Positions 1 to 64,000 of a stretch of DNA of 64,000 nt are shown here, piece by piece. The stretch lies in the NCBI GenBank assembly GCA_965197645.1, contig OZ240219.1, positions 1,984,001 to 2,048,000 on the forward strand. Direction: 5' to 3'. This stretch comes from Dehalococcoidia bacterium (GTDB lineage: Bacteria; Chloroflexota; Dehalococcoidia; Plut-88900). The translations under genes and the position numbers were made by a program. Within the stretch, counting starts at the first letter, position 1. Each line of letters starts with the position of its first letter. The notes under the pieces are model-generated. The model saw only the letters and a list, made by a program, of their open reading frames with translations, was not told the origin of the DNA and searched no databases.

Positions 1-277
1 CGTCCTTCTCGGTGGAAGCAGTCAGCATGAGCACCCTGACGTCCTCCAGGGCGTCTATGATCTCGCGGCACGCATCTATCCCGTCCCTGCCCGGCATCAG
101 CACGTCCATGATGATGAGGTCCGGGACCACCTCCTTCGCCACCCGCTCCGCCTCCTCGCCGTCCCCGGCGTGTCCCACCACCTCGAACTCGCCGGTCCGC
201 TCCAGCAGCTGCTGGAGACCGTCACGCATGACCGGGTGGTCATCCACCAGCAAGACTCTGGTCGGGGTCGAAGTCAT
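1..277 (-). CDS. NarL/LuxR-family response regulator (3' end runs off the window)
   Basis: Manual translation from ATG at 277: MTSTPTRVLLVDDHPVMRDGLQQLL...DLIIMDVLMPGRDGIDAC...VLMLTAS, a receiver domain. Starts 1 nt after the kinase stop; paralogous to 55200-55853. Confidence 0.9.
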   Translation of the reverse strand, partial: MTSTPTRVLLVDDHPVMRDGLQQLLERTGEFEVVGHAGDGEEAERVAKEVVPDLIIMDVLMPGRDGIDACREIIDALEDVRVLMLTASTEKD

Positions 278-278
278 T

Positions 279-1496
279 TTAGCTCCCTCCTCTCATATGC
301 CTGTAGGGAAGCTCGCAGGTCACAGTGGTTCTCCATCCGGACCCGCCTGTCTCCACCACCAGCCTGCCGCCCAGCCGCTCGGCGTCCTCCCTCATGTTCC
401 TGAAGCCCTGGCCGCGCGTTGCGTAGTCATCGGGAAGACCGGTCCCATCGTCGCAAATCGACATCCGCAGTCCGTCGCCCTCGAAGTCGAGGCCGACGCG
501 GACGTGACTCGCATGGGAGTGGCGGAGGGCGTTGGTCAGGGCGTTGAAGGCGATGGAGAACAGCGCCCCCCGCGTTGCGATGGGCAGGGGCGGTTCGACG
601 CCCGTCTGCACCATGTCGGCGGGAATGGAGGAGATGGTCGAGAAGGTCGCCGCCAGCGACTCCAGCACCCCGCCAAGCTCCATCCCCTCGAAGATCTCCC
701 CGATCTCCATCGGGTGCCTCATCTCCCACATCGCCGACCTCGACAGGGCTGAGGTCTCGTCGAGCGTCGACATCAGCTCCTCGTTGGACCGGTCGGCAAG
801 CTCCTTCGCCCTCTCGATGCCCATCCCTATCAGGTAGGCGGACTGGGCCATCGTGTTGTGGATGGCGTGGGAGAGCTCGATGCGCTCCCGTTGAAGCGTC
901 CGCTCCCGCTCCACCGCCTCCATCCTCCTGATCCGCTCCACCCTGGAGATCAGGTTGACGACCACCACCACGGTGTACATCCCGGCAACCCGTATGAGCA
1001 GTATCTCCTCGTCATTGGCTGAGAAGTCCAGCCGGGGCTCCACCGCGAGGCAGAGGGCCGCGTAGACGGCCGCCGCCATCGTGACCCAGACGAGGGTGAG
1101 CCTGACCGACCCGAATACCACCGCGAACAGGGCGAGGGACGGGTAGTACCCCACGAAGAAGGGAGACTCGAACCCCCGGTGCGCCGCAACGCCGCCGCTG
1201 AGCATCGCCAGGTCCAGGGCGCTCAGCGCGAGCATCCACCGCCAGGACACGGTCCTCTCCGTGGCGAGCCGGTAGTGGAGGTATCCGTTGGTGGCGAACA
1301 GCAGTATTGCAAGGGCCACGTTCGGCGCGTACACCACCTCGTCGACGTTGAGCGGGTACAGCCAGGCGAACGCGGCAATAGACCAGACGAACCAGCGTCC
1401 CCAGACATAGACCCTAGCCACGCGGCGCAGTTCGCCCGGCTCCGGCAGGTCGAAGCTGTGCAGGAAGGCCGGAAGTGCGCTGGCCGCTGTGCTCAC
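279..1496 (-). CDS. Membrane sensor histidine kinase (HisKA_3/NarX-like, HATPase)
   Basis: Several N-terminal TM helices, H-box AIHNTMAQ, N-box NALTNALRH, G-box DDGTG. Paralog of 53981-55198. Confidence 0.9.
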   Translation of the reverse strand: MSTAASALPAFLHSFDLPEPGELRRVARVYVWGRWFVWSIAAFAWLYPLNVDEVVYAPNVALAILLFATNGYLHYRLATERTVSWRWMLALSALDLAMLSGGVAAHRGFESPFFVGYYPSLALFAVVFGSVRLTLVWVTMAAAVYAALCLAVEPRLDFSANDEEILLIRVAGMYTVVVVVNLISRVERIRRMEAVERERTLQRERIELSHAIHNTMAQSAYLIGMGIERAKELADRSNEELMSTLDETSALSRSAMWEMRHPMEIGEIFEGMELGGVLESLAATFSTISSIPADMVQTGVEPPLPIATRGALFSIAFNALTNALRHSHASHVRVGLDFEGDGLRMSICDDGTGLPDDYATRGQGFRNMREDAERLGGRLVVETGGSGWRTTVTCELPYRHMRGGS

Positions 1497-1712
1497 TGGA
1501 TTCAGGACTCTTCTCCATCAGGTTGGATTACGGCAGATCGCGGCTGGAATGTGATATGTTCCTCTACCGGGAGCGGCGGCCTCAGCCTCGAAATGAGAAG
1601 GTCTAAATAGGCAAAACCCGCCAGGTGGAAATACCCGTCCAGCAGTCATTCATATCCTAGAATTTAGTCCAATGAACTGAAGGCATCAAGGGCGTATGAA
1701 CCACACCGCTTA

Positions 1713-1744
1713 TAGGCATGTGTCTATGCCATGGACTCTAGGAT
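1713..1744 (+). promoter_or_regulatory. Palindromic operator TAGGCATGTGTCTA followed by a candidate -10 (TAGGAT)
   Basis: 14-bp imperfect palindrome in the divergent intergenic region, matching the boxes at 4964-5036. Confidence 0.45.
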
Positions 1745-1937
1745 GTGGCCGGATTTCGGCGTACTGTTGTGGAAACTAGCTGATTCGTGCTCCTCATATA
1801 GGTTGAGGCTTATCACGTTGCCTTCTAGAATGCAGCGACATTTACCGTAGCGGGACCCACATGATGATGGAATACGATAACACGGACACAATCGTTATGA
1901 TGGGCGAGACCGGCGCGACGATCCAGCAGGTGCCGGA

Positions 1938-2369
1938 TTGATTCGGACCGTCCTGCTCATCGGGGTCGTGGCTCTCGCCGCAGTGGTCATGACCGGGTGC
2001 GAGCGTTTGTTTCCTGACGTCGAGGACTGGATTGCCGACTCGGAGACGCTCGCACGACGCTTCGACGCCCGGCTGGGCGACCTGAAAGAGTGCGTCGAGG
2101 AGGACAGCTGCGAAGAGGCGCTTGATGCGGAGAGAGGCGTCTTCGTCATGTGCTCGTGGGTCATGTCGCGTGGAGATCTTGCTCCGGAGGGTTTCGAGGC
2201 GGCGGAGTGGCCGCGGTTCGACACGCTCTGCGAGGGGCTGGAGGGGGTGCTGGAGCTGCCGAAGGCGGGCGCGCTCCTGCGCATTGAGGACCTCCAGGAT
2301 GAGACAGGCCGCATCAGTGAGGGAATCCGTGACGACATCGAACCCCGAGAGCGGGAAAAGGCGGAATGA
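1938..2369 (+). CDS. Hypothetical lipoprotein
   Basis: Hydrophobic signal peptide with lipobox VMTGC; acidic helical mature part. Confidence 0.65.
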   Translation: MIRTVLLIGVVALAAVVMTGCERLFPDVEDWIADSETLARRFDARLGDLKECVEEDSCEEALDAERGVFVMCSWVMSRGDLAPEGFEAAEWPRFDTLCEGLEGVLELPKAGALLRIEDLQDETGRISEGIRDDIEPREREKAE

Positions 2370-2825
2370 GACGAAGGTCAGGAACTGGTTGAGACTGCCT
2401 AGCGCCCATCGGAATGGATGTCACCGTGGGCACCATCCCCGGAGTCCAGCATCAGTTCCGACAATAGCCACCGGCCCACTTTTCCCCATAGCCGTCCCAA
2501 GGTCTCGCGAGGTCACCCTCAACCTCACTCGCGTCCCGCCATCGTCCCTTATGAGATCAGGAGCCACATCACACATTCAGACATCCTTTAGGACCCTGTC
2601 AATGCCGAAGCCGAGGGGCTCGGCAGTTTCACGGGCTGCCCAGCCACATCCCGAAACCCTTCTACCTGTCATCCACGTTGACCTACCTGGAAAGGTCCGA
2701 ATAGGTATCCAGGCCTGCCGCTTCCAAATATGCGGTTCTTATGACGCTTGCCGGGATCGAGCGGACTCTCGTGCAAGGGGGCAATTCACGGCCCGGAGCC
2801 GGATGGGTCGCCCCCTTTGAGCAAT

Positions 2826-4421
2826 ATGCTCAAGCTATATCCACGAAAGGGCCGCCAATTGGCTTTCGCCTTCGGCTTGCGAGACAGCCTGCTCAAAACC
2901 CTTCACCCGACCGCGCGGATTGCGCTGTCGTGTTTGATGGCCGTAGCCGTGATTACGGCATGTGACAAAGGAGATATGCCTGCTCCGACTCAGGAGCCAA
3001 CAGCCACCACGACGCGGGAACCGACGCCCACGCCAATTCAGACCACCCGTCCCGGCGCGGCAGGGCTGGACGACCCTCTATTTCCCGAGCTGGGCAACGG
3101 CGGTTATGACGTTTCCCGCTACACGGTGACCCTCGACATCGACGTGGGAGCCAACGAGATCTCGGGCCGGGCTCGAATCGAAGCCGACGCTACACAGAAC
3201 CTCTCCTCGTTCAATCTGGACTTTCGAGGCTTAATGGTTACGCAGGTCGCCGTGGATGGCCGCCCAGCCGACCACTCTCGCGCCGGATACGAGCTGACAA
3301 TCGAGCCCGGTGCGCCAATCCCCGCAGGAACGACCTTCAAAGCCACGGTCTCTTACGAGGGTCAGCCTTCGACCAGCTCCGTGCCTGGAACAAGTCTCCT
3401 GACAGGCTGGATAGACTACGAGACCGGGATAATTGCGTACGGCGAACCCTGGGGAGCGTCGCACTGGTTCCCAGTCAATGAGCATCCATCCGATAAAGCC
3501 CTGTACACCTTCATCATCACCGTGCCCGAGCCCTATGAAGTGGCCTCAAACGGCGAATTGACCAGTACCACCGACCACGGGGAGACTGTTACGTACGTAT
3601 GGGAAAGCATCCACGAGATGGCCAGCTATCTAACGTTCCTGGCGGTCGCTCAGTTTGACGACGTCGCCGATGAAAGTCCTGGGGGGATAACCGTCGTTGA
3701 CTCGGTGGAAACGTCGATAGACGAATCAGCAAGGGATAGTCTGGACAGCGTCCCTTTGATAGTCGATTTCTTCAGTGAACTGTTCGGGCCATATCCATTC
3801 GAGTCCACCGGCTCCGTCGTCATCGACGAGGCGATTCCGCCGCTGGAAACCCAACCCCGACCCGTCTACGGGATACGGGCCCTGGAGAACTTCGGCGACA
3901 GGTTGATAGCCCACGAGTTGGCGCACCAGTGGTTTGGGAACCTGCTTACTCCCGCGTCGTGGCAGGACTTGTGGCTGAACGAGGGGTTCGCCACCTACGC
4001 TGAGTGGCTGTGGCTGGACCACAAGTCCGGCGGCGGCTGTTTCGAGGAGTTCTGGGAGATGGTCTGGCGACCTGTCTATGGGCCGCCGGCGAATCCCGAC
4101 CCCGACACCCTTTTCAGCGGCAGTGTGTATGCGAGAGGCGCAATGGCCCTCCACGCACTGCGCATTGAAATCGGCGACGAGGCGTTTTTCAAGACTCTGC
4201 GTGAATATATTTCCCGCCACGCCGGGGGTAACGTGACAACCGAGGACTTTGTGGTCGTGGCTCAGGAGATGGCGGGCAGGGAACTGGACGACCTTTTTGA
4301 TTCCTGGCTCTTTGGTGAGACCACTCCTCCTCCGCCGGGAATGAACGGCGGTCTGGGCAATCAGCCAACTCCTTCTCCAGGTCGGGCTATTGGGGAGAGG
4401 TGTCTACACGGACATCGGTAA
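2826..4421 (+). CDS. M1-family (gluzincin) metalloaminopeptidase, probable lipoprotein; start codon uncertain
   Basis: HELAH...WLNEGFATY zinc motif, GNGGYDV N-terminal motif, VYARGA; lipobox-like AVITAC followed by a Pro/Thr linker. Confidence 0.85.
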   Translation: MLKLYPRKGRQLAFAFGLRDSLLKTLHPTARIALSCLMAVAVITACDKGDMPAPTQEPTATTTREPTPTPIQTTRPGAAGLDDPLFPELGNGGYDVSRYTVTLDIDVGANEISGRARIEADATQNLSSFNLDFRGLMVTQVAVDGRPADHSRAGYELTIEPGAPIPAGTTFKATVSYEGQPSTSSVPGTSLLTGWIDYETGIIAYGEPWGASHWFPVNEHPSDKALYTFIITVPEPYEVASNGELTSTTDHGETVTYVWESIHEMASYLTFLAVAQFDDVADESPGGITVVDSVETSIDESARDSLDSVPLIVDFFSELFGPYPFESTGSVVIDEAIPPLETQPRPVYGIRALENFGDRLIAHELAHQWFGNLLTPASWQDLWLNEGFATYAEWLWLDHKSGGGCFEEFWEMVWRPVYGPPANPDPDTLFSGSVYARGAMALHALRIEIGDEAFFKTLREYISRHAGGNVTTEDFVVVAQEMAGRELDDLFDSWLFGETTPPPPGMNGGLGNQPTPSPGRAIGERCLHGHR

Positions 4422-4603
4422 CAGCCCCACGGTCCAACTATATCTTCACCACGCCGCTCGTCAGCTACCCGATGCCAGATGGAGGGAGGCGGGAAAAGGC
4501 GGAGGCATGATTGTGAGGGACGGAGGGCAGGGTGCTGGCGGAACCTTTCTTGAGTCACGCTGCCCCGGCCCACCACAATTGCCGGGGAGGGCCTTGGTGG
4601 AAC

Positions 4604-4686
4604 CTCACAGAGCCCCAACCACATCTCGAAGACCGTTCTTTCTACCGTCAAAATAGGCTCACCAGACTTGATGAAGTCAAGAACCT
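4604..4686 (-). repeat. att-like / serine-recombinase C-terminal tail scar, copy 1
   Basis: Minus strand reads VLDFIKSGEPILTVERTVFEMWLG; DNA similar to 14574-14635 and 21860-21910. Confidence 0.5.
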
Positions 4687-4963
4687 TAACCTTGGGGGTC
4701 AGGTTGGCGGTGTATTTTGACGCCGACCTTGCCCCGCTGGCGGTCCGCCGAGAATCAGAGGCAGGCCGACAGGTTACGGAGCTAGCAGCGATGAGGCCCC
4801 TGCTGTAACGACGGGGCCTTTGGCTTGTTTCAGACTGCCGCCGACGCCCCCCGATCCCTCCCCATTCCCTCTGATAGGCGATGCGGGTCCGATTGAGCGT
4901 CCAAGTGGTTTGCTGACTACGCTGGGCTGAGACCTGCCGCGGCATGGACATAGAGGCCCCTCG

Positions 4964-5065
4964 TAGTCATTTGCCTATGCAATTCCTATAGACAAATGTC
5001 TAGATAAATGCCTAGAGCAAAATAGACATTTGCTCCTTACATCCGGCCTGGAAGCTCAGTACGAT
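4964..5065 (+). promoter_or_regulatory. Four TAGRCA-N2-TGYCTA-like boxes followed by promoter TTACAT-N17-TACGAT
   Basis: Boxes at 4964-4977, 4989-5002, 5001-5014 and 5023-5036; -35 at 5037-5042, -10 at 5060-5065. Confidence 0.6.
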
Positions 5066-5164
5066 GGGCCAGGATGCAGCGGCAGGCGGTGGGAGAACCA
5101 CCTGTTGCCACTCCCTAACCATCACCAACCGTTCTATGCAATAGAATAGAATTAGGAGGACAAG

Positions 5165-5593
5165 ATGCAACTTCGAGTTGCAGGTTTGGCAACAGGAGCG
5201 CTCGGCGCTGTTCTGCTGGTGATTGGCGCGCTTCTCCCCTGGCTAACGGTGCATGACCAGTCACACAATGGGCTAGACTTGGAGGACGGCTGGCTCACCG
5301 TAGGACTAGGGGTAGCGGCTTTGGTCATCCTGTTGTTGGTTACCATCTTCGGGCGGACTGGGAGATGGATGGCCCTCATAGGTGGCTTTCTGGTCTTGGC
5401 AATGGGCGTTCTCAACACATTCGCAGCGGTGATAGATATGGATCTCGGCACCGCTGACGCGCTCCTAGGCGCCTCCGTTGCTTATGGGCTGTATGTTGTC
5501 CTTATCGGGGGCATCCTTATGGGGCTCGCGGGCTTGGCCCTTCTCGTCTTAGGAGCCAAGGGTAGTCTCGGCCGGACAGCTTCCTCCTCCTGA
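5165..5593 (+). CDS. Small membrane protein (about 4 TM)
   Basis: Strong RBS AGGAGG; four hydrophobic segments. Confidence 0.75.
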   Translation: MQLRVAGLATGALGAVLLVIGALLPWLTVHDQSHNGLDLEDGWLTVGLGVAALVILLLVTIFGRTGRWMALIGGFLVLAMGVLNTFAAVIDMDLGTADALLGASVAYGLYVVLIGGILMGLAGLALLVLGAKGSLGRTASSS

Positions 5594-5748
5594 CCCGGGT
5601 GGAAGGCATGACAAGGCCGTCCAGCCCAACTCCTCCTTCCGGGAGGTCCCAGTTCGGAAACTCTCTAGTTCACCCGCAAGCTGGAGCACGCCGGCGCCTT
5701 CAAGTCCCCGCTCGGGGCGGAACGGCGTCAGAGTCGTCTCCATTACCG

Positions 5749-5905
5749 GCAGGCCCGCGGGTTGACCGCACTCGGAGATGCCAAATCGGCGCAAGTAGAG
5801 TTTGCTTCGGTCAGCGCCGGGTGGCTCCACACCTGCGGGGTGAGGACCGACGGCACCGTCGGATGCTGGGGCCGCAGTAATTTTGGCCAAGCTTACCCAC
5901 CTAAT
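5749..5905 (+). pseudogene. Remnant of an RCC1-repeat gene (linker plus one blade)
   Basis: DNA resembles the 13491-13560 linker and the last repeat (SVSAGWLHTCGVRTDG..CWG) of 11742-14405; no start or signal peptide. Confidence 0.65.
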
Positions 5906-5968
5906 CCAAAGGTCAAGTGATGAGGATCCAACAAGTTTCAAGTTAGGGGCGTTAAGGACGTGAAAGCA

Positions 5969-7345
5969 ATGTCAAAGTCAATCATTGGTCTGGTGCTGAG
6001 CATCGCGGTTCTCGCCACCCTGCTAACTGGATGTTCCGATGAGCCAGATCCCATTCCTTCAAACGGGACCGATTCTAGTCCCACTACCTCATCGGAGCAG
6101 GGGATCAATCCGGAACCAACACATGCCCCCACATCGGCTGTGACAAACACCGCCGCTCCGGAAGCCGCAACGCCCTCAGAAACGCCGACTGTCACCGCAC
6201 GGGAAGCGGCGACGCCCACACCTGCCGCTCTCCCAACCGCCACGGCAACGGCCGCAGCCACTGAGCCATATCCCGTTCCTTTGTGGCAAGGGCCTTTTTT
6301 CGATCTGATGAAACTCATCCCGTTAACCCAGGACAGCCGTGCCTTCGTTTCAATTAGCGATTACACCCTCGCACGGGAAGCAAACGGCATTCAGGCCCCG
6401 GCGGAGGACGCCAACGCCGAGGACCTGGAAGAATACCTGCGAGAGCTCCAACTAACAGGACTGGCCGGAGGGCCCTGGATAAGTGGATTCACACGTGAAT
6501 CCATGGCTCAACTAGAGCAGAAGTACCTGGGCTTCGGCGTGGGAGACGTCGAGCGGAGTATCCTGGTTGGAGAACCACCCTACACCCTGGAGGCGGTAAG
6601 TGGCCGCTTCGATCCCGAGACCACCGATGCATCCCTCGCCGCCTGCGCCGAGTGCGATAAGCCCGACGTACAAGAACACTTGGGAGTGAAGTTCTACAGC
6701 TGGGGAGAGGACTACAAGCCAGACTTCAAGAAGAGACTGCAACCCCCGGCATACGATGTATTAGGCAGAGGCGGCCGGATTGCCGTTCTGGACTCTGTTG
6801 TGTTCAGAACACTTGGGACTGCGGGCATGAGGTCGCTGATCCGCACCTATGGTGGAAACGGAGACTCCCTCGCAGACGACCCTGACTTGGCGTTGGCTGC
6901 TGGCGCATTACAGAATCTCGGCGTCTATTCGGCATTACTGGCTGGGGACGTGGAGAGGTTTACCGACCCTCTTGATTCCCTCCTCAGCGCCGAAGAGCAG
7001 GAACAGCTACAGAAAATGATGGACCAACTACAGATGGAAGCAGGAACTACCTCGGATAAGTACAGCGTCCTGGGGGCGGGCGTTGCAAAGGATGCGGACG
7101 GCTTTGTCACGATCTTGGTCTTTGTCTACGAGGACGAGGGTGCGGCAAGCCGCAGCGTGCAGGACTTCGAGGAGAGGTTAGCCAACGGGCGGAGCATGTT
7201 AACGGAGCAGCCCTGGACCGAATACTTCCCAGAGGGTGAGGTATGGAATGACGGGAGGGCGCTGATCGCCAGGTTGCGCACCGAGCACCCCCGGATCTGG
7301 GAGCAGATGGTGTTGTCTGTGGATTCCCTGCTGTGGCAAGAATAG
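5969..7345 (+). CDS. Lipoprotein of unknown function
   Basis: MSKSIIGL...LLTGC lipobox, Pro/Thr/Ala linker, unrecognised globular domain. Confidence 0.8.
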   Translation: MSKSIIGLVLSIAVLATLLTGCSDEPDPIPSNGTDSSPTTSSEQGINPEPTHAPTSAVTNTAAPEAATPSETPTVTAREAATPTPAALPTATATAAATEPYPVPLWQGPFFDLMKLIPLTQDSRAFVSISDYTLAREANGIQAPAEDANAEDLEEYLRELQLTGLAGGPWISGFTRESMAQLEQKYLGFGVGDVERSILVGEPPYTLEAVSGRFDPETTDASLAACAECDKPDVQEHLGVKFYSWGEDYKPDFKKRLQPPAYDVLGRGGRIAVLDSVVFRTLGTAGMRSLIRTYGGNGDSLADDPDLALAAGALQNLGVYSALLAGDVERFTDPLDSLLSAEEQEQLQKMMDQLQMEAGTTSDKYSVLGAGVAKDADGFVTILVFVYEDEGAASRSVQDFEERLANGRSMLTEQPWTEYFPEGEVWNDGRALIARLRTEHPRIWEQMVLSVDSLLWQE

Positions 7346-7410
7346 CTGAGGTGCAAGACGTAGCTGCCGCACCCGTTCGGGGCGTCTGAACGGAATTGGG
7401 TATCCGAACC

Positions 7411-7439
7411 TTACATCCGGCTTGGAGGCTCACTACGAT
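7411..7439 (+). promoter_or_regulatory. Duplicate promoter TTACAT-N17-TACGAT
   Basis: ttacatccggcttggaggctcactacgat is nearly identical to 5037-5065. Confidence 0.55.
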
Positions 7440-7540
7440 TTAGGTTGGCGAGGGCTGCTTTTCGGGCGGCAAGCCTTGTCATGGGCGCCGAAAAGTCCAG
7501 GCAATCATACGGCGTTAGGAGATAGGAGAAAGGAGCGAAA

Positions 7541-9760
7541 ATGTCGAAGTCCATTACAAGCAGTGTGCTGCTCGCGGGCGCGATACTCCTCGCCATTCTC
7601 CTGCCCGGATGTTCCGATGAGCCGACCCCTTCGCCGGTGGCCAAGATTACTCCTAGCTCCACGGCCACCGCAACCCTGACGCCAGCTCCCATAGCTACAC
7701 CATCACCCGCTCCTACGGCAACGGTCACCGCAACCCTGACGCCTACGGCTACTCCTACACCCACTCAGACCGCGATGCCCACGGCCACTCCGACGCCCGT
7801 TCCGACTGCAACACCGACCGCCACGCCCACTCAGACCGCCACGCCCACAGCCACTCCGACGCCCACTCCAGTTCCCACGGCTACACCCACTCCGACTCCT
7901 ACACCAACGCCAACTCCCACGCCTCCTCCCGATCTAGTGATTGACACTCCAACGCTGAGCGACAGCAGTCCGATGACGGACCAAGCCCTCACGCTAAGAG
8001 TCACCGTGGGGAATCGGGGCAGCGGTCCCTCGGGGCCCACTACGCTCACCTACTACCGCTCCGACGACTCGACGATCACGCCCGCCGATACCGAGGTGGG
8101 CACGGACGGGGTTGCCGGGCTCGGTGCATCGGAGAGCGGCGCAGAGTCAATCCTCACCTATGCGCCGTCCACACCGGGCGCCTATTACTACGGCGTCTGC
8201 GTGGACTCGATGCCCGGCGAGTCCGATACAACCAACAACTGCTCCGCCGTGGCGGCTGCAACCGTTTCGGAGTTCGACATTGACAATCTTCCGTGGGTCG
8301 CCGACGAAGTAACCGGCGACGAGCGGCAAGCGATGGACCACATTCGCGTCCTCGCTACAATCGACCGTTCGATGGCCCAGCGAGTAGCGGGCTCACCGTG
8401 GCTCTCCGACGGAGTAACCGAAGATGAGCTGCGGATGTTGGATGACCTCCTTGACTTGGCCGGAGTCCACTCGGAAATAGCCGTCTTGGTGACAACCGCG
8501 CCCGATGAGACAGGGCGTCTCATTGAGGCCTTCCTGTCTTCACTGCAATGGATACTCTCCAGTGACCCTGGCAGGTCGGAGCAGTTCCTGGGTCAACCAT
8601 GGTTCCAAGATGGGCTGACGGAAGAGGAGGCTGCGCTGATCGTAGTGTTGCAAGACGCCGCGGATTCAGAGGACGTATTCCGGGACCTCCTCCAGGGTGG
8701 CCATGTGCGGTCGGACACGATCTCCCTGCCCCTGGCTGGTGAGGTGGACCTGTTTGCAGTCGGCAGGTCGGAGCTGTGGCTGGAGGGAACACTTGAAAGA
8801 ATGGCTTTCGCAGTCGAGTCGATGGAGGCTTTCATGGGCACACCCTGGCCACAGCCCGACGTCATCGTGCTTCTGGAACTCGAAAGTGACATGGGTTATG
8901 GCGCAGCCGGGTGGAACTCCGGCACTCACGTTGTGGCGAAGAACACGTCCAAGGATCTCACCTACCACGAGTTGGCCCACTTCTATTTTGGCGGCAACGT
9001 TCCGTGGTGGTTATCAGAAGGCTCGGCGGACTTCCTGATGCTCCACATCAATCGGTTGACCGGAGACGAATTTCCCTTTGGCTCTCTCTATATCCATGAC
9101 CAGATTCGCATACTTGAAGTGTGCGCTCCTCATGGCTCAGCCAATGTCCAGGGGTTCATCGAGACCGGGACGGGGGACTCCTATTGTCCGTATCTGCTTG
9201 GGCGTCAGTTCCTGGCGGGAATGTATCGAACCCTAGGGCATGAGGTGGTTTCGTCAGCTCTGCGGGAGTTATACGAGACAGGTGAGGGCATTGGCAGGAC
9301 CGCGACGGAAGACGAGATTTACCGGGCGTTTCTGACGAACACCCCGTCATCGCAGCGGAATGACTTTCAGTTCTGGTATCACTGTCTTCATGGCCGCTCA
9401 ATTCCCGGCTATACCGCTGCAACCAAGCCCGCGGCCCCGCCCGACAACAGAGGCGCACTGGTTGCGCTCTACAACGCCACCAACGGTCCGGGCTGGAAGA
9501 ACAGTGAGAACTGGCTGAGCGAGGCTCCCCTCGACGAATGGCATGGCGTGGCCACCGACTGTGACGGCTCTGTTATTGGGCTGAAGCTGATAGAGAATCA
9601 GTTAACCGGCCCTATACCGCCGGAATTGGGCAGGCTATCCAATTTAATAGAGCTAAACCTCTGGGGCAATCAGCTGACCGGCTGCGTGCCGGCAACACTG
9701 AAGGTCAGCGAAACCAACTACACAGAAGGACTGGGTTTGGAGGTCTGCACGGACTCCTAG
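7541..9760 (+). CDS. Lipoprotein: Pro/Thr linker, CARDB-like domain, gluzincin metallopeptidase, short LRR tail
   Basis: Lipobox LLPGC; PDLV...VTVGNRG (CARDB-like); YHELAH...WLSEG; [15 protein letters not shown] cap and [12 protein letters not shown]. Confidence 0.8.
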
Positions 9761-9861
9761 CCACCCCAGAACTTGAGATGGCCAGGAAAGAGACTGTGAC
9801 TCGCGGGAGGTTACCGCCTCCGACTAATGAGGAGGCAGGCCCACTTAAGGACGTGAAAGCA

Positions 9862-11652
9862 ATGTCGAAGTCAATCATTGGTCTGCTGGTGAGCGCCGCG
9901 GTTCTCGCCATGCTCCTGCCCGGATGTTCCGATGAGCCGACCCCTTCGCCGGTGGCCAGGGTTCTTCCTAGCGCCACTGCTACACCGATATCCGTTCCTT
10001 CGGCAACGGCCACTCAGACCGCCACGTCCACAGCCACTCCGACGCCCGTTCCCACGGCAACGCCCACTCAGACCGCTACGCCCGCAGCCACTCCGACACC
10101 CGTTCCCACGGCAACGGCCACTCAGACCGCCACGTCCACAGCCACTCCGACGCCCGTTCCCACGGCAACGCCCACTCAGACCGCTACGCCCGCAGACACT
10201 CCGACACCCGTTCCCACGGCAACAGCCACTCAGACCGCCACGTCCACAGCCACTCCGACGCCCGTTCCCACGGCAACGCCCACTCAGACCGCTACGCCCA
10301 CCGCCACAGCAACCTCAGAGGCGACTGCAACGGCGACACCTGCGCCTGAAGCACGCGATCTCTACCGGGCGATTCGTGAGGGTAATCGTGACGCTGTTCG
10401 TAATCTCGTGGCCGCCGGCATGGATGTTAACGCAACAGTTCAAGAAAGTTCAGGCCTCTTAAATCCCTCGAGCCAAACCGGGCCGCTCCTCTACTGGGCG
10501 ATTCGGAACGGCGACCCTGAAATTGTCTGGATTCTCGTGGACGCAGGCGCGGATGTTAACGCTACATTTCGACTACGTTCAAGCAGCCTGTTCGGCTTAA
10601 TCGATTCAAGCACCACGGTCACCGCACTCCTTGACTATGCGATTCGGGGAGGCAAGGTTGAAATTACCCGGATTCTCGTGGACGCAGGCGCGAAGTACGA
10701 CGATGGCGTGGACCCTCTGCATCTTGCGGCTGAATACAAACAAACTAAGAAACAAGATGCACTGAATTGGGCACTGCTGAATGCGGTGGAAGACATGGAT
10801 CTGGCAAAGGTCCAAGCGCTACTGGTCGAAGGAGCCGACATAAATGGGAAGGTCCATGGCCAGACGCCACTGCAGATAGCTGCGGAAAGCAACGAAAACC
10901 CGCTGGTGATCCAGGCTTTGCTGGACGCCGGGGCCGATATCAATGCGAAGGACGTATGGGGCCAGACGCCACTGCAGATAGCTGCGGAAGGCAACGAAAA
11001 CCCGCTGGTGATCCAGGCTTTGCTGGACGCCGGGGCCGATATCAATGCGAAGGACACATGGGGCCAGACGCCACTGCAGATAGCTGCGGAAAGCAACGAA
11101 AACCCGCTGGTGATCCAGGCTTTGCTGGACGCCGGGGCCGATATCAATGCGAAGGACGTATGGGGCCAGACGCCACTGCAGATAGCTGCGGAAGGCAACG
11201 AAAACCCGCTGGTGATCCAGGCTTTGCTGGACGCCGGGGCCGATATCAATGCGAAGGACACATGGGGCCAGACGCCACTGCAGATAGCTGCGGAAAGCAA
11301 CGAAAACCCGCTGGTGATCCAGGCTTTGCTGGACGCCGGGGCCGATATCAATGCGAAGGACACATGGGGCCAGACGCCACTGCACCATGCGGCGGGAAGC
11401 AACGAAAACCCGCCGGTGATCCAGGCTTTGCTGGACGCCGGGGCCGATATCAATGCGAAGGACACATGGGGCCAGACGCCACTGCAGATAGCTGCGGCAA
11501 GCAACGAAAACCCGCTGGTGATCCAGGCTTTGCTGGACGCCGGGGCCGATATCAATGCGAAGGACACATGGGGCCAGACGCCTCTGGAAGTAGCAAAGGA
11601 CGAAAGAAACTCTGAGGCCAGCAAGTTGCTTGAAGAAGCGGCTGCTTCTTGA
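9862..11652 (+). CDS. Ankyrin-repeat lipoprotein
   Basis: Lipobox LLPGC, repeated Pro/Thr linker, GQTPL..AA...[12 protein letters not shown] repeats. Start chosen by homology with the sister lipoproteins. Confidence 0.9.
10858..11571 (+). repeat. Seven near-identical 102-bp tandem units (34-aa ankyrin repeats)
   Basis: Units begin ggccagacgccactgc; 7 x 102 bp spans 10858-11571 exactly. Confidence 0.9.
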
Positions 11653-11741
11653 AGCAACCTGCCTTTGCCCACCATCACATCTGGCCTGTGACAGGTCAAG
11701 GGATGCCGGGCTGACAAGTTTAAGGAAAGGACGTGGAAGCA

Positions 11742-14405
11742 ATGTCAAAGTCAATCATTGGTCTGGTGCTGAGCATCGCAGTATTCGCCATCCTGCTAAC
11801 CGGGTGTTCCGATGAGCCAGATCCCATTCCTTCAAACGGGACCGATTCTAGCACCACCTCATCGGAAGCTACGGAAGCTGCAACGCCCGCAGACACGTCG
11901 ACTGCCGCCGCACCAAAGACCAAGTCCGCCGGGGAGTTCGCCTCGGTCAGCGCGGGGGAAAGACACACCTGCGGGGTGAGGAGCGATGGCTCCGTTGAAT
12001 GCTGGGGCTGGGATGTATTTGGCCAATCCATGCCTCCGTCAGGGGAGTTTGTGTCGGTCAGCGCCGGGGAGGGCCACACCTGCGGGTTGAGGCGGGATGG
12101 CTCCGTCGAGTGCTGGGGATTGAATTTCTTTGGTCAAGCCACCCCGCCGTCCGCGGAGTTCTCCTCCATCAGCGCCGGATGGAACCACACCTGCGGGGTG
12201 ACGAGGGATGGTTCCGTCGAGTGTTGGGGCTCGAATTTCTATGGTCAAGCCACGCCGCCGTCCGCGGAGTTCGCCTCCGTCAGCGCGGGGGCATTCCACA
12301 CCTGCGGAGTCAAGCTTGACAGCTCCGTCACCTGCTGGGGGTCCAATGAAGGCGACTTTGGAGCGGAGCTTGGGCAGGCCACGCCGCCGTCAGGGGAATT
12401 CGCCTCGATCAGTGCCGGAGGATTCCACACCTGCGGAATGAGGACCGACGGCTCCGTCGAGTGTTGGGGAGACAACGCTGATGGCCGGACCACACCGCCG
12501 TCAGGGGAATTCGCCTTGATCAATGCTGGGGGATTCCACACCTGTGGGGTGAAGCGCGACGGCTCCGTCGAATGCTGGGGTCATGATGGCTATGGCCGGA
12601 CCACGCCGCCGTCCGGGGAGTTCGCCTCGGTCAGCGCCGGGGGGTTCCACACCTGCGGGGTGAGACCCGACGGCTCCGTCGAATGCTGGGGTCATGATGG
12701 CTATGGCCACGCCACTCCGCCGTCCGGGGAGTTCACCTCCGTCAGCGCCAGCAATGTCCACACCTGTGGGGTGAGGACCGACGGCTCCGTCGAATGCTGG
12801 GGCAATGATGATAACGGCGAGGCCACTCCGCCGTCCGGGGAGTTCACTTCGGTCAGCGCTGGGGAGTTCCACACCTGCGGAGTGATGCGCGACGGCTCCG
12901 TCGCCTGCTGGGGCGATGATGAACATGGCGAGGCCACTCCGCCGTCCGGGGAGTTCGCCTCGGTCACCGCCGGGGGGTTCCACACCTGCGGTGTGAGGAC
13001 CGACGGCTCCGTCGAATGCTGGGGCAATGATGATAACGGCCAGGCCACTCCGCCGTCCGGGGAGTTCGCCTCGGTCACCGCCGGGGGGTTCCACACCTGC
13101 GGGGTGAAGGCCGACGGCGGCGTCGAATGCTGGGACAATGATGATAGCGGCGAGGCCACTCCGCCGTCCGGGGCGTTCGCCTCGGTCAGCGTCGGATGGA
13201 ACCACACCTGCGGGGTGAGGACCGACGGCTCCGTCGAATGCTGGGGCCGCGACAAATATGGAGAAGCCAAGCCTCCGTCCGGGGAATTTACCTCTGTCAG
13301 TGCTGGGGTCCGGCACACCTGCGGGGTGAGGACCGACGGTTCAGTCGAATGCTGGGGCTCCAACGAAAATTCCGATGAACACGAGGTTGGCCAAGCCACG
13401 CCGCCGTCCGGGGAGTTCGCCTCGGTCAGCGCTGGGGCGTTCCACACCTGCGGGGTGAGGCGGGACGGCTCCATCGCGTGCTGGGGTGAACAGGCCCGCG
13501 GGCTGACGGCTCCGCAAGGAGAAGCCAAAGCGGAGCAAGTAGAGTTCATCTCGGTCAGCGCCGGGTTTTTTCACATCTGCGGGGTGAGGACCGACGGCGC
13601 CGTGGAATGCTGGGGACTCAACGAGGATGACAAGGGCAATGTTGTTGGTCAGGCCACACCGCCGTCCGGGGAGTTCGCCTCGGTCAGCGCCGGGGGAGGC
13701 CACACCTGCGGGGTGAGGACCGACGGTTCAGTCGAATGCTGGGGACTCAACGAGGATGGCGAGGCTGCGCCGCCGTCCGGGGAGTTCACCTCCGTCAGCG
13801 CCGGGGCGTTCCACACCTGCGGGGTAAGGCGCGACGGCACCGTCGAGTGCTGGGGATTCAACGAGGATCACGAGGGCAATGTTGTTGGTCAGGCCACGCC
13901 GCCGTCCGGGGAGTTCGCCTCGGTCAGCGCCGGGACGTTCCACACCTGCGGGGTGAGGACCGACGGCGCCGTCGAGTGCTGGGGATTCAACGAGGATGGG
14001 GACAGCAATGTTGTTGGTCAAGCCACGCCGCCGTCCGGGGAGTTCGCCTCGGTCAGCGCCGGGTTTTTCCATACCTGCGGGGTGAGGACCGATGGCGCAG
14101 TCGAATGCTGGGGCTTCAACAAGGATGACAAGGGCAATGTTGTTGGTCAGGCCACACCGCCGTCCGGGGAGTTCGCCTCGGTCAGCGCCGGGACGTTCCA
14201 CACCTGCGGGGTGAGGGCCGACGGCTCCGTCGAATGCTGGGGCTCTAATGATGATTTCGGCGGCAATGTTGTTGGTCAAGCTACTCCACCGCCAGGGGAG
14301 TTCGCTTCGGTCAGCGCCAGGTGGCTCCACACCTGCGGGGTGAGGACCGACGGCTCTGTCGAATGCTGGGGGTTAAACGAGGATGGCCAAGCCACTCTGC
14401 CCTAA
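11742..14405 (+). CDS. RCC1/BLIP-II-like beta-propeller lipoprotein, 21 blades
   Basis: Lipobox LLTGC; 21 SVSAG..HTCG..DGSVECWG repeats arranged 14 + linker + 7. Confidence 0.9.
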   Translation: MSKSIIGLVLSIAVFAILLTGCSDEPDPIPSNGTDSSTTSSEATEAATPADTSTAAAPKTKSAGEFASVSAGERHTCGVRSDGSVECWGWDVFGQSMPPSGEFVSVSAGEGHTCGLRRDGSVECWGLNFFGQATPPSAEFSSISAGWNHTCGVTRDGSVECWGSNFYGQATPPSAEFASVSAGAFHTCGVKLDSSVTCWGSNEGDFGAELGQATPPSGEFASISAGGFHTCGMRTDGSVECWGDNADGRTTPPSGEFALINAGGFHTCGVKRDGSVECWGHDGYGRTTPPSGEFASVSAGGFHTCGVRPDGSVECWGHDGYGHATPPSGEFTSVSASNVHTCGVRTDGSVECWGNDDNGEATPPSGEFTSVSAGEFHTCGVMRDGSVACWGDDEHGEATPPSGEFASVTAGGFHTCGVRTDGSVECWGNDDNGQATPPSGEFASVTAGGFHTCGVKADGGVECWDNDDSGEATPPSGAFASVSVGWNHTCGVRTDGSVECWGRDKYGEAKPPSGEFTSVSAGVRHTCGVRTDGSVECWGSNENSDEHEVGQATPPSGEFASVSAGAFHTCGVRRDGSIACWGEQARGLTAPQGEAKAEQVEFISVSAGFFHICGVRTDGAVECWGLNEDDKGNVVGQATPPSGEFASVSAGGGHTCGVRTDGSVECWGLNEDGEAAPPSGEFTSVSAGAFHTCGVRRDGTVECWGFNEDHEGNVVGQATPPSGEFASVSAGTFHTCGVRTDGAVECWGFNEDGDSNVVGQATPPSGEFASVSAGFFHTCGVRTDGAVECWGFNKDDKGNVVGQATPPSGEFASVSAGTFHTCGVRADGSVECWGSNDDFGGNVVGQATPPPGEFASVSARWLHTCGVRTDGSVECWGLNEDGQATLP

Positions 14406-14573
14406 TATCGGTGTTGCCAGGCCCACTTGCCAGGATCCGAAATGGTTTCGCACGCTCTCTCGACTAATGAAGCACAATCTAGATTGAGACTTCCCACCGA
14501 AAAGTTCGCAGTACATTACACTCTGGCCCACGTGGAGAGGCTCGAAATCCCCGTAAGGATCTCTGTGCCCATG

Positions 14574-14635
14574 CTCACAGAGCCCCCAACCACAACTCGA
14601 AGATAGTTCCACCTACCATCCACTTAGGCCCACCC
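14574..14635 (-). repeat. att-like / recombinase-tail scar, copy 2
   Basis: Minus strand reads GGPKWMVGGTIFELWLGAL*; ctcacagagcc(c)ccaaccaca..tcgaaga shared with copy 1. Confidence 0.5.
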
Positions 14636-14889
14636 AGCCGAACAGGCAATGGACGTAGCGGCCGATATGCTACTGGACAAGGTATAAGTAACGGGGTACG
14701 CTCTAAGCTCCTCCTCTCTAGTAGAGCGGACCACTCCGCTGATTTTCTAGCCAGTACTTGAAGCCATCGATAGCGGGTCTGCTGGGAACCGGCATACGGA
14801 GAGAACCCTCCCCAACCGGCTGGTGGATGACGATCACCCCCCCGCGTGATTCGTTTGTAGAAGTGGACGCCAATACCGGAGAATGACCG

Positions 14890-16746
14890 ATGTCGACTGA
14901 AGAGACGATCAAGAAAACTCTGCAACGCACGATGCTGGAAGCCCTATCCGACTCTCGGGTTCAGGCGCTTCTGTCCGGTGACATGGCTCCTGGAGACCTG
15001 CGGAAGTTTTTCCGCAACTTTATCGTCACACACCTGAACTCGGTCCAGATACTCTCGTTCCTGTTTGCTGTAGCTCCCCGGGAGCCCTCCGACCTTGTGA
15101 AGGGGAACCTGCTGGAGGAGATGGGGCTGGATGGGGGGGAGACGTCCCACCCGGAGATGCTGATAGACCTAGCGCGAGGAGTCGGCTTTTCCGAGGAGGA
15201 TATGGTGCGGCTCAAAACCGAGGCGGAAGAAGAGCGCCGGGTGTTCGGATCGGAGAGGATGCCTTACGAAAGCCTGAGGGACCTGGGGTTCTCGATGTTA
15301 CTCGAGACCGTCACATTTGAGACTTTCCTGTCTCGGGCCAGCGATAAGATAGCCGAGTCGATGACCCGCCACTACGGCCTTTCCCAACAGGACGTGCAGT
15401 GGTTCACTTTGCACGGGGAAGTCGATGCTCGCCACGTCGAAGAAGGCAAACGCACGATTCAAGGCTACATCTCGTACTACGAGTTTCGCCCGGACGAAGT
15501 TGAGGGAATCTTGGCGAAGACGTTCGAACGGAACGTCGTCCTGAAGCGGTACTTCCCGGTAAACCCCAAGTCTGGTCGTAGGCCGGCCCGGGTCGAGAGC
15601 CTAGAGGTGTTGCCTCTGCAAATCCCCTTCAACCGAGCCTTCGTCCATTCCAAGACCAGCCGCTCGACAAGCGACTCCGTCATCGTTCGGCTGACGAGCG
15701 GCGACGGGGTCAAGGGGTACGGGGAAGGGCTGCCGAGGCACTACGTGACGGGGGAGGACATAGCCGGAGTAGTAGAGACGCTAAGGGGCAAGCTGGGGCC
15801 GGAGGCGATGAAGCTGGATTTCGAGTTGGGCTTGGGGGCGGTGGAACAGGTCAGGTCTTTCATAGAGGAGCGGGTTGGGCGTGTACCAAGAGAGTCGGGC
15901 GTCGTGGCGTGGAACGCTACGCTGTGCGCATTGGAGTTGGCTTTGCTGGACTGGACGTTTAAGCGCTCCGGCGAGTCGATTGCCACATGGCTGAGCCCGA
16001 CCCGAGGACACGTGGCTTATACGGGCATTATAGACGCTTCGGACCCACAGGTAGCCCGCGCGATGGCAGAGCGGTACGTCCGGGCGGGGTTCAGGAATCT
16101 GAAGGTAAAGGTCGGGCTGGATGATGATGTTAGTCGAGTGAAAGCGGTCAGGGAGGCCGCAGGAGAAGATGTTGCTATCAGGGTTGATGCCAACGGCGCA
16201 TGGTCAGCCCCCGAGGCTGTCCTGGCTTTGAATCAGCTACGGATGTTTCGCATAACTGCAGTCGAGCAGCCGGCTCCTGCTTCCGATCTCAAAGGGATGA
16301 GGCGGGTGAGGGAAGAGACGGGCAACACCGTCATCGCTGATGAGTCGCTCGTTACTCTCGATGATGCCTTCGACCTCATCCGGGAGAAGGCTTGCGATGT
16401 GTTCAACGTTCGCATTTCCAAATGCGGGGGGTTGCTCTCTTCCTTGCGAATAGCTGAGCTTGCCCTGGAGTCGGGTATAAGGGTGCAGGTGGGGGCACAA
16501 GTGGGGGAGACTTCTATTCTGTCGGCGGCGGGGCGGCATCTCGCTGCCCATTTGCGGGAAGTGGAGTACGTGGAAGGCTCCTTCGGGACGCACCTTCTCA
16601 GCGGGGACATTACCAGGGATCCGGTCATGTTCGGCTACGAGGGCCGAGGAGGTTTGGTCTCTGGCCCCGGGCTGGGCGTCGATGTGGACGACGAGGCACT
16701 CGAAAGGTTTGCCGACGGCGTAGTACGGGTGGAAGGCGAAGGCTGA
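14890..16746 (+). CDS. Fusion of a heme-oxygenase-like diiron oxidase (CADD/PqqC/TenA fold) and an enolase-superfamily (MLE/Ala-Glu epimerase subgroup) domain
   Basis: N-part: EEMG..SHPE...E...HGEVDARH metal-ligand pattern. C-part: LKVKVG (KxK), RVDANG, EQP, ADES, SKCGG. Confidence 0.8.
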   Translation: MSTEETIKKTLQRTMLEALSDSRVQALLSGDMAPGDLRKFFRNFIVTHLNSVQILSFLFAVAPREPSDLVKGNLLEEMGLDGGETSHPEMLIDLARGVGFSEEDMVRLKTEAEEERRVFGSERMPYESLRDLGFSMLLETVTFETFLSRASDKIAESMTRHYGLSQQDVQWFTLHGEVDARHVEEGKRTIQGYISYYEFRPDEVEGILAKTFERNVVLKRYFPVNPKSGRRPARVESLEVLPLQIPFNRAFVHSKTSRSTSDSVIVRLTSGDGVKGYGEGLPRHYVTGEDIAGVVETLRGKLGPEAMKLDFELGLGAVEQVRSFIEERVGRVPRESGVVAWNATLCALELALLDWTFKRSGESIATWLSPTRGHVAYTGIIDASDPQVARAMAERYVRAGFRNLKVKVGLDDDVSRVKAVREAAGEDVAIRVDANGAWSAPEAVLALNQLRMFRITAVEQPAPASDLKGMRRVREETGNTVIADESLVTLDDAFDLIREKACDVFNVRISKCGGLLSSLRIAELALESGIRVQVGAQVGETSILSAAGRHLAAHLREVEYVEGSFGTHLLSGDITRDPVMFGYEGRGGLVSGPGLGVDVDDEALERFADGVVRVEGEG

Positions 16747-16748
16747 AT

Positions 16749-18407
16749 ATGTCGCTAATGTCCCAATTGTCTGGGCTAAAAGGGCGATGGTCGTGGCGCA
16801 GGTTCGAGCGTTCTGCCAAGCATCCTGAGGAATCCCAGTCGCGACTCCTTCAACGTATCCTGGAAGGCAACAGCGACACGGCCTACGGTAGGGCACACGG
16901 TTTTACGGAAATGAGGTCGGCCGAGGATTACAGGGGCGGTGTGCCCATCGGGGACTACGAGGCGTTTCGCCCGTGGGTCGAACGGCTTAAGGAGGGTGAA
17001 TGCAACATACTGACCGCTGAGGACCCGTACATGTTCAACCTGACAAGCGGCACAACCGGCCATCCGAAGTTCATCCCCGCTACCCGATCCACGGCGCAAA
17101 TGACCAAACGGTTGTCCCGGCTATGGCTATACCGGTGTCTCGTGGACCATGCCAAAGTGCTTGATCACAAGGCGCTGGTGATCGTGAGTCCGGCTATCGA
17201 GGGATATACGACCTGCGGCATTCCTTTTGGGTCGGCTTCCGGGAACATATACAGTAATGCGTCCTGGGTAATACGGCGACGGTACGCCATTCCCTATCCC
17301 GTGTTCACCATCAAGGATTACCAGGCCAAATACTATGCCATCATGCGGTTCGCCATCGAACAGCGGGTCTCCCTGGTCGCTACTCCCAGTCCTAGCACTG
17401 TCCTGAGGTTGGTTACGACGGTGGACACGCACCGAGACCAAATGATAAGGGACGTACATGACGGTACTCTCTCCAAGAACATAGACATCTCGTCAGAGGT
17501 GCGCGAGGAGGTCGAGGCAAGACTCGAACCGAACCCGAAGCGCGCTAGGGCATTGGAAAGGACCATTGAAGACACGGGATCACTCAGGCCTAAGGACTAC
17601 TGGCCGGAGTTGGCGTTGATCGGTTGCTGGAAGGGCGGGAGCGTGGGAGCTACTGTGGACAGTCTGCGTCCCTGGTTTCGGAAGGGAATGCCCTTTCGTG
17701 ACATCGGATATCTCTCCAGCGAGGCCTCCGTAACGCTTCCCACTGAGGACGAAGGATGTAGGGGAATCCCGGCCCTGGGTGCGAACTACTACGAGTTTAT
17801 CCCCGAGAACGAAATTGAGAGTGGCAACCCTTCCGTTCTAGGTGTTGAGGCGCTGGAGGACGGCGAGAGCTACTATATTCTCTTGACCTCACCCAATGGC
17901 CTCTACCGGTACGACATTAACGACGTTGTACGGGTTGCGGGTTACCATAACAGGACACCCTTGTTGGAGTTCATGCGGAAGGGTCGGGACATGATTAACC
18001 TGGAAGGTGAGAAGCTGCACGTGTCCCAGTTGATTCAGGCAGTTGAGGCGGCGCGGGAGTCCATGGGAATCGGCATTGAATACTACCGGGCCGTGGGGCG
18101 CGCCGAGGAGTCCCGGTACGCTTTGCAGATAGAGTTCAAGGCAAACCCGGTTGCAGACGAGGCAGTCGTTCGGCTTGGGCGAGCCATTGATGACAGCTTG
18201 TCGGGGCTGAACATCGAGTACAATCAGAAAAGACGGTCGCGGCGGCTTCATCCTCCCGCTGTGCAGGTGATGGCCCAGGGCTGGTCTTCGCGGCGACTAG
18301 AGGCCAAGCTTGGCCGAGCCGTTAGGGATGTCCAGTTCAAAGACGAGCTGCTGGGACTGCATGACGAAAACGACGGTGGTGAAGTGCAGAGAGAGCTCGA
18401 CATTTAG
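16749..18407 (+). CDS. GH3-family acyl-adenylate-forming amido synthetase
   Basis: Motifs TSGTTGHPKFIP, YLSSE and GLYRYDINDVV; starts 2 nt after the upstream stop. Confidence 0.9.
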   Translation: MSLMSQLSGLKGRWSWRRFERSAKHPEESQSRLLQRILEGNSDTAYGRAHGFTEMRSAEDYRGGVPIGDYEAFRPWVERLKEGECNILTAEDPYMFNLTSGTTGHPKFIPATRSTAQMTKRLSRLWLYRCLVDHAKVLDHKALVIVSPAIEGYTTCGIPFGSASGNIYSNASWVIRRRYAIPYPVFTIKDYQAKYYAIMRFAIEQRVSLVATPSPSTVLRLVTTVDTHRDQMIRDVHDGTLSKNIDISSEVREEVEARLEPNPKRARALERTIEDTGSLRPKDYWPELALIGCWKGGSVGATVDSLRPWFRKGMPFRDIGYLSSEASVTLPTEDEGCRGIPALGANYYEFIPENEIESGNPSVLGVEALEDGESYYILLTSPNGLYRYDINDVVRVAGYHNRTPLLEFMRKGRDMINLEGEKLHVSQLIQAVEAARESMGIGIEYYRAVGRAEESRYALQIEFKANPVADEAVVRLGRAIDDSLSGLNIEYNQKRRSRRLHPPAVQVMAQGWSSRRLEAKLGRAVRDVQFKDELLGLHDENDGGEVQRELDI

Positions 18408-19411
18408 GTCCTGTACAAGTCTCGTTGATGAACATGGTTGCCGTGTAATAGCAAAATGATGTTCGTTGAGCGTTTCGATGCAGTCGGCGTAGGAGTCGGC
18501 AGTGGCGCACTGTTAAGTGTGGACCGCCAAGGGCCAATTGACCCGGTAGCCTGATTGCGGTTTTACTCCGAGAAGCGCTATGAAGGTCTCTCTGGATGAA
18601 GCGTACGTCAAACTGAAGGCCATGACCGAAGCCGCAGACCTCCTTCGGAGACGATACCGTAGGGCTGACCGCGTTGGCACGTATACGTGAATCAAGCCAA
18701 CGGAATAGATTAACTGAGTCTACGGGACCAGCCTCGCCCGGCTGTACCGGGACGAAACATACCTGCGAGTTGAACAAATCCTGCACTGTACAGAGGGTGT
18801 AAGTCTAAGCCCACAGCCAGTCGAGGTCGGAGAAGGCGAGCTTCCGCTCGAAATTCTCGATGTTCACTCTTTGGAATCAATAAACACGGAAAACTCAGAT
18901 ACTCATGGGCGGTCGGTTTGGGTCCATTCAAGCCGGGGCGGATTTTTAGACAACAGTCTGCTGCGAGATGGCGAGGCCGCCGCAAACGGACTTCACGTCT
19001 CCTAGATGTCCATCTTCGGCTGCCAGCAACCTGTCCTTGGCCTACCCTTGCCTGAGGTCCTCATGCCGGCAGACCCTGTTCCGGTGCTGACCTGCAAATC
19101 TCTCGTGCTCAGGCCTGTACAGAAAATGGAGCAACGTCAAGTGGGTTGGTATAAGATAACGTGTGTTACAGAGGCTGGGTGCACGTCAAGAGCTGTTAGG
19201 CCTCATGGAGGAATTGACGATGTCACTTGAGATTCACGAATACGGCCATAGATATCGGCGAATCTGTTCGCAGATCCCTGAAGTCCAGTCTACCGGATGA
19301 AGGAAAAACCTGGTGGTCGACAGCAATCCGAGCATGCCCAGGCTCGCCTCTCACCAGACAGTTCCACTGTCATCCTATAGACTTCGAAAGTACACAGTGA
19401 GACTATAGACG

Positions 19412-20320
19412 ATGATTGAACGATTTGCAGGCCAAAAAGGGCGCAGCACTTCCATCGAGGCGCTTAGAAACCAGTCAGCACTCCTTGGAGAAGCTGGCCT
19501 TGGAGAGGCAGTCTACGATCAGGCTGAAATCCTTGGATTTGAGCCAGGCGAAACGATCATAGAAGAATCAGATCCAACCAACGACGTATACTTCATCCTG
19601 TCCGGAATCGTCTCGATTAGAGTAAATGGGCGGGAAATAGCTGTGAGAACACCTGGACAACACGTGGGGGAGATGGCTGTCCTGGATCCAGGGCAACGAA
19701 GATCCGCATCCGCCGTTGCAGAGGATGACGTGGTGGTCGCCCGCGTGGACGCGTTGACACTAACCACAATCGGTGAATCTTTTCCACAACTATGGAAAAA
19801 TATCGCCCGTCAGCTTTCTGAACGACTTCGGCAAAGGAACCGTCACGTTCTTCCCGTCAATCCTCGCCCCGTTCTGTTCGTGGGCTGTTCAACTGAGTCT
19901 CTCAATATTATTCGTGAAATCCAGATTGCCCTGGGCCACGACCCGATCATCGTCAAGCTGTGGACGGACGGCATCTTTAATGCTGGCAGCTTTCCACTAG
20001 AGTCTTTGGAGCGGGAGCTAGAAAAAGTCGATTTTGCCGTCCTCGTCCTTTCACCAGACGATATCGTGATTAGCCGAGACTCCGCAACCGATGCGCCTCG
20101 GGACAACATTGTGTTTGAGTTGGGATTCTTTATGGGGGCCTTGACTCGCTCGCGCACTTTCCTACTTGTTCCACGGGGCGTCGACTTCAAGCTGCCGACC
20201 GACTTGGTGGGAATAACTCCTTTGACGTACAGCCCTGAGATGGAGCCAGCTACTGCCGCCGCTGTGGCGGGGGCGTGCACGGAGTTGAGAAACCTCATAC
20301 TGGCAATCGGACCACGTTGA
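19412..20320 (+). CDS. pycTIR: Pycsar effector: cyclic-nucleotide-binding domain plus TIR (NADase-like) domain
   Basis: cNMP-binding motifs VYFILSG, GEMA, RRSASA; TIR-like LFVGCS...DFAVLVLSPDD...PRDNIVFELG...LPTDL. Confidence 0.88.
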   Translation: MIERFAGQKGRSTSIEALRNQSALLGEAGLGEAVYDQAEILGFEPGETIIEESDPTNDVYFILSGIVSIRVNGREIAVRTPGQHVGEMAVLDPGQRRSASAVAEDDVVVARVDALTLTTIGESFPQLWKNIARQLSERLRQRNRHVLPVNPRPVLFVGCSTESLNIIREIQIALGHDPIIVKLWTDGIFNAGSFPLESLERELEKVDFAVLVLSPDDIVISRDSATDAPRDNIVFELGFFMGALTRSRTFLLVPRGVDFKLPTDLVGITPLTYSPEMEPATAAAVAGACTELRNLILAIGPR

Positions 20321-20340
20321 GGTTTCTGGAAGATCAAACT

Positions 20341-21033
20341 ATGTCACTTGGTGACGATCTGAAATCGGAAGTCAAAAAAGTCCTAAAGGAGAGATGGACG
20401 ACACGTCAAGGACGAGTCGTACCTGATCCTGAGGACTTGGGCCTTGGCAACGATGCCGTACTGCTAGACGGCACGGTTCTCTACGCGGATCTAAATGGCT
20501 CGACCAACTTGGTCGAAACTAGGAAGCCGGAGTTTGCAGCTAAAGTCTACAAGTGTTTTTTGACGTGCGCCGCCAGAATCATCCGAGCCGAAGGCGGAGA
20601 GATTACAGCGTATGACGGCGACCGAATCATGGCTGTATACCTAGGCAAATCCAAGAATACTGATGCTGCCTCTACTGCTCTTAAGATAAATTATTCAGTT
20701 GCGAAAATCATCAACCCTGCCCTAAAGGACCAGTATCGTGGCACTTCATATGCTGTACAACATGTAGTTGGCATCGACACCAGTAACCTCTTCGTGGCAC
20801 GGATTGGCGTTCGGGGAGATAATGACCTTGTGTGGGTCGGCCGAGCTGCTAACTACGCGGCTAAGCTGTCGGATGGAGCTGGCGCACCTAGTCAGATTAC
20901 CGCCGACGTTTACAGCAAAATGCGCAAGTCATCAAAGTATAGCGAAGACGGACGGAGTATGTGGGTACAAGCTACCGCTCCGGCACTAGGAAACAAGACG
21001 ATTTACACCTCAACCTGGCGGAGGACGATTTAA
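20341..21033 (+). CDS. pycC: Pycsar pyrimidine (probably uridylate) cyclase
   Basis: TVLYADLNGST, AYDGDR, VVGIDTS, RIGVRGDNDLVWVGRAANYAAKL; closely resembles Burkholderia cepacia PycC as recalled. Start placed at ATG 20341. Confidence 0.9.
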   Translation: MSLGDDLKSEVKKVLKERWTTRQGRVVPDPEDLGLGNDAVLLDGTVLYADLNGSTNLVETRKPEFAAKVYKCFLTCAARIIRAEGGEITAYDGDRIMAVYLGKSKNTDAASTALKINYSVAKIINPALKDQYRGTSYAVQHVVGIDTSNLFVARIGVRGDNDLVWVGRAANYAAKLSDGAGAPSQITADVYSKMRKSSKYSEDGRSMWVQATAPALGNKTIYTSTWRRTI

Positions 21034-21165
21034 CGGACACTGCAAAACCCTTGTGGATCATCGATTTCGGACATTGCCACGGGACCTCCGATCAGAGGAA
21101 TCACTGATCTAACCGCCAGGCATCTGGAGCACCGCTCCCATGACCGACCGCCAGGGCAGGAAGCG

Positions 21166-21745
21166 TCACGTGGAACACAGCATCGAGGCGTGGCGAGGCA
21201 GACTAAGTACGCGGAACACATCATCTGGTTCCTCTCGCTGCTTCATGCGGAGGTCCGGGTCCATGCCTTTGATGGCTTCGGTGATATCCAGCTGGCGCTG
21301 AAGACCTACCGGGAACAGTACGCTGATAATGTACTCATCCTCAGACACGCCCTCTCCGGGTCCGGGGGCATCGTCCAACGCATCCTTGAGGGCCATCTGG
21401 CAGACCAGCACGCCGTCGTGCCAGTCGGCGACTTCTTCCGGCGGATTCACTGCGTCCAGTCGCTCCGTGAAATCTTCCAAAGCCGCCGAGAATTTCTCGA
21501 GGGCGAAATCCCCGTCATCGGGCCCAGACGTAGCTCCGGCACATATCGCCGGTAGTCGTAGAGAGACGTTGGGGAAGTGTCTTGCACCCGGTCAGCCAGA
21601 GTCGACGCTGGGGTGCTCTTTGGGGTTTTATCCTCGTCGTCCCAACCTCCGAGGGCATAGAGCTATCCCCACAGGCGACAAAGGTCATCAGGATAACCGA
21701 TAGCGCCACCAGGGTTAAGAGACTGCGTATTCCGGACTTGCTCAT
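21166..21745 (-). pseudogene. Frameshifted lipoprotein gene
   Basis: Signal peptide and lipobox (MSKSGIR...FVAC) and a protein-like segment (VNPPEEVADWH) lie in different frames. Confidence 0.55.
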
Positions 21746-21859
21746 GACAGTGTGTTCTCCTGCCTTGGATTTTCAGCGATCAATTACCTCTCTCAGACCG
21801 TGCCGCGTGTCCATGAATTCATCTCCCTTGCGTTGCGGGCCGCGTCAGCCGGCGAACAG

Positions 21860-21910
21860 GTGACCGAGCCACATCTCAAAGATGGTGGTATCTACCGTAA
21901 GCGCTGGTGG
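21860..21910 (-). repeat. att-like / recombinase-tail scar, copy 3
   Basis: Minus strand reads PPALTVDTTIFEMWLG; ccacatctc.aaga...tctaccgt shared with copy 1. Confidence 0.5.
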
Positions 21911-21991
21911 ATTCGACTGTCCCGACCACCTGCCGCCGGCCGTGCTCCACACATGCCGCCTCTCTGCCCTTTGGTTGCTCCTCAGTGCGGA

Positions 21992-22636
21992 CTACCGCCG
22001 CCGTCTACGGATAAATGCCACACCGCCGCCTACTACCAGGACTACCCCGGCAGCCACCAGGACGATCAACCATGCCAGCACACCGCCAATCGACTCCTGT
22101 GCTGGAGGGGTCGGGGAAGCGGCCGTCGCCGGGGCGGCAGTCGGTTCGGGCGCCGAGGTGGCGGTTGGCGTGGGCGCGAGTGTGGGAGTGGGCGTCGGTG
22201 TCGGCGCCGAACCGACGCGGACCTGCGAGTCTCCGGTCACGCTGCTTTCCTGCCGGTCGACGTTCTTGATTTTGCCTGTGAAGGTATACTGCGCTTCCAC
22301 TGCAGGGACGGTCACGTTGTAGGTGAAACTGGTTTCCCCCAGGAGGTTGAACCGGATGGTCTGCCCATCTACCTCGATATGGGCATCCTCAAGGCTGGCG
22401 CTTACGAAGGTGAACCCCTCCGGCAACTCTTCGACCACTTGGCCGATGGGGCCGTCATTGCTCGTGGTGATTGTGATCCGCAGCTCGCTGCCGGGCGCAG
22501 CCCAGTCCTGCTGAAAGGTCCTAGTGGCGCTGTGGGACTGTGCCTCTACGCCGTCGGGCTGCGCCATCAGCCCAACGCCGCCCACAATGGCGGCGATTGC
22601 CAGGGCAGCAATTGCTCCAAGGGGAGTTCGGATCAA
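21992..22636 (-). CDS. Membrane-anchored surface protein with a cohesin/Ig-like beta-sandwich domain
   Basis: RBS AGGAGG + TTG; signal peptide, beta-rich domain (GQVVEELPEGFTFV...SFTYNVT), Pro/Thr linker, C-terminal TM helix and RRRRR. Confidence 0.8.
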   Translation of the reverse strand: MIRTPLGAIAALAIAAIVGGVGLMAQPDGVEAQSHSATRTFQQDWAAPGSELRITITTSNDGPIGQVVEELPEGFTFVSASLEDAHIEVDGQTIRFNLLGETSFTYNVTVPAVEAQYTFTGKIKNVDRQESSVTGDSQVRVGSAPTPTPTPTLAPTPTATSAPEPTAAPATAASPTPPAQESIGGVLAWLIVLVAAGVVLVVGGGVAFIRRRRR

Positions 22637-22675
22637 TTCGTCCTCCTGTTTGCCGGCGTGACGCCTCTGCCCCCG

Positions 22676-25597
22676 CTACGCAGCAAAATAGCGCGCGACA
22701 AGCGCCAGAACGTCGTCTTTCTCTATGACGCCGGCGAAGTAATCGGAAACCGCTGCTAGAACCTCGTCCTTCTCAATTGTTCCGTTGCGATTGAGGTCGT
22801 AGCGAATGGCCGGCGGCTCAGGCTCGGTGATCCGTATGGACACCTCGATATCCACCGTGATGATCGATCCTCCGACCGAGGCGGCCGAGGCGCTCAGCGT
22901 GACAGTGTAGCTGTCTCCCTCCTCTAGCGAAACTGCCAGCCCGACGCGAATCTGCCCCGTACTCTCGTCTACAGTGAACTTGGCGGAGTCGGTCCGGCTC
23001 AGCGAATATGTGAGGCGGGAGTTGTTGGGGTGCGTCGCTACAACGGGGTTGCCCACAGCATCGCCGGGCCGCGCGCTCGCCGGCAACAGGCGCGTCGTGC
23101 TGGAGCCTTCGGCGAAGCCCGGCGGATCAATCTGGGGGACGGCTATGCCTCCGCTACCACCACCACCGCCTCCGCCACCGTTGCCGCTTGAAGTCCGCTG
23201 GGCAACCGCCGTCACGGTGATGGTCACCGTGACTGTCGCGTCAACTCCGACGTCGGTGGACTGGTAATCAGGGCCATAGCCATCGTGAACGCGAACGTCC
23301 ACTGAGTACGAGTTCGTCCCTTCAAGGTCATAATCCAGGACGGCCTTGGTCAGGATCTGGCCATTGTCCGGGTTGATGTCGAAGAGTAAGTCGTCCGTCC
23401 CGTCCAGCGAGTACGTGAGCACGTCACCCGTGTCCTCGTCGGCTGCCTGCACGGGTGCGCCGACGTTCCGGCCCGCAGCCGTCCCTTGGCCGACCGAGCG
23501 CTCAGGCGCAGTCTCAGTAAATGTGGGGGCGTTGTTGGATGCGGGTCTGTCATTCGAATCTTCAATCCGCCCTGTCACCGCGGCGGAGGCCTCCTTTCCG
23601 CTGCCCCGGTTGTCCTCGTATGTGACGGTGACCCGCAGGTACCGGTCCACGTCGTCCGAGGTCGCGATGTAGGTGCTCGACGCGGCGCCTGAGATGTCTT
23701 CCCAGCTCGATCGGTTGGAGGACCGCTCCCACTGCCACGTCTCGCCGGTGATTCCGCTGTCGTCGTCATGAAGCCCGGCCGTGAATATCGTGCCGTCCCA
23801 CCCCCGTGGTGGCTCGATGGTGATCGTCCCCTCCTCCTCCGCATCCGTCACGGTGACGGTCACGGCCAGAAAGCCTGACAGGGGTGTCGTCTCGTCGTCG
23901 GTGGCGGTGATGGTGACTGTGTAATTCATCTGAGGCTCGAAGCTGGGCGGCGAGCGGAAGTAGAGCTGGCCTCGTTGGGATATCCAGAAGTTGTTGGTGT
24001 CGCTGACCGTCCACGTGAGCGTGTCGCGCTCCGGATCCGTGCCGGTGTACGTCGCGATAGCCCCGTTGGCGTCCTCCTGGAATGACGGCGTATCGTCGCC
24101 CGTGACCACAGGCGCCTCATTGACGTTGGTCACGGTGATGGTCACGCTTTGCCTGTCGTCGACCGCGTTCATGTCGTCGTCGCCGTTCTGGTCCCTGCCG
24201 TCGGTGACTTCCACGGTAACGCGGTACGTCCGCTTGCCCTCGTAGTCCAGCGTCCCATTCTGCGTCAGCCTGATCTGGCCGGAGCCCGCATCGATGGTGA
24301 ACGAAGCTGCGTCCGTCCCGGTCAGCGAGTAGACGAGTGGGTCATTGACATTCGAGTCCCCGGCGTTCAGGTCGGTAGCCTCCACGGGGGCCCCGACTGT
24401 CGTGCCGCCCGCTGAGTTCTCCTCCACTTCGCGCCGGCCGTTCTCCGACGACGGGAACACCGGCGCCGAGTTCACCGGCGGCGGGTCTCCCACGCGCGCC
24501 GATACCTTCTCGGCCGTCTTGTTCGGGCCGTGGTCGTCGGTGTACGACGCCGTCGCGCGGATGTAGTTGCCTCGGTCCTCCTCCAGCGTCGGCGTGTGCA
24601 TGGCGGACGTTGTGCCCTGGATGTTGACCCAGTCCGTCCGCCCGTTCGGCGAGCGCGCCCACTGCCAGGTGAGGCTGCCCGTGGTGACGCCGTCGTCATC
24701 TTCCAGCACCGCCGTCACCTCGACGCGGGCCTGGATCGACTGGGTGTCGGTGGTGAGCGTTATCGTCCCGGGCTCTTCCATGTTCTCCACCGTGATCGTC
24801 ACCGCCTGCGTGTCGTCGATGGTGGTGGACGTGGCGCCGGAGCCGTCCCGCCCGTCGTGTACCTCTACGATGACGCTGTACCTGAGCTTCGTCTCGAAGT
24901 CCAGGTTGTCCTTAACCCGGATCTGGCCCGTCCTCTCCACTATCATGAAGGCGTCGGCGTCCGTGTCCGTGCCGGCCAGCCTGTACGTCAGATTCTCATT
25001 CTCCGGGTCGTCAGCGGCCACGGGAGCGCCGATGTTTGCGCCCGCCCTGCTGTTCTCAGGCACGGTGCGCTCGCCGGTCTCGGTGGACGGGAAACGGGGG
25101 CGCCGGTTCTCGCTCGGAACGGGGTCGTCCGTCACCGCCTCCGCGCTCTTTCCGGCGCCGCGCCGGTCCGTGTAGGTTACCGTCGCCCGCAGGAAAAAGT
25201 CCTCATCGGCCACGGTTGGCGTGTAGCTGCTGAACGTGGCCCCCGAGATGTTGGTCCAGCCGGTGAGCCCGTTCTCGGACCGCGCCCTCTGCCATATCTC
25301 GCCGGTGACGCCGCCGTCGCCGTCCTCGAGGGTTGCGGTCAACGGCATCTCCGTCTCCGGCTCATCGGTCGAGAGGGTGACGACCCCGTCCTCCTCCACG
25401 TCCACGACAAAGATGTCCGCCGACCTGGTGGCGTCGATCGAGGAGTCGGCGATCTCGACGTTGTTTGCGTCAACGCCCTTGCCGTCGTGCAGCGTCAGGT
25501 AAAAGAACAGGGGTCCCGGCGTCGTTTCGAAGTCCAACGCCTGGGCGAGGCGGACCTGCCCGGTGGACGGGTCGATCTCGAAGAGCGCGGCATCCAG
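22676..25597 (-). CDS. C-terminal in-frame continuation of the cadherin adhesin, ending in a dockerin/EF-hand-like module
   Basis: Same frame as 25598-31648 past a single TGA; cadherin motifs (LDFE/LDYE, VNEAP); tail YDLNRNGTIEKDEVLAAVSDYF; no signal peptide of its own. Confidence 0.75.
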   Translation of the reverse strand: MDAALFEIDPSTGQVRLAQALDFETTPGPLFFYLTLHDGKGVDANNVEIADSSIDATRSADIFVVDVEEDGVVTLSTDEPETEMPLTATLEDGDGGVTGEIWQRARSENGLTGWTNISGATFSSYTPTVADEDFFLRATVTYTDRRGAGKSAEAVTDDPVPSENRRPRFPSTETGERTVPENSRAGANIGAPVAADDPENENLTYRLAGTDTDADAFMIVERTGQIRVKDNLDFETKLRYSVIVEVHDGRDGSGATSTTIDDTQAVTITVENMEEPGTITLTTDTQSIQARVEVTAVLEDDDGVTTGSLTWQWARSPNGRTDWVNIQGTTSAMHTPTLEEDRGNYIRATASYTDDHGPNKTAEKVSARVGDPPPVNSAPVFPSSENGRREVEENSAGGTTVGAPVEATDLNAGDSNVNDPLVYSLTGTDAASFTIDAGSGQIRLTQNGTLDYEGKRTYRVTVEVTDGRDQNGDDDMNAVDDRQSVTITVTNVNEAPVVTGDDTPSFQEDANGAIATYTGTDPERDTLTWTVSDTNNFWISQRGQLYFRSPPSFEPQMNYTVTITATDDETTPLSGFLAVTVTVTDAEEEGTITIEPPRGWDGTIFTAGLHDDDSGITGETWQWERSSNRSSWEDISGAASSTYIATSDDVDRYLRVTVTYEDNRGSGKEASAAVTGRIEDSNDRPASNNAPTFTETAPERSVGQGTAAGRNVGAPVQAADEDTGDVLTYSLDGTDDLLFDINPDNGQILTKAVLDYDLEGTNSYSVDVRVHDGYGPDYQSTDVGVDATVTVTITVTAVAQRTSSGNGGGGGGGGSGGIAVPQIDPPGFAEGSSTTRLLPASARPGDAVGNPVVATHPNNSRLTYSLSRTDSAKFTVDESTGQIRVGLAVSLEEGDSYTVTLSASAASVGGSIITVDIEVSIRITEPEPPAIRYDLNRNGTIEKDEVLAAVSDYFAGVIEKDDVLALVARYFAA

Positions 25598-28500
25598 TCA
25601 GGACTGGATGCCGTACGTCAGGGCGTCGTTGTCACGGTCAGTCGCGGAAGTGGGGGTGCCGACGGCCCCGCCTGCGGGGCCCTCCTCGACAGACCAGGAG
25701 CTGACCCCCCGGAACCTTGGCGGCGCGTTGGCGATGGGATTAGCCGTTACCTCCGCAGTCTCTGCGCTCAGGGTCGTCTTCCCCGACCCTCTGCGGTCAG
25801 TGTAGGTGACCATGGCGCGGATCGCCTTCCCTGTGACGTCCTCGTCAACGACCCACGGGAAGGTCGTCGAGGCGGGGGTGAGTACGCCGGAGACCCTCGT
25901 CCATGATCCCCCGGTCGCCAGTGATTGGATAACCCAGGTGATGATGGCGGTGCTGGAGGCGTCGATGTTGCCGTCCGGGTCGGTCAGCCTGAAGGTCAAT
26001 GTCTCTCCCACCGCCGGACTCAGGTTGTCCACCGCGAGGGTGCCGGCCTCCTCCACGTCCCCGACAGTCACCGTGACGGTGACACTAACGTTGCGGCGAC
26101 TCGAGCCACTCCGGATGTCGGTGGCGACCACGCTGAACTCGTAGACGTTGTTGCCTCCGGAGTCCTCCGGCGCCTCGTAGTTGGGCGTCTTGACGAAGGT
26201 GACGACGCCGTCGGCGCTGATGGCAAAATCGCGCCTGTCCGTGCCAGTGAGCGACCAGGTCACCCCGACCTCCTCGTCGCGGGCGTCGTAGTCCGCCAGG
26301 TCCATCACAACGTAGTTGTCGTTCACGTCATGCTCATCGAGGGTTATCGCCGTTTCGGGAGTCCCGGTAAACTCCGGGATCTCGTTCACGTCCGTCACCG
26401 TGACGACGACGGCGTATTCCGTGGTCTTCTTGTCGGTGGCGTCGTCAAAAGCCCGCACGATGATGGAGTAGGTGTTGCTGCTGCCGTCACCTGCGTCGTC
26501 GTCGCGAGGGTGCTCGAAGTTGGGCAACGGGCCCTGGCCGAAGCCGGCGTCCTGCTTGAAGGTCAGAACGCCGGTCGTGGCGTCGATTTCCAGGTAGGCC
26601 GCGTCCGTGCCGACAAGCGCCCACCCGATGGTGTCCCCGTCGTCATAGTCGGTGGCGGTGAACGTGTGGACGTCGGGCCGCGTCCCCGTGAAGTCGTACT
26701 CGATCTCCATGTAGGTCTGCGGCGCGTTGAAATTCTCGTCGATGTCCGGCCGCTCGTTCACGTCGGTGACGGTGACGACAACCTCGAGCTCCCTGGTGTT
26801 CGAGGCGGTGTCCCTTGCCCTCACGGTGACGTTGTACACGTTGTCGCCGCCATTGTCCGCGGGCATCTCGAAGTTGGGCCGCTGGGCAAACGACAGGACT
26901 CCGGTACTGCTGTTGATGGTGAAGTCGCCGGCGTCCGTGCCCGTCCTTGACCACGTGATGGTCTGGCCCTCCTCGTCGCGCCCCTCGTAGTCGGCCACTG
27001 TGAGGTCTGCCGAAGTCGCGTCGTACTCGATCTCCATGAACGACGGGGCGGTATGGCTCGCCGCCGTGGTCGTGATCTCCGGCGTCTCATCAACGTTGGT
27101 GACTGTTACTGTGACGGGGAAGTCCCCGACACCGCCCTGGCCGTCATCCGCCTCCACGACGATCACATACTCGTTGTCAGAGCCGAAGGGGTTCTCAAAG
27201 TCGGGCCGCATGTTGAAGCTGAGGACGCCGGTCGAGCTGCCGATATTGAAGTGCGCCGAGTCTCCTGAGCTGTTGAGGCCCCAGGTGATGGTGTCGGCTG
27301 GATTTGTGTCCTCGTCCGTATAGGTATAGGTGCCGATGGTGAGGTCCGGGGAGGTGGCGTCGTACTCGATCTCCGCGAAATCCGGGTTCGGGACCCCGCT
27401 GACCACCGGCGCCTCGTTCACGTCTTCGACCGTGATCGCGACCCCCTGCGTGTCCTCGATCCGTGGAGACCCGTTGTCCCGGACCGGCACCGTCACGTCG
27501 TACACGTTGTCGGTGCCGGTGTCTGCCGGGACCTCGAAGTTGGGCACGACTCTGAAGTGGAGCGTGGCCGTACCGTTCACGGTCGATTCGATTCTGAAGT
27601 CACCAGCGTCGTTGCCCTGCAAGTCCCACGACATTGTCCCCGTCGTCGCGTCCGGGTCCGCCGCCACGTAGGTGGCGATGATCTCCGTAGTTGGCGTGTT
27701 CTCGTCCTTGGCGATGGTGGCCGGGCCGCTCGTGACCTCCGGCGTCTCGTTGACGTCAGTCACCGTGACGTCTAAGTCGTGCTTGTCGAACAGGCCGCCG
27801 CCGTCGGTGACCTTCACGGTCACGTCGTAGACGTTGTTGGCGCCGGCATCCTGCTTATTCTCAAAGTCGGGCGCGTTCTTGAAGGAGAGTGCGCCGGTCG
27901 TGGAGTTGATGTCAAACTTGCCCCCGTCGTCGGCGGTCTCCACCGACCACATGAGCGTATCCGACGCGTCTACGTCATCCGCCGCAAACGTATGGACGGC
28001 GGTCGAGTTCTCGGGTACCGACCTTGTGGCCGGGGGAGACGTGATCACCGGTGCCTCGTTAACGTCGGTCACATGGAGGTTGACCCCAATGGTGTCTTCC
28101 TTTCTTGGAGAACCGTTGTCCCTGACCCTCACCGTGAAGATGTATACGTTGGGGTTGGTCCCGAGCGAGCCTTTCGGGTCCTCGAAGTCAGGCACGTTCC
28201 TGAACTTGAGCTCCCCTTGCCCTTGGGCGTTCGTCGTGATTCTGAAGTCGCCCGCGTCAGCGCCTTGCAGGTCCCATGTCAACGTGGTGTTCGCGTCTAC
28301 GTCTGTCGCTTCGAATGTCTCGATGACCTCCGATGTCGCCGTGTTCTCAGCTTCGCTAAAGATGTAGGCTGCCCCAGAATTGGTCGTGATCTCGGGCGCT
28401 TCATTGACGTTGGTCACTGTGACCGTGAACGTGTGCGTGTCACTCATTGCGGGAGAGCCGTCGTCTGTGACCTTCATCGTTACGACGTAGGTGTTGTTCA

Positions 28501-31500
28501 TGGCCGTGTCGCCCACGTCGGTCGGCGTCTCGAAGTCCGGCGCGTTCTTGAAGGATAGCGACGTGACCACGCCGGTCGTGGCGTTGATCTCAAACTTGCC
28601 CCCGTCGTCATCGGACCCTATGGACCAAGTGAGCGTGGTCGACGTGTCATCGTCCGACGCTGTAGCCCCGATAACCAAGGTCTCGTTCTCTTGCTTGTTG
28701 ACCGTAGTCTCGGTGTTCGTGATCTCCGGCGCCTCATTGACGTTGGTCAGGTCGATGGTCACGGCGATGGTGTCGTCGTTTGCGGTGTCGGCGTTGCCGA
28801 CCGCGTCCTTGCTGTCGCGCACGTTCACGGTCACGCTGTAGCTGTTCTTGGTGGCCTCGAAGTCGAAGGTGTGCGTGGACCCAGTCTTGACCTTGATCTG
28901 ACCGCTCGAGTCGATCTCGAAGCGAGCTGCGTCCGTGCCGCTCAGCGAGTAGGTCAGCGTGTCCGAGTCGCCGTCCGTGGCAGTGACAACACCTCCGACC
29001 ACATCAACGCCCGCTCCGCTGTTCTCTGGCAGCGTGCGGGTAGCTGTCGTGGCGCTGAAGGAAGGCTCGGCGTTGCTGGCCCCCACCGCGCTGCTCGACA
29101 CGGCGCTGGCGGTCTTGTTGGTCGCACTCTGAGGGTCCTTGTAGATCACCGTGGCCCGCAGGTATTTGCCCACGTCCGCGGCCACCGGCGTGTAGCTGGC
29201 GGAGGTGGCCCCGCTGATGTTGCTGAACGACCCGGTGGCCGTGTTCCCCCGCGCCCACCGCCACGATGGGCTGGAGACGGTCCCGTCGGGGTCGGTCACC
29301 GATGCGGTTGCCGCCGTACCCCCGGTGAAGGTGGCCGGCAGCGTCACCGTCCCGGCCTCGTCCTTGTTGTTGACGGAGATGGTGACGGCTATCGTGGCAT
29401 CGACGGTGGTGTCGGCGACGCCAATGGCGCTCTTGCCGTCGTGCACGGTCACGTTCACCGAGTAGCTGCTATCGGTCTCAAAGTCCAGGGAGGCGCTCGT
29501 CTTCAGCTGGCCGCTGGTCGTGTCGATGGTAAAGGATGACGCGTCCGTGCCGGTCAGCCCGTAGACCAGCGTATCGCTTTCGGGGTCGGTGGCCGCAACG
29601 GCAGCGCCGATGTTCGCGGCCGAGGCTGTGTTCTCGTCCACGCTGCGCGTCGTAGGCGCGGTGTCGGTGAAGGCCGGCGGGTTGTTGACCACCTCCAGCA
29701 GGTAGACGACGGTCTCCTGGCCGATGGTCCACTCGACGTCCCCTTCGACGGCTGCCCAGCTCACGAAGATTTGGCCCCCGGACACGGTAGTTACCTCGTC
29801 CGTCACAAGCCACTCGCGGCCCGTGTCGACGATCCACGCCTCCTCTTCGTCAGCGCCCGGGACCGGGCTCATGGCGAAAAGGAGGCCAGAGGACGGGAGA
29901 GGGCCAAAATCGATTTGGTCGATTGTGTAGGTGTCCGAACCGTAGGTGAACTTGAAGGGGCTGAGGAAACCATCATTGTTGGAGACGTTAACGCCGACCG
30001 CGCCGGCGCCGCGGTCCCCGGGCGTGAGCGTTCCCAGCCAGAGCAGCTTGCGGGTGGCGCCGGAGGCGACGACCTCGTGAGTCTCAGCGCTGGTCAGCGA
30101 CTCCGAGTAGCCTTCGTCGTCGGTGAACGTCACCGTGAGGCTGATGGCGTCTCCCACCTCGGATGCCGTGAGCGTGTAGGTCGATGAGGTCGCGCCCGAT
30201 ATGGCCGTGCCGCCGGCAAACCACTTGTAGGAGAGAGTGCCCACGCCGTCGGCGTCGGCGATGCCCGCGGTGTCCGCCGTCAGGACCTCGTCTTGCTGAA
30301 GCACGCCGCTGATGGAGGGCGCGCCAGTGGCCCGGTTGTTGAGGTCCTCCAGAAGGTAGACGACGGCCTCCGTGCCGATGCTCCAGCCGGGGTTCCCAAA
30401 GGTAGATAGCCATTCACTTCGTACGTTCGGAGTACCCAGGGTCGAGTCAATATGCTTCGCGTCGAACAGCGCGAATGCCCCGCCCGCGTCGATGATCCAC
30501 TTCACTCGTTCCTCAGCCCCCGGACCCGGCCTGACTACGATAGCGAGGCCAAAGCCAGCTTTATATTCGATCGTTTCGAACGCGTGGGTGGTCGAACCGT
30601 CGATGAACGACGTGGGGCTGAGGGAACCAGACATTGTGTCTACAAAGCCGATGTAGCTGAGACCGACGTCCGCGGGCGTCAGCGTTCCCACCCAGAGCAG
30701 CTTGCGGGTGGCGCCGGAGGCAACGACGTTGGGGGTCTCAGCGCTGGTCAGCGACTCCGCGTTGCTCGCGCCGTCGGTGAACGTCACCGTGAGGCTGATG
30801 GCGTCGCCCACCTCGGATGCCGTGAGGGTGTAGGTGGAGGAGGTCGCGCCCGATATGGCCGTGCCGTCGGCGAGCCACTGGTAGGCGAACGTGCCCAGAA
30901 CGTCGAGGTCGGCGATGCCCACGGTGTCCGCCGTCAGGACCTCGTCCTCCTCGAGCACGCCGCTGATGGAGGGCGCGCCGGTGGCCGGGTTGTTGACTGC
31001 GTAGCCCCTGACGGCCAGTTGGTGGTTAAAATTGGCGTTTTTAACCCACGCGGTCCCGGGGGTCACAACCACATAGCTGTCATCCCCGATTGTCCAGCCC
31101 GTCGCGCCGCCGGTGTCCTCGTTGTCGTCGGCAGTAACGTCCAAAGAGATAGTGGATGTTGCGGTGTTCGCCACCCGCTGAACCACCGCAACATAGGTCG
31201 TTTCCGCCGTAAGCGTTTCGCACGGGTCCGTGGTCGGCGCATCGAACTGTTGCACGCCGGAGCCGGAGAAGATCCCCGGGTCGGTCAGCGTGCACAGCAC
31301 AGCGTCCGGATTGCCGCTGCTGTCCACCCCGTTCAGCGTCACAGCCAGGTCGGTGCCTGCTGTCGAGATGCTGTTGATGCTGCCGAAGCTGAAGCCAATG
31401 GAGCTCAGCGTGTAGCCTGCGGGGTTGGCGCCGGTGGTGAACGCCTGGGCACGTATGGAGTTGCCACCGACGCCCATACCGTAGTCACCGCTGTCGGCCT

Positions 31501-31648
31501 GCCCCGTGTTCTTGATCAGGACGATCGCCGTCTGCGCCTCCGCCGGCGCCGTCCATAGGAGCGCGCCGACCATGGCCAGCGCCAGCGCCACAAGGGCCGC
31601 CTTCGCTGTGCGGAGGTCCACTCCTCTCACCAAGTTGGACAGGTTCAA
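25598..31648 (-). CDS. Large secreted cadherin-repeat adhesin (N-terminal 2016 aa, ends at an in-frame TGA)
   Basis: Signal peptide ...APAEA; AQAFTTG N-domain; ATGAPSISG Ig-like repeats; many PDFE and VTDVNEAP cadherin repeats. Confidence 0.85.
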   Translation of the reverse strand: MNLSNLVRGVDLRTAKAALVALALAMVGALLWTAPAEAQTAIVLIKNTGQADSGDYGMGVGGNSIRAQAFTTGANPAGYTLSSIGFSFGSINSISTAGTDLAVTLNGVDSSGNPDAVLCTLTDPGIFSGSGVQQFDAPTTDPCETLTAETTYVAVVQRVANTATSTISLDVTADDNEDTGGATGWTIGDDSYVVVTPGTAWVKNANFNHQLAVRGYAVNNPATGAPSISGVLEEDEVLTADTVGIADLDVLGTFAYQWLADGTAISGATSSTYTLTASEVGDAISLTVTFTDGASNAESLTSAETPNVVASGATRKLLWVGTLTPADVGLSYIGFVDTMSGSLSPTSFIDGSTTHAFETIEYKAGFGLAIVVRPGPGAEERVKWIIDAGGAFALFDAKHIDSTLGTPNVRSEWLSTFGNPGWSIGTEAVVYLLEDLNNRATGAPSISGVLQQDEVLTADTAGIADADGVGTLSYKWFAGGTAISGATSSTYTLTASEVGDAISLTVTFTDDEGYSESLTSAETHEVVASGATRKLLWLGTLTPGDRGAGAVGVNVSNNDGFLSPFKFTYGSDTYTIDQIDFGPLPSSGLLFAMSPVPGADEEEAWIVDTGREWLVTDEVTTVSGGQIFVSWAAVEGDVEWTIGQETVVYLLEVVNNPPAFTDTAPTTRSVDENTASAANIGAAVAATDPESDTLVYGLTGTDASSFTIDTTSGQLKTSASLDFETDSSYSVNVTVHDGKSAIGVADTTVDATIAVTISVNNKDEAGTVTLPATFTGGTAATASVTDPDGTVSSPSWRWARGNTATGSFSNISGATSASYTPVAADVGKYLRATVIYKDPQSATNKTASAVSSSAVGASNAEPSFSATTATRTLPENSGAGVDVVGGVVTATDGDSDTLTYSLSGTDAARFEIDSSGQIKVKTGSTHTFDFEATKNSYSVTVNVRDSKDAVGNADTANDDTIAVTIDLTNVNEAPEITNTETTVNKQENETLVIGATASDDDTSTTLTWSIGSDDDGGKFEINATTGVVTSLSFKNAPDFETPTDVGDTAMNNTYVVTMKVTDDGSPAMSDTHTFTVTVTNVNEAPEITTNSGAAYIFSEAENTATSEVIETFEATDVDANTTLTWDLQGADAGDFRITTNAQGQGELKFRNVPDFEDPKGSLGTNPNVYIFTVRVRDNGSPRKEDTIGVNLHVTDVNEAPVITSPPATRSVPENSTAVHTFAADDVDASDTLMWSVETADDGGKFDINSTTGALSFKNAPDFENKQDAGANNVYDVTVKVTDGGGLFDKHDLDVTVTDVNETPEVTSGPATIAKDENTPTTEIIATYVAADPDATTGTMSWDLQGNDAGDFRIESTVNGTATLHFRVVPNFEVPADTGTDNVYDVTVPVRDNGSPRIEDTQGVAITVEDVNEAPVVSGVPNPDFAEIEYDATSPDLTIGTYTYTDEDTNPADTITWGLNSSGDSAHFNIGSSTGVLSFNMRPDFENPFGSDNEYVIVVEADDGQGGVGDFPVTVTVTNVDETPEITTTAASHTAPSFMEIEYDATSADLTVADYEGRDEEGQTITWSRTGTDAGDFTINSSTGVLSFAQRPNFEMPADNGGDNVYNVTVRARDTASNTRELEVVVTVTDVNERPDIDENFNAPQTYMEIEYDFTGTRPDVHTFTATDYDDGDTIGWALVGTDAAYLEIDATTGVLTFKQDAGFGQGPLPNFEHPRDDDAGDGSSNTYSIIVRAFDDATDKKTTEYAVVVTVTDVNEIPEFTGTPETAITLDEHDVNDNYVVMDLADYDARDEEVGVTWSLTGTDRRDFAISADGVVTFVKTPNYEAPEDSGGNNVYEFSVVATDIRSGSSRRNVSVTVTVTVGDVEEAGTLAVDNLSPAVGETLTFRLTDPDGNIDASSTAIITWVIQSLATGGSWTRVSGVLTPASTTFPWVVDEDVTGKAIRAMVTYTDRRGSGKTTLSAETAEVTANPIANAPPRFRGVSSWSVEEGPAGGAVGTPTSATDRDNDALTYGIQS

Positions 31649-31718
31649 CTGTTCTCTCCAATTGCCCGGTCTGGTTGCCGGAGATCCCGCTTACCTCAGT
31701 GATTCTTCTTACGCACTG

Positions 31719-31848
31719 ACCCATGAAAACCCTAGTGCCTCTTCAACGCTTTGGTAAGTGCCTAATCACACTCTTGAGACGGCAAAAGTGTTAGCTCTGA
31801 GAGAGAGCGTTTCTGCGACGTTTCGCTCTTGCCGGCATAAACGAAAGT
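31719..31848 (-). promoter_or_regulatory. Conserved promoter module, copy 1
   Basis: -35 TTACCA (31757-31752), 17-bp spacer, -10 TAGGGT (31734-31729); homologous to three other copies. Confidence 0.7.
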
Positions 31849-31959
31849 CAGGCACGCGCCACCGGAACGTATCCGGTCCGGGGGAGGCCGCTGGTCTCGG
31901 CCATCCTCATATGCGGGCTTTTCTTTTTGCCAGTAGGACCGAGCGATTGACTTCCCGGT

Positions 31960-34900
31960 CTATCCGCCCGGCCCGGAGACGGTCAGCTCCAGCCGAGTGG
32001 AGAGCATCCTCTCGTCCGCGGTGCAGATGGCCCCGTCGGCGTCGCAGTCCGTGGTTGCCGGGAGTTCGATGGTCACGTCGGCGGCCGAGTCGGGCGTCAC
32101 GGTGATGGTCCACCCGATGTTGCTTCCCTGGGTCAGTCGCTTGGCTTTGTTCACCGTGCCACCCGTGACGCTGAATGCGTGGTCTCGCAGCGTCACGTAG
32201 CTGATGCCGAACCCCTCGCTGAAGCGCAGCTCGAAGGTGAAGGCGGTCTGGCCGTCGTGGATGTTTGGTACGTTGCTGAAGCTGGCGGTAAGCGGCGTGG
32301 GCTTCGCCGTCACCGCCTTCGTCGCCGCGCTGGTCAGAGATTCTGCATTGCCAGCGTCGTCGGTGAAAGTCACCCGCACCCTGATGGTCTGCCACTGCTC
32401 GCTGGAGGTGAGGGTGTAGGTGGAACCGGTGGCCCCGCCGACGTCCGAGCCTCCGGCAATCCACTGGTAGCCGTAGGAAACGTCGTCCAGGCCGTCCTGG
32501 TCGGCGATGCCCGACGTTGAGGTGGTGAGGGTCTCGCCCACCTGCAGCGTGCCACCGATGGCCGGGGCGCCCGTGGCCGGGCTATTGCCTTCCGGCACCG
32601 CTTCCACCTGGTCCGTCGCCGCGCTGGTCAGGGATTCCCTGTTACCGGAATCGTCGGTGAAAGTCACCTGAACCTGGATGGGTTGCCCCTGCTCGCTGGA
32701 CGTGAGCTCGTAACTGGAGCCGGTGGCCCCGTCGATGTCCGACCCGTCGGCGACCCACTGGTAGCCGTAGGAAACGTTCGACAGCCCGTCCTGGTCTGCG
32801 ATGCCCGACGTTGACGCCGTCAGGGTCTGTCCCACCTGCGGCATTCCGGTGATGGTGGGAGTTCCCGTGGCATCACGGTTGGGTGCCGCCGCCACCTCTT
32901 CGGTCGCATCGCTGCCCAGCGATTCGATGTTGTTCCGGTCGTCGGCGAATCTCACCCTTACCGTTACGGTCTTTCCCTGCTCGCTGGCGGTGAGGGTGTA
33001 GGTGGAGCGGTTGGCCCCGATTATGGTCAGGCCCCCGGCCCTCCACTGGTAGAAGAAGGTGGCGTTGGTTATCCCGTCGAGGTCGGAGATGTTCGAGGTG
33101 TCCGCCGTTAGCGTCTGGCCCACGCGGGCCGTACCGTCGATGGTGGGCTTGCCAGTGGCTTGACGGTTGGGCGCCGCAATCACCGCGCCCGTCGCATCGC
33201 TGGTCAGGGACTCCTGGTTGTCAGCATCGTCGGTGAATGTCACCCGTACCTTGATGGTCTTGCCAACATCATCATCCGTCACCGTGTAGGCCGAGTCCGT
33301 TGCATCCTCTATCTCCGTGTCGGATACCCCGTCGTTCCGGACCCACTGGTAGCTGTAGGAAACATCGTCCAGCCCGTCCTCGTCGGTGATGCCGTTGGTG
33401 AGGGCCGTCAGCGTCTCTCCCACCTGGGCCGTCCCGCCGATGGTGGGCTGGCCCGTGGCCGGGGTGTTCTCGGCTGGCTCAGTCACTCTGACGGCGACCT
33501 CTTTCCCCTCCGGTAAGTTTAGTCCCGGGTCGTTCCACTGGAACTGGATGATGGAGATAGAGTCCCCCTCCAGGGTCGATGCGTCGGTAGAGGCGAATTC
33601 GTCCGTCCCAACCACCAGGACAAAGTCGGCAGTCAGTTTTGGCATCACCGAGAGAATCAGCTTGCCGTTCAGAACCCCCAGGGCCCTGACGGTGTAGCTG
33701 GCGTCGTCCGACGTGATGGTGTCGGGCGAGAGAGCACCCAAAGTGTTGGTTTCCGGCGAAGACAGGAATGTCGTATAGCCGGCAAAATTCTCTCCGATCT
33801 CCACCGTCAAGGTCGCCGCCCATATCGGTTCTTCCTGTGGTATTCCAGAGGCTTCGGCCGAGGTGGGAACGCCAAACACCCAAGGTCGGGCCTGTTTGAT
33901 GGATAGGACGTCGTCGCTGGTGATCTTGAACTCGATCTCCATTGCGAAGGGTTCGTCGGGTCCGGGGTTGTACAGACCCTCGAAATGGTCATGGATATCT
34001 TGGAGATGCCGGCGCAACTGGCCAATTTGAGCATCGCTCATGAGGAGTTGTCCTTTTGGCGCCTGGTTGGAGGTCACCAGGGTGGTGTATGAACCGGACA
34101 GGTCCAGCAGGATCTCCTCGGGCACCGAGTGTGCGTCGGGATTGGTGACCAGGTCCTCGCCGAGTTGCGTGTTGACGTAGTAGCTCCCCTTTGTTCCGTA
34201 GATAGGGTCGAAGCTGACGGCCACGCCGTTGGCCAGCTCGTCCGAGTAGTTGGGATGGACCAGCACCCCCATCGCCGTCGCCAGGTGGTCGATGCGGTGG
34301 AACTCGCGTTCAGTGAAGGCCCGGAAGTTCCACAGGCTGGCCCACACCCCTTTGATGGACTTGTCGATGCCGTCCTCGTCCGTCTCCTCGGGGTCCTGGG
34401 TCTTGGAGTCGTACAGCCCAGCGCCGCTGAAGCCCGGCAGGTCTTCGTTGTTTGTGCTGGACCGGTAGCGCAGGGATTGCCCTTCGGGGTAGCTGGCGTG
34501 CATCTCCTCCAGTGCGTCGATGATCCAGTCGGGCGTCTCCCCATTCTTGATCTTCTTGCGCAGTTTCTTGAGTTCTTTCTCCTGGATGTCATAGCCCGAC
34601 TGGAAGTCCGGGTCTTCCAGCATCTCCTCTACCTCGTCATAGAACCCGTTGTGCTTCATGAACCCGTCGTAGAAGTAGAAGGGCACCGCAAACCCGTCGG
34701 GGACGGTTCCGTCGGGAAAACCCAGGGTCCGCAGCACGGCCACGTTGGCCGCCTTGACGCCGAACGCATTCCAGTCGTCGAAGCCGATGTCGTCCAGGTC
34801 GGTGATCTGGGTGACCGTGAGGTCCCGTTCCGGCGTCTGGGTTCCGTGAGGGCGCGAAGCGGCGAAATAGGCCTCGACTTCGGCGGGAGTGGCGGCGCGG

Positions 34901-37900
34901 ATGGAATAGCCGTCCGCCGTGACGCTGTAGTGGACGTATCTGCCGATGAGATCATCGATGTCGCCGTCGTCTAGGGCGTCGCGAATGAAGGCGTTGGGGA
35001 CACCGTCCTGGACGGCCCGCAGGTTGACGTGGGAGAGCGGTGTCTGGGGTACGGTGGTGATGAGACCAGCGACCCGGGCAAGCTCGTTGGGGATAGTCTC
35101 GTAGATCACCACGTCGCGCGGGTCGGGGCGTTCCTCCAGCGACATGAGCCTGAGGAAACCGTACCCTTCCCCAAGGTTGAGGGGGAGGAATGGAACATCT
35201 GGCAGGATGTCCTCTCTCAACACCACATTGATCCGGGAATCGTCGTAGAGGGCCCGTTCTTTGTGATAGAGCGGCAGGGCTCTCCTCGGCATCGGGTAGT
35301 AGGCAAGGTTGTCATCAAGCAGCGGCATGCTGGCAGCAAGCGCCTCATACGAACGGGCCACATCGCCGAAGGGGTATTCATCCATGGGCTGGAACTGGTA
35401 GCGGTAGACGCCAAGGGAACCATCGGGAGCAATCACATTGGGGTGGTATATGATCTCGCCGCCCATGTACCCCTGTCCCCAGAGGGGGTCCTCCCAGAGA
35501 CCGATTGCATCCCCGAAATCGGGATGTATTCGGTGGGTCTCGGTGTTTATGAAATAGATGCCCATGTTGTCGGCAGACGAGCCGATAATGTAGAACTTGA
35601 CAAACTCCAGGTCCTGGAGATGGCGGTGATAGGGAACGTCTCTGCCCTTGTAGGAAAGCGCCTCAAATGCCTCACGGTCTGGAATGGCCACCGCGCCATC
35701 TCGAAAAGGGACCGCCCTAGCGGGGTTCAGCGGGTTCATCCCCACCGGGTCCCCCAATTCGGTGATGTCGTCGATGCAGTCGTTGTCGATGTCGCCAGGG
35801 TCGGCGATGAGGAACTTTTCAACCCGGTAATGCTCCTTGGGGAGCGGGTACAGCTGCTCGGTCAACGTTGTTGTGCCGTCTTCGCCCAGGGTCACCGAGA
35901 CCGAGAACTCTCGTTCGGAGTCCAGGTCGGGCCGCACGTAGAGCACGAAGTACTCCTCGGTGGTGGACTCGATGATAGCGGGAACGGCTTGTACCTCTAC
36001 CGCCGTTGCCGCCGGGGCCTGATCGCCGACAGTACACGCCACGACTGATACCTTGACCGTCCTCTGACTGGTAAGCGCCTCCAGGCTGCCTCCATCGTCA
36101 TAGAACGACACCCGCACGCTAATGGTCTTGCCAAGGTCAGCCATAGCCAGGGTGTAAGTCGAAGCCGTCGCCCCTTCGATGTCGGAAAAACTGCTCTCGT
36201 GGTGGCTGCGGACCCACTGGAAACTGAACGCGTCATCGTCGAGCCCGTCGGGGTCGTCGATCCCGGACACGACCGCCGTCAGCGATTCGCCGACTTCGAC
36301 GGTGCCGCTGATGACGGGCGCTCCTGTCGCGGCACGGTTGGCGCTCACCCTGAGAATCCTGTCGACACCGGGTTTGTTGGAGGTGGCGATGTACAGAGCC
36401 CCGTCGGGGCCGAGAACCGGGGTCCGCAGCCGGCCCTGGCTGCCGTCGAGCTCCGGAACGACGATCTGACTTACGAAATCGCCCTGTTCGGTGAACTCGA
36501 AGACCCGGAGCGACTTCGTCTTGAGGGTGGCCACCGCGAGTCGCCCTTCCCACTCCCCCCATTGGAGGCCGTCCAGGAAGACGGCCCCGCTGGTTGCCAG
36601 AGTGGGGAATCCCGAGGACCATCTGGCCTGGCGGGCAGATGGGAACTTCGCCAGGTCGGTCATGGGGACGCCGGCCTCGTCGGAATAGTCGTAGAAGGCC
36701 AATGTGCCGTCGTCCGGGATCGGGTCCCAGCCGTAGTTGCCCCCCGGCGCCAGCAGATTGATCTCGTCGTCGTGTTTCGGGCCGTGCTCCACCAGCCACA
36801 TCTGGTCCGTGCCCGGGCGCAGCGCCAGGCCCTGGGGGTTGCGGAATCCGTAGGAGTACACCGGCGAGGAGGCGCCGAACGGATTGCCCGGCGCCCCGGC
36901 GCCCGTCCGCGGGTCGACGCGCAGGACCTTGCCGCCCAGGGACGTCAGGTCCTGCGCGCCCGTTACCACCCGCCCGTCGCCGGTCACGATCCAGAGATAT
37001 CCCTCCGGGCCGAACACCAGCCGGCCTCCCGAGTGCCAAGGGCCCGGACCGATCGGTATGCCCTCCACCAGGGGATCGACGACGCGTGTGGCTTCGTCGT
37101 AGTTCGCGTCGATCGTCCAGGCGATCACCTGCATCTCGCGTCCGGTGTGTCCCTGGAGCGTGTAGAACCGCCGGTTGGTCGTAAAGTCCGGGTCCACGGC
37201 CAGCGCCTGCAGACCGGCGAACCCGTCGACGAGCAGGTCTCCGAGGTCCGCGTCGACCTGCTTGACGGTGCCGTCGGTCAGCCTCGCGTTCAGCACGCCG
37301 GCGCGCTGGGTGAACAACATCGTCCCGTCTGGGGTGAAATCGATGCCCCAGGGGTGGGACAGGCCCCTAACGATTACCGTCACCGTCAGTTCCGGACCCG
37401 GTTCGCGGGCGCCCACGACGGCGGTCGAAACAGCCTGAGCGGACTTGCCGGGGCCGTGCCCGTCGGTGTACGACGCCTCGGCCCTGAGCAGCATCTCTTC
37501 GTCTTCTTCGGTTGGAACGTAGCTGTCTCCTTCGCCGTAGGCCTCGACGCCGGTCCAGGTGGTTCCGTCAGGAGACCTGGCCCAGCTCCACGAAACCGCC
37601 CCGAGGGACGCCGCGGGACCCGAGCCGCCGCCTTCGAGGCCGTCGGGATCGGTCAGCGTGGCGCTGACCACCGTCCCGACCCTGGGTCTCGCCGGAAAGA
37701 GCGAAACGGTTCCGGGCCGGTCCTCCGCCTTGAACGCCTCGACCGCCGCTGTGGCCTCGCTGGTCAGCGTTTCATAGTTGCCGCGGTCGTCGACGAACGC
37801 CACCCGCACCTTGACCCGCTTGCCCAGATCCTCGGCGACGAGCGTGTAGGTGGGCGAGCCGCTCCCGATGTTCGTCTCGGTCGCGCCGTCGATCCGCAAC

Positions 37901-40900
37901 CACTGGTACGAGTAGGTCGCGCCTGTCAGCCCGTCGTCGTCCGACACGTCGGAGACCGCCGCGGCGAGCGGCCGCCCCACCCGCGCCGTGCCCGTGACCG
38001 TCGCCTCGCCGGCGGCCGGGTTGTTGATGAAGGAGCCGCGCACCTCGATCTTGTAGGAAAACGCGTCGGAGGCCCATCCCTGGTCGGCGGCCTGAGAAGA
38101 ATATGTCACGCTTCCGTCCGCGATGGACCACCCCTCCGCGGCTCCTGTGTCTTCGGAGCCGCTCGCCGTTCCACTGACGGCGATGGCGCCGGAACCCGTG
38201 GCGCGGATCCTTTCGACTACCACGAAATAGGTCGTCTCTTTCTCGAGAACCGGGCAGGTCGTCCCCGAGGCTGGAGCGGCAAAGGTGTTCACGCTCCGCT
38301 CCGACAGGCTCGCCGGGGCGATCAGCGTGCAGAGAGCGTCGCCCGGGACGCCGCCGTCGTCCGCGTTGAGCGTCACCTCGAGGTCGGACGGCGCGGACGA
38401 CGTGTCCGAAACTTCGCCGAACCCGATCCCGACGGACGCCAGCGCGTAGCCGGCTCTGCTGGTCCCGGTGGTGAACGCCTGGGCCCTCTTCGCGCCGGCC
38501 GAGCCCAGGTCGTGGCCGGCGCCGCCGGACTGCCCCGTGTTGCCGACCAGCACGGCCGCGGTCTCCGCGTCTTCGACGGAGGGCCGAACGACTCCGCTGA
38601 CGCCATGATAGGTGTAGATCATGTTGTCGTCGGCGTCGACAACGTAGAAGGTCTCCCCGTTCGACCAGATGCCGTAGGCGTGGTCGTTGTCCTCGTGGAG
38701 CGTAAAGTCGAAACCGGCTTCGGTTCCGTCGGACAGTTTCACGCTCGGCACCGAGGCGTCGTTCGAGGCGAACCTGACGCCCCACATCGTCCGCCCGTCG
38801 GTGAAGAGGCCCCTCAGCTGGCCTCTGCCGGGGATCGTCAGCTTCCGGGAGGTGTCCGGCCTCCCGTATTCGTCCTCCGGCGTCTCCGGGTCGTCGAACA
38901 GACGGAAGGCGTGCGCGTGCGACGTGGTGTTTGTGATCCACATGTGACGGCCGTCCGTCGCCATGCCGCGCACGATGAACACTCCCCCGGCGACGTTCAA
39001 ACCCCCGTAGACAAAGTCCCGATCTTCCGCCCGCGTGAAACTCGTCAGATCGTAGCCGAAGACATCTCGGCTGGCGCCGTCAAGGGACTCTTCGGCGACG
39101 TACAGGCGGGGGCCGTGACCGGTGACGTAATGGTCTTCCTGGCCGAGGCTCGGAACGTCCCAGCCGGGGTCCCGGGTCCCGTACTCGTTGACCGCGGTGG
39201 CGGGGTTGTCCCACAGCTTGTAGGCAAAGACCTTCCGGGCGCTGCTGTCGCCGACCCACAGCGTTTCGCCGTCGGACCAGATGCTCTTCGGGTCCGCGTT
39301 CTCCGGATGCAACGCAAAGGGTCCATCCTGGATCCATTCCCTCTGAACTAATGGTCTGCCGATCCACATAAGCATGGCGCTGCCGCGGCCGGCGCGGATG
39401 CCCGACGCTGAACCCCCGGAAGGCAACAGAAAAGCAGCGGAGTCGATCTCCACCGTGACGGGATGAGACCCGTGCGCACCAACCTCGATAACGTCCGAAT
39501 ATGAACCGCCAGCGGCGATGGTGACTGTCTTGGTGGACAGATCTCCGTTACGGGCCGACAGTTCGATCTGAAGATCGAACGGCGTCGCGCCTTCGGCCAA
39601 TCGGACCATGACCGTGTCGTCTCCCCGACGCTCCAGCTCCGCGGTGAACTTGAAAGGCGAGCCCGGATTGTCGCCCGCGTCAAGAGCCGTCAGCCCCGAC
39701 AGACCTTCGAAGACGCCGACAGGCAGGTCCTTGAGCTCGTTTCCCGAAAGGTCCAGCTCAGTAAGACTCCCGAGGTCGGCGAACACGTCCTCCGGCAGGC
39801 TCTTCAGGTCGTTCCCCGCGAGGGAGAGACTCTGCAGGTCGCCGAGACCGCCGAAGACCCCTTCCGACAGTTCGGGGATCTCGTTGATCGACAGGTCCAG
39901 GCCGCGCAACTCAAGATTGCGGTCGAACACCCCGTCAGGCAGTTCGTCAATGAAGTTGCCCGACAGATAGAGCTCCTCCACCGCCCGGAGGTCTTGGAAG
40001 AGTCCGTCCGGGACCGTCCCGAGGAAGTTTCTGTTCAGGTCCAGGGCGCGCAGCGCGTTCAGGTCCCGGAAATCACCGGCCTGCAGGGCCGACAGTCCTC
40101 TCCCCTGAAGGTACAGCCCGGGCGTGACGTCGGGGCCGAAGTGCTGGGAGCCGGTCCAAGTCCTGAGCCTCGTCTCGGACACCTCCGAGCAGTCGCCGAC
40201 GCCGGTCATCCCGGCGACGATGGCCGCCATCACCGAAGGCGTCCGGTCGCAGATGCCGGGGGCGCCGACCCGACCCGTCGGCTCGCTGGTAAGCGACTCT
40301 TGGTTGCCGGCGCCGTCGGTGAAGGACACCCTGACCTTGACGGTCCTGTCCCGGTCACCGGAGACGATGGTGTAGGTCGAATCGGTAGCGCCCGCGATGT
40401 CAGTGTCGGCGTTCCCGTCGTTCGAAATCCATTGATATTCGAAGCTGGCGGCGTCCAGCCCGTCCGCGTCGACGATGGAGCGGGTGCCCGCCGCCAGCGT
40501 CTCGTCCACTCGGACCGCGCCGGTTATCGTCGGCGCTCCCGTCGCAGGATTGTTCCAGTCGTATGCGTAGAGCTTAGCGTCGTCGCGGGACGCGACCCAC
40601 ATCGTGGACCCGGCCGACCAGATGTCCTCGTAAGATTCATCGTCGGCGTCCAACGCGAAGTCCTTGCTGCCGTCCCAGCTCCGGTCCGACATCCGGTAGG
40701 CGTACAGCTTGGCGTCCCGCCAGTCCGAAACCCACATCGTGGATCCGTTCGACCAGACGCCCATAGGAGAGTCGTGGCCGGGGGCCAGCGTGATGTCCTT
40801 CTCGAAGTCCCAGGCCCTGGTCGACAGGTCGTAGGCGAACACCGTGTCGTTGCCGGTGTCCGCCACCCACATGGTGATCCCGTCCGACCAGATGCCCTCG

Positions 40901-41322
40901 GGAAATTTGTTGCCGGCTGCAGAAAGCGTGTTGAAGTCCTTGCCCGAGTCCCGGCTCCGGTCGGACATCCGGTAGGCGTACAGCTTGGCGTCGGTGAAGT
41001 CCGACGCCCACATGGTTGTCCCGTCCGACCAGATGCCCACCGGAGAGCCGTTGGCGGCGTCCAGAGTGAAATCCTTGCCCGAATCCCGGCTCCGGTCCGA
41101 CATACGGTAGGCGTACAGCTTGTGATCCTCGAAGTCCGCGACCCACATGGTGGTCCCGTCCGACCAGATGCCGGTCGGATAGCCGTTGGCGGCGCCCAGA
41201 GTGAAATCGCTGCCGGAGTCCCGGCTCTGGGCCTGGACCTCAGGAGTGAGAAGCAGGGCGCCGAAGACCGCGAGTGCGATGAGCAGCAGCGGGAGCGGCG
41301 CCAGACGCCGGAATGAGATCAT
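31960..41322 (-). CDS. Giant secreted multidomain protein: beta-propeller repeats, LRRs, Ig-like repeats, PQQ-dependent sugar dehydrogenase domain and dikinase-like (His + PPDK_N ATP-grasp) module
   Basis: Signal peptide; GIWSDGTTMWV repeats; LxxLxLxxN repeats; GLSHPWG, HSGGRL, GFRNPQG, GGNYGW (GSDH); PLSHVNLR, GVKAAN, RSSTNNEDLPGFSGAGLYDS, VWASLWN. Confidence 0.88.
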   Translation of the reverse strand: MISFRRLAPLPLLLIALAVFGALLLTPEVQAQSRDSGSDFTLGAANGYPTGIWSDGTTMWVADFEDHKLYAYRMSDRSRDSGKDFTLDAANGSPVGIWSDGTTMWASDFTDAKLYAYRMSDRSRDSGKDFNTLSAAGNKFPEGIWSDGITMWVADTGNDTVFAYDLSTRAWDFEKDITLAPGHDSPMGVWSNGSTMWVSDWRDAKLYAYRMSDRSWDGSKDFALDADDESYEDIWSAGSTMWVASRDDAKLYAYDWNNPATGAPTITGAVRVDETLAAGTRSIVDADGLDAASFEYQWISNDGNADTDIAGATDSTYTIVSGDRDRTVKVRVSFTDGAGNQESLTSEPTGRVGAPGICDRTPSVMAAIVAGMTGVGDCSEVSETRLRTWTGSQHFGPDVTPGLYLQGRGLSALQAGDFRDLNALRALDLNRNFLGTVPDGLFQDLRAVEELYLSGNFIDELPDGVFDRNLELRGLDLSINEIPELSEGVFGGLGDLQSLSLAGNDLKSLPEDVFADLGSLTELDLSGNELKDLPVGVFEGLSGLTALDAGDNPGSPFKFTAELERRGDDTVMVRLAEGATPFDLQIELSARNGDLSTKTVTIAAGGSYSDVIEVGAHGSHPVTVEIDSAAFLLPSGGSASGIRAGRGSAMLMWIGRPLVQREWIQDGPFALHPENADPKSIWSDGETLWVGDSSARKVFAYKLWDNPATAVNEYGTRDPGWDVPSLGQEDHYVTGHGPRLYVAEESLDGASRDVFGYDLTSFTRAEDRDFVYGGLNVAGGVFIVRGMATDGRHMWITNTTSHAHAFRLFDDPETPEDEYGRPDTSRKLTIPGRGQLRGLFTDGRTMWGVRFASNDASVPSVKLSDGTEAGFDFTLHEDNDHAYGIWSNGETFYVVDADDNMIYTYHGVSGVVRPSVEDAETAAVLVGNTGQSGGAGHDLGSAGAKRAQAFTTGTSRAGYALASVGIGFGEVSDTSSAPSDLEVTLNADDGGVPGDALCTLIAPASLSERSVNTFAAPASGTTCPVLEKETTYFVVVERIRATGSGAIAVSGTASGSEDTGAAEGWSIADGSVTYSSQAADQGWASDAFSYKIEVRGSFINNPAAGEATVTGTARVGRPLAAAVSDVSDDDGLTGATYSYQWLRIDGATETNIGSGSPTYTLVAEDLGKRVKVRVAFVDDRGNYETLTSEATAAVEAFKAEDRPGTVSLFPARPRVGTVVSATLTDPDGLEGGGSGPAASLGAVSWSWARSPDGTTWTGVEAYGEGDSYVPTEEDEEMLLRAEASYTDGHGPGKSAQAVSTAVVGAREPGPELTVTVIVRGLSHPWGIDFTPDGTMLFTQRAGVLNARLTDGTVKQVDADLGDLLVDGFAGLQALAVDPDFTTNRRFYTLQGHTGREMQVIAWTIDANYDEATRVVDPLVEGIPIGPGPWHSGGRLVFGPEGYLWIVTGDGRVVTGAQDLTSLGGKVLRVDPRTGAGAPGNPFGASSPVYSYGFRNPQGLALRPGTDQMWLVEHGPKHDDEINLLAPGGNYGWDPIPDDGTLAFYDYSDEAGVPMTDLAKFPSARQARWSSGFPTLATSGAVFLDGLQWGEWEGRLAVATLKTKSLRVFEFTEQGDFVSQIVVPELDGSQGRLRTPVLGPDGALYIATSNKPGVDRILRVSANRAATGAPVISGTVEVGESLTAVVSGIDDPDGLDDDAFSFQWVRSHHESSFSDIEGATASTYTLAMADLGKTISVRVSFYDDGGSLEALTSQRTVKVSVVACTVGDQAPAATAVEVQAVPAIIESTTEEYFVLYVRPDLDSEREFSVSVTLGEDGTTTLTEQLYPLPKEHYRVEKFLIADPGDIDNDCIDDITELGDPVGMNPLNPARAVPFRDGAVAIPDREAFEALSYKGRDVPYHRHLQDLEFVKFYIIGSSADNMGIYFINTETHRIHPDFGDAIGLWEDPLWGQGYMGGEIIYHPNVIAPDGSLGVYRYQFQPMDEYPFGDVARSYEALAASMPLLDDNLAYYPMPRRALPLYHKERALYDDSRINVVLREDILPDVPFLPLNLGEGYGFLRLMSLEERPDPRDVVIYETIPNELARVAGLITTVPQTPLSHVNLRAVQDGVPNAFIRDALDDGDIDDLIGRYVHYSVTADGYSIRAATPAEVEAYFAASRPHGTQTPERDLTVTQITDLDDIGFDDWNAFGVKAANVAVLRTLGFPDGTVPDGFAVPFYFYDGFMKHNGFYDEVEEMLEDPDFQSGYDIQEKELKKLRKKIKNGETPDWIIDALEEMHASYPEGQSLRYRSSTNNEDLPGFSGAGLYDSKTQDPEETDEDGIDKSIKGVWASLWNFRAFTEREFHRIDHLATAMGVLVHPNYSDELANGVAVSFDPIYGTKGSYYVNTQLGEDLVTNPDAHSVPEEILLDLSGSYTTLVTSNQAPKGQLLMSDAQIGQLRRHLQDIHDHFEGLYNPGPDEPFAMEIEFKITSDDVLSIKQARPWVFGVPTSAEASGIPQEEPIWAATLTVEIGENFAGYTTFLSSPETNTLGALSPDTITSDDASYTVRALGVLNGKLILSVMPKLTADFVLVVGTDEFASTDASTLEGDSISIIQFQWNDPGLNLPEGKEVAVRVTEPAENTPATGQPTIGGTAQVGETLTALTNGITDEDGLDDVSYSYQWVRNDGVSDTEIEDATDSAYTVTDDDVGKTIKVRVTFTDDADNQESLTSDATGAVIAAPNRQATGKPTIDGTARVGQTLTADTSNISDLDGITNATFFYQWRAGGLTIIGANRSTYTLTASEQGKTVTVRVRFADDRNNIESLGSDATEEVAAAPNRDATGTPTITGMPQVGQTLTASTSGIADQDGLSNVSYGYQWVADGSDIDGATGSSYELTSSEQGQPIQVQVTFTDDSGNRESLTSAATDQVEAVPEGNSPATGAPAIGGTLQVGETLTTSTSGIADQDGLDDVSYGYQWIAGGSDVGGATGSTYTLTSSEQWQTIRVRVTFTDDAGNAESLTSAATKAVTAKPTPLTASFSNVPNIHDGQTAFTFELRFSEGFGISYVTLRDHAFSVTGGTVNKAKRLTQGSNIGWTITVTPDSAADVTIELPATTDCDADGAICTADERMLSTRLELTVSGPGG

Positions 41323-41325
41323 GAC

Positions 41326-41472
41326 TCACCCCCTGCTAGCCAAGTGAAAGAAGCCGGGAGGGTGAACCTCTGTGCTAGCCCATCGTTGGCGGAAGTCCCC
41401 GGCGCGACCGGTGCAGCGACGGCTCGTGCCGTCCGCCGTCTCAGGTGCATGAACCGATCTGTAGAGCGTCAT
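41326..41472 (-). other. Candidate 48-aa upstream ORF in a conserved 5' leader
   Basis: MTLYRSVHAPET...RRCTGR...VHPPGFF; RBS-like AGAGGA; homolog at 47131-47286. Confidence 0.3.
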
Positions 41473-41586
41473 GTCAATGCTTCCTCTGAACGAGCGGGAT
41501 GAGCGGAGCCTACGGCCCCCCATGCTGTCCCCACGTAGAGTGGCAGCCTGTGATTCCGCCCATCCTGTGAGCCTTCTGGCACGTTT

Positions 41587-41719
41587 ACCCATGAAAACCC
41601 TAGTGCCTCTTCAAGGCTTTGGTAAGTGTCTAATCACACTCTCGGGACGGCAAAAGTGTTAGCTCTGAGAGAGAGAGTGTTTCTGCGACTTTTTCACTCT
41701 TGCCGGCATAAACGAAAGT
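41587..41719 (-). promoter_or_regulatory. Conserved promoter module, copy 2
   Basis: TTACCA (41625-41620), N17, TAGGGT (41602-41597). Confidence 0.7.
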
Positions 41720-41789
41720 CAGGCACACGCTACCGGAACGTATCCGGACCGGGAGAGGCCGCTGCTCTCTCCCCCGGCCACCCGCATAC

Positions 41790-41932
41790 GAGCGTGTCTC
41801 AAAAGTACGGATGTCTTGGTCCCAACCGCCCGCCCTCGGAAGGTTTTGTAGCTGGGGGAACATCCCCCAGGCCCCCTGCCAGAGGGAAGGTTCCCTCTGG
41901 ACTCTCTCAAAGCAGGGTTCTGAGACAGGCTC
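41790..41932. mobile_element. 143-bp MITE, copy A
   Basis: 15-bp TIRs GAGCGTGTCTCAAAA / TTCTGAGACAGGCTC; flanking ATAC duplication; the homologous site near 31909 is empty. Confidence 0.85.
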
Positions 41933-41982
41933 ATACGCGGGCTTTTCTGTTGCCAGAAAGATCTTGCGACTGACTTCCCTCT

Positions 41983-44900
41983 CTATCCGCTCGAACCACT
42001 GACGGTGAACACCAGATTATTGGACAGCTTTCTGCCGTCCTCCGTGCAGATGGCTTCCTGAGCCTCGCAGTCCGTCGTGGCGGGCAGAACGATGGTCACA
42101 TCCTCGCTGGAGTCTGGCCTCACCATTATTCGCCACTTGATGTTGCTTGGCTTGTCCATGCGTTGAGCCTTTAATATGGACCCGCCGGTTACACTAAAGG
42201 CATGGAACTTTAGGGTCTTGTAGCTGAGGGGAATATCCTCGCTGAATCGGATGTCGAATGTGAAGACATTCGAGGCGCCGTGGTGGCTGGCCACGGGGAA
42301 CACCAGGCGGACGGTCAGCGGCGTGGGCTTCGCCGCCACCACCGCCGCCGTCGCCTCGCTGGTCAGGGTCTCGGCGTTGTCGGCATCGTCGCGGAAGGAG
42401 ACCCGGACTTGGATTGTCTGCCCTTTCTGCATGTCCTTGAGGGTGTAGCTGGAGCCGGTGGCCCCCGAGATGTCCGACCCTCCGGCGGTCCACTGGTAGC
42501 TGTACGACACGTTGGTCAACCCGTCTGCGTCCTCAACACCGATGGTGTCCGCCGTCAGCGTCCCATCCACTTGGACCGTGCCGCTGATGGTCGGCGCGCC
42601 CAGGGCCGGGGTATTCTGATCGGACTGCACGAGGTTCACCGACACCTCGTTCTCATCCGACCAGCCCAATCCCGGGTCATGCCACCGGAATCTGTAGGAC
42701 GCACCACCATGATCCACCATGGCGTCCGCCGAGCCGAACTCCTCGTCCCCCACCGACAGCACGAAGCCTGTGGAGAACATCTCTTCGTTCAGGCCGAGCC
42801 GGAGCTCGCCGTCCTTGAGAAAAAGGAACCTGACATAGTGGGTCTTGCCGTCCCATTCGACCTCGGTGGCCGACAGGGACCCCAGGTGGGGATTGCCCCA
42901 GTACGAATACCCGGTGAACCCATCCCTTGTCCCCACGGTCATCGTGGCGGACCAGGCGTTGCTAGCCTGCTGCACCACCTCCGTTGCCGCGCTGGTCAGC
43001 GTCTCCTCGTGGTCAGCGTCGTCGGTGAAGGAGACTCTGACCTTGATGGACTTACCTGCGTCAGCGGCCACCAGGGTGTAGGTGGAGTCCGTCTGCCCCG
43101 CTATGTCGGTGTCGGTGGTCCCGTCGTTGGAAACCCACTGGTAGCTGTAGGAGACGCTGGTCAGCCCGTCGGCGTCGTGGACGCCGGAAACGTCCGCTGT
43201 CAGCGTCTCGCCCGCCTGGGCCGTGCCAATGATGGTCGGCAACCCGGTGGCCGGGCTGTTGAGGGCGACGACCGCACTCGTCCAATCACGTACGATGCGC
43301 GCCGTAAGGGTCTGACCGTCCTCCCAATCGGCGTCGACGTCTTCCCAGCTAAAGGTGGCATCCCCTCCCTGTAATGCCAGCGCGACATCGCCAACTAGCA
43401 GTGTCAGGTCGCTGATGCTGGGAACGTTATCCGTAAAAGCCAAGCGAAGCTTCCGTTCCGGAGAGTAGTACCACAGCCACTTTGCCTGAAGGCCGGCGTT
43501 GCCCCCGGAGTTCGAAAAGAGATCGGCGCTGGCGGCGCCGATGGCGCCGGTGCCGTAATCCACCACCAACATATCCGCCCGCCACTCGTCCGCCGTCGGC
43601 ACCGTCGCCGTCGCATCGCTGGTCAGGGTCTCGCTGTTGTTGGCGTCGTCGGTGAAGCTCACCCGCAGCTTGATGGTCTTGCCCACATCGTCGTCGGACA
43701 GTGTGTAGGTGGAGTTGGTCGCTCCCCGTATGTCCGTGTCGGTGGTCCCATCGTTGGCACTCCACTGATAGGTGTACGAAACGTTGGTCAGCCCGTCGGC
43801 GTCGGTGATGCCGGAAACGTCCGCCGTGAGGGTCTCGCCCACCTGAGCCGTCCCACTGATGGTCGGCGCTCCCGTGGCCGGGGTGTTGGGACGAGGCTGC
43901 ACAGCGGTCGTCGCCGCGCTGACCAAGTTCTCTTCATGCCCCAGGTCGTCGGTGAAGCCCACCCGCACCTTGATGGTCTTGCCCACGTCGGCGGAGACCA
44001 GGGTGTAGGTCGAGCCTGTCTGACCGCTTATGTCCGTGTCGGTGCTCGCGTCGTTTGCAATCCACTGGTAGCTGTAAGAAACGCTGGTCAGCCCGTCGGC
44101 GTCGGTGATGCCGGAAACGTCCGCCGTGAGGGTCTCGCCCACCTGGGCTGTCACACTGATGGTCGGCGCTCCCGTGGCCGGGGTGTTAGGCGGGGTGACG
44201 GGAGGGGTTGCTGCGCTGGTCAGGGTCTGGCTGTTGGTGGCGTCGTCGGTGAAGGATACCTTGACCTTGATGGTCTTGCCCTCGTCGGCGGTCACGAGGG
44301 TGTAGGTCGCGGCCGTTGCGTTCTCAATGTCCGTGTCGGTGGTCCCGTCGTTGGCAATCCACTGATAGGTGTACGAAACGTTGGTCAGCCCGTCGGCGTC
44401 GGTGATGCCCGAGGTATCCGCCGTCAGCGTCTCGCCCGTCTCGGCCTTGCCGATGATGGTCGGCAACCCGGTCTCCGGGCTGTTGGGACGAGGCTGCACA
44501 GCGGTCGTCGGCACGCTGGTCAGCGCCTCCTCGTAGCCCCGGTCGTCGGCAAAGCTCACCCGCACCCTGATGGTCTTTCCCACGTCGGCGTCCGACAGGG
44601 TATAGGTCGAGCTTGCGGCGTTCTCGATGTCCGTCTCCGTCGTTCCATCGTTCCGAATCCATTGGTAGCTGTAGGGGGAGCCGTAGAGCAAGCTGATCAG
44701 CCCGTCGGCGTCGGCGATGCCCGACGGGTCCGCCGTCAGCGTCTCGCCCACCTGAGCCGTCCCACTGATGGTGGGCGCTCCGGTGGCCGGGCGGTTTTCC
44801 GATGGCGCGTCGCCGCCGAAGACCCAGGGGCGGGCCTGTTTGATCGACAGAATATCGTCGCTGGTGATCTTGAACTCGATCTCCATGGCGAACGGCTCAT

Positions 44901-47115
44901 CGCCCTCGATGCCGTACAGCTCGGCGAACTCGTCATGGATCAGTTCGAGATGACGGCGCAACTGGTCCATTTGGGCGTCGCTCATAAAGAGTTGCCCCTG
45001 CTGCACCTGGTTGGAGGTCGCGAGGACGGTATATTCACCGCCCTGGTGCAACAGGATTTCCTCCGGCGCCGAGTGCGCGTCGGGATTGGTGACCAGGTCC
45101 TCCCCGAGCTGCGAGTTGACGTAGTAATTCCCGTATCTCATTCGGATAGGATCGAAGCTGACGGCGACGCCGTTGGCCAGTTCGTCCGAGTAATTGGGAT
45201 GCACCAGCACCCCCATCGCCGCCGCCAGGTGATCGACGCGATAGAATTCGCGTTCGGTGAAGGCCCGGAAGTTCCACAGGCTCGCGTACACCTGCTTGAG
45301 CGATTTGGCAATCCCGTCTTCTTCGGTCTCATCGGGATGCTGGGTCTTGGAGTCGTACAGCCCCGCGCCGCTGAAACCGGGCAAGTCTTCGTTGTTGGTG
45401 CTGGACCGGTAGCGCAGGGATGTGCCTGCGGGGAACCCAGCGTGCATCTCCTCCAGCGCCGCGATAATCCACTCGGGCGTCTCGCCCTTCTTGATCTTCT
45501 TGCGCAGCTTCTTGAGCTCTTTCTCCTGGGTGTCATAGTCCGACTGGAACTCCGGGTCGGCCAGCAATTCCTCAACGTCGTCATAGAACCCATTGTGCTT
45601 CATGAATTCGTCGTAGAAGTAGAACGGCACCGCGTACCCGTCGGGGACGGTGTTCTCGGGAAAGTCCAGGGTTCCCAGAACGGCCACGTTCGCCGCCTTG
45701 ACGCCGAACGCGTTCCAGTCGTCGAATTCAATGTCGCTCAGGGCCGTGATTTCCGTGACCGCAAGGTCCCGTTCCGGCGTCTGGGGCTCGGAAGGGCGGG
45801 AGTCGGCGTAGTGGGCATCGACTTCCGAGGGCGAGGCCGCGAAGACATAGTACGTGGTCGATCCTACAAGGTACTGGACATAGCTGCCGATGAGACCTTC
45901 AATGTCGGGGGCCTCCAGAGCGTCACGGACAAAGGCGTTGGGGACGCCGTCTTGCACGGCGCGCAGGTTGACATGCGAAAGCGGCGTTTGCGGCACGGTC
46001 GTCATGATGCCGGCAACGCGGGGGAGCTCGTTGGGCAGGGTGTCATAGATCACGATGTCGCGAGGGTTGGGCCTTTCCCCCAGCGACATGGCCCGCAGGA
46101 AACCGAACCCCCTGCCCCGGTTGAGGGAGATGAAATCCAGATCGAAAGCGATGTCTTCTGCGAGCAGCACGTCGACCCGGGAATCATCATAGAGAGACTT
46201 ATCCTTGTGGTAGCGAGGCACCGCCTTCGACCACATCGGATAATAGGCGAGGTTATCTTCCAGCAGCGGCATGCTGGCTGCCAGAACGGTGAACGCATAG
46301 GAAATCTCTTTGAAAGAGTAGACATCGCTGGCCCCGAACTGGAAACGATAGACACCCAGAGACCCGTCGGGAGCAACCGCTTTCGGGTGGTATACCATCT
46401 CTCCGACCATCGTCTCATGTCCGTGGAGTGGGTCGACCTCGAGACCAACGTCCGCCTGGAAGTCGTCGTGTCGTTGGTACGTCTTGGTGTTCATGAAATA
46501 GACGGATGGGCGGTCGGTGTTCATGTCGACCATATGGAACTTGACGGCCTCCCAGCCGGCCAGATGTCTGTCGATAGCTCCAATCTCACCCTTGTAGGCA
46601 AGCGACACATACGTCTCGCGGTTAGGAATGGCCGCCGCGCCATCGTCAAACCTCATGGCTGGGACAGGGTTCACCGGGTTCATGCCCACCGGATCCGCCA
46701 GCTCTGCAATGTCATCAGTGCAATCGCCATCGACATCGGCGGGGTCGCTGACGAGGTATTTCTCCACCCGGTAGCGCTCTTTGGGCAGCGCCTCCAGGCT
46801 CTCGGTCAGCGTCGTGGCGCCGTCCTGGCCCAGGGTCACTCTGACCGGTACTTCAAACGTGGTGTCCGCGTCCAGACCGTGCCGCACATAGAGCACGAAG
46901 TACTCGTCGGTAGTGGACTCGACCACGATAGGAACGGCCCCAACCTCTACCGCCGTCGGCGTCGGGGCTGAGTCGGCTCCGGGACACGTATCCTCCTGTG
47001 AGGCTTGCTGCGCGGAGGCTGTGGACCAGGGTATGAGCAAGTACAGGGCGAACAGGGCTAGTAGCCCGGGAAGGATGAGGAGGGTCAGAGGAGCACGGCG
47101 GCTGGGTAGAGTCAT
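41983..47115 (-). CDS. Large secreted protein with a dikinase-like (His + PPDK_N ATP-grasp) module and Ig-like repeats
   Basis: Signal peptide ...STASA; PLSHVNLR, GVKAAN, RSSTNNEDLPGFSGAGLYDS, IKQARP; repeated PATGAPTISGTAQVGETLTAD; paralog of the C-terminal half of 31960-41322. Confidence 0.88.
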   Translation of the reverse strand: MTLPSRRAPLTLLILPGLLALFALYLLIPWSTASAQQASQEDTCPGADSAPTPTAVEVGAVPIVVESTTDEYFVLYVRHGLDADTTFEVPVRVTLGQDGATTLTESLEALPKERYRVEKYLVSDPADVDGDCTDDIAELADPVGMNPVNPVPAMRFDDGAAAIPNRETYVSLAYKGEIGAIDRHLAGWEAVKFHMVDMNTDRPSVYFMNTKTYQRHDDFQADVGLEVDPLHGHETMVGEMVYHPKAVAPDGSLGVYRFQFGASDVYSFKEISYAFTVLAASMPLLEDNLAYYPMWSKAVPRYHKDKSLYDDSRVDVLLAEDIAFDLDFISLNRGRGFGFLRAMSLGERPNPRDIVIYDTLPNELPRVAGIMTTVPQTPLSHVNLRAVQDGVPNAFVRDALEAPDIEGLIGSYVQYLVGSTTYYVFAASPSEVDAHYADSRPSEPQTPERDLAVTEITALSDIEFDDWNAFGVKAANVAVLGTLDFPENTVPDGYAVPFYFYDEFMKHNGFYDDVEELLADPEFQSDYDTQEKELKKLRKKIKKGETPEWIIAALEEMHAGFPAGTSLRYRSSTNNEDLPGFSGAGLYDSKTQHPDETEEDGIAKSLKQVYASLWNFRAFTEREFYRVDHLAAAMGVLVHPNYSDELANGVAVSFDPIRMRYGNYYVNSQLGEDLVTNPDAHSAPEEILLHQGGEYTVLATSNQVQQGQLFMSDAQMDQLRRHLELIHDEFAELYGIEGDEPFAMEIEFKITSDDILSIKQARPWVFGGDAPSENRPATGAPTISGTAQVGETLTADPSGIADADGLISLLYGSPYSYQWIRNDGTTETDIENAASSTYTLSDADVGKTIRVRVSFADDRGYEEALTSVPTTAVQPRPNSPETGLPTIIGKAETGETLTADTSGITDADGLTNVSYTYQWIANDGTTDTDIENATAATYTLVTADEGKTIKVKVSFTDDATNSQTLTSAATPPVTPPNTPATGAPTISVTAQVGETLTADVSGITDADGLTSVSYSYQWIANDASTDTDISGQTGSTYTLVSADVGKTIKVRVGFTDDLGHEENLVSAATTAVQPRPNTPATGAPTISGTAQVGETLTADVSGITDADGLTNVSYTYQWSANDGTTDTDIRGATNSTYTLSDDDVGKTIKLRVSFTDDANNSETLTSDATATVPTADEWRADMLVVDYGTGAIGAASADLFSNSGGNAGLQAKWLWYYSPERKLRLAFTDNVPSISDLTLLVGDVALALQGGDATFSWEDVDADWEDGQTLTARIVRDWTSAVVALNSPATGLPTIIGTAQAGETLTADVSGVHDADGLTSVSYSYQWVSNDGTTDTDIAGQTDSTYTLVAADAGKSIKVRVSFTDDADHEETLTSAATEVVQQASNAWSATMTVGTRDGFTGYSYWGNPHLGSLSATEVEWDGKTHYVRFLFLKDGELRLGLNEEMFSTGFVLSVGDEEFGSADAMVDHGGASYRFRWHDPGLGWSDENEVSVNLVQSDQNTPALGAPTISGTVQVDGTLTADTIGVEDADGLTNVSYSYQWTAGGSDISGATGSSYTLKDMQKGQTIQVRVSFRDDADNAETLTSEATAAVVAAKPTPLTVRLVFPVASHHGASNVFTFDIRFSEDIPLSYKTLKFHAFSVTGGSILKAQRMDKPSNIKWRIMVRPDSSEDVTIVLPATTDCEAQEAICTEDGRKLSNNLVFTVSGSSG

Positions 47116-47130
47116 GGCGCCACCCTTTTT

Positions 47131-47286
47131 CTACCCCAGCACGAAGAATCGATAAATCGGGGGGGGGTGAACGTCTGTACTAAGTCGCCGCGCGCGACAG
47201 ACGCCGGTGCGACCGGTGCAGCGACGGCAGGGCCCGTCGCTCCGTACGCCTGTCTCAGGTGCATGGACCGGTCTGTCGAGCGTCAT
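47131..47286 (-). other. Candidate 51-aa upstream ORF containing a G9/C9 tract
   Basis: MTLDRPVHAPET...RRCTGR...VHPPPIYRFFVLG*; homologous to 41326-41472. Confidence 0.3.
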
Positions 47287-47401
47287 GTGAACGCCTCGCT
47301 CTGCACTGGCGGGATGAGCGGAGCCTACGACCTCCTCCGCTGTCCGCAGGTAGAGTTGCAGCCTGTGATTCCGCTTACTTGGTGGTTCCTATTTCGCATT
47401 T

Positions 47402-47543
47402 ACCCATGAGAACGGTAGCGGCTCTCCAAGGCTTTGGTAAGTGCCTAATCACACTTCTTGGTGAGGTAATTTGGACAGCACTTTGTTAGCTTTTAGAGAG
47501 TGTGTTTCTGCAACTTTTCACTCTTGCCGGCACAAACAAAAGT
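47402..47543 (-). promoter_or_regulatory. Conserved promoter module, copy 3
   Basis: TTACCA (47440-47435), N17, TACCGT (47417-47412). Confidence 0.7.
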
Positions 47544-47666
47544 GGCGCCAATACTTCTCACGGACGACCGCAATCCCCTCAGCAACGGGATGTCCAAGCG
47601 TCAGCCGGGAGGGCCTAAGCAAGCCCGTTCTCCCGCCGCCTTCGAAGCTCGGACGTATCCATGTAT

Positions 47667-47809
47667 GAGCTTGTCTCAAAAGTACGGACGCCTTAGTCCC
47701 AACCGCCCGCCCTCGGAAGGTTTTGTAGCTGGGGGAACATCCCCCAGGCCCCCTGCCAGAGGGAAGTTTCCCTCTGGACTCTCCCAAAGCAGGGTTCTGA
47801 GACAGGCTC
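47667..47809. mobile_element. 143-bp MITE, copy B
   Basis: Near-identical to copy A; TIRs GAGCTTGTCTCAAAA / TTCTGAGACAGGCTC; flanking GTAT duplication. Confidence 0.85.
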
Positions 47810-47861
47810 GTATGCGGCCCTTTTTTGTTGCCCGGAAACCGAGCGACAGGTCCCCCTCCGC

Positions 47862-48938
47862 TCAGCCACCCGATCCGTCGTGACCGCTATGCCAGCCCGA
47901 GCCGAACGTCATCCCACCGTCGCTGACTACCCAAACGCGCACGTCCTCCGTGGTCACCCAGTTGCCCTCTGCGGTGGCCTCGAACATATCCGTGCCGAGC
48001 AAGTCTTTGAGGTCCCTTCCCACCATGCCTTTGTCGTAGTGGTCTACGATCGTGCCGCTATCGTCCGCTATGAACGCGAACCAATCCCCTTCAACGTTCT
48101 CGGTGCTGTTGTAGTACTCGATAGCCGCTGTCAGTCCGGCGAAATCGCTCTCGGGGCTGTTGAAGTATGCGATGGTCCCTTCCAGTCCTACCGAGCGGAA
48201 CACGAGGACGGCGGTTGCCACAAAGGACTTGGTGAACTCGTCGGCGATGATGTACCAGCCGGAGGCGAACAGCAGCCCGTCGTGCCTCACCACCCAAGCG
48301 TTCTTGAGCTGCAACGTGCCGGTGTGGTCGTCCCCGATGCCGCCGCTCTCCGGGTTCCTGAACACGTAGGACACCCACTTGCCGTCCTCGGTGACCGACA
48401 GCATGTCCGGCCCGAAGTTGTACCCGTTGGCGTCGGTCCCGACCCAGCCATTCACGTCCAGCCCCAGGCGCTGGGATTCGGGATGCCCGATGACCGTATC
48501 GTTCTCGTCTATGATGAACACGTACCACTGGCCGTCGATGCTCTCTGGGCGGTTGTGGTAGGCGAGGGTGGCGTCGAGTCCCTGGGTCTCATACCTGCTG
48601 ATGGCCTTCTCTACGAAGAACTTGGTGTACTCGGCAGGAGCGGACTTGGGCGGTACGGAGGCGACGACGCTGCGGGCGATGCGCTCGGTTTCGGCGGCGG
48701 TGACTCCGGGTTGCGCCGTGGGGACCAAGGCGATGGCCGATTCGACTATCCGTTCGACCTCGGAGCGGGTGAGCCCGCGTTCCGACTGGGGCGTCGCAGG
48801 CGCTTCGGCCATCTCCGTGCGCACTATCTCCTCGACCTCGGGGCGGGTCAGTCCCGCGTCTCCGTCGCTGCAGGCGACCAGGAGAAGCGGGACCAGGACA
48901 CCCAGAAGCGTCGTCTCCCACAATCGCAGTTTCCTCAT
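47862..48938 (-). CDS. Lipoprotein with tandem Cache-like ligand-binding domains
   Basis: Lipobox LLVAC; two repeats of WYVFIID/WFAFIAD...G.WV...F.SGW; no TM signalling domain. Confidence 0.75.
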   Translation of the reverse strand: MRKLRLWETTLLGVLVPLLLVACSDGDAGLTRPEVEEIVRTEMAEAPATPQSERGLTRSEVERIVESAIALVPTAQPGVTAAETERIARSVVASVPPKSAPAEYTKFFVEKAISRYETQGLDATLAYHNRPESIDGQWYVFIIDENDTVIGHPESQRLGLDVNGWVGTDANGYNFGPDMLSVTEDGKWVSYVFRNPESGGIGDDHTGTLQLKNAWVVRHDGLLFASGWYIIADEFTKSFVATAVLVFRSVGLEGTIAYFNSPESDFAGLTAAIEYYNSTENVEGDWFAFIADDSGTIVDHYDKGMVGRDLKDLLGTDMFEATAEGNWVTTEDVRVWVVSDGGMTFGSGWHSGHDGSGG

Positions 48939-49076
48939 GGGTCTCCGCCGCTCCGTCTCGCTGTCGATTCCCTCAACCTGTCGCTCCTATCGGGAGACCC
49001 TGTGCAACTTGAATATGGGGCGACGCGGTACGCCGTCCCCGGCCGTGCTTTTTCCGCTGTTGCATGGGCGGGCCAT

Positions 49077-50402
49077 CTACAGCCCGCCAACGAGCGTCAG
49101 GTCGCTGCCGGCGACTATCTCAAGACCCATGAGCCTGGTCCCACTCTTAGCAACCGAATCGACGCTGACCGTGACCGTGCCGGAGGCCGTCACGGTGATG
49201 GTCTCGCTCTCCAGGGCGCCGCGAGCGATGGTGACAGTCTGGGTGGAAAGCGTGCCTCCTGTGGCCGAAAGGGTTACCGACAACGAAGACGGCGCTCCCT
49301 CGTCGATACTGACGACCACACCGGCGCCTTTCTTTTCCAACTCCGCGGTGATGGTGAACGGCGCCCCGGGGTTTTGGTCGAATTCCACGCTATCCAGATT
49401 TCCGAGGCCTTCGAACACGCCTGCGGGCAATGTTGATATCTGGTTATGACTCATGACTAAGGAATTCAAATCGCCCAGACCCTCGAACGCGCCTGAGGGC
49501 AACGCCGTGATTTTGTTGTTGAATAGGGTCAGTTGCTGCAGTTCGCCAAGGTCTTCGAATACGCCCGAGGGCAACGCCGTGAGCTCGTTCCTGCTCAGGT
49601 ACAACCACGTCAAATTGCCGAGGCCGTCGAACACCCCCTCGGGCAACGCGGTGATCTTGTTCTGGTGCAGGTTCAGGGCCATCAGGTTGGTGAGCCCGTC
49701 GAACACCTCCTCCGGCAATGCAGCGACCGAATTCCTGGGGAGCTCCAGTGAGTTGAGGCTAGTTAGCCCATCGAACACGTTCTCCGGGAGCGCGCTGACC
49801 TTGTTGGCGGTGAATGTGAGATCCTTCAGGTTGGTCAGGCCATCGAATATTTCCTCAGGCAGCGCCGTAAGACCGTTCTGGTACAGCTTCAGGTTCTGTA
49901 GGTTGGTCAGGCCGTCGAACAGGTTCTCCGGGAGCGAGCTCACCTCGGTGAAGGTCAGGTTCAGGCGTTCGAGTCCGGCGAGTCCGGAGAAGATGTCCTC
50001 GGGCAGCGAACTGATCTGGTTGTCGTCCAGTTTCAGCTCCGTCAACCCGCTGAGACCGGCGAAGTCCCCGGACTTGAGCGTGGTCACACCCATATCGGAG
50101 AGGGCAAGCGTCCCGGTTATCCCGGACAGGTTCGCGTCGGTGACGTCCCCGCAGGCGGTAACGTCCGACAGCTTGGCAAGAATGGCGTCCTGCACCTTCT
50201 GCGTGCGGCCGCAGATGCCCGGCGTTGGAGTTGGAGTGGGGGTAGGGGTGACGGCTTGCGCCAGGGATGTGCCGTGATTCGTGGGGAGGGCGAGACCTGC
50301 CGCCAGCGCGGCGGTGACCGCAAGCGCCGCGAGCAGGATAGCTGCGTGCTTGAAGCTGAACCATCTCGTCGATGCGGTCAATTTGCTCGTCGATGCGGTC
50401 AA
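49077..50402 (-). CDS. Secreted leucine-rich-repeat protein
   Basis: Signal peptide, GICGRT cap, LPEGVFDGLxNL repeats; ends VGGL. Confidence 0.88.
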   Translation of the reverse strand: MTASTSKLTASTRWFSFKHAAILLAALAVTAALAAGLALPTNHGTSLAQAVTPTPTPTPTPGICGRTQKVQDAILAKLSDVTACGDVTDANLSGITGTLALSDMGVTTLKSGDFAGLSGLTELKLDDNQISSLPEDIFSGLAGLERLNLTFTEVSSLPENLFDGLTNLQNLKLYQNGLTALPEEIFDGLTNLKDLTFTANKVSALPENVFDGLTSLNSLELPRNSVAALPEEVFDGLTNLMALNLHQNKITALPEGVFDGLGNLTWLYLSRNELTALPSGVFEDLGELQQLTLFNNKITALPSGAFEGLGDLNSLVMSHNQISTLPAGVFEGLGNLDSVEFDQNPGAPFTITAELEKKGAGVVVSIDEGAPSSLSVTLSATGGTLSTQTVTIARGALESETITVTASGTVTVSVDSVAKSGTRLMGLEIVAGSDLTLVGGL

Positions 50403-50461
50403 TTTGCTCCTCGATGCTCCTACATTTCAGGCCGATGCAAGTGGCGGTTCCCTACAGCCCT

Positions 50462-51403
50462 TTATAAGCCCCCAATGTTCACCTTGAAGTTCGCATCTTC
50501 GGCAACTGCGTCGTGAGTTAGAACGGCGTCGTTTCCGGCGGCGTCCTTGATGGCGCCGCCGTTCAAACTCACTGCGTTCGCGCCGATGGCAACCCCGTCA
50601 CTGTCCGAGTCGCCGCTCAGTACCGTATAGCCGAACACCAGCCGGACTCCTCGGACTCCGGGGGTGAAGGCGCAGAAAGCAATCCCGAATTGGTTTGGCT
50701 CACATTTGGGCACGGCGAAGTCGAAGTCAGCCAATTTGGCCGTACCCTCAAAGTCCAGTTCCAGCTGGGGGGTGCCAGTAGCGACTACGTCTTCGCTGAA
50801 CGCCGCGTCAGTAACGAGCCTTTCTCCGGCGGTGTAGACACCATCGTTTCCTCCTGTACTGGAAACGATGGAAACGGCCGATATGGTCGGACGAACTCCG
50901 TCCACCTTGTGGCCCGTCTGGACGGCCAGTGCACCATGGGACAGGTCGGCCGCGTTGTCCGCCGCATCCTTGATGCTGCCGCCGTTGAGCGTCAGCTTGT
51001 TGGCGCCTATGGCGATTCCGTCGTCGTCCGAGACGCCCTCTTCCACCGTGTAGCTGAAGACCACATTGGTAGTTGTGACGCTCTCGTAGGAAGCAGCTTT
51101 GCCGCTCCCGCCGATGTCCAGTTCGAGCTGGGGCGAGCCTGTAACGGAAACGTTCTCGCTGAACGTCACCGTTACCTTGATACTGTCGTCGATGCCGTAG
51201 ACGCCATCGTCATCGAAGTAGGAGTCATCATCACCGGTGTCGCTGGTGATGGCGACAGACGAGATGGTTAGAGCCGTCGTGTCGGTCTGGGCCGACACCG
51301 AGGGCAGACCGTCGACTGCGAATAGTCCGATGATTCCCATGAGCGCTCCACCCACAAGCGCCCATGCCAATTTCCATCTTACTGTTCCAATCCTTATAGC
51401 CAT
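50462..51403 (-). CDS. Secreted protein with two Ig-like beta-sandwich repeats
   Basis: Signal peptide; two FSE.V..TG.PQLELD...D.DG.AIGAN...LNGG.IKDAA.N repeats; ends IGGL. Confidence 0.8.
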   Translation of the reverse strand: MAIRIGTVRWKLAWALVGGALMGIIGLFAVDGLPSVSAQTDTTALTISSVAITSDTGDDDSYFDDDGVYGIDDSIKVTVTFSENVSVTGSPQLELDIGGSGKAASYESVTTTNVVFSYTVEEGVSDDDGIAIGANKLTLNGGSIKDAADNAADLSHGALAVQTGHKVDGVRPTISAVSIVSSTGGNDGVYTAGERLVTDAAFSEDVVATGTPQLELDFEGTAKLADFDFAVPKCEPNQFGIAFCAFTPGVRGVRLVFGYTVLSGDSDSDGVAIGANAVSLNGGAIKDAAGNDAVLTHDAVAEDANFKVNIGGL

Positions 51404-51464
51404 CTTGTTCCTCTCTCCGTGGACTTGGGAGCTTTCCCTTGGGTCCGCTCAGGGGGTTGAATCG

Positions 51465-53432
51465 TCATAGCCCGCCCATTACCACCGCTGACGTTCCCTC
51501 ACTGGTCAGCGACTCCGCGTAGCCCGCGTCGTCGGTGAAGGTGACCCGCACCTTGATGACCTTGCCGTTTTCAGATGCCTGGACCGTGTAGATGGAGTTC
51601 GTCGCGTCGTTGATCTCGGTGTCGTCGGCCAGCCACTGGTAGCTGTACGTCACGTTAGTCAGCCCGTCGGCGTCAGAGATTCCGGACGTGCCTGCCGTCA
51701 GGGTCTGGCCCACCTGCGCAGTGCCGCTAATGTTGGGAGCGCCGGTTGCCGGAGTGTTGGCATGCGACGCAGACGAGAGGGTGAGGCTATCGCCAAGGCC
51801 GGTCTGGATGCCCTGGTATGAACCCCCCAGGAAGGCGGAGGCAACCACGGAGACCGTCACGCCGTCGTCATCGCTTATCGGGGAGGTGATGACACCGCTC
51901 GCCTGATCGCCGCCGTTTACGGAGACGATCAGGTTGGAAGAAAGCGCCCCGGCCTTGAAGTTCAGGGTGACCGACATGTTGAAGGGCGCTCCCTCGGCGA
52001 CCTTGACCACCACGCCGTTGTCGCCCCGCTGCTCCAGCTCTGCGGTGAACGTGAAGGGGGACCCCGGGTTGTTCGCCAGGTAGAGGATTTCCAGGTTTCC
52101 AAGGTCCTGAAAAATCCCATCGGGCAACGCGCTCAATTTGTTGTTGGTGAATATCAACCTGTCGAGGTTGGTGAGGCCGTCGAACAGGTCCTCGGGCAAT
52201 GCAGTAATCGGGTTGGTGGAGAGCACTATGTTTTCCAGGCTGTCGAGGCCATCGAAGATGTCTTCGTCCAGCTCACTTAGCTGGTTGTTGTGCAGACGCA
52301 GGTCCGTTAAGCTGCTCAGTCCGTCGAATACCTCCTTGTGCAGCTCCCTTATCTGGTTAGTTCCCCCCAAGGCCAGGATCTGCAGGCTGGTCAGTCCGTC
52401 GAATACGTCCTCGGGCAGTGCCGTCAGGTCGAGGAACAGGTACAGCCGTTGCAGATTGCCGAGTCCCTCGAATACGTCCTCGGGCACCGACCTGATATAG
52501 GAGGAGCCGGTCGGTTGAAGCCACGTCATGGAGCTGAGTCCAGCAAAATCCCCGGACTTGATGGACGTGGCGCTTGTGAAGCTGACGACCAACTTGGTTA
52601 TGCCGGCCAGGTGTGAGTCGGTGACATTGGCGCAGTCGCTGACGTCGGACAGCTTGGCGAGAATGGCGTCCCGCACTTCCTGGGTCCGGCCGCAGATGCC
52701 CAGAGGAGCGGCCAGGGTGAGTTCAAGATCGTCGGCCTCCTCCCACGTGAGGCCAAAGTAGCTTGAATAGTCGGTGGCGCCGAAGTCGGAGGACTCCACG
52801 CTCACTGTTACCTGCACGTCGGCGGTCTGTACCAGGCTCTGGTCGCTGGGCGAGACGCTGACTGACTCGCTCTTGAGGCTGCCTCCCTCAACTGTGACCG
52901 TCGTCGAGGACAGTGTGCCGCCTTCGGCGGACAGCGTGATTTCCATGTCGAAGGGCGCGCCCTCGGCGACCTTGACCACCACCGAGTTCGAGCCCTCCTG
53001 CTCCAGCGTCATCGTGAGGCTGAAGGGAGACCCCGTATTGAAGTTCAGCCACAGGGTGTCTAGGCTTTCGAGGCCCTCGAAGATGCCGTCCGGTAGGTCG
53101 CTCAGGTCGTTGGTGTCGAGGTAGAGCTGCTCCAGGCCGCTCAGCCCCTGGAAGTCTCCGGCCTTGAGCGCAGAGATGCTCTTGTTGGAAAGGGTCAGGT
53201 CGCCCGTTATGCCCGCCAGGTGTGAGTCGGTGACATTGGCGCAGTCGCTGACGTCGGACAGCTTGGCGAGAATGGCGTCCCGCACTTCCTGGGTGCGGTT
53301 GCAGATGCCGGAAGACTGGGCGAGGACCGTACTGCTCGGCGGGACGGCCATTGAGACGGCAACGACGGCCGCCACCAGCAGGGCCATTGCCGCCACGGTC
53401 TTGATTCGCAGTTTGGGTCTTCGAAACCTCAT
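51465..53432 (-). CDS. Secreted LRR plus Ig-like protein
   Basis: Signal peptide; duplicated GIC.RTQEVRDAIL cap, LRRs, PATGAPNISG repeat; ends MGGL. Confidence 0.88.
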   Translation of the reverse strand: MRFRRPKLRIKTVAAMALLVAAVVAVSMAVPPSSTVLAQSSGICNRTQEVRDAILAKLSDVSDCANVTDSHLAGITGDLTLSNKSISALKAGDFQGLSGLEQLYLDTNDLSDLPDGIFEGLESLDTLWLNFNTGSPFSLTMTLEQEGSNSVVVKVAEGAPFDMEITLSAEGGTLSSTTVTVEGGSLKSESVSVSPSDQSLVQTADVQVTVSVESSDFGATDYSSYFGLTWEEADDLELTLAAPLGICGRTQEVRDAILAKLSDVSDCANVTDSHLAGITKLVVSFTSATSIKSGDFAGLSSMTWLQPTGSSYIRSVPEDVFEGLGNLQRLYLFLDLTALPEDVFDGLTSLQILALGGTNQIRELHKEVFDGLSSLTDLRLHNNQLSELDEDIFDGLDSLENIVLSTNPITALPEDLFDGLTNLDRLIFTNNKLSALPDGIFQDLGNLEILYLANNPGSPFTFTAELEQRGDNGVVVKVAEGAPFNMSVTLNFKAGALSSNLIVSVNGGDQASGVITSPISDDDGVTVSVVASAFLGGSYQGIQTGLGDSLTLSSASHANTPATGAPNISGTAQVGQTLTAGTSGISDADGLTNVTYSYQWLADDTEINDATNSIYTVQASENGKVIKVRVTFTDDAGYAESLTSEGTSAVVMGGL

Positions 53433-53531
53433 AGCTCCCCTCCTAGGTCAGGGACAGGTCCTGCGGCACAACTACCCTTACTTTGAGTGGGGTGCCAGCC
53501 TTAAGCTCCGCCTGTCAGCTGATCGGTATTG

Positions 53532-53672
53532 CCCATGAAAACACTAGAGACCCTGCATCGATTTGGTAAGTGCATAATCACACTTCTTGCTGAGGTAATT
53601 TGGACGGCACTTTGTTTGTTCTGAGGGAGAGTGTTTCTACAACTTTTTGCTCTTGATGGCATAGACGAAAGT
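53532..53672 (-). promoter_or_regulatory. Conserved promoter module, copy 4 (divergent from the two-component operon)
   Basis: TTACCA (53569-53564), N17, TAGTGT (53546-53541). Confidence 0.7.
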
Positions 53673-53980
53673 GGCTTAGATTTAGTAGTCATAACCACAC
53701 CGCCGTCACACTCAATGTTCGCACGCGCATACCGGAGAAGAGATGTCTCAGGCACATTGCCGAAGCCGGGCCTTCAGTCTTGCGAAGCTGGCGTACCGGC
53801 CTGCGGGTTGGCTGGAGGGCTACGCCGTGTATGCGCCGCTATTCCAGGTGCAAAGGCCGCGGGTAGGCCAGCGCGAGGTTGTTGCGACAGGCCCGCCGGC
53901 GGACAGTTCTCATCTATTGGGGCTCCGGCGTCGCCTCACACCAGGGGTAGGTTGGGTGTTGGAGTAGGGGCCTGTACTTT

Positions 53981-55198
53981 ATGAAGGCATCGTTCGGCGC
54001 AATACAGACGCGGCTCCTCCAGATGCTCTGGCTCGACCCGGACGAGGCATCGTACGCCGCCAACATTACGGTGTGGTTACGCTGGCTCTTCTGGGTCGGC
54101 GCCGTGATCGAGCTCGCCTATCGACCGGCGTTCACGCATGCCAAGTACATTCCGTTCATGCTCATGCACGTGCCGCTGGTCGCACTCAACGGCTACGTGC
54201 ACTACCGTCTGCTCTCCCGGCGCAGGGTGACGTGGCGTCACCTGCTACTCCTCAGCGCCATGGACATAGCCCTGATCACGGCCAGCGTCGTCGTCGACGG
54301 GGGTTTCGACAACTTCCTGTACATTCCCTACTATCCCGCCCTCGCCGCTTTCGCCGCCGTCTTCACCTCCGCTCTGCTGAATCTCGCCTGGACCACGGTC
54401 ACCGCCTCCATATATGTCGGCGTGAGCCTGACCGTCGGCTCGGGCGTGGCCTTCGATGGGACCAACGAGAAGATGCTGTTCTCCAGGGTGCTCGCGATGT
54501 TCGGGGTGGTCATGGTTGTCAACTTCATCACCCGGTTTCAACGGCGCAGGGCCATAGCGGCGATGGAAAGGGAAGGGGAGCTGCAACGGGAACGGATCGA
54601 GCTCTCCCAGGCCATTCACGATACGGCCGCCCAGACCGCCTTCATGATCGGCCTGGGGATAGACGCGGCCAAACGGGTTGCCGGAGACTCGAACGAGGAG
54701 CTCACCGCCAGGCTCGATGCGACATCACGGCTTTCCAAGACCGCCGTGTGGCAGCTGAGACACCCGATAGACATGGGCCGCATATTCGAGGGCAGTGAGT
54801 TGGGCTGGACCCTGGACTCGCACGTTGCGACGTTCAGGTCCATCACGTCGGTGTCGGCGGAGCTGACCCAGAACGGGGTGGAGCCGCCACTTTCAGTAGA
54901 GGTCAGGAGTCTCCTGTTCTCCATTGCCCACAACGCCCTCGCCAACGCCTTACGCCATGCCGGGGCGAGCCGGGTGCTGGTCGGTCTCGACTTCGGACGG
55001 GACGAGCTCAGGCTGTCGGTGTCGGACGACGGGGTGGGACTTCCCGACGACTACGAGGAGCGGGGCCACGGCTTCGCAAACATGCGGGCGTACGCAGGGC
55101 GTCTGGGCGGACGCCTCATCGTCGAGCCCAGGGGAGCGGCAGGGGGCGCCAGCGTGACCTGCGTGATGCCGTTGGTTCGCGGCGGAAAGGAGGGATAG
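53981..55198 (+). CDS. Membrane sensor histidine kinase (HisKA_3/NarX-like)
   Basis: Multi-TM N-terminus, AIHDTAAQ, NALANALRH, DDGVG, GHGF. Confidence 0.92.
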   Translation: MKASFGAIQTRLLQMLWLDPDEASYAANITVWLRWLFWVGAVIELAYRPAFTHAKYIPFMLMHVPLVALNGYVHYRLLSRRRVTWRHLLLLSAMDIALITASVVVDGGFDNFLYIPYYPALAAFAAVFTSALLNLAWTTVTASIYVGVSLTVGSGVAFDGTNEKMLFSRVLAMFGVVMVVNFITRFQRRRAIAAMEREGELQRERIELSQAIHDTAAQTAFMIGLGIDAAKRVAGDSNEELTARLDATSRLSKTAVWQLRHPIDMGRIFEGSELGWTLDSHVATFRSITSVSAELTQNGVEPPLSVEVRSLLFSIAHNALANALRHAGASRVLVGLDFGRDELRLSVSDDGVGLPDDYEERGHGFANMRAYAGRLGGRLIVEPRGAAGGASVTCVMPLVRGGKEG

Positions 55199-55199
55199 A

Positions 55200-55853
55200 T
55201 TGTCAGCGGAGTCTCGTCGCATAAGGGTGCTGCTCGCCGACGACCATGCGGTCACGCGGGAAGGGCTTCAGTCGATTCTGGAGCGGTCTGAGGAGTTCGA
55301 GGTGGTGGGCCAGGCCAGGGACGGAGTGGAGGCGGTGAAGGCGGCCTCCGAGTTGTCGCCCGACCTGATCGTCATGGATGTCATGATGCCCAGGAAGGAC
55401 GGGGTGGAAGCGTGCCGGGAGATCATGGAGTCTCTGCCGGACACACGGGTGCTCATGCTGACCGCCTCCACGGAGGCGAACGCCGTGATAGAGGCGGTGG
55501 CCGCCGGTGCGGCCGGCTATCTTCAGAAGGTGGCCGGGATGGACCAGGTCCTGGGCATGATGAGGAGCGCGGCTGCGGGCGAGGGGCGGCTGCCGACCGA
55601 GGTGGTGAGGCGCGTGTTCCACAGGATGCGGAGCGAGGCGAAGTCGAAGCAGCAGATCGACCTGACCCAGAGGGAGAAGGAGATACTTGTGTCATTCTGC
55701 CGGGGCATGTCCTACGTTGCGATTGCCAATGCACGAGAAGTCAAGGTGGTCACCGTCCGAAACGCCATCTACACCATTCAGGTGAAGCTGGGCCTCGACT
55801 CGAAGCAGGAGGTCGTGGTGTGGGCCGCGCAGAACGGGCTCCTGGATGATTGA
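55200..55853 (+). CDS. NarL/LuxR-family response regulator
   Basis: VLLADDH, MDVMMP, LTQREKEIL HTH region. Confidence 0.93.
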   Translation: MSAESRRIRVLLADDHAVTREGLQSILERSEEFEVVGQARDGVEAVKAASELSPDLIVMDVMMPRKDGVEACREIMESLPDTRVLMLTASTEANAVIEAVAAGAAGYLQKVAGMDQVLGMMRSAAAGEGRLPTEVVRRVFHRMRSEAKSKQQIDLTQREKEILVSFCRGMSYVAIANAREVKVVTVRNAIYTIQVKLGLDSKQEVVVWAAQNGLLDD

Positions 55854-55859
55854 CGGCAT

Positions 55860-55890
55860 GGGTTGGGCGTAAGGTCATTCGACCCAACCC
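55860..55890 (+). terminator. Stem-loop after the response regulator
   Basis: GGGTTGGG...CCCAACCC inverted repeat; no clear U-tract. Confidence 0.35.
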
Positions 55891-55908
55891 CTGTAAAAGG
55901 ATTATTCA

Positions 55909-57009
55909 ATGAATCACTTCGTTTTGGATGCCAATACCGTGATTGCAGAACAGTACGGAGCTAGTGCTCACATAAGCGCTCTACTGTCTGCCTCAAGTGC
56001 CGTTGGGTTCCAAGTCCACCTCCTCAAGGTCGCCCTGGAGGAAATTGCCGCGAAATACGAAAGGGAACTGTCGAAGAATACGAAAGAAGCAGGCCGAAGT
56101 CTATCGAGACTGTCCTCGTTATTGGGTCGGTCTATAGAATCCCCCGTGGAGGGGTTCGATTCCAAGGAAGAAACAAAAGCATTTCGAGAGAGGTTGCTGA
56201 GCCATCTAGGTAAGACGGAGTCGGGTATCATCGATTATCCTGACACGCTCCACGAAACATTGGTCAAACGAGCGACATCAAGAAAACGGCCGTTTGACGA
56301 CAATGGATCTGGGTATCGCGCCGCGCTCATTTGGGAATCAGTTCTTGATTTAGCCAAACAAGTAGAGGGTCCAATTGTCCTGGTTACCAAAGACAAGGAT
56401 TTTCGGGAAGGGTCAAGTAACCTTCATGGTGATCTCATCAAGGATCTGGAAAGACTCGGGTTGCCTGAAGACAAGGTTATATTGGCTACGGACCTGGCGG
56501 GACTAGTTGACCAACACGTACGTCCTAATCTGGGAATGCTGCCTTGGGACGACCCACTCCAATTCTTGGCTCAACGTGGGGTCGACTTGGAGGAGTCCAT
56601 AGCACTGATTCTATTGGACGCTTGTTCAGGCAAAGAATGGGAGCCACCGGAGTTGGGAATTCCGTGGGAGTATGAATCCCCCACGTTGGACATGATAGCT
56701 GATGTATCCGGCTTGACCGTGTTGGACATTCGACAGTTGAATTCAAGTCAGGTACTGGTCAAGGTCGAGGCCAACGTCATCGCGGAATTTGGGGTGCTTG
56801 TTTACAAGCCTGATTGGTACACTTCGGAGGACAGCAGGCTTACCGTAGTTGAGTTTGATTGGAATGACCATTATGTTTGGGCAGAGATTCGCTTGCCACT
56901 ACACTGCAATCTCGACTTGGTCATTGACGCCTCGAACCCAGAACAACAAGAAGTTCGGAATGTGTCTGTCGAATTTCAACCTACAGAATTTCCACCTATA
57001 GATTGGTAA
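55909..57009 (+). CDS. PIN-domain protein (DUF4935/PIN_12-like)
   Basis: FVLDAN at the N-terminus, RKRPF...GYR(A)ALIWES, LVTKDKDF. Confidence 0.75.
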   Translation: MNHFVLDANTVIAEQYGASAHISALLSASSAVGFQVHLLKVALEEIAAKYERELSKNTKEAGRSLSRLSSLLGRSIESPVEGFDSKEETKAFRERLLSHLGKTESGIIDYPDTLHETLVKRATSRKRPFDDNGSGYRAALIWESVLDLAKQVEGPIVLVTKDKDFREGSSNLHGDLIKDLERLGLPEDKVILATDLAGLVDQHVRPNLGMLPWDDPLQFLAQRGVDLEESIALILLDACSGKEWEPPELGIPWEYESPTLDMIADVSGLTVLDIRQLNSSQVLVKVEANVIAEFGVLVYKPDWYTSEDSRLTVVEFDWNDHYVWAEIRLPLHCNLDLVIDASNPEQQEVRNVSVEFQPTEFPPIDW

Positions 57010-57164
57010 GCGCATCCTGCAACTTACGGCGTAAACTGAGGTGGACCCACCCACGAGGATTCGAAGCGATCATCGGGGAGGATGTGGCATGCCTATTCAC
57101 TACCCGACTGCTTCCAATTCGACCGCCCAAGTGTACCGAAGTTGTCCGTTGCTATTGTGTAGCA

Positions 57165-57365
57165 CCCGTGAGCAGCGGAGAACAGCACACTTGCGCACTG
57201 TGGGAGGACGGCTCTGCGGTGTGCTGGGGCAATGATGAACTCGGGCAATCATCGCCGCCGGATGGAGAAACGTTCACCGCCATCAGCAGTGGTCATGGTC
57301 ACACCAGTCACACCTGCGGCATTACTCACGAAGGCGCAATCCTGTGCTGGGGTTGGGGACACTAA
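57165..57365 (+). pseudogene. RCC1-repeat remnant (two blades)
   Basis: VSSGEQHTCALWEDGSAVCWG...HTCGITHEGAILCWG with no coherent N-terminus. Confidence 0.65.
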
Positions 57366-58808
57366 TGAATGATTGTTGAGGGGTCTCGCATCCGGGTTGA
57401 GGAACCTATGTTATCGTCCCGCAGTCCAGAAGTGGTGACCCAACCACACTGCTCGCCAACGGGCAATGGAACTCCAAGGAAGTGGGGAACCAGGCGATGA
57501 TCCTACTCATGAGAGACCCCGCCGCGAGTGAGACCATTGACCGGCGCCTAGGGTATGCCGAATCCTCATCGGTAGGCGAGTTCGACGACCTCGAGCGCTC
57601 TGTCCATTGACATGGTGTGTCGGCGGTCGAAGGATAGGATGCCCGGGCCTACATCGGCGAGCAGTTTCTGGGACTGAGGGAAATTACTTGTAGAACACTT
57701 CCACTGAGACGAAGTGCATGGTGAACTCGAGCCGCCTAAGAGCAGCGCGGGAAGCATAGAGACCCGGGCGCCTGAGGCTGGCACCCAAAACCTTACTGTA
57801 GACAGAACTTTTGATTCGGTGGCGCCACTGCGAGCATTCCGGCATCGTTCTAGTCTCACGGACCAGATCCTAACGCGGAGGTTTATCTTGTGCCAATCTG
57901 AGCGGTTGAGAGGCACCGTTTCAGAAAACCTGGGAATTGGAGGAGGCAAGATGTACTGTAATGCGAATGGTGACTCTTGGGAGACAAACGACACGCAACA
58001 GGTAGTGTTTGTGGATAGCCAATTTGGATATGATCGCGCAGGTAAAGCAGTTCGATCGCTACTCCCACGCAAAGACAGAGACTAACCGGGAAGACGGGCT
58101 CGACCCTAACACAATGTGTCCATGCTAATGGAGGTCGAGAGACCGAGGTAGTCGCTACAAAGGAGTTTCAGCCCTGTTTTAGCACGCAGCGAGAACGGCC
58201 ACCATACCCCGAATCAATGGTTAACTCAGCGGCTCTCCGGTAGCAATCAGTGAGGTCAACGGCAGCCGCTGCTGATGGACCCCGACTTCGCACTGCCGTA
58301 AGAGGTTAGACCGCAGCCGTACCTTGTCAATCTACCCAGTCCGCGTCGTTCCAACCGGCGGAAACCGACAGCCGTTTGGACATCGGGCTGCAAGAAGCTC
58401 GGGACTCGCATTCTTGGTATGCTGACTGGTGGCGCGAGAGCTGGAACGGACCGTAAGACCACTGGCCCATGGTTGAGTGCCTCTCGGATGGGGGCAACAT
58501 CGATTGGTTCAAGCAGCTTGGTCCCGTGTGGTGACAGCGGGTGGCGAACGGGACCGTCGTGGACTGCATTGAGACGACAGCGGCGGCTAGGGCCAAGCAG
58601 CGAGGCACCTCTGCCGCGCTCTTCAACATCGTCCCCATGTACAGCCAATGAATCGGGTGGCATCCGGGGTTCAAGACATTAAGAAGCACCAGCTAAGCGG
58701 TTGCTTGTATGCACCCCATCATCTCGCCTCCCTTGACCTTCATCGGCCACGACGAGCCGCGGGGGATTGGCTCTGCCGGTAGTATAATCCGGGGAGAGCA
58801 ATAGCCAG

Positions 58809-59474
58809 ATGTGTGGTAGATACAGTCTCATAGCCGACCCGAGTGACCTGGCCCACCGGTTCGAGTTCGACGACAGCGACTTCAGCTACGATCCCGCCTA
58901 CAACGTCGCACCCACCGAGTCGGTGCTTACCGTGAGGAATGTCGAAGGCCGGGAGGCGACCTTCATGCGCTGGGGGTTGATACCCTTCTGGGCCAAGGAC
59001 CCAAAGATCGGGGCCAGAATGATCAACGCGCGGGCGGAGACGGTTGCCGAGAAACCCGCCTTCCGCAATGCATTGAAAAGACGGCGGTGCCTGGTTCTAG
59101 CAGATGGCTATTACGAATGGCAAAAGACACCGGCGGGCAGGAGGCCCTATCGCATAATCATGAAGTCGGGACAGCCCTTCGCCTTTGCGGGGCTCTGGGA
59201 ATCGTGGAATGACCCCCAGGGTAAGATAGTACCCTCTTGCACCGTTATCACCACCGGAGTCAATGCCTTCCTTTCCCCCATCCACAATAGGATGCCCGTC
59301 ATCCTGTCTCGGGATATAGAGGGAGTTTGGTTGGACCACCGCATAGAGGACGCCGCCGACCTCATGGGTGTCCTCTCTTTCTATACCAAGGAAGCCTTGG
59401 ACGTCTATGAGGTCTCGACGCTGGTGAACAATGCACGCAACGATTCTCCAGAAGTCATCGCTCGTGTGGACTGA
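58809..59474 (+). CDS. SOS response-associated peptidase (SRAP/YedK, abasic-site processing)
   Basis: N-terminal MCGRY, NVAP, WGLIP, INARAE, GYYEW, IHNRMPVIL; upstream TATAAT. Confidence 0.95.
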   Translation: MCGRYSLIADPSDLAHRFEFDDSDFSYDPAYNVAPTESVLTVRNVEGREATFMRWGLIPFWAKDPKIGARMINARAETVAEKPAFRNALKRRRCLVLADGYYEWQKTPAGRRPYRIIMKSGQPFAFAGLWESWNDPQGKIVPSCTVITTGVNAFLSPIHNRMPVILSRDIEGVWLDHRIEDAADLMGVLSFYTKEALDVYEVSTLVNNARNDSPEVIARVD

Positions 59475-59695
59475 TGTGTCTGAGATCCACAGGCGAGACA
59501 GCATCACGATTTGTAGTCGTCAAGTAAGTGCCCCTCATACCTGCGTCTAAGCTTGAGGATCGCAGCATTCAAACCGACAGGATAGATGGTCAAAGGCGGC
59601 AACGAGTCGATGCTGCCAGAGAGCGCCAAGCTCGGTGACGGGACCGAGTAGTTTCGAAAGGCCCTCGCTGGCGGGTAGGGTTGAGAAACACCGTG

Positions 59696-61465
59696 ATGCT
59701 CAGGCTTCTTAGCGTAACCAACTTCGCCACCATAGATCAGCTCGAAATGGAGTTGGCGCCCGGCTTCAATGTGCTGACCGGGGAGACCGGGGCCGGCAAG
59801 TCCATCATCGTGGATGCGCTGAGCCTTCTCCTGGGGGGCCGCGCCGACGACGGCATGGTACGCTCCGGGGCACGCCAGTCCCGAGTAGAGGGCATCTTCC
59901 TGCTCGACAGCGATCTGGCCCATAGAATCAACGTTGCCTTTGATGAATACGAGATTGACGACGGCGAAGGAGAGTTGATTCTCACTCGCGAGGTCAACCT
60001 GGATGGACGAAATACGTGCCGTGTGAACGGACGAATCGTACCCCTCAAGATATTGAGCGCTCTGGCCGAAAACCTAGTGGACATCCACGGCCAAAATCAG
60101 CACCTGTCACTACTCCGTGTAGGTGAGCACCTGGACATACTGGACCGGTATGGCGGGCTGGGCCAGCTTCCGGCCCAGGTGTCGGAGCGGGTCCACCAAC
60201 TAACGGAGATGCGGAGGGAGCTGGGCCAGCTCCAGGCTGAAGAGCAGCAACTTGCCCAACGGATCGATTTTCTAAGGTATCAGGTGGAAGAGATCGGAGC
60301 TGCCAATGTTCGCCTGGCTGAAGACGAAGACCTGGCCCAGGAGCGAGACCGGATCGCCAACGCGGAACGAATCATCGCCCTGTCCGACCATGCCTATCGA
60401 GCGCTGTACGATAGCATCGACCGGCAAGAATCGGCAATCGACCTCATGGGACAGGTGGCCCATGACCTCGCCCAGCTAGAGCAATTGGACCCCTCAATGA
60501 GCCCGCACGGCGAGTCGGTAGACACCTTGACACATCAGCTAGACCAGCTAGCGCGTACGCTTCGGAGCTATCGTGACAGCATCGAATACAACCCGGCCCG
60601 TCTTCATGAGCTCGAGGAGCGATTGGACTTGATCACGGGCCTGAAGAGGAAGTACGGCGGCACCATCGAGGAGGTCCTAGGCTTCGCCGAGAGAGCCTCT
60701 GAAGACCTTGAGGGTCTATACCACAGCGAACGGCGAGCGGAGGAGTTGAAGCCCCGGGAGTTGGAGCTTCGAGGGGAGGTCGGAAGGCTGGCGGGACAAC
60801 TCTCCGACGCCCGGCGGCATGCAGCCAAGCGCCTGGCTACTGCCATCGAGGAGGAGATCGCCGGGCTGGCAGTGAATCATACGCAGGTACACGTGGATAT
60901 CCGCCAGTCAGCTTCGAAGGATGGTGTGCCTGTTGAGACTGGAGACTCCTGTTCTAACTGCACGCCTGCAGGCGGAGAAGGCGTCAGGCGCTTCGCTTTC
61001 AACGACACGGGTATAGACTCCGTCGAGTTCTTGATCTCACTGAACCTGGGCGAACCGCCACGGCCTCTGGCCAAGATCGCCTCCGGCGGGGAAGCAGCCA
61101 GACTGATGCTCGCCGTAAAGACCATCCTGTCCAGCGCCGACCGGATTCCGGTTCTGGTGTTCGACGAGATAGACGCGGGCATAGGGGGTCGAATGGGGAG
61201 TGTGCTGGGCCGGAAACTATGGGATCTGTCCGAGAGCCGTCAGGTGTTGTGCGTAACCCATCTCCCTCAGTTAGCGTGCTACGCCGACCGGCACGTCAGG
61301 GTTGCGAAGCATTCGGGCCATGACAGAACCGTGACCTCCGTGGAGATTTTGACCGAGGAGGCCAAGGTGACGGAGCTTGGCCAGATGCTCGGCTCCGACA
61401 GCGGTGTATCCCGCAGCAATGCCCAAGAGATGCTGGAGCAAGCGATGAGGTGGAAGGAGGGTTGA
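59696..61465 (+). CDS. recN: DNA repair protein RecN
   Basis: Walker A TGETGAGKS, IHGQ, ASGGE signature, FDEID, THLPQ. Confidence 0.95.
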   Translation: MLRLLSVTNFATIDQLEMELAPGFNVLTGETGAGKSIIVDALSLLLGGRADDGMVRSGARQSRVEGIFLLDSDLAHRINVAFDEYEIDDGEGELILTREVNLDGRNTCRVNGRIVPLKILSALAENLVDIHGQNQHLSLLRVGEHLDILDRYGGLGQLPAQVSERVHQLTEMRRELGQLQAEEQQLAQRIDFLRYQVEEIGAANVRLAEDEDLAQERDRIANAERIIALSDHAYRALYDSIDRQESAIDLMGQVAHDLAQLEQLDPSMSPHGESVDTLTHQLDQLARTLRSYRDSIEYNPARLHELEERLDLITGLKRKYGGTIEEVLGFAERASEDLEGLYHSERRAEELKPRELELRGEVGRLAGQLSDARRHAAKRLATAIEEEIAGLAVNHTQVHVDIRQSASKDGVPVETGDSCSNCTPAGGEGVRRFAFNDTGIDSVEFLISLNLGEPPRPLAKIASGGEAARLMLAVKTILSSADRIPVLVFDEIDAGIGGRMGSVLGRKLWDLSESRQVLCVTHLPQLACYADRHVRVAKHSGHDRTVTSVEILTEEAKVTELGQMLGSDSGVSRSNAQEMLEQAMRWKEG

Positions 61466-61634
61466 TAACTCCTCCTCGTCCTGGAAACGTTCTCGTAACC
61501 GGGTCATGCCACATAGCTGCACAGCGGACTCGAACCGCAGGAGTTGTCCTTGCCCCAGGCTCCCTTTAACAGCTCCTCGTGTACAGCCCCGTTTCTTGAC
61601 CTCAGGACGGCCACCGGCAAGCCCTAGATTCTGT

Positions 61635-62312
61635 TTATCGCCACAGGTTGGGATCGGGTCGGTTCATCAGTCCGAAGCCCAGATATCCATACCAGATAAC
61701 CAACAGCACGTAGAAGCCCCGCGCCAGGGTGATAAAGGTGTCGCGTCCATCGTTGTAGAGTATAGCTATCATGAAAAAGACCATTACGGCCAGGCTGATA
61801 AGGGCGGCCAACAGGGAGATTATCCGGTTGAACTCGTCTCTTGTGGAGAGGCCCAACGCGAAGATGAAGCCGCCAAACCCAAGCGCAATCCCACCGGCGT
61901 CGACGAGAGCGGAGCCGGCATGGTAGATGGAAACCCTTTCCCTGATCTGATCACTGGTTTGGGCTTCGGCCAGGATGAAGTCGATGCCGCCGGATAGAAT
62001 CCAACTCAGTCCGACCAAGATGATGAAGAAGCCCATCTGAGCCAACGCCTTGCCGTTGCCCTGCAAGGTTACGTTCCGCATTAGCGCATAGAGGCCCGAG
62101 AGGATCACGGCCAGGCTAAGGATTATCGCGATGTTGGTTACATTGGTCAGCACGGCGTTGGCACCCTTGGCCGTTATGGAGCCAACGGCGTCTGACACGT
62201 CTACGCTGTCTATCAGTAGTCCACCCGGTTCTATGAGAAAGAAGACGACGGCGATTATCGGGCCGAATATGAGGGACAGACCCGCTAGCCGGTTCACTGA
62301 TATTGTGCCCAT
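61635..62312 (-). CDS. Multi-TM membrane protein (DUF4386-like)
   Basis: RBS AGGAGG before MGTISVNR; about six hydrophobic segments. Confidence 0.7.
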   Translation of the reverse strand: MGTISVNRLAGLSLIFGPIIAVVFFLIEPGGLLIDSVDVSDAVGSITAKGANAVLTNVTNIAIILSLAVILSGLYALMRNVTLQGNGKALAQMGFFIILVGLSWILSGGIDFILAEAQTSDQIRERVSIYHAGSALVDAGGIALGFGGFIFALGLSTRDEFNRIISLLAALISLAVMVFFMIAILYNDGRDTFITLARGFYVLLVIWYGYLGFGLMNRPDPNLWR

Positions 62313-62413
62313 GTTTGAACCTCCTTTGTGTGATGTCATGAAAAGGACCCTTTGGTTTCAATCCCTCCTAGCATACGTCCTGACGCTAGAGGTGTGGCAT
62401 TGCATTAGGAGAG

Positions 62414-62450
62414 TGACCTGCCCCCGATAGTTTTGCCACCCGCTAGGTTA
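62414..62450 (+). mobile_element. Possible orphan IS3-family terminal repeat
   Basis: TGACCTGCCCCCGATAG resembles IS3-family ends as recalled; no transposase or partner end seen. Confidence 0.35.
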
Positions 62451-63244
62451 GTCTCGTGGGGGTCCGTGCCTACCAACGTGTCCATAACACATCCTGACGG
62501 TTTAAGAGTACACAGCCCAGGGAACATGGAACTTGGGGGGAGGTGCGAGATACCGTATTACCCCAGACAGAAGACTCCAGCCTAGAATAGTCCGCTTCTT
62601 TTCTGCCTTTCAACCGAGCCGGTCACTAGGAGAGGGTCGGAGCCGGTACGTACTGCATGGCCCAAGAGATACGACACTCGGACTGTAACTGAGAATGTAG
62701 ATGCTCTGAACTTCGAAATCCAATGTGGCATCCAACGATGGACGAAACTCTACGAAATAGCCCATTACAGAATTATAGATCGGGGTGCTGGGTGAGTTAC
62801 TCGTGCGATACAACTCCTCCACCAACTGAACTGGAAAGCCTGCGCCATGCTTGTGATGGCCGGAGGGCCTGTAACCGGATTGTTAACTAGTTCTCTGTCC
62901 CGGCACGATTCTGGAGGCGTCCTGAGAGATGGTGTTGCCGTTGACGGTGCATATCTCATGCGGTGGTATCCGCCATGTACCGTTGCCTACCGAGCACGAG
63001 ATCATCTTCGAGCTATCTGTGAACTCCTGGTGGGCGCTAACCTTCAGTGGGCGACGTGTAGGAGACCCGCCGACTCTGTAGTCCATTTCGAACCCGACCT
63101 CGGATTGGGCCGGGGAGGTGGAACCTCAGGGAGAACCTCAAAGGATTGTTCTAGATGATTGTGGGGGCGATTGGTATTGGTGGTGGCTTTCTGACGGATC
63201 TTGAGTCCCGGCACTTACCGGCAAATTGAATCATGCAACCGCAC

Positions 63245-64000
63245 TCAGCAGTAACCGGGGATATCAGCTTCCCAGATATCGCAGGCAGTTAGCCCAGTGT
63301 GGTTATTGGCGTGTGGGTCGGCACCCCGTTCCAGTAGCAACTCTATGAACTCAGGTCGATAGTTGGGCCCCAGATCGTAGGAGGCCGCCACATGCAGCGG
63401 GGTGTTCCCTCGATTGTTCGTCGCTTGGATGTTTGCGCCCTTGTCCAGCAGAAACTCAGCTATCCACGGCGGGTTGCCGTCCTTGGTTGATATGTGTAAT
63501 GGTGTAGAACCAGCTTGGGTGGTGGCTTCAATATCGGCCCCGTGACGCAGTAGTAGCTCCAACACTTCCACATCAACCCTTCGATGTATCGCCATGTGCA
63601 ACGTAGTGTACCCATAGGAATTCTTGATACTTATGTCCGCGCCATAGTCCAGCAGCAACTCAAGCACTGCGGGGTCCTCGTTCCAATAAGCGGCCTTGTG
63701 CAATGGAGTATCGCCTCTATCGCCCAGCGCGTGTACATCTGCCCCTCGCTCAAGTAGTAGCTTGACCACCGATACCATGTTGGAACCGGCCGCAGCGTGC
63801 AATGGCGTGTCGCCGTCCCGGGCTTTGGCATTGATATCCGCGCCGAGATCCAGCAGCAACTCCACGATCCTCGGATCATTACTACTGAATGCTGCGCGGA
63901 TCAGTGGTGTAGTGCCAAAGTCGTTCGCTGCGTGAATGTCTGCACCGCGTTGGACCAGCATTTCTATGGTGTCCAGCCCATGACGTTCCAGGGCCGTGTG
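63245..64000 (-). CDS. Ankyrin-repeat protein (5' end outside the window)
   Basis: TPLH.AA...LLxxGAD repeats; the frame stays open to position 64000. Confidence 0.9.
   Translation of the reverse strand, partial: HTALERHGLDTIEMLVQRGADIHAANDFGTTPLIRAAFSSNDPRIVELLLDLGADINAKARDGDTPLHAAAGSNMVSVVKLLLERGADVHALGDRGDTPLHKAAYWNEDPAVLELLLDYGADISIKNSYGYTTLHMAIHRRVDVEVLELLLRHGADIEATTQAGSTPLHISTKDGNPPWIAEFLLDKGANIQATNNRGNTPLHVAASYDLGPNYRPEFIELLLERGADPHANNHTGLTACDIWEADIPGYC

Follow-up and report, generated by a model that had tools for sequence, protein, structure and literature searches.

Two adjacent genes encode an oxidase-enolase fusion and a GH3 ligase

The window analyzed here is the whole 64,000-nt stretch of DNA from a Dehalococcoidia bacterium (Chloroflexota; Plut-88900) that spans positions 1,984,001 to 2,048,000 on the forward strand of contig OZ240219.1 (assembly GCA_965197645.1). 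The open reading frames recovered from it include the two genes, 2 nt apart, that the initial annotation had singled out. The first fuses a heme-oxygenase-like dimetal oxidase (HDO) domain to an MLE-subgroup enolase domain, and the second encodes a GH3 ligase (Table 1); we refer to this unit and its relatives as the cassette. Both genes are intact, real, and under purifying selection, with dN/dS values of about 0.05 to 0.13 for cassette genes, dS being saturated in comparisons against the window. The predicted structure of the fusion protein (pTM, 0.88) suggests that its two domains are packed in a defined way. The intergenic DNA around the cassette yielded no sigma-70 promoter, an Rfam search of the region gave a single sub-threshold chance match, and three intergenic stretches read in six frames contained no Pfam family in any of the 18 frames.

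Table 1. Features of the locus, in window coordinates
Feature	Position	Strand	Basis
Further repeat copy	4604-4663	+	blastn, mismatch scan
Imperfect direct repeat left of cassette	14574-14634	+	blastn, mismatch scan
Gene 1, HDO-enolase fusion	14890-16746	+	618-aa ORF
HDO domain (fusion residues 1-226)	14890-15567	+	PF14518, CADD alignment, conservation, fold search
MLE-subgroup enolase domain (C-terminal half of gene 1)	15583-16746	+	PF13378, PDB alignments, clade conservation, fold match
Gene 2, GH3 ligase (acyl-adenylate/amide synthetase)	16749-18407	+	552-aa ORF; Pfam GH3, GH3_M, GH3_C; JAR1; motifs; conservation
Pycsar pair (outside pathway): cNMP-binding TIR effector, 19412-20320; PycC cyclase, 20341-21033	19412-21033	+	PADLOC
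Imperfect direct repeat right of cassette and Pycsar	21869-21898	+	blastn, mismatch scan

The HDO domain has an intact predicted dimetal site

The N-terminal domain of the fusion matches Pfam Haem_oxygenas_2 (PF14518; residues 38 to 193, E = 2e-16), and its model (pLDDT, 94) adopts a seven-helix heme-oxygenase-like fold. The closest structure is Fe/Mn CADD (Z = 19.3, RMSD = 3.0, 203 aligned residues, TM = 0.74), ahead of HrmI (Z = 17.4), FlcD (Z = 16.0), and UndA (Z = 15.8), in keeping with the CADD/PqqC-like assignment made at the outset. Profile alignment to CADD predicts the ligands E77, H87, E144, H175, D179, and H182, which correspond to the E-H-E-H-(D/E)-H dimetal motif of the HDO family (PMC11363339). 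All six ligands that had been described are present, and each is conserved in 46 or 47 of 47 aligned HDO domains; H48, E139, and W171 are further invariant residues.

The fold and the E-H-E-H-D-H ligand spacing are shared with CADD, the 4-aminobenzoate synthase of Chlamydia. However, the two proteins are only 17% identical, and the cassette HDO adds the three invariant residues and lies beside an enolase or is fused to one. CADD is a self-sacrificing pABA synthase whose sacrificial residues are Tyr27 and Lys152. Across the 47 HDO domains, the Tyr27 column holds F (26), Y (10), V (4), L (3), or W (2), with V24 in the window, and the Lys152 column holds I, M, L, V, or F and never Lys (0/47), with I154 in the window. 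Since neither residue is conserved and the domain scores 30 bits against a TIGR04305 cutoff of 200, we rejected a CADD-type self-sacrificing synthase. By sequence, the cassette HDO appears to be an uncharacterized subfamily with extra invariant active-site residues.

The enolase domain carries an arginine at the strand-6 catalytic position

The C-terminal half of the fusion matches Pfam MR_MLE_C (PF13378; residues 390 to 603, E = 5e-51), and its best fold match is 2p88 (Z = 48.8, RMSD = 1.9, 365 aligned residues). It has the capping domain and barrel, the strand-2 KxK motif (K405/K407), and the predicted D-E-D Mg ligands (D433, E459, and D484), and to this extent the initial annotation of the domain stands. 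The distal lysine that had been read as catalytic does not: K511 aligns with the second-shell K271 of Bacillus subtilis dipeptide epimerase (BsDE), and the catalytic position, BsDE K268, is held by Arg508. Arginine occupies this position in 83 of 84 fusions and in 141 of 151 members of the wider clade, whereas all five PDB epimerases and racemases aligned have lysine. A corresponding count of 77/77 in the fetched loci is circular, because the scan pattern demanded Arg, and was set aside as evidence. Dipeptide epimerases feature a DxD motif after strand 8. Here, E562-G-S occupies that position, aligning to the DFD of 1jpm and 3q45, and the AEE models score below their cutoffs. The enolase therefore lacks both the DxD of dipeptide epimerases and the Lys ending strand 6 that marks two-base racemases and epimerases (AEE and NSAR).

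Excerpts of a preprint (bioRxiv 10.1101/2022.03.03.481873) identify the catalytic lysine of strand 6 in BsDE as K268 and place K271 in the second shell. They further state that racemization needs the strand-6 lysine as acid/base, whereas in OSBS elimination it gives cation-pi stabilization only. Because Arg508 replaces the catalytic lysine and DxD is missing, the enolase is probably a lyase or cycloisomerase rather than the epimerase proposed earlier, and we consider a one-base enzyme likely. Such a one-base mechanism, eliminating or cycloisomerizing, would likely be shared with OSBS and muconate cycloisomerase. The domain nonetheless scores below the cutoffs of the OSBS/MLE models (TIGR02534, 159 versus 335; TIGR01928, 101 versus 201; PRK02901, 100 versus 288), and the annotated neighbors of cassette loci include no men or cat genes.

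Cationic cap residues are conserved in the clade (H253 in 133/141, R258 in 125/141, and R283 in 140/143), which suggests a second anion on the substrate and would favor a dicarboxylate over a simple lipid. In the Bacillus cereus N-succinyl-Arg/Lys racemase (BC0371), the residue aligned with R283 is D51, which we take to bind the cationic side chain. Known MLE-subgroup enzymes, including 2p88, share the fold, KxK, D-E-D site, and second-shell Lys with the cassette enolase but are only 26 to 30% identical to it and differ at the strand-6 Arg, the EGS in place of DxD, and the cationic cap. The Arg-type enolases, with at least 587 confirmed GTDB matches, are an uncharacterized MLE-subgroup clade.

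The second gene encodes a complete GH3 enzyme distinct from OlsH

Gene 2 carries all three Pfam domains (GH3, GH3_M, and GH3_C) together with T99SGTTGHPK, G320YLSSE, G384LYRYDIND, and a C-terminal Q529-F-K531, covering the three nucleotide-binding motifs defined for bacterial GH3 enzymes (PMC12493201). The description of a full GH3 enzyme is thus confirmed. A PDB search retrieved plant GH3s (E = 1e-31 to 1e-22), JAR1 (E = 2e-31) and the benzoate ligase GH3.12 among them. The fold and adenylation motifs are common to the plant enzymes (JAR1, GH3.5/6, and PBS3/GH3.12), but the acyl and amino-acid pockets differ. Plant Asp-conjugating GH3s carry Arg and Lys at two positions where gene 2, read from the JAR1 alignment, has Pro106 and Ala149. 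To our knowledge, plant GH3s have no comparable oxidase-enolase partner.

The single biochemically characterized bacterial GH3 that we found is OlsH of Singulisphaera acidiphila, which couples ornithine to fatty acids in partnership with an alpha/beta hydrolase (PMC12493201); the words "enolase" and "epimerase" are absent from the main text of that paper. OlsH/OlsI and the cassette have in common a bacterial GH3, the three nucleotide-binding motifs, and a small operon, and a sister group of the cassette pairs GH3 with an alpha/beta hydrolase as OlsH/OlsI does. Unlike the OlsH/OlsI pathway, however, the window unit has no acyltransferase or hydrolase gene. Gene 2 scores 77 bits against the NF052613 cutoff of 620, which, with the lack of an OlsI-type hydrolase gene in the unit, led us to reject a lyso-ornithine lipid synthetase. 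Its sequence points instead to a bacterial clade distinct from OlsH and uncharacterized. All GH3 matches in plasmids were below 29% identity, and the GenBank phage set contained none.

The cassette recurs across phyla around an enolase-GH3 core

The HDO-enolase fusion occurs in 88 protein clusters, so that it is conserved elsewhere, as is its pairing with GH3. Among the best 80 GTDB loci, which all neighborhood counts cover, GH3 lies directly 3' of the enolase in 68 and an HDO directly 5' in 48 (19 fused and 29 adjacent); 46 of these 48 have GH3 downstream. HDO-bearing loci span nine phyla and include cultured cyanobacteria, with intact unfused cassettes in Calothrix sp. PCC 7716, Leptolyngbya sp. 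PCC 6406, Dulcicalothrix desertica PCC 7102, and Nodosilinea sp. FACHB-131. The nearest relatives are Dehalococcoidia, among whose genomes the flanks of the cassette vary. Pairwise identities of HDO, enolase, and GH3 correlate (rho = 0.74 to 0.77 over 41 loci, uncontrolled by a neutral marker), and the trees of enolase and GH3 are congruent, with matching subclades across phyla. Twenty-eight of the 80 loci lack the HDO, and repeated loss or replacement has occurred inside its own clade, including in usually anaerobic lineages. Enolase and GH3 are a fixed core and the HDO is replaceable; its step may therefore be tailoring rather than a setup for the enolase. No plasmid carried the fusion or an enolase of this clade, the matches listed being at most 35% identical.

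Accessory genes at these loci include LplT-Aas (10/80, in three lineages), an ICMT/PEMT-type methyltransferase (10/80), an LCM-type carboxyl methyltransferase (4/80), a CocE/NonD hydrolase (11/80), a Hydrolase_4-type alpha/beta hydrolase (about 12/80), a lipid A acyltransferase (3/80), and MMPL (2/80). An FkbO/Hyg5-like gene is present in four, with a chorismatase-like score of 42 bits against a cutoff of 325. LplT-Aas, the carboxyl and lipid methyltransferases, and the CocE hydrolase suggest that the product is an N-acyl amino acid or amino lipid, and the neighborhoods lean toward one that is membrane associated; the FkbO/Hyg5-like gene would instead suggest aromatic acids. Clustered lipid accessory genes are absent from the window unit, which is the minimal, two-gene form of the cassette, and from four of its nearest relatives (L007 to L010).

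Two further proteins recur. A small membrane protein is encoded at 26 loci. Pfam and NCBIfam returned nothing for it, it falls in no named Atlas cluster, and it does not resemble the ICMT group. No locus has both this protein and one of the methyltransferases, a pattern that is not significant once phylogeny is taken into account, and we therefore do not claim that one substitutes for the other. A 450-aa protein fills the HDO position in six loci and lies beside the HDO in L024. Its resemblance to a beta-propeller (Lactonase in 42% of one Atlas cluster, and DUF1513) is a lead only; it matched no lactonase, and none of its PDB hits was significant. The DUF3050 protein of L066 gave no significant alignment with the HDO profile.

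Direct repeats bracket the cassette and a Pycsar pair

Three same-orientation repeat matches lie at 4619, 14590, and 21869, versus 0.10 expected and none in 100 shuffles, for a pattern derived from these copies; blastn gives the 61-nt pair E = 2e-9. The copies at 14590 and 21869 bracket the gene pair and a Pycsar system. The repeats are thus real, but their designation as att-like scars is unsupported: ARAGORN detected no tRNA genes in the window, and the frames and ORFs scanned contained no integrase or transposase family. An earlier repeat search over 14380 to 22100 had returned only short, chance-like pairs; the flanking repeat came from blastn and the mismatch scan. PADLOC identifies the Pycsar pair (PycTIR, 335 bits; PycC, 329 bits).

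A proposed pathway and its alternatives

The GTDB neighborhoods and GH3 motifs bear out a compact, conserved biosynthetic unit built on GH3, and we regard an amide-forming cassette as very likely. Our preferred reading, to which we give an even chance, is a mobile three-activity cassette that makes an oxidized, then eliminated or cyclized N-acyl amino acid, with a fatty-acyl amino lipid as the likeliest product. GH3, whose motifs are observed, would adenylate a carboxylic acid with ATP and couple it to an amino acid; whether the donor is fatty acyl seems to us evenly balanced. The HDO, judged from its intact site, would use O2 to oxidize the amino-acid part, either hydroxylating it or acting by desaturation/C-C cleavage, so that a beta-leaving group or an alkene results. 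The Mg-enolase, with K407 as the single base taking the alpha-proton and Arg508 merely stabilizing the enolate, as the residue swap suggests, would then beta-eliminate (dehydration), shift the alkene, or cycloisomerize without racemization, giving an alpha,beta-unsaturated or cyclic product. We slightly favor consecutive action of HDO and enolase. In relatives, the products of optional genes would add a methyl group to the carboxylate, acylate or transport the lipid, or hydrolyze the final compound. In the legionellol cluster, inactivation of the GH3 gene left product formation unchanged (PMC5640695), and an operon GH3 therefore need not be essential.

Several other readings account for part of these data. 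The fixed enolase-GH3 core and replaceable HDO would suit a PurC/PurB-like amidation, in which GH3 makes an N-acyl-aspartate, the enolase eliminates fumarate to leave a primary amide, as modeled on methylaspartate ammonia-lyase, and the HDO tailors. One base is enough for that elimination, and the conserved H253, R258, and R283 could receive an anionic side chain, R283 being a charge reversal of BC0371 D51 if D51 acts as presumed. Yet gene 2 has Pro106 and Ala149 in place of the Arg and Lys of plant Asp-conjugating GH3s, the enolase belongs to the MLE and not the MAL subgroup, and the fusion suggests coupled steps; we consider amidation unlikely. Similarly improbable is an aromatic, chorismate-derived pathway like that of plant PBS3/GH3.12, in which GH3 conjugates a benzoate-type acid that comes from the HDO or from a chorismatase, and the enolase aromatizes or eliminates like OSBS, a one-base MLE enzyme in the excerpted preprint (bioRxiv 10.1101/2022.03.03.481873). 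CADD as closest HDO structure, the FkbO/Hyg5-like proteins, and the GH3.12 match agree with it; the loss of the sacrificial CADD residues, the low chorismatase-like score, and the sub-cutoff OSBS models do not. An N-acyl amino acid racemase or epimerase giving a D-configured conjugate is quite unlikely: 7 of 151 clade members keep the strand-6 Lys, but nearly all fusions have Arg there, DxD is absent, and the same excerpts (bioRxiv 10.1101/2022.03.03.481873) require both lysines for racemization.

We find it very hard to credit that the cassette is an anti-phage system or works with the neighboring Pycsar. The cassette and Pycsar share the repeat-bracketed segment, and cassette flanks vary among Dehalococcoidia genomes. 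However, neither cassette protein has a match in the 2023 PADLOC library, the recurring neighbors are metabolic, and the Pycsar proteins gave no tblastn match in any fetched related locus, which leaves the suggested defense role unsupported. We are just as skeptical of a catabolic unit within the enolase expansion of SAR202-type Chloroflexota. The closest relatives are Dehalococcoidia and such expansions are reported, but excerpts of that report (PMC6946804) place nearly all SAR202 enolases in the mandelate-racemase subgroup, GH3 makes amides at the cost of ATP, and the operon is intact in photoautotrophic cyanobacteria. Finally, with a probability that we consider small, the cassette could provide a minimal pathway for an electrophilic N-acyl amino acid of the alpha-methylene or dehydro type: the HDO would hydroxylate an unactivated carbon, the fused Arg-type enolase would dehydrate, GH3 would acylate the amine, and the ICMT/LCM methyltransferases of relatives would cap the acid. 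If true, both the HDOs and the enolase superfamily would gain a new reaction, and a 50-year-old sponge metabolite class would have a bacterial origin.

Relation to known clusters and significance

The borrelidin cluster reportedly combines an OSBS/MLE-like enolase, a lysophospholipase-like hydrolase, and a GH3 (BorE/BorF/BorL; Olano et al., 2004) and is not known to include an HDO; unlike it, the cassette has no PKS. The gene order of locus L001 (P450, aminotransferase, dehydrogenase, GH3, F420 oxidoreductase, and ThrRS), which we take to be borrelidin-like, includes a GH3 28.6% identical to that of the cassette and outside its clade. BorE was not found in the plasmid records searched, and the "borL" of PMC13386636, considered as the borrelidin GH3, is a linker instead. 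In agreement with the initial annotation, which knew of no characterized cluster with this fusion, we found no paper on a GH3, enolase, and HDO cluster in a mostly open-access literature, although the HDO network of PMC11363339 (Figs. S52 to S61) may include the group.

The cassette is uncharacterized, with undescribed enolase-type and oxidase reactions, and most likely builds a modified acyl-amino acid. Its three activities, each from an uncharacterized subfamily, occur together in at least nine phyla, and a single experiment could therefore assign three new enzyme functions and uncover a widespread metabolite class. Because intact unfused versions exist in cultured strains, the pathway is directly testable.

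Organization and conservation of the two-gene unit

The initial annotation described a heme-oxygenase-fold dimetal oxidase (HDO)-enolase fusion and a full GH3 gene lying 2 nt apart, and both the ORFs and the Pfam assignments bear this out. The fusion contains Haem_oxygenas_2 (residues 38 to 193) and MR_MLE_C (residues 390 to 603), and AlphaFold modeled it as a whole with a pLDDT of 91 and a pTM of 0.88; the second gene contains all three GH3 Pfam domains. Every matching NCBIfam model, including those for OlsH, CADD, muconate cycloisomerase, and OSBS, scored below its own cut-off, and the three activities thus fall outside the named families. The window itself carries the two core genes only.

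Features of the window
Feature	Position	Strand	Description
Gene 1, HDO-enolase fusion	14890-16746	+	Intact ORF, 618 aa
Gene 2, GH3	16749-18407	+	Intact ORF, 552 aa
Imperfect direct repeats, three copies	4604-4663, 14574-14634, 21869-21898		30-60 bp, same orientation
Pycsar pair	19412-21033		Intact; cNMP-binding TIR effector, then PycC cyclase; PADLOC 335 and 329 bits
Lipoprotein paralogue array	5960-14405 and ~21166-21750	-	MSKS-type signal peptide, differing bodies
Very large surface proteins	22676-47115	-	Several, 953-3120 aa; apparent cadherin-like and other repeats (by eye)
72-nt repeat	49394-50075		Nine copies of a 24-codon unit

Both the fusion and its pairing with GH3 recur in other genomes. 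Using the HDO domain as the query recovered 88 protein clusters (50 to 91% identity; proteins of 339 to 1082 aa), 86 of which contain both Pfam domains and one of which is named from Methylomirabilales. When GTDB was scanned with the enolase-clade alignment, at least 599 stretches matched, at least 587 were confirmed, and the best 80 loci were kept. Among these 80, GH3 lies directly downstream in 68 and elsewhere in 2, is cut by the contig end in 5, and is absent from 5. As for the HDO, 19 loci have it fused and 29 adjacent (counting L047, a frameshifted fusion), 28 lack it, and 4 have it cut off. GH3 is downstream in 46 of these 48 HDO loci, whose tree labels name nine phyla: Chloroflexota, Binatota, Myxococcota, Acidobacteriota, Omnitrophota, Nitrospirota, Cyanobacteriota, Actinomycetota, and Fibrobacterota.

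The window's closest relatives, among the matches listed, are Dehalococcoidia MAGs (58 to 74% identity). The 18 full-length fused enolases fall on one side of a branch (support 98/94), a pattern that fits one fusion event common to Dehalococcoidia and Binatia. That node is not decided by the GH3 FastTree; elsewhere, the subclades agree between the enolase and GH3 trees. dN/dS against the window was ~0.05 to 0.13, with dS saturated, and 0.08 to 0.12 between two related loci, L007 and L009.

Predicted active sites

Modeled alone (pLDDT 94), the HDO half most closely matched Fe/Mn CADD, a Chlamydia HDO-family protein (Z 19.3; RMSD 3.0; 203 aligned residues), followed by HrmI, FlcD, and UndA. The intact E/H/E/H/D/H ligands previously noted are all present: a 47-domain HDO profile aligned to CADD predicts E77, H87, E144, H175, D179, and H182, each conserved in 46 or 47 of the 47 domains, and H48, E139, F143, W171, and Y221 are invariant (47/47). 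This set fits the E-H-E-H-(D/E)-H motif described in PMC11363339. By sequence, the dimetal site is intact yet differs from that of CADD, whose NCBIfam model gave the window fusion 30 against a cut-off of 200. At the positions of Tyr27 and Lys152, which CADD self-sacrifices, HDO domains have mostly Phe (Tyr in 10/47) and never Lys (0/47), making self-sacrificing pABA synthesis unlikely.

The enolase half of the model matched the N-succinyl-Arg/Lys racemase (NSAR) structure 2p88 (Z 48.8). Its KxK (K405/K407) and D-E-D (D433/E459/D484) are present, as initially annotated. In the capping domain, H253, R258, and R283 are conserved, and R283 aligns on D51 of 2p88, the residue that binds the cationic side chain there; this suggests that the substrate bears a second anion. 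The initial annotation's "distal K" does not correspond to the catalytic lysine: in the motif FNVRISKCGG, Arg508 aligns to K268 of the B. subtilis dipeptide epimerase and K511 to K271, so that the "distal K" is the second-shell residue. According to bioRxiv 10.1101/2022.03.03.481873, the strand-6 catalytic lysine is K268, K271 being second shell; racemization requires that lysine as acid/base, and in OSBS elimination it provides only cation-pi stabilization. Of 89 aligned fusion rows, 84 have a residue at this position, and it is Arg in 83 of them; in the wider clade, Arg is found in 141 of 151 rows and Lys in 7. EGS replaces the dipeptide-epimerase DxD. The enolase, as judged from these residues, is not epimerase-type, and we infer a one-base lyase, isomerase, or cycloisomerase.

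The window GH3 has all three nucleotide motifs defined in section 6 of PMC12493201 (T99SGTTGHPK, G320YLSSE, and G384LYRYDIND), and its top PDB match was JAR1 (E 2e-31). Window-type GH3s form a separate bacterial clade in the tree, distant from the borrelidin-cluster-like GH3 of L001 (28.6% identity); the NCBIfam model for OlsH, a characterized bacterial GH3, scored 77 against a cut-off of 620.

Neighboring genes

Family names for neighbors cover 35 chosen representatives, 14 more, and 83 of 190 further ORFs. Enolase and GH3 are the constant pair, joined by a third enzyme that varies. In a sister clade it is a Hydrolase_4-type alpha/beta hydrolase (about 12 of the best 80 loci, sometimes fused) or a lipid A acyltransferase (3 loci). 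Within the HDO clade, the HDO is missing from loci with a His-rich beta-propeller and an ICMT-type methyltransferase (6 loci, among them Lentisphaerota, Smithellaceae, and Spirochaetes) and from those with a HAD protein and a convergent P450 (3 loci). Accessories that recur among the best 80 are a CocE/NonD hydrolase (11 loci), LplT-Aas (10 loci, three lineages), ICMT/PEMT-type methyltransferases (10), P450 (5), LCM-type methyltransferases (4), and an FkbO/Hyg5-like protein (4). In the three nearest Dehalococcoidia loci (L004, L005, and L006), though not in the window, GH3 is followed by a flavin monooxygenase (FMO/ArsO-like). On balance, these neighbors favor an N-acyl amino acid of lipid character with a free or methylated carboxylate. 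A membrane protein of 140 to 160 aa, for which no family assignment was obtained, adjoins GH3 in 26 of the 80 loci (e.g., L061:13043-13474 and L011:12835-13290) and is a candidate exporter or resistance factor.

Several variants were seen in passing. Hydrolase_4 is naturally fused to an enolase of the same clade in P0154, P0169, and P0252, and this second fusion is followed by GH3 in L067 and L078. In L055, L069, and L073, the same Arg-type enolase accompanies a lipid A-type acyltransferase without GH3 (one locus reaches a contig edge). The conserved propeller-like protein (450 aa; L024, L026, L030, L033, L043, L079, and L083) matched no Pfam or NCBIfam family; it replaces the HDO in six loci, lies beside it in one, and frequently accompanies the FkbO/Hyg5-like protein and ICMT-type methyltransferase. 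In L002 (NZ_CP134684.1, 7983-17212), an operon on a Citrobacter plasmid, a distant GH3 precedes five radical SAM genes and an acetyltransferase; this cluster is unrelated to the cassette and apparently uncharacterized.

Genomic setting

Among ten Chloroflexota loci, flanking genes were mostly unshared, except between L007 and L009, which indicates that the unit moves as a cassette. Near it in the Dehalococcoidia relatives L005 (~5577-8542), L004, L008, and L010, translations suggest integrase-like and IS-like ORFs. Five copies (L004, L016, L018, L021, and L047) are truncated or frameshifted, which may reflect decay or assembly errors.

The window repeats, placed at 4619, 14590, and 21869 within the tabulated stretches, separate a lipoprotein block from a cassette-plus-Pycsar block; the second and third bracket the cassette, ~1 kb of apparently decayed DNA, the Pycsar pair, and a broken lipoprotein gene. 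The earlier proposal of att-like scars stands as to this bracketing; no tRNA was found in the window, nor any integrase family among the frames and ORFs scanned. The repeats fit insertion scars. Translated from the minus strand, each gives a similar peptide (T-V/I-F-E-M/L-W-L-G), so they could be either att-like sites or remnants of a single gene. The lipoprotein bodies include ankyrin and RCC1 repeats by Pfam, others being unassigned; a broken copy adjoins the third repeat, and the array suggests cassette-like shuffling. Such repeat proteins resemble those of sponge symbionts, which is only suggestive. The 72-nt repeat is probably, at a guess, a minus-strand leucine-rich-repeat-type gene.

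Proposed pathway and alternatives

In the reading we favor, to which we give an even chance, GH3 would make an amide, the HDO would oxidize its amino-acid part, and the fused one-base enolase would carry out an elimination, shift, or cyclization, leaving the N-acyl amino acid unsaturated or cyclic. It builds on the domains, intact sites, Lys-to-Arg swap, conserved linkage, and selection described here; the substrates, reaction order, and product are what we would propose. Against it, many relatives do without the HDO, the cationic cap points to a dicarboxylate, and, in PMC5640695, a GH3 knockout in the legionellol cluster had no effect on the product.

An aspartate-donor amidation module and a chorismate-derived aromatic conjugate are both unlikely. 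Racemization by the enolase, an option in the initial annotation, is improbable because it needs the strand-6 lysine, where Arg508 stands, and the DxD is EGS. The suggested defense role is highly improbable: PADLOC matched neither cassette protein, and neither Pycsar protein was matched among the fetched loci. Cassette and Pycsar seem to be cargo of the same variable region rather than parts of one system. We consider a catabolic unit equally remote.

The amide-forming pathway may resemble OlsH-type amino-lipid synthesis in its working, to which the cassette would add oxidation-elimination tailoring. The borrelidin cluster, too, brings together an enolase, a lysophospholipase-like hydrolase, and GH3. 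By the tests run, the cassette lies outside the OlsH, CADD, dipeptide epimerase, NSAR, OSBS, and MLE families, and the literature searched gave no description of it, in agreement with the initial annotation. The cassette is real, conserved, and uncharacterized: it joins known enzyme folds in a new way, and at least one of its active sites is clearly deviant. Cultured cyanobacteria make it testable.

Follow-up and report, generated by a model that had tools for sequence, protein, structure and literature searches.

Giant exported-type proteins of a sponge-associated bacterium carry a predicted histidine-swivel dikinase module

Introduction

All characterised histidine-swivel dikinases (PEPS, PPDK, RPH, GWD/PWD and the phenol kinases) work, to our knowledge, where ATP is plentiful: in the cytoplasm or, in the case of GWD/PWD, the plastid. 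ATP is scarce outside cells, which counts against an extracellular dikinase. What, then, might such an enzyme do in two giant exported-type proteins of a sponge-associated Dehalococcoidia bacterium, which an initial annotation had described as secreted adhesins with a glucan-water-dikinase-like enzyme? We examined the window that encodes them (64,000 nucleotides of contig OZ240219.1, positions 1,984,001 to 2,048,000; coordinates below are those of the window) and the protein family to which their shared module belongs.

Results

The two open reading frames were confirmed on the minus strand exactly as annotated, and both products, P0001 (3120 aa) and P0002 (1710 aa), look exported from their sequences. 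The sole hydrophobic segment of each protein is N-terminal (residues 6-31 in P0001 and 8-32 in P0002), preceded by RR and followed by VQA or ASA, consistent with the signal peptides claimed initially (called here by visual inspection and a crude in-house rule rather than by SignalP). Matches to IG_AIR9, SCAB-Ig and ZirU_fam bore out the Ig-like repeats, and a BLASTP alignment of the two proteins (683/1177 identities) spanned both module and repeats. P0001 additionally carries a sugar dehydrogenase (GSDH) domain approximately 110 aa upstream of the module, a region that also matched TIGR03606 at E 3.8e-30, below that model's cut-off.

31960..41322, minus strand: P0001 gene; signal peptide, 45-aa repeats, LRR, choice-of-anchor R, PQQ sugar dehydrogenase (GSDH), dikinase-type module, Ig-like repeats
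41230..41322, minus strand: P0001 signal-peptide-like N-terminus, residues 1-31; RR, hydrophobic core, VQA before QS (by eye)
36367..37362, minus strand: GSDH (PF07995), P0001 residues 1321-1652; PQQ-type glucose/sorbosone dehydrogenase, E 1.7e-66
41983..47115, minus strand: P0002 gene; signal peptide, dikinase-type module, then Ig-like (IG_AIR9/SCAB-Ig/ZirU-type) repeats
47011..47115, minus strand: P0002 signal-peptide-like N-terminus, residues 1-35; SRR, hydrophobic core, ASA before QQ (by eye)

The shared module spans about 720 aa (33874-36036 in P0001, 721 aa; 44818-46986 in P0002, 723 aa), is 68.9% identical between the two proteins and comprises, in order, two N-terminal domains (N1 and N2), a swivel phosphohistidine domain and a PPDK_N ATP-grasp. 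Its previously assigned limits (from approximately 35720 and 46640) hold for a minimal N2, His and ATP-grasp unit, but the conserved block is longer, N1 (about 107 aa) having been missed upstream. That minimal unit stands alone as a 651-aa form in the cultured Stieleria marina K23_9. The motifs PLSHVNLRA, GVKAAN, RSSTNNED, GAGLYDS, ASLWN and QARP were recovered from both proteins, as were VKFY (P0001) and VKFH (P0002) and the exact positions of both His codons; WASLWN, by contrast, is found in P0001 only, P0002 reading YASLWN. Residue numbers below follow P0004, the P0002 module; subdomain limits in the P0001 module (P0005) were obtained by shifting those of the P0004 model by 2 residues and are therefore inferred.

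33874..36036, minus strand: P0001 module (P0005, 721 aa); approximately N1 35722-36036, N2 35194-35721, His domain 34843-35193, ATP-grasp 33874-34818
35029-35031, minus strand: His codon of the P0001 module, inside the His domain (34843-35193)
46666..46986, minus strand: N1 of the P0002 module, residues 1-107; beta-sandwich, acidic D-x-D-x-D-x-x-x-D-x-x-E loop and Cys1/Cys89 pair
46138..46665, minus strand: N2 of the P0002 module, residues 108-283; alpha/beta, with K149-F150, Y163-F164-x-N166, H173 and S269-R270; candidate acceptor-binding domain
45787..46137, minus strand: swivel phosphohistidine domain of the P0002 module, residues 284-400; His338 codon at 45973-45975
44818..45762, minus strand: PPDK_N ATP-grasp of the P0002 module, residues 409-723; K430, R527, S546, E702, E704, Q717, R719

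The match to the module family is far beyond chance. At E<=1e-30 the family has 1224 cluster representatives, known in databases only as 'PEP/pyruvate-binding domain-containing protein', with a mixed spread across at least 7 phyla; a literature search of limited coverage found no paper on it. Many members belong to sponge-associated lineages, and others occur in Cryomorphaceae and Pirellulaceae metagenome-assembled genomes and in Stieleria marina, none of which the records name as sponge symbionts. Signs of export recur family-wide (signal peptides, T9SS tails, SLH domains, cadherin/fn3 stalks). All seven stand-alone homologues of about 840 aa start with a signal peptide, and a T9SS tail was detected in five of the seven at E<=0.01 (three of those above the Pfam cut-off); Por_Secre_tail, CW_binding_2 and SLH were seen in six, three and two members, respectively, of a 40-member alignment. 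The crude signal-peptide rule was satisfied by 56/82 module open reading frames, 74/211 flanking ones and 0/21 from cytoplasmic PEPS/PPDK. PF25833, present in precomputed annotation, had no match in a Pfam search of P0020, P0022 and P0031.

These export signs bear on whether the module might act where ATP is plentiful, either in a diderm periplasm or, as an effector-like kinase, inside a host or target cell. In diderm hosts (Planctomycetota and Acidobacteriota) a signal peptide alone indicates only periplasmic export, and the eukaryote-like character of adjoining genes would suit an effector. Nonetheless, a cell-surface location is indicated by T9SS tails, SLH, CW_binding_2 and cadherin/fn3 stalks, and the periplasm, too, is without ATP; the module is N-terminal or internal in the giant proteins rather than C-terminal as is usual for polymorphic toxin domains, and domain searches of P0001 and P0002 revealed no translocation domain. 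We consider action at such an ATP-rich site very unlikely.

Genomic context was surveyed in 80 module loci with 6-kb flanks, which contained no conserved gene partner (the largest flank cluster covered 15 loci and the next 4). Neighbouring genes code for eukaryote-like proteins (ankyrin, LRR, RCC1). A promoter and terminator scan of 31500-48000 gave nothing better than shuffled sequence. RNA contigs of at least 92% identity from four sponge metatranscriptome runs of one study covered 30/30 bins of 31800-47400, both His codons included, although such libraries can contain DNA.

Within the module, the PPDK_N (PF01326) assignment of the ATP-grasp was upheld both for the whole proteins (E 6.4e-27 and 4.4e-25) and for the modules alone (E 2.5e-25 for P0002 and 6.6e-28, above the 27-bit cut-off). 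The domain (409..723) aligned with RPH 5hv1_A over 290 residues in the VIA structure comparison (Z 31.1, rmsd 2.3), with lower scores against the PEPS/PPDK structures 2ols (Z 29.8) and 1dik (Z 23.0), and Foldseek matched it to 5hv1 (4e-16) and 2ols (2e-15). In sequence alignments, K430, R527 and S546 fell on RPH K22, R117 and T136, described as ATP-phosphate-holding residues (PMC4844700), and E702, E704, Q717 and R719 were provisionally assigned by motif.

A residue census (432 domain matches in 395 relatives) revealed near-complete conservation of K430 (395/396), R527 (395/395), S546 (394/395), E704 (371/373), Q717 (368/368) and R719 (365/367), with E702 in 355/374 and Asp in 19 more. His338 was kept in 386/388 (and in 54/54 and 39/40 in smaller sets), such that all eight catalytic-type positions are retained in 95-100% of relatives, and the histidine and ATP-phosphate residues in >99% of approximately 390. 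Across 7/7 ortholog pairs, dN/dS was 0.21-0.28 in the module versus 0.40-0.56 in the remainder of the same proteins; the module is under purifying selection. Adhesin-like stalks and the scarcity of extracellular ATP would fit a catalytically silent pseudo-enzyme reused as an adhesin head, but this conservation, with the histidine missing in only two of 388 relatives, and the low dN/dS make it an extremely improbable account.

The swivel domain was recognised by fold. Compared by VIA with 48,161 chains, the model of N2 plus the His domain (pLDDT 90.5) had swivel domains as its best eight matches (Z 8.4-10.9; the next row scored 6.4), seven of these eight being phosphohistidine or PEP-utiliser-type domains; the eight include RPH 767-867 (Z 10.9), the C-terminal domain of PK (10.4), Enzyme I (9.9), maize PPDK (1vbg) 398-518 (8.6) and the PPDK carrier domain 2fm4 (8.4). 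In a second VIA comparison the His domain scored Z 10.4 to 5fbu 753-867. The initial expectation of a swivel-His fold around SHV, ahead of the PPDK_N ATP-grasp as in GWD, was thus borne out at the level of prediction, and in the model His338 opens a short helix (338-346). By sequence, PF00391 had no match on the module in five genomes at E<=10, and hhalign against 29 PEP-utiliser domains placed His on His with a probability of 0.08 (E 0.65); the His segment fails all sequence-level family tests (PF00391, hhalign and PF22973, below), and its swivel fold rests on predicted models.

When the His domain was co-folded with the ATP-grasp, ATP and Mg, the median score was 0.84 (best of three controls, 0.00), a mark attained by 116/157 solved complexes and 2/215 mismatched pairs. 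At least 69% of contacts were common among runs, partner pLDDT was at least 87, and the interface joined residues 334-336, 338 and 341-346 to 537-542 and 702. The models support docking of the His domain on the nucleotide site, with His338 and E702 in the interface, although the pass may reflect likeness, the two halves belonging to one chain and PPDK structures having a His domain near the nucleotide domain. The ATP-grasp, the phosphate-holding residues, the predicted swivel His fold and the modelled docking together point to a member of the histidine-swivel dikinase superfamily (PEPS/PPDK/RPH/GWD).

Among superfamily members, RPH-Lm (5hv1, 5fbs, 5fbu) gave the top structural match for the ATP-grasp and for the swivel domain alike, but RPH is cytoplasmic and runs from ATP-grasp through RIF-binding domain to C-terminal swivel, whereas the module runs N2, swivel, ATP-grasp in exported-type proteins. 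No relative of the RIF-binding domain was found in the module, where NCBIfam matches cover only model positions ~3-235 (NF041857, rifampin phosphotransferase, for example, scored 53-61 bits where its cut-off is 999, over positions 3-235 only). With PEP synthase and PPDK the module shares the PPDK_N ATP-grasp and a swivel resembling the PPDK carrier domain; it differs in lacking the PEP/pyruvate TIM barrel and a PF00391 match, in its reversed order and in having GAGLYDS at their 'FAGQ' stretch, and NCBIfam PEPS models matched over only their first ~240 positions, far below cut-offs. The ATP-grasp also resembles HpeI of HpeHI (9goj; Z 23.4), a cytoplasmic enzyme that, unlike the module, is split over two polypeptides and binds phenols in an RPH-like acceptor domain. 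HpeHI shows that the swivel-plus-acceptor and ATP-grasp parts are rearrangeable in the superfamily, and its swivel part is able by itself to carry phosphate from donors to acceptors and back (PMC12167813).

We then weighed likeness to GWD. The plant GWD phosphohistidine motif is LSHVSVRA, compared with PLSHVNLRA in the module. StGWD1 runs from acceptor-side domain through His domain to C-terminal ATP-binding domain; of the motif, only V989, L990 and H992 are confirmed there, H992 being the residue that opens a short helix (PMC13553574). The same linear order of acceptor-side, His and C-terminal ATP-grasp domains is common to GWD1/PWD and the module, as are, for StGWD1, a histidine that opens a short helix and a conserved Leu at position -2 from it (L990/H992; L336/H338). 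Sub-threshold PF22973 (GWD1_pHisD) matches fell on the His segment in three of nine genomes (11.3 bits in the own genome, 18.4 in Stieleria and 12.6 in G510; cut-off 27), where they were the best or only such match, at model positions 43/49 to 109/113 every time, which suggests distant kinship with the GWD His domain; four further sub-threshold matches lay elsewhere in three other genomes. Descent as a true bacterial orthologue of GWD/PWD, phosphorylating alpha-glucans outside the cell, could draw on this order, on these matches and on the lack of PF00391 in five genomes.

The remainder of the comparison argues otherwise. Neither P0001, P0002 nor their modules matched CBM45 or CBM20 in Pfam even at E<=10, and the module contains no carbohydrate-binding module of any kind; N2 is an alpha/beta domain of ~175 aa, whereas the StGWD1 central domain has 444 aa and 20 alpha-helices; N1 with its Ca-loop differs from GWD; and GWD/PWD are plastidial whereas the module proteins are exported-type. 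PF22973 was below cut-off everywhere and absent from the 25 (of 39) families listed by hmmscan for 40 members; its lack of matches at E<=0.001 in 301 Acidobacteriota genomes carries no weight, the control of that search having been matchless too. The structure 9HA9 was not recovered in profile or fold searches, and the best 120 matches of two protein searches were all family members. Judged by profiles, folds and the published GWD description, the module is not a GWD, domain order alone being common, and orthology is highly improbable; of the 'glucan-water-dikinase-like' label, the order stands and the rest (CBM45, a helical N2, a PF22973 match above cut-off) does not.

N1 (strands within residues 11-78 by DSSP of the predicted model) has an acidic loop that would bind calcium, given its sequence, and that is almost invariant (D84 283/284, D86 284/284, D88 284/285, D92 285/285, E95 282/282), with C89 kept in 230/285. 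N2, the upstream VKF./YF.NT region whose possible role in substrate binding had been raised, proved a conserved, family-specific domain of ~175 aa (6-7 strands and 6-7 helices in the predicted models), found alongside both other domains in 311/395 proteins; most N2-less proteins look like truncated records. Because N2 nearly always accompanies the other two domains, it suggests itself as the candidate acceptor-binding domain. It had no Pfam or NCBIfam match, and Foldseek with the N2 plus His model returned nothing at E<=0.001, the weak N2-sized rows (gelsolin/cofilin, APOBEC3H, PPK1) having probabilities of at most 0.23; VIA gave N2 one row only with the same model (2okf_B, Z 5.5), and an ESM Atlas search with residues 1-310 yielded unnamed clusters (best score 0.84) that serve as a lead only. 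Potato multicystatin (4lzi), the sole match of a PDB profile search with N2 plus His, was rejected as a relative, its E of 1.1e-5 being the sum of three ~9-bit cystatin-unit matches (individual E 8-12). Among 19 long representatives, glycan-enzyme fusions comprised one GSDH, taken for a P0001 ortholog because of its same GSDH, LRR and module make-up, and two sulfatases; naming an acceptor from these fusions was rejected, as they are too few (3/19) and partly orthologous.

Discussion

Our preferred reading is that each giant protein is Sec-exported and displays a self-contained ~720-aa histidine-swivel dikinase module on an Ig-like stalk, which we consider somewhat probable. The C-terminal ATP-grasp would bind a nucleoside triphosphate; the swivel domain would dock on it such that His338 takes the beta-phosphate, with AMP and Pi leaving, and would then swing to N2, where a bound acceptor would receive the phosphate, with N1 (beta-sandwich, Ca-type loop, disulfide pair) as a putative accessory extracellular part. 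Catalysis, extracellular ATP as the donor, acceptor binding by N2 and the kind of acceptor are all inferred, and a glycan or other surface or matrix polymer as acceptor is a guess on weak grounds. There is no evident ATP source; a search of the own genome for a TLC ATP/ADP translocase (PF03219) was matchless, as was its control.

Alternatively, the module might simply consume extracellular ATP, with water as sole acceptor (ATP to AMP and 2 Pi) and N2 regulating or positioning, thereby quenching host purinergic signalling or scavenging phosphate. A dikinase takes ATP to AMP with no free ADP on the way, many members are from sponge-associated lineages and the gene appears in sponge RNA libraries. 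RPH variants unable to phosphorylate rifampin still hydrolyse ATP (PMC4844700), and in sponges extracellular ATP and ADP elicit responses whereas AMP does not (PMC11883242). However, the presence of N2 in 311/395 relatives is not easily reconciled with the lack of an acceptor, Cryomorphaceae, Pirellulaceae and Stieleria marina also have the family without being named sponge symbionts, and simpler ecto-nucleotidases already suffice, such that we regard pure ATP consumption as unlikely.

A more specific form of the phosphotransfer reading, which we advance as a doubtful but real possibility, is an ecto-dikinase that draws on the purinergic ATP pool of the sponge, converting ATP to AMP while skipping ADP and placing the beta-phosphate on an N2-bound matrix or surface polymer, with free-living marine members acting on particle or algal surface polymers. 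In Ephydatia, ADP is the contraction-triggering form (PMC11883242). Such an enzyme, if real, would both shut down a danger or contraction signal of the host and modify the common extracellular matrix.

Together, these results delineate a very large family in which every catalytic hallmark is kept under purifying selection in proteins that consistently bear export signals and are often built on adhesin stalks, and the 651-aa form of Stieleria marina K23_9 makes the question of its activity bench-testable. If active, the module would bring ATP-dependent phosphorylation to bacterial surfaces, with a phosphorylated extracellular product, and might connect to the purinergic signalling of the host in the oldest symbiosis between animals and microbes.

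Two adjoining genes encode apparently exported giant proteins with a common module

The dikinase-type module lies in two adjoining genes of the window and in a third paralogue nearby:

31960-41322, minus strand: open reading frame of P0001, 3120 aa
41983-47115, minus strand: open reading frame of P0002, 1710 aa, adjoining the P0001 gene
L118:3636-9161 (G000:C1:1971636-1977161 in the same genome), minus strand: P0382, third paralogue, 1841 aa, about 7 kb ahead of the window start

Both window proteins contain PPDK_N (Pfam; E 6.4e-27 in P0001 and 4.4e-25 in P0002) and the Ig-like repeats described in the initial annotation; P0001 also has leucine-rich repeats and a GSDH PQQ sugar dehydrogenase domain (E 1.7e-66), and NCBIfam adds ZirU-type repeats and a choice-of-anchor R domain. 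All motifs quoted in that annotation were found in the two open reading frames, and its positions for the His codons (35029-35031 and 45973-45975) proved exact. Its conserved block is real but extends about 107 residues further than proposed, from 36036 to 33874 in P0001 (721 aa; P0005) and from 46986 to 44818 in P0002 (723 aa; P0004, whose numbering we use). In P0382 the module (70% and 75% identity with the window copies) is combined with Ig-like repeats and two fn3 domains. Both window proteins, assessed by eye, begin with a signal-peptide-like segment: the sole hydrophobic segment of each is N-terminal, with RR ahead and VQA or ASA behind.

Two further repeated elements were observed. P0001 residues 30-265 (window ~40530-41230) hold five tandem ~45-aa repeats (GIWSDGTTMWV...KLYAY), with two further copies at residues ~681 and ~885, which look like propeller blades and have no Pfam or NCBIfam match. 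The last 125 aa of P0001 (31963-32337) and P0002 (41986-42360) form a common ~120-aa domain (56.8% identity, conserved C-x5-6-C), also without a Pfam or NCBIfam family match; its internal position in P0382 (residues 270-389, L118) identifies it as a repeatable domain, not a signal for C-terminal sorting.

Module anatomy and conservation

We modelled the module with AlphaFold2 from a 40-member alignment (mean pLDDT 87.1, pTM 0.67), and residues 108-412 (N2 plus the His domain) again from 54 sequences (pLDDT 90.5). In the model, N1 (residues 1-107) consists of successive beta-strands and then a loop, D84-x-D86-x-D88-x-x-x-D92-x-x-E95, that is nearly invariant in relatives (D84 283/284, D86 284/284, D88 284/285, D92 285/285, E95 282/282). 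A Cys1/Cys89 pair is frequent (C89 in 230 of 285 relatives). The loop would bind calcium and the cysteines would form a disulfide; both features are typical of extracellular proteins. N2 (residues 108-283) is modelled as alpha/beta, with conserved K149-F150, Y163-F164-x-N166, H173 and S269-R270; the small domain of residues 284-400 is beta-rich, with His338 at the start of a helix (338-346), and residues 409-723 are the ATP-grasp. All three of N2, His domain and ATP-grasp are present in 311 of 395 relatives. N2 is missing from 75, and 62 of these begin at residue 1 of their record, which makes them look truncated. In three other Dehalococcoidia (G456, G470 and G493), the module match is broken at residues ~465/470, the two pieces being separated by ~30 additional residues, an apparent insertion in the early part of the ATP-grasp.

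HMMER alignments to RPH and PEPS chains equate K430 (GVK versus GGK), R527 (RYRSS) and S546 (GAGLYDS) with RPH K22, R117 and T136, which are described as holding the ATP phosphates (PMC4844700). Across 432 domain hits in 395 fetched relatives, these residues are almost fixed (K430 395/396, R527 395/395, S546 394/395), as are H338 (386/388), E704 (371/373), Q717 (368/368), R719 (365/367) and, slightly less so, E702 (355/374, with Asp in 19 more). Relative to orthologues in seven other Dehalococcoidia genomes, dN/dS was 0.21-0.28 for the module and 0.40-0.56 for the rest of the same proteins, whose repeat-rich alignment may be partly wrong.

Predicted fold and docking of the His domain

The ATP-grasp matched RPH (5hv1_A; Z 31.1, rmsd 2.3, 290 aligned), PEP synthase (2ols; Z 29.8), HpeI (9goj; Z 23.4) and PPDK (1dik; Z 23.0). 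When the N2+His model was compared with 48,161 representative chains, the eight top rows were swivel domains without exception, and the ninth dropped to Z 6.4.

Top structural matches of the N2+His model
RPH 767-867, region with catalytic His825: Z 10.9, rmsd 2.3, 94 aligned
Bacillus pyruvate kinase C-terminal domain, PEP-utiliser-like: Z 10.4
Enzyme I: Z 9.9, 9.6 and 8.7
Maize PPDK 398-518: Z 8.6
PPDK phosphoryl-carrier domain: Z 8.4
Aconitase X: Z 8.4

A swivel-His fold, whose absence the initial annotation would have taken as a refutation, is thus predicted around SHV, and the proposed arrangement of swivel His and ATP-grasp in GWD order withstood the fold tests. When residues 284-400 (His domain) and 409-723 (ATP-grasp) were co-folded in the presence of ATP and Mg, the median score over three runs was 0.84, and the best of three controls scored 0.00; in the benchmark, 116 of 157 solved complexes and 2 of 215 mismatched pairs attained that mark. 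Runs shared at least 69% of contacts, with partner pLDDT of at least 87, and the confident interface set residues 334-336, His338 and 341-346 against 537-542 (the PGFSGAG loop) and E702. This supports a predicted docking of the His domain on the ATP-grasp; because each chain is one half of the same polypeptide and there are structures of related PPDK, resemblance may explain the pass.

N2, searched as part of the N2+His query, had no convincing structural or sequence relative. Its helix-plus-hairpin (P0004 residues ~161-221, window ~46324-46506) drew three ~9-bit matches to cystatin units of potato multicystatin (4lzi; summed E 1.1e-5, each match insignificant singly).

Relationship to known dikinases

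At E<=10, hmmscan matched PPDK_N alone in the modules. The PEP-utilizers profile PF00391 had zero module matches across five genomes at the same threshold; it does detect the cytoplasmic 762-aa enzyme of this genome. With hhalign, the family His region aligned His on His with 29 PEP-utiliser domains, though below threshold (probability 0.08, E 0.65). For PF22973 (GWD1_pHisD), the sole match in this genome at E<=10 was window 34891-35100, across the P0001 His codon (11.3 bits); in Stieleria marina the top match lay inside its module (18.4 bits, E 0.008), and the sole match in G510, another genome compared, again fell on the module His segment (12.6 bits). The profile thus hit the module in three of nine genomes tested, always at profile positions 43/49 to 109/113, with four more matches elsewhere in three other genomes. 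It is very unlikely that such hits would land by chance on a 200-nt target in 2-8 Mb genomes, which argues for a faint sequence kinship: the His domain may be distant kin of the GWD type and not the PEPS type, all module scores being below the 27-bit family cut-off.

The label glucan-water-dikinase-like therefore holds for the domain order, and perhaps for the type of His domain, but not for membership of GWD: Pfam found no CBM45 in P0001, P0002 or the modules, and N2 is a ~175-aa alpha/beta domain, whereas the central domain of StGWD1 is all helices (described as 444 aa with 20 helices; PMC13553574). Identity with PEPS, PPDK or RPH does not hold: the domain order is reversed, and the NCBIfam models for these enzymes match by their first ~240 positions alone, far below cut-offs. 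A two-site swivel mechanism would be common to all four and the module.

A widespread, exported and patchily distributed family

When 1.84 billion cluster representatives were searched exhaustively, 4147 matched at E<=1e-3 (1224 at E<=1e-30), mostly as one block (1-723) whose place varies within proteins of 700 to 3800 aa. In a word-indexed search, 1875 of 7999 scored candidates matched, including fusions with cadherin, fn3, SLH, PKD and Ig-like domains, and no name was informative except 'PEP/pyruvate-binding domain-containing protein'. Among species-representative genomes, at least 598 of 603 candidate stretches encoded a relative; the best 80 came from Dehalococcoidia, Acidimicrobiia (including Ca. 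Poriferisodalis and Ca. Poriferisocius), Acidobacteriota, Latescibacterota, Poribacteria, Thermodesulfobacteriota, Anaerolineae and Planctomycetota.

Export, as initially proposed, is borne out by the N-terminal signal-like segments of the window proteins and by signal peptides across the family. All seven stand-alone forms of about 840 aa start with classic signal peptides, and five end in a T9SS sorting domain (E<=0.01; three exceed the Pfam cut-off), one such cluster deriving from Cryomorphaceae MAGs. The 40-member alignment included Por_Secre_tail (6), CW_binding_2 (3) and SLH (2), and the cultured Stieleria marina K23_9 encodes a 651-aa form that is signal peptide plus N2-His-ATP-grasp and nothing more. 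By a crude, home-made rule, a signal peptide was called in 56 of the 82 module ORFs and 74 of the 211 flanking ORFs, and in none of the 21 cytoplasmic PEPS/PPDK ORFs.

The module occurred in 13 of 201 sampled Dehalococcoidia genomes (this one included), 9 of 142 genera and two of nine other genomes of this genome's own taxonomic family. In a FastTree phylogeny of 77 modules (ORFs with match spans under 600 or over 820 aa left out), phyla interleaved, with 22 label changes where 6 would be the minimum, and holding Chloroflexota together was rejected (delta lnL 1212, p-AU 5.6e-7; 36-row subsample, 41 of 77 left out); paralogy can also cause split groups. Together, the interleaving, this patchy occurrence and the closely related modules of different phyla on contigs of megabase size (loci L018 and L026, among others) make horizontal spread among phyla the likeliest history. 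The window copies belong to two different subclades, both of which contain orthologues at 93-94% identity; the P0001/P0002 duplication therefore predates those species.

Genomic surroundings and RNA libraries

The module neighbourhood had no conserved neighbouring gene, and co-fused catalytic domains were rare: among 19 long representatives, one carried GSDH and two carried sulfatase, in addition to the GSDH of P0001. Other features of the window were observed as follows:

7541-14405, 22676-31648 and 49077-53432: eukaryote-like or surface proteins, densely clustered (CARDB, an ankyrin protein of 624 aa, an RCC1-repeat protein of 890 aa, two LRR proteins, and two cadherin giants of 953 and 2016 aa on the strand of P0001/P0002)
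14890-18407, plus strand: haem-oxygenase-like iron redox domain fused to enolase-superfamily MR_MLE_C (618 aa), then a bacterial GH3 (acyl-acid amido synthetase) family protein (E 4e-72); an odd pairing, with no PADLOC match
19412-21033, plus strand: Pycsar anti-phage system directly upstream of the giant surface-protein gene array, its cNMP-binding TIR effector (PycTIR, PADLOC E 5.6e-111; Pfam CAP12-PCTIR_TIR and cNMP_binding) overlapping the PycC cyclase (E 6e-99)
55909-57009 and 59681-61465, plus strand: PIN_12 protein and SMC/AAA ATPase resembling PADLOC mad3 (MADS; E 2.7e-34), which may be a second defence locus

Such clusters of eukaryote-like and surface proteins are typical of sponge-symbiont genomes. 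Four metatranscriptomic runs from a single study, carrying the label 'sponge metagenome', contained 30-38% of the module's sampled words, and their contigs covered, at >=92% identity, 30 of 30 bins of 31800-47400, with pieces across both His codons (for example, 34634-35166 and 45899-46552). These contigs place the genes in RNA libraries, with transcription itself a candidate reading: such libraries can carry DNA, and expression is not rankable from contigs.

Proposed function

Together, the models and conserved residues make an exported, catalytically competent His-swivel dikinase, with its acceptor bound at N2, the best-supported reading; a candidate acceptor would sit on N2 and receive phosphate relayed by the His swivel. 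None of the acceptors named in the initial annotation (host glycan, antibiotic or protein) gained support from the analysis. A dikinase converts ATP to AMP with no free ADP, and the main difficulty of this reading is the source of extracellular ATP. In sponges, extracellular ATP and ADP, and not AMP, are described as contraction signals (PMC11883242); a purely host-directed role is opposed by the family's presence in Cryomorphaceae and Pirellulaceae MAGs too. As HpeH by itself is described as passing phosphate between phospho-donor and acceptor (PMC12167813), ATP-independent exchange is, by analogy, conceivable for the module as well, but it would leave the conserved ATP-grasp unexplained. Read as a dikinase, the module would be a known type of enzyme at an unexpected cellular location.
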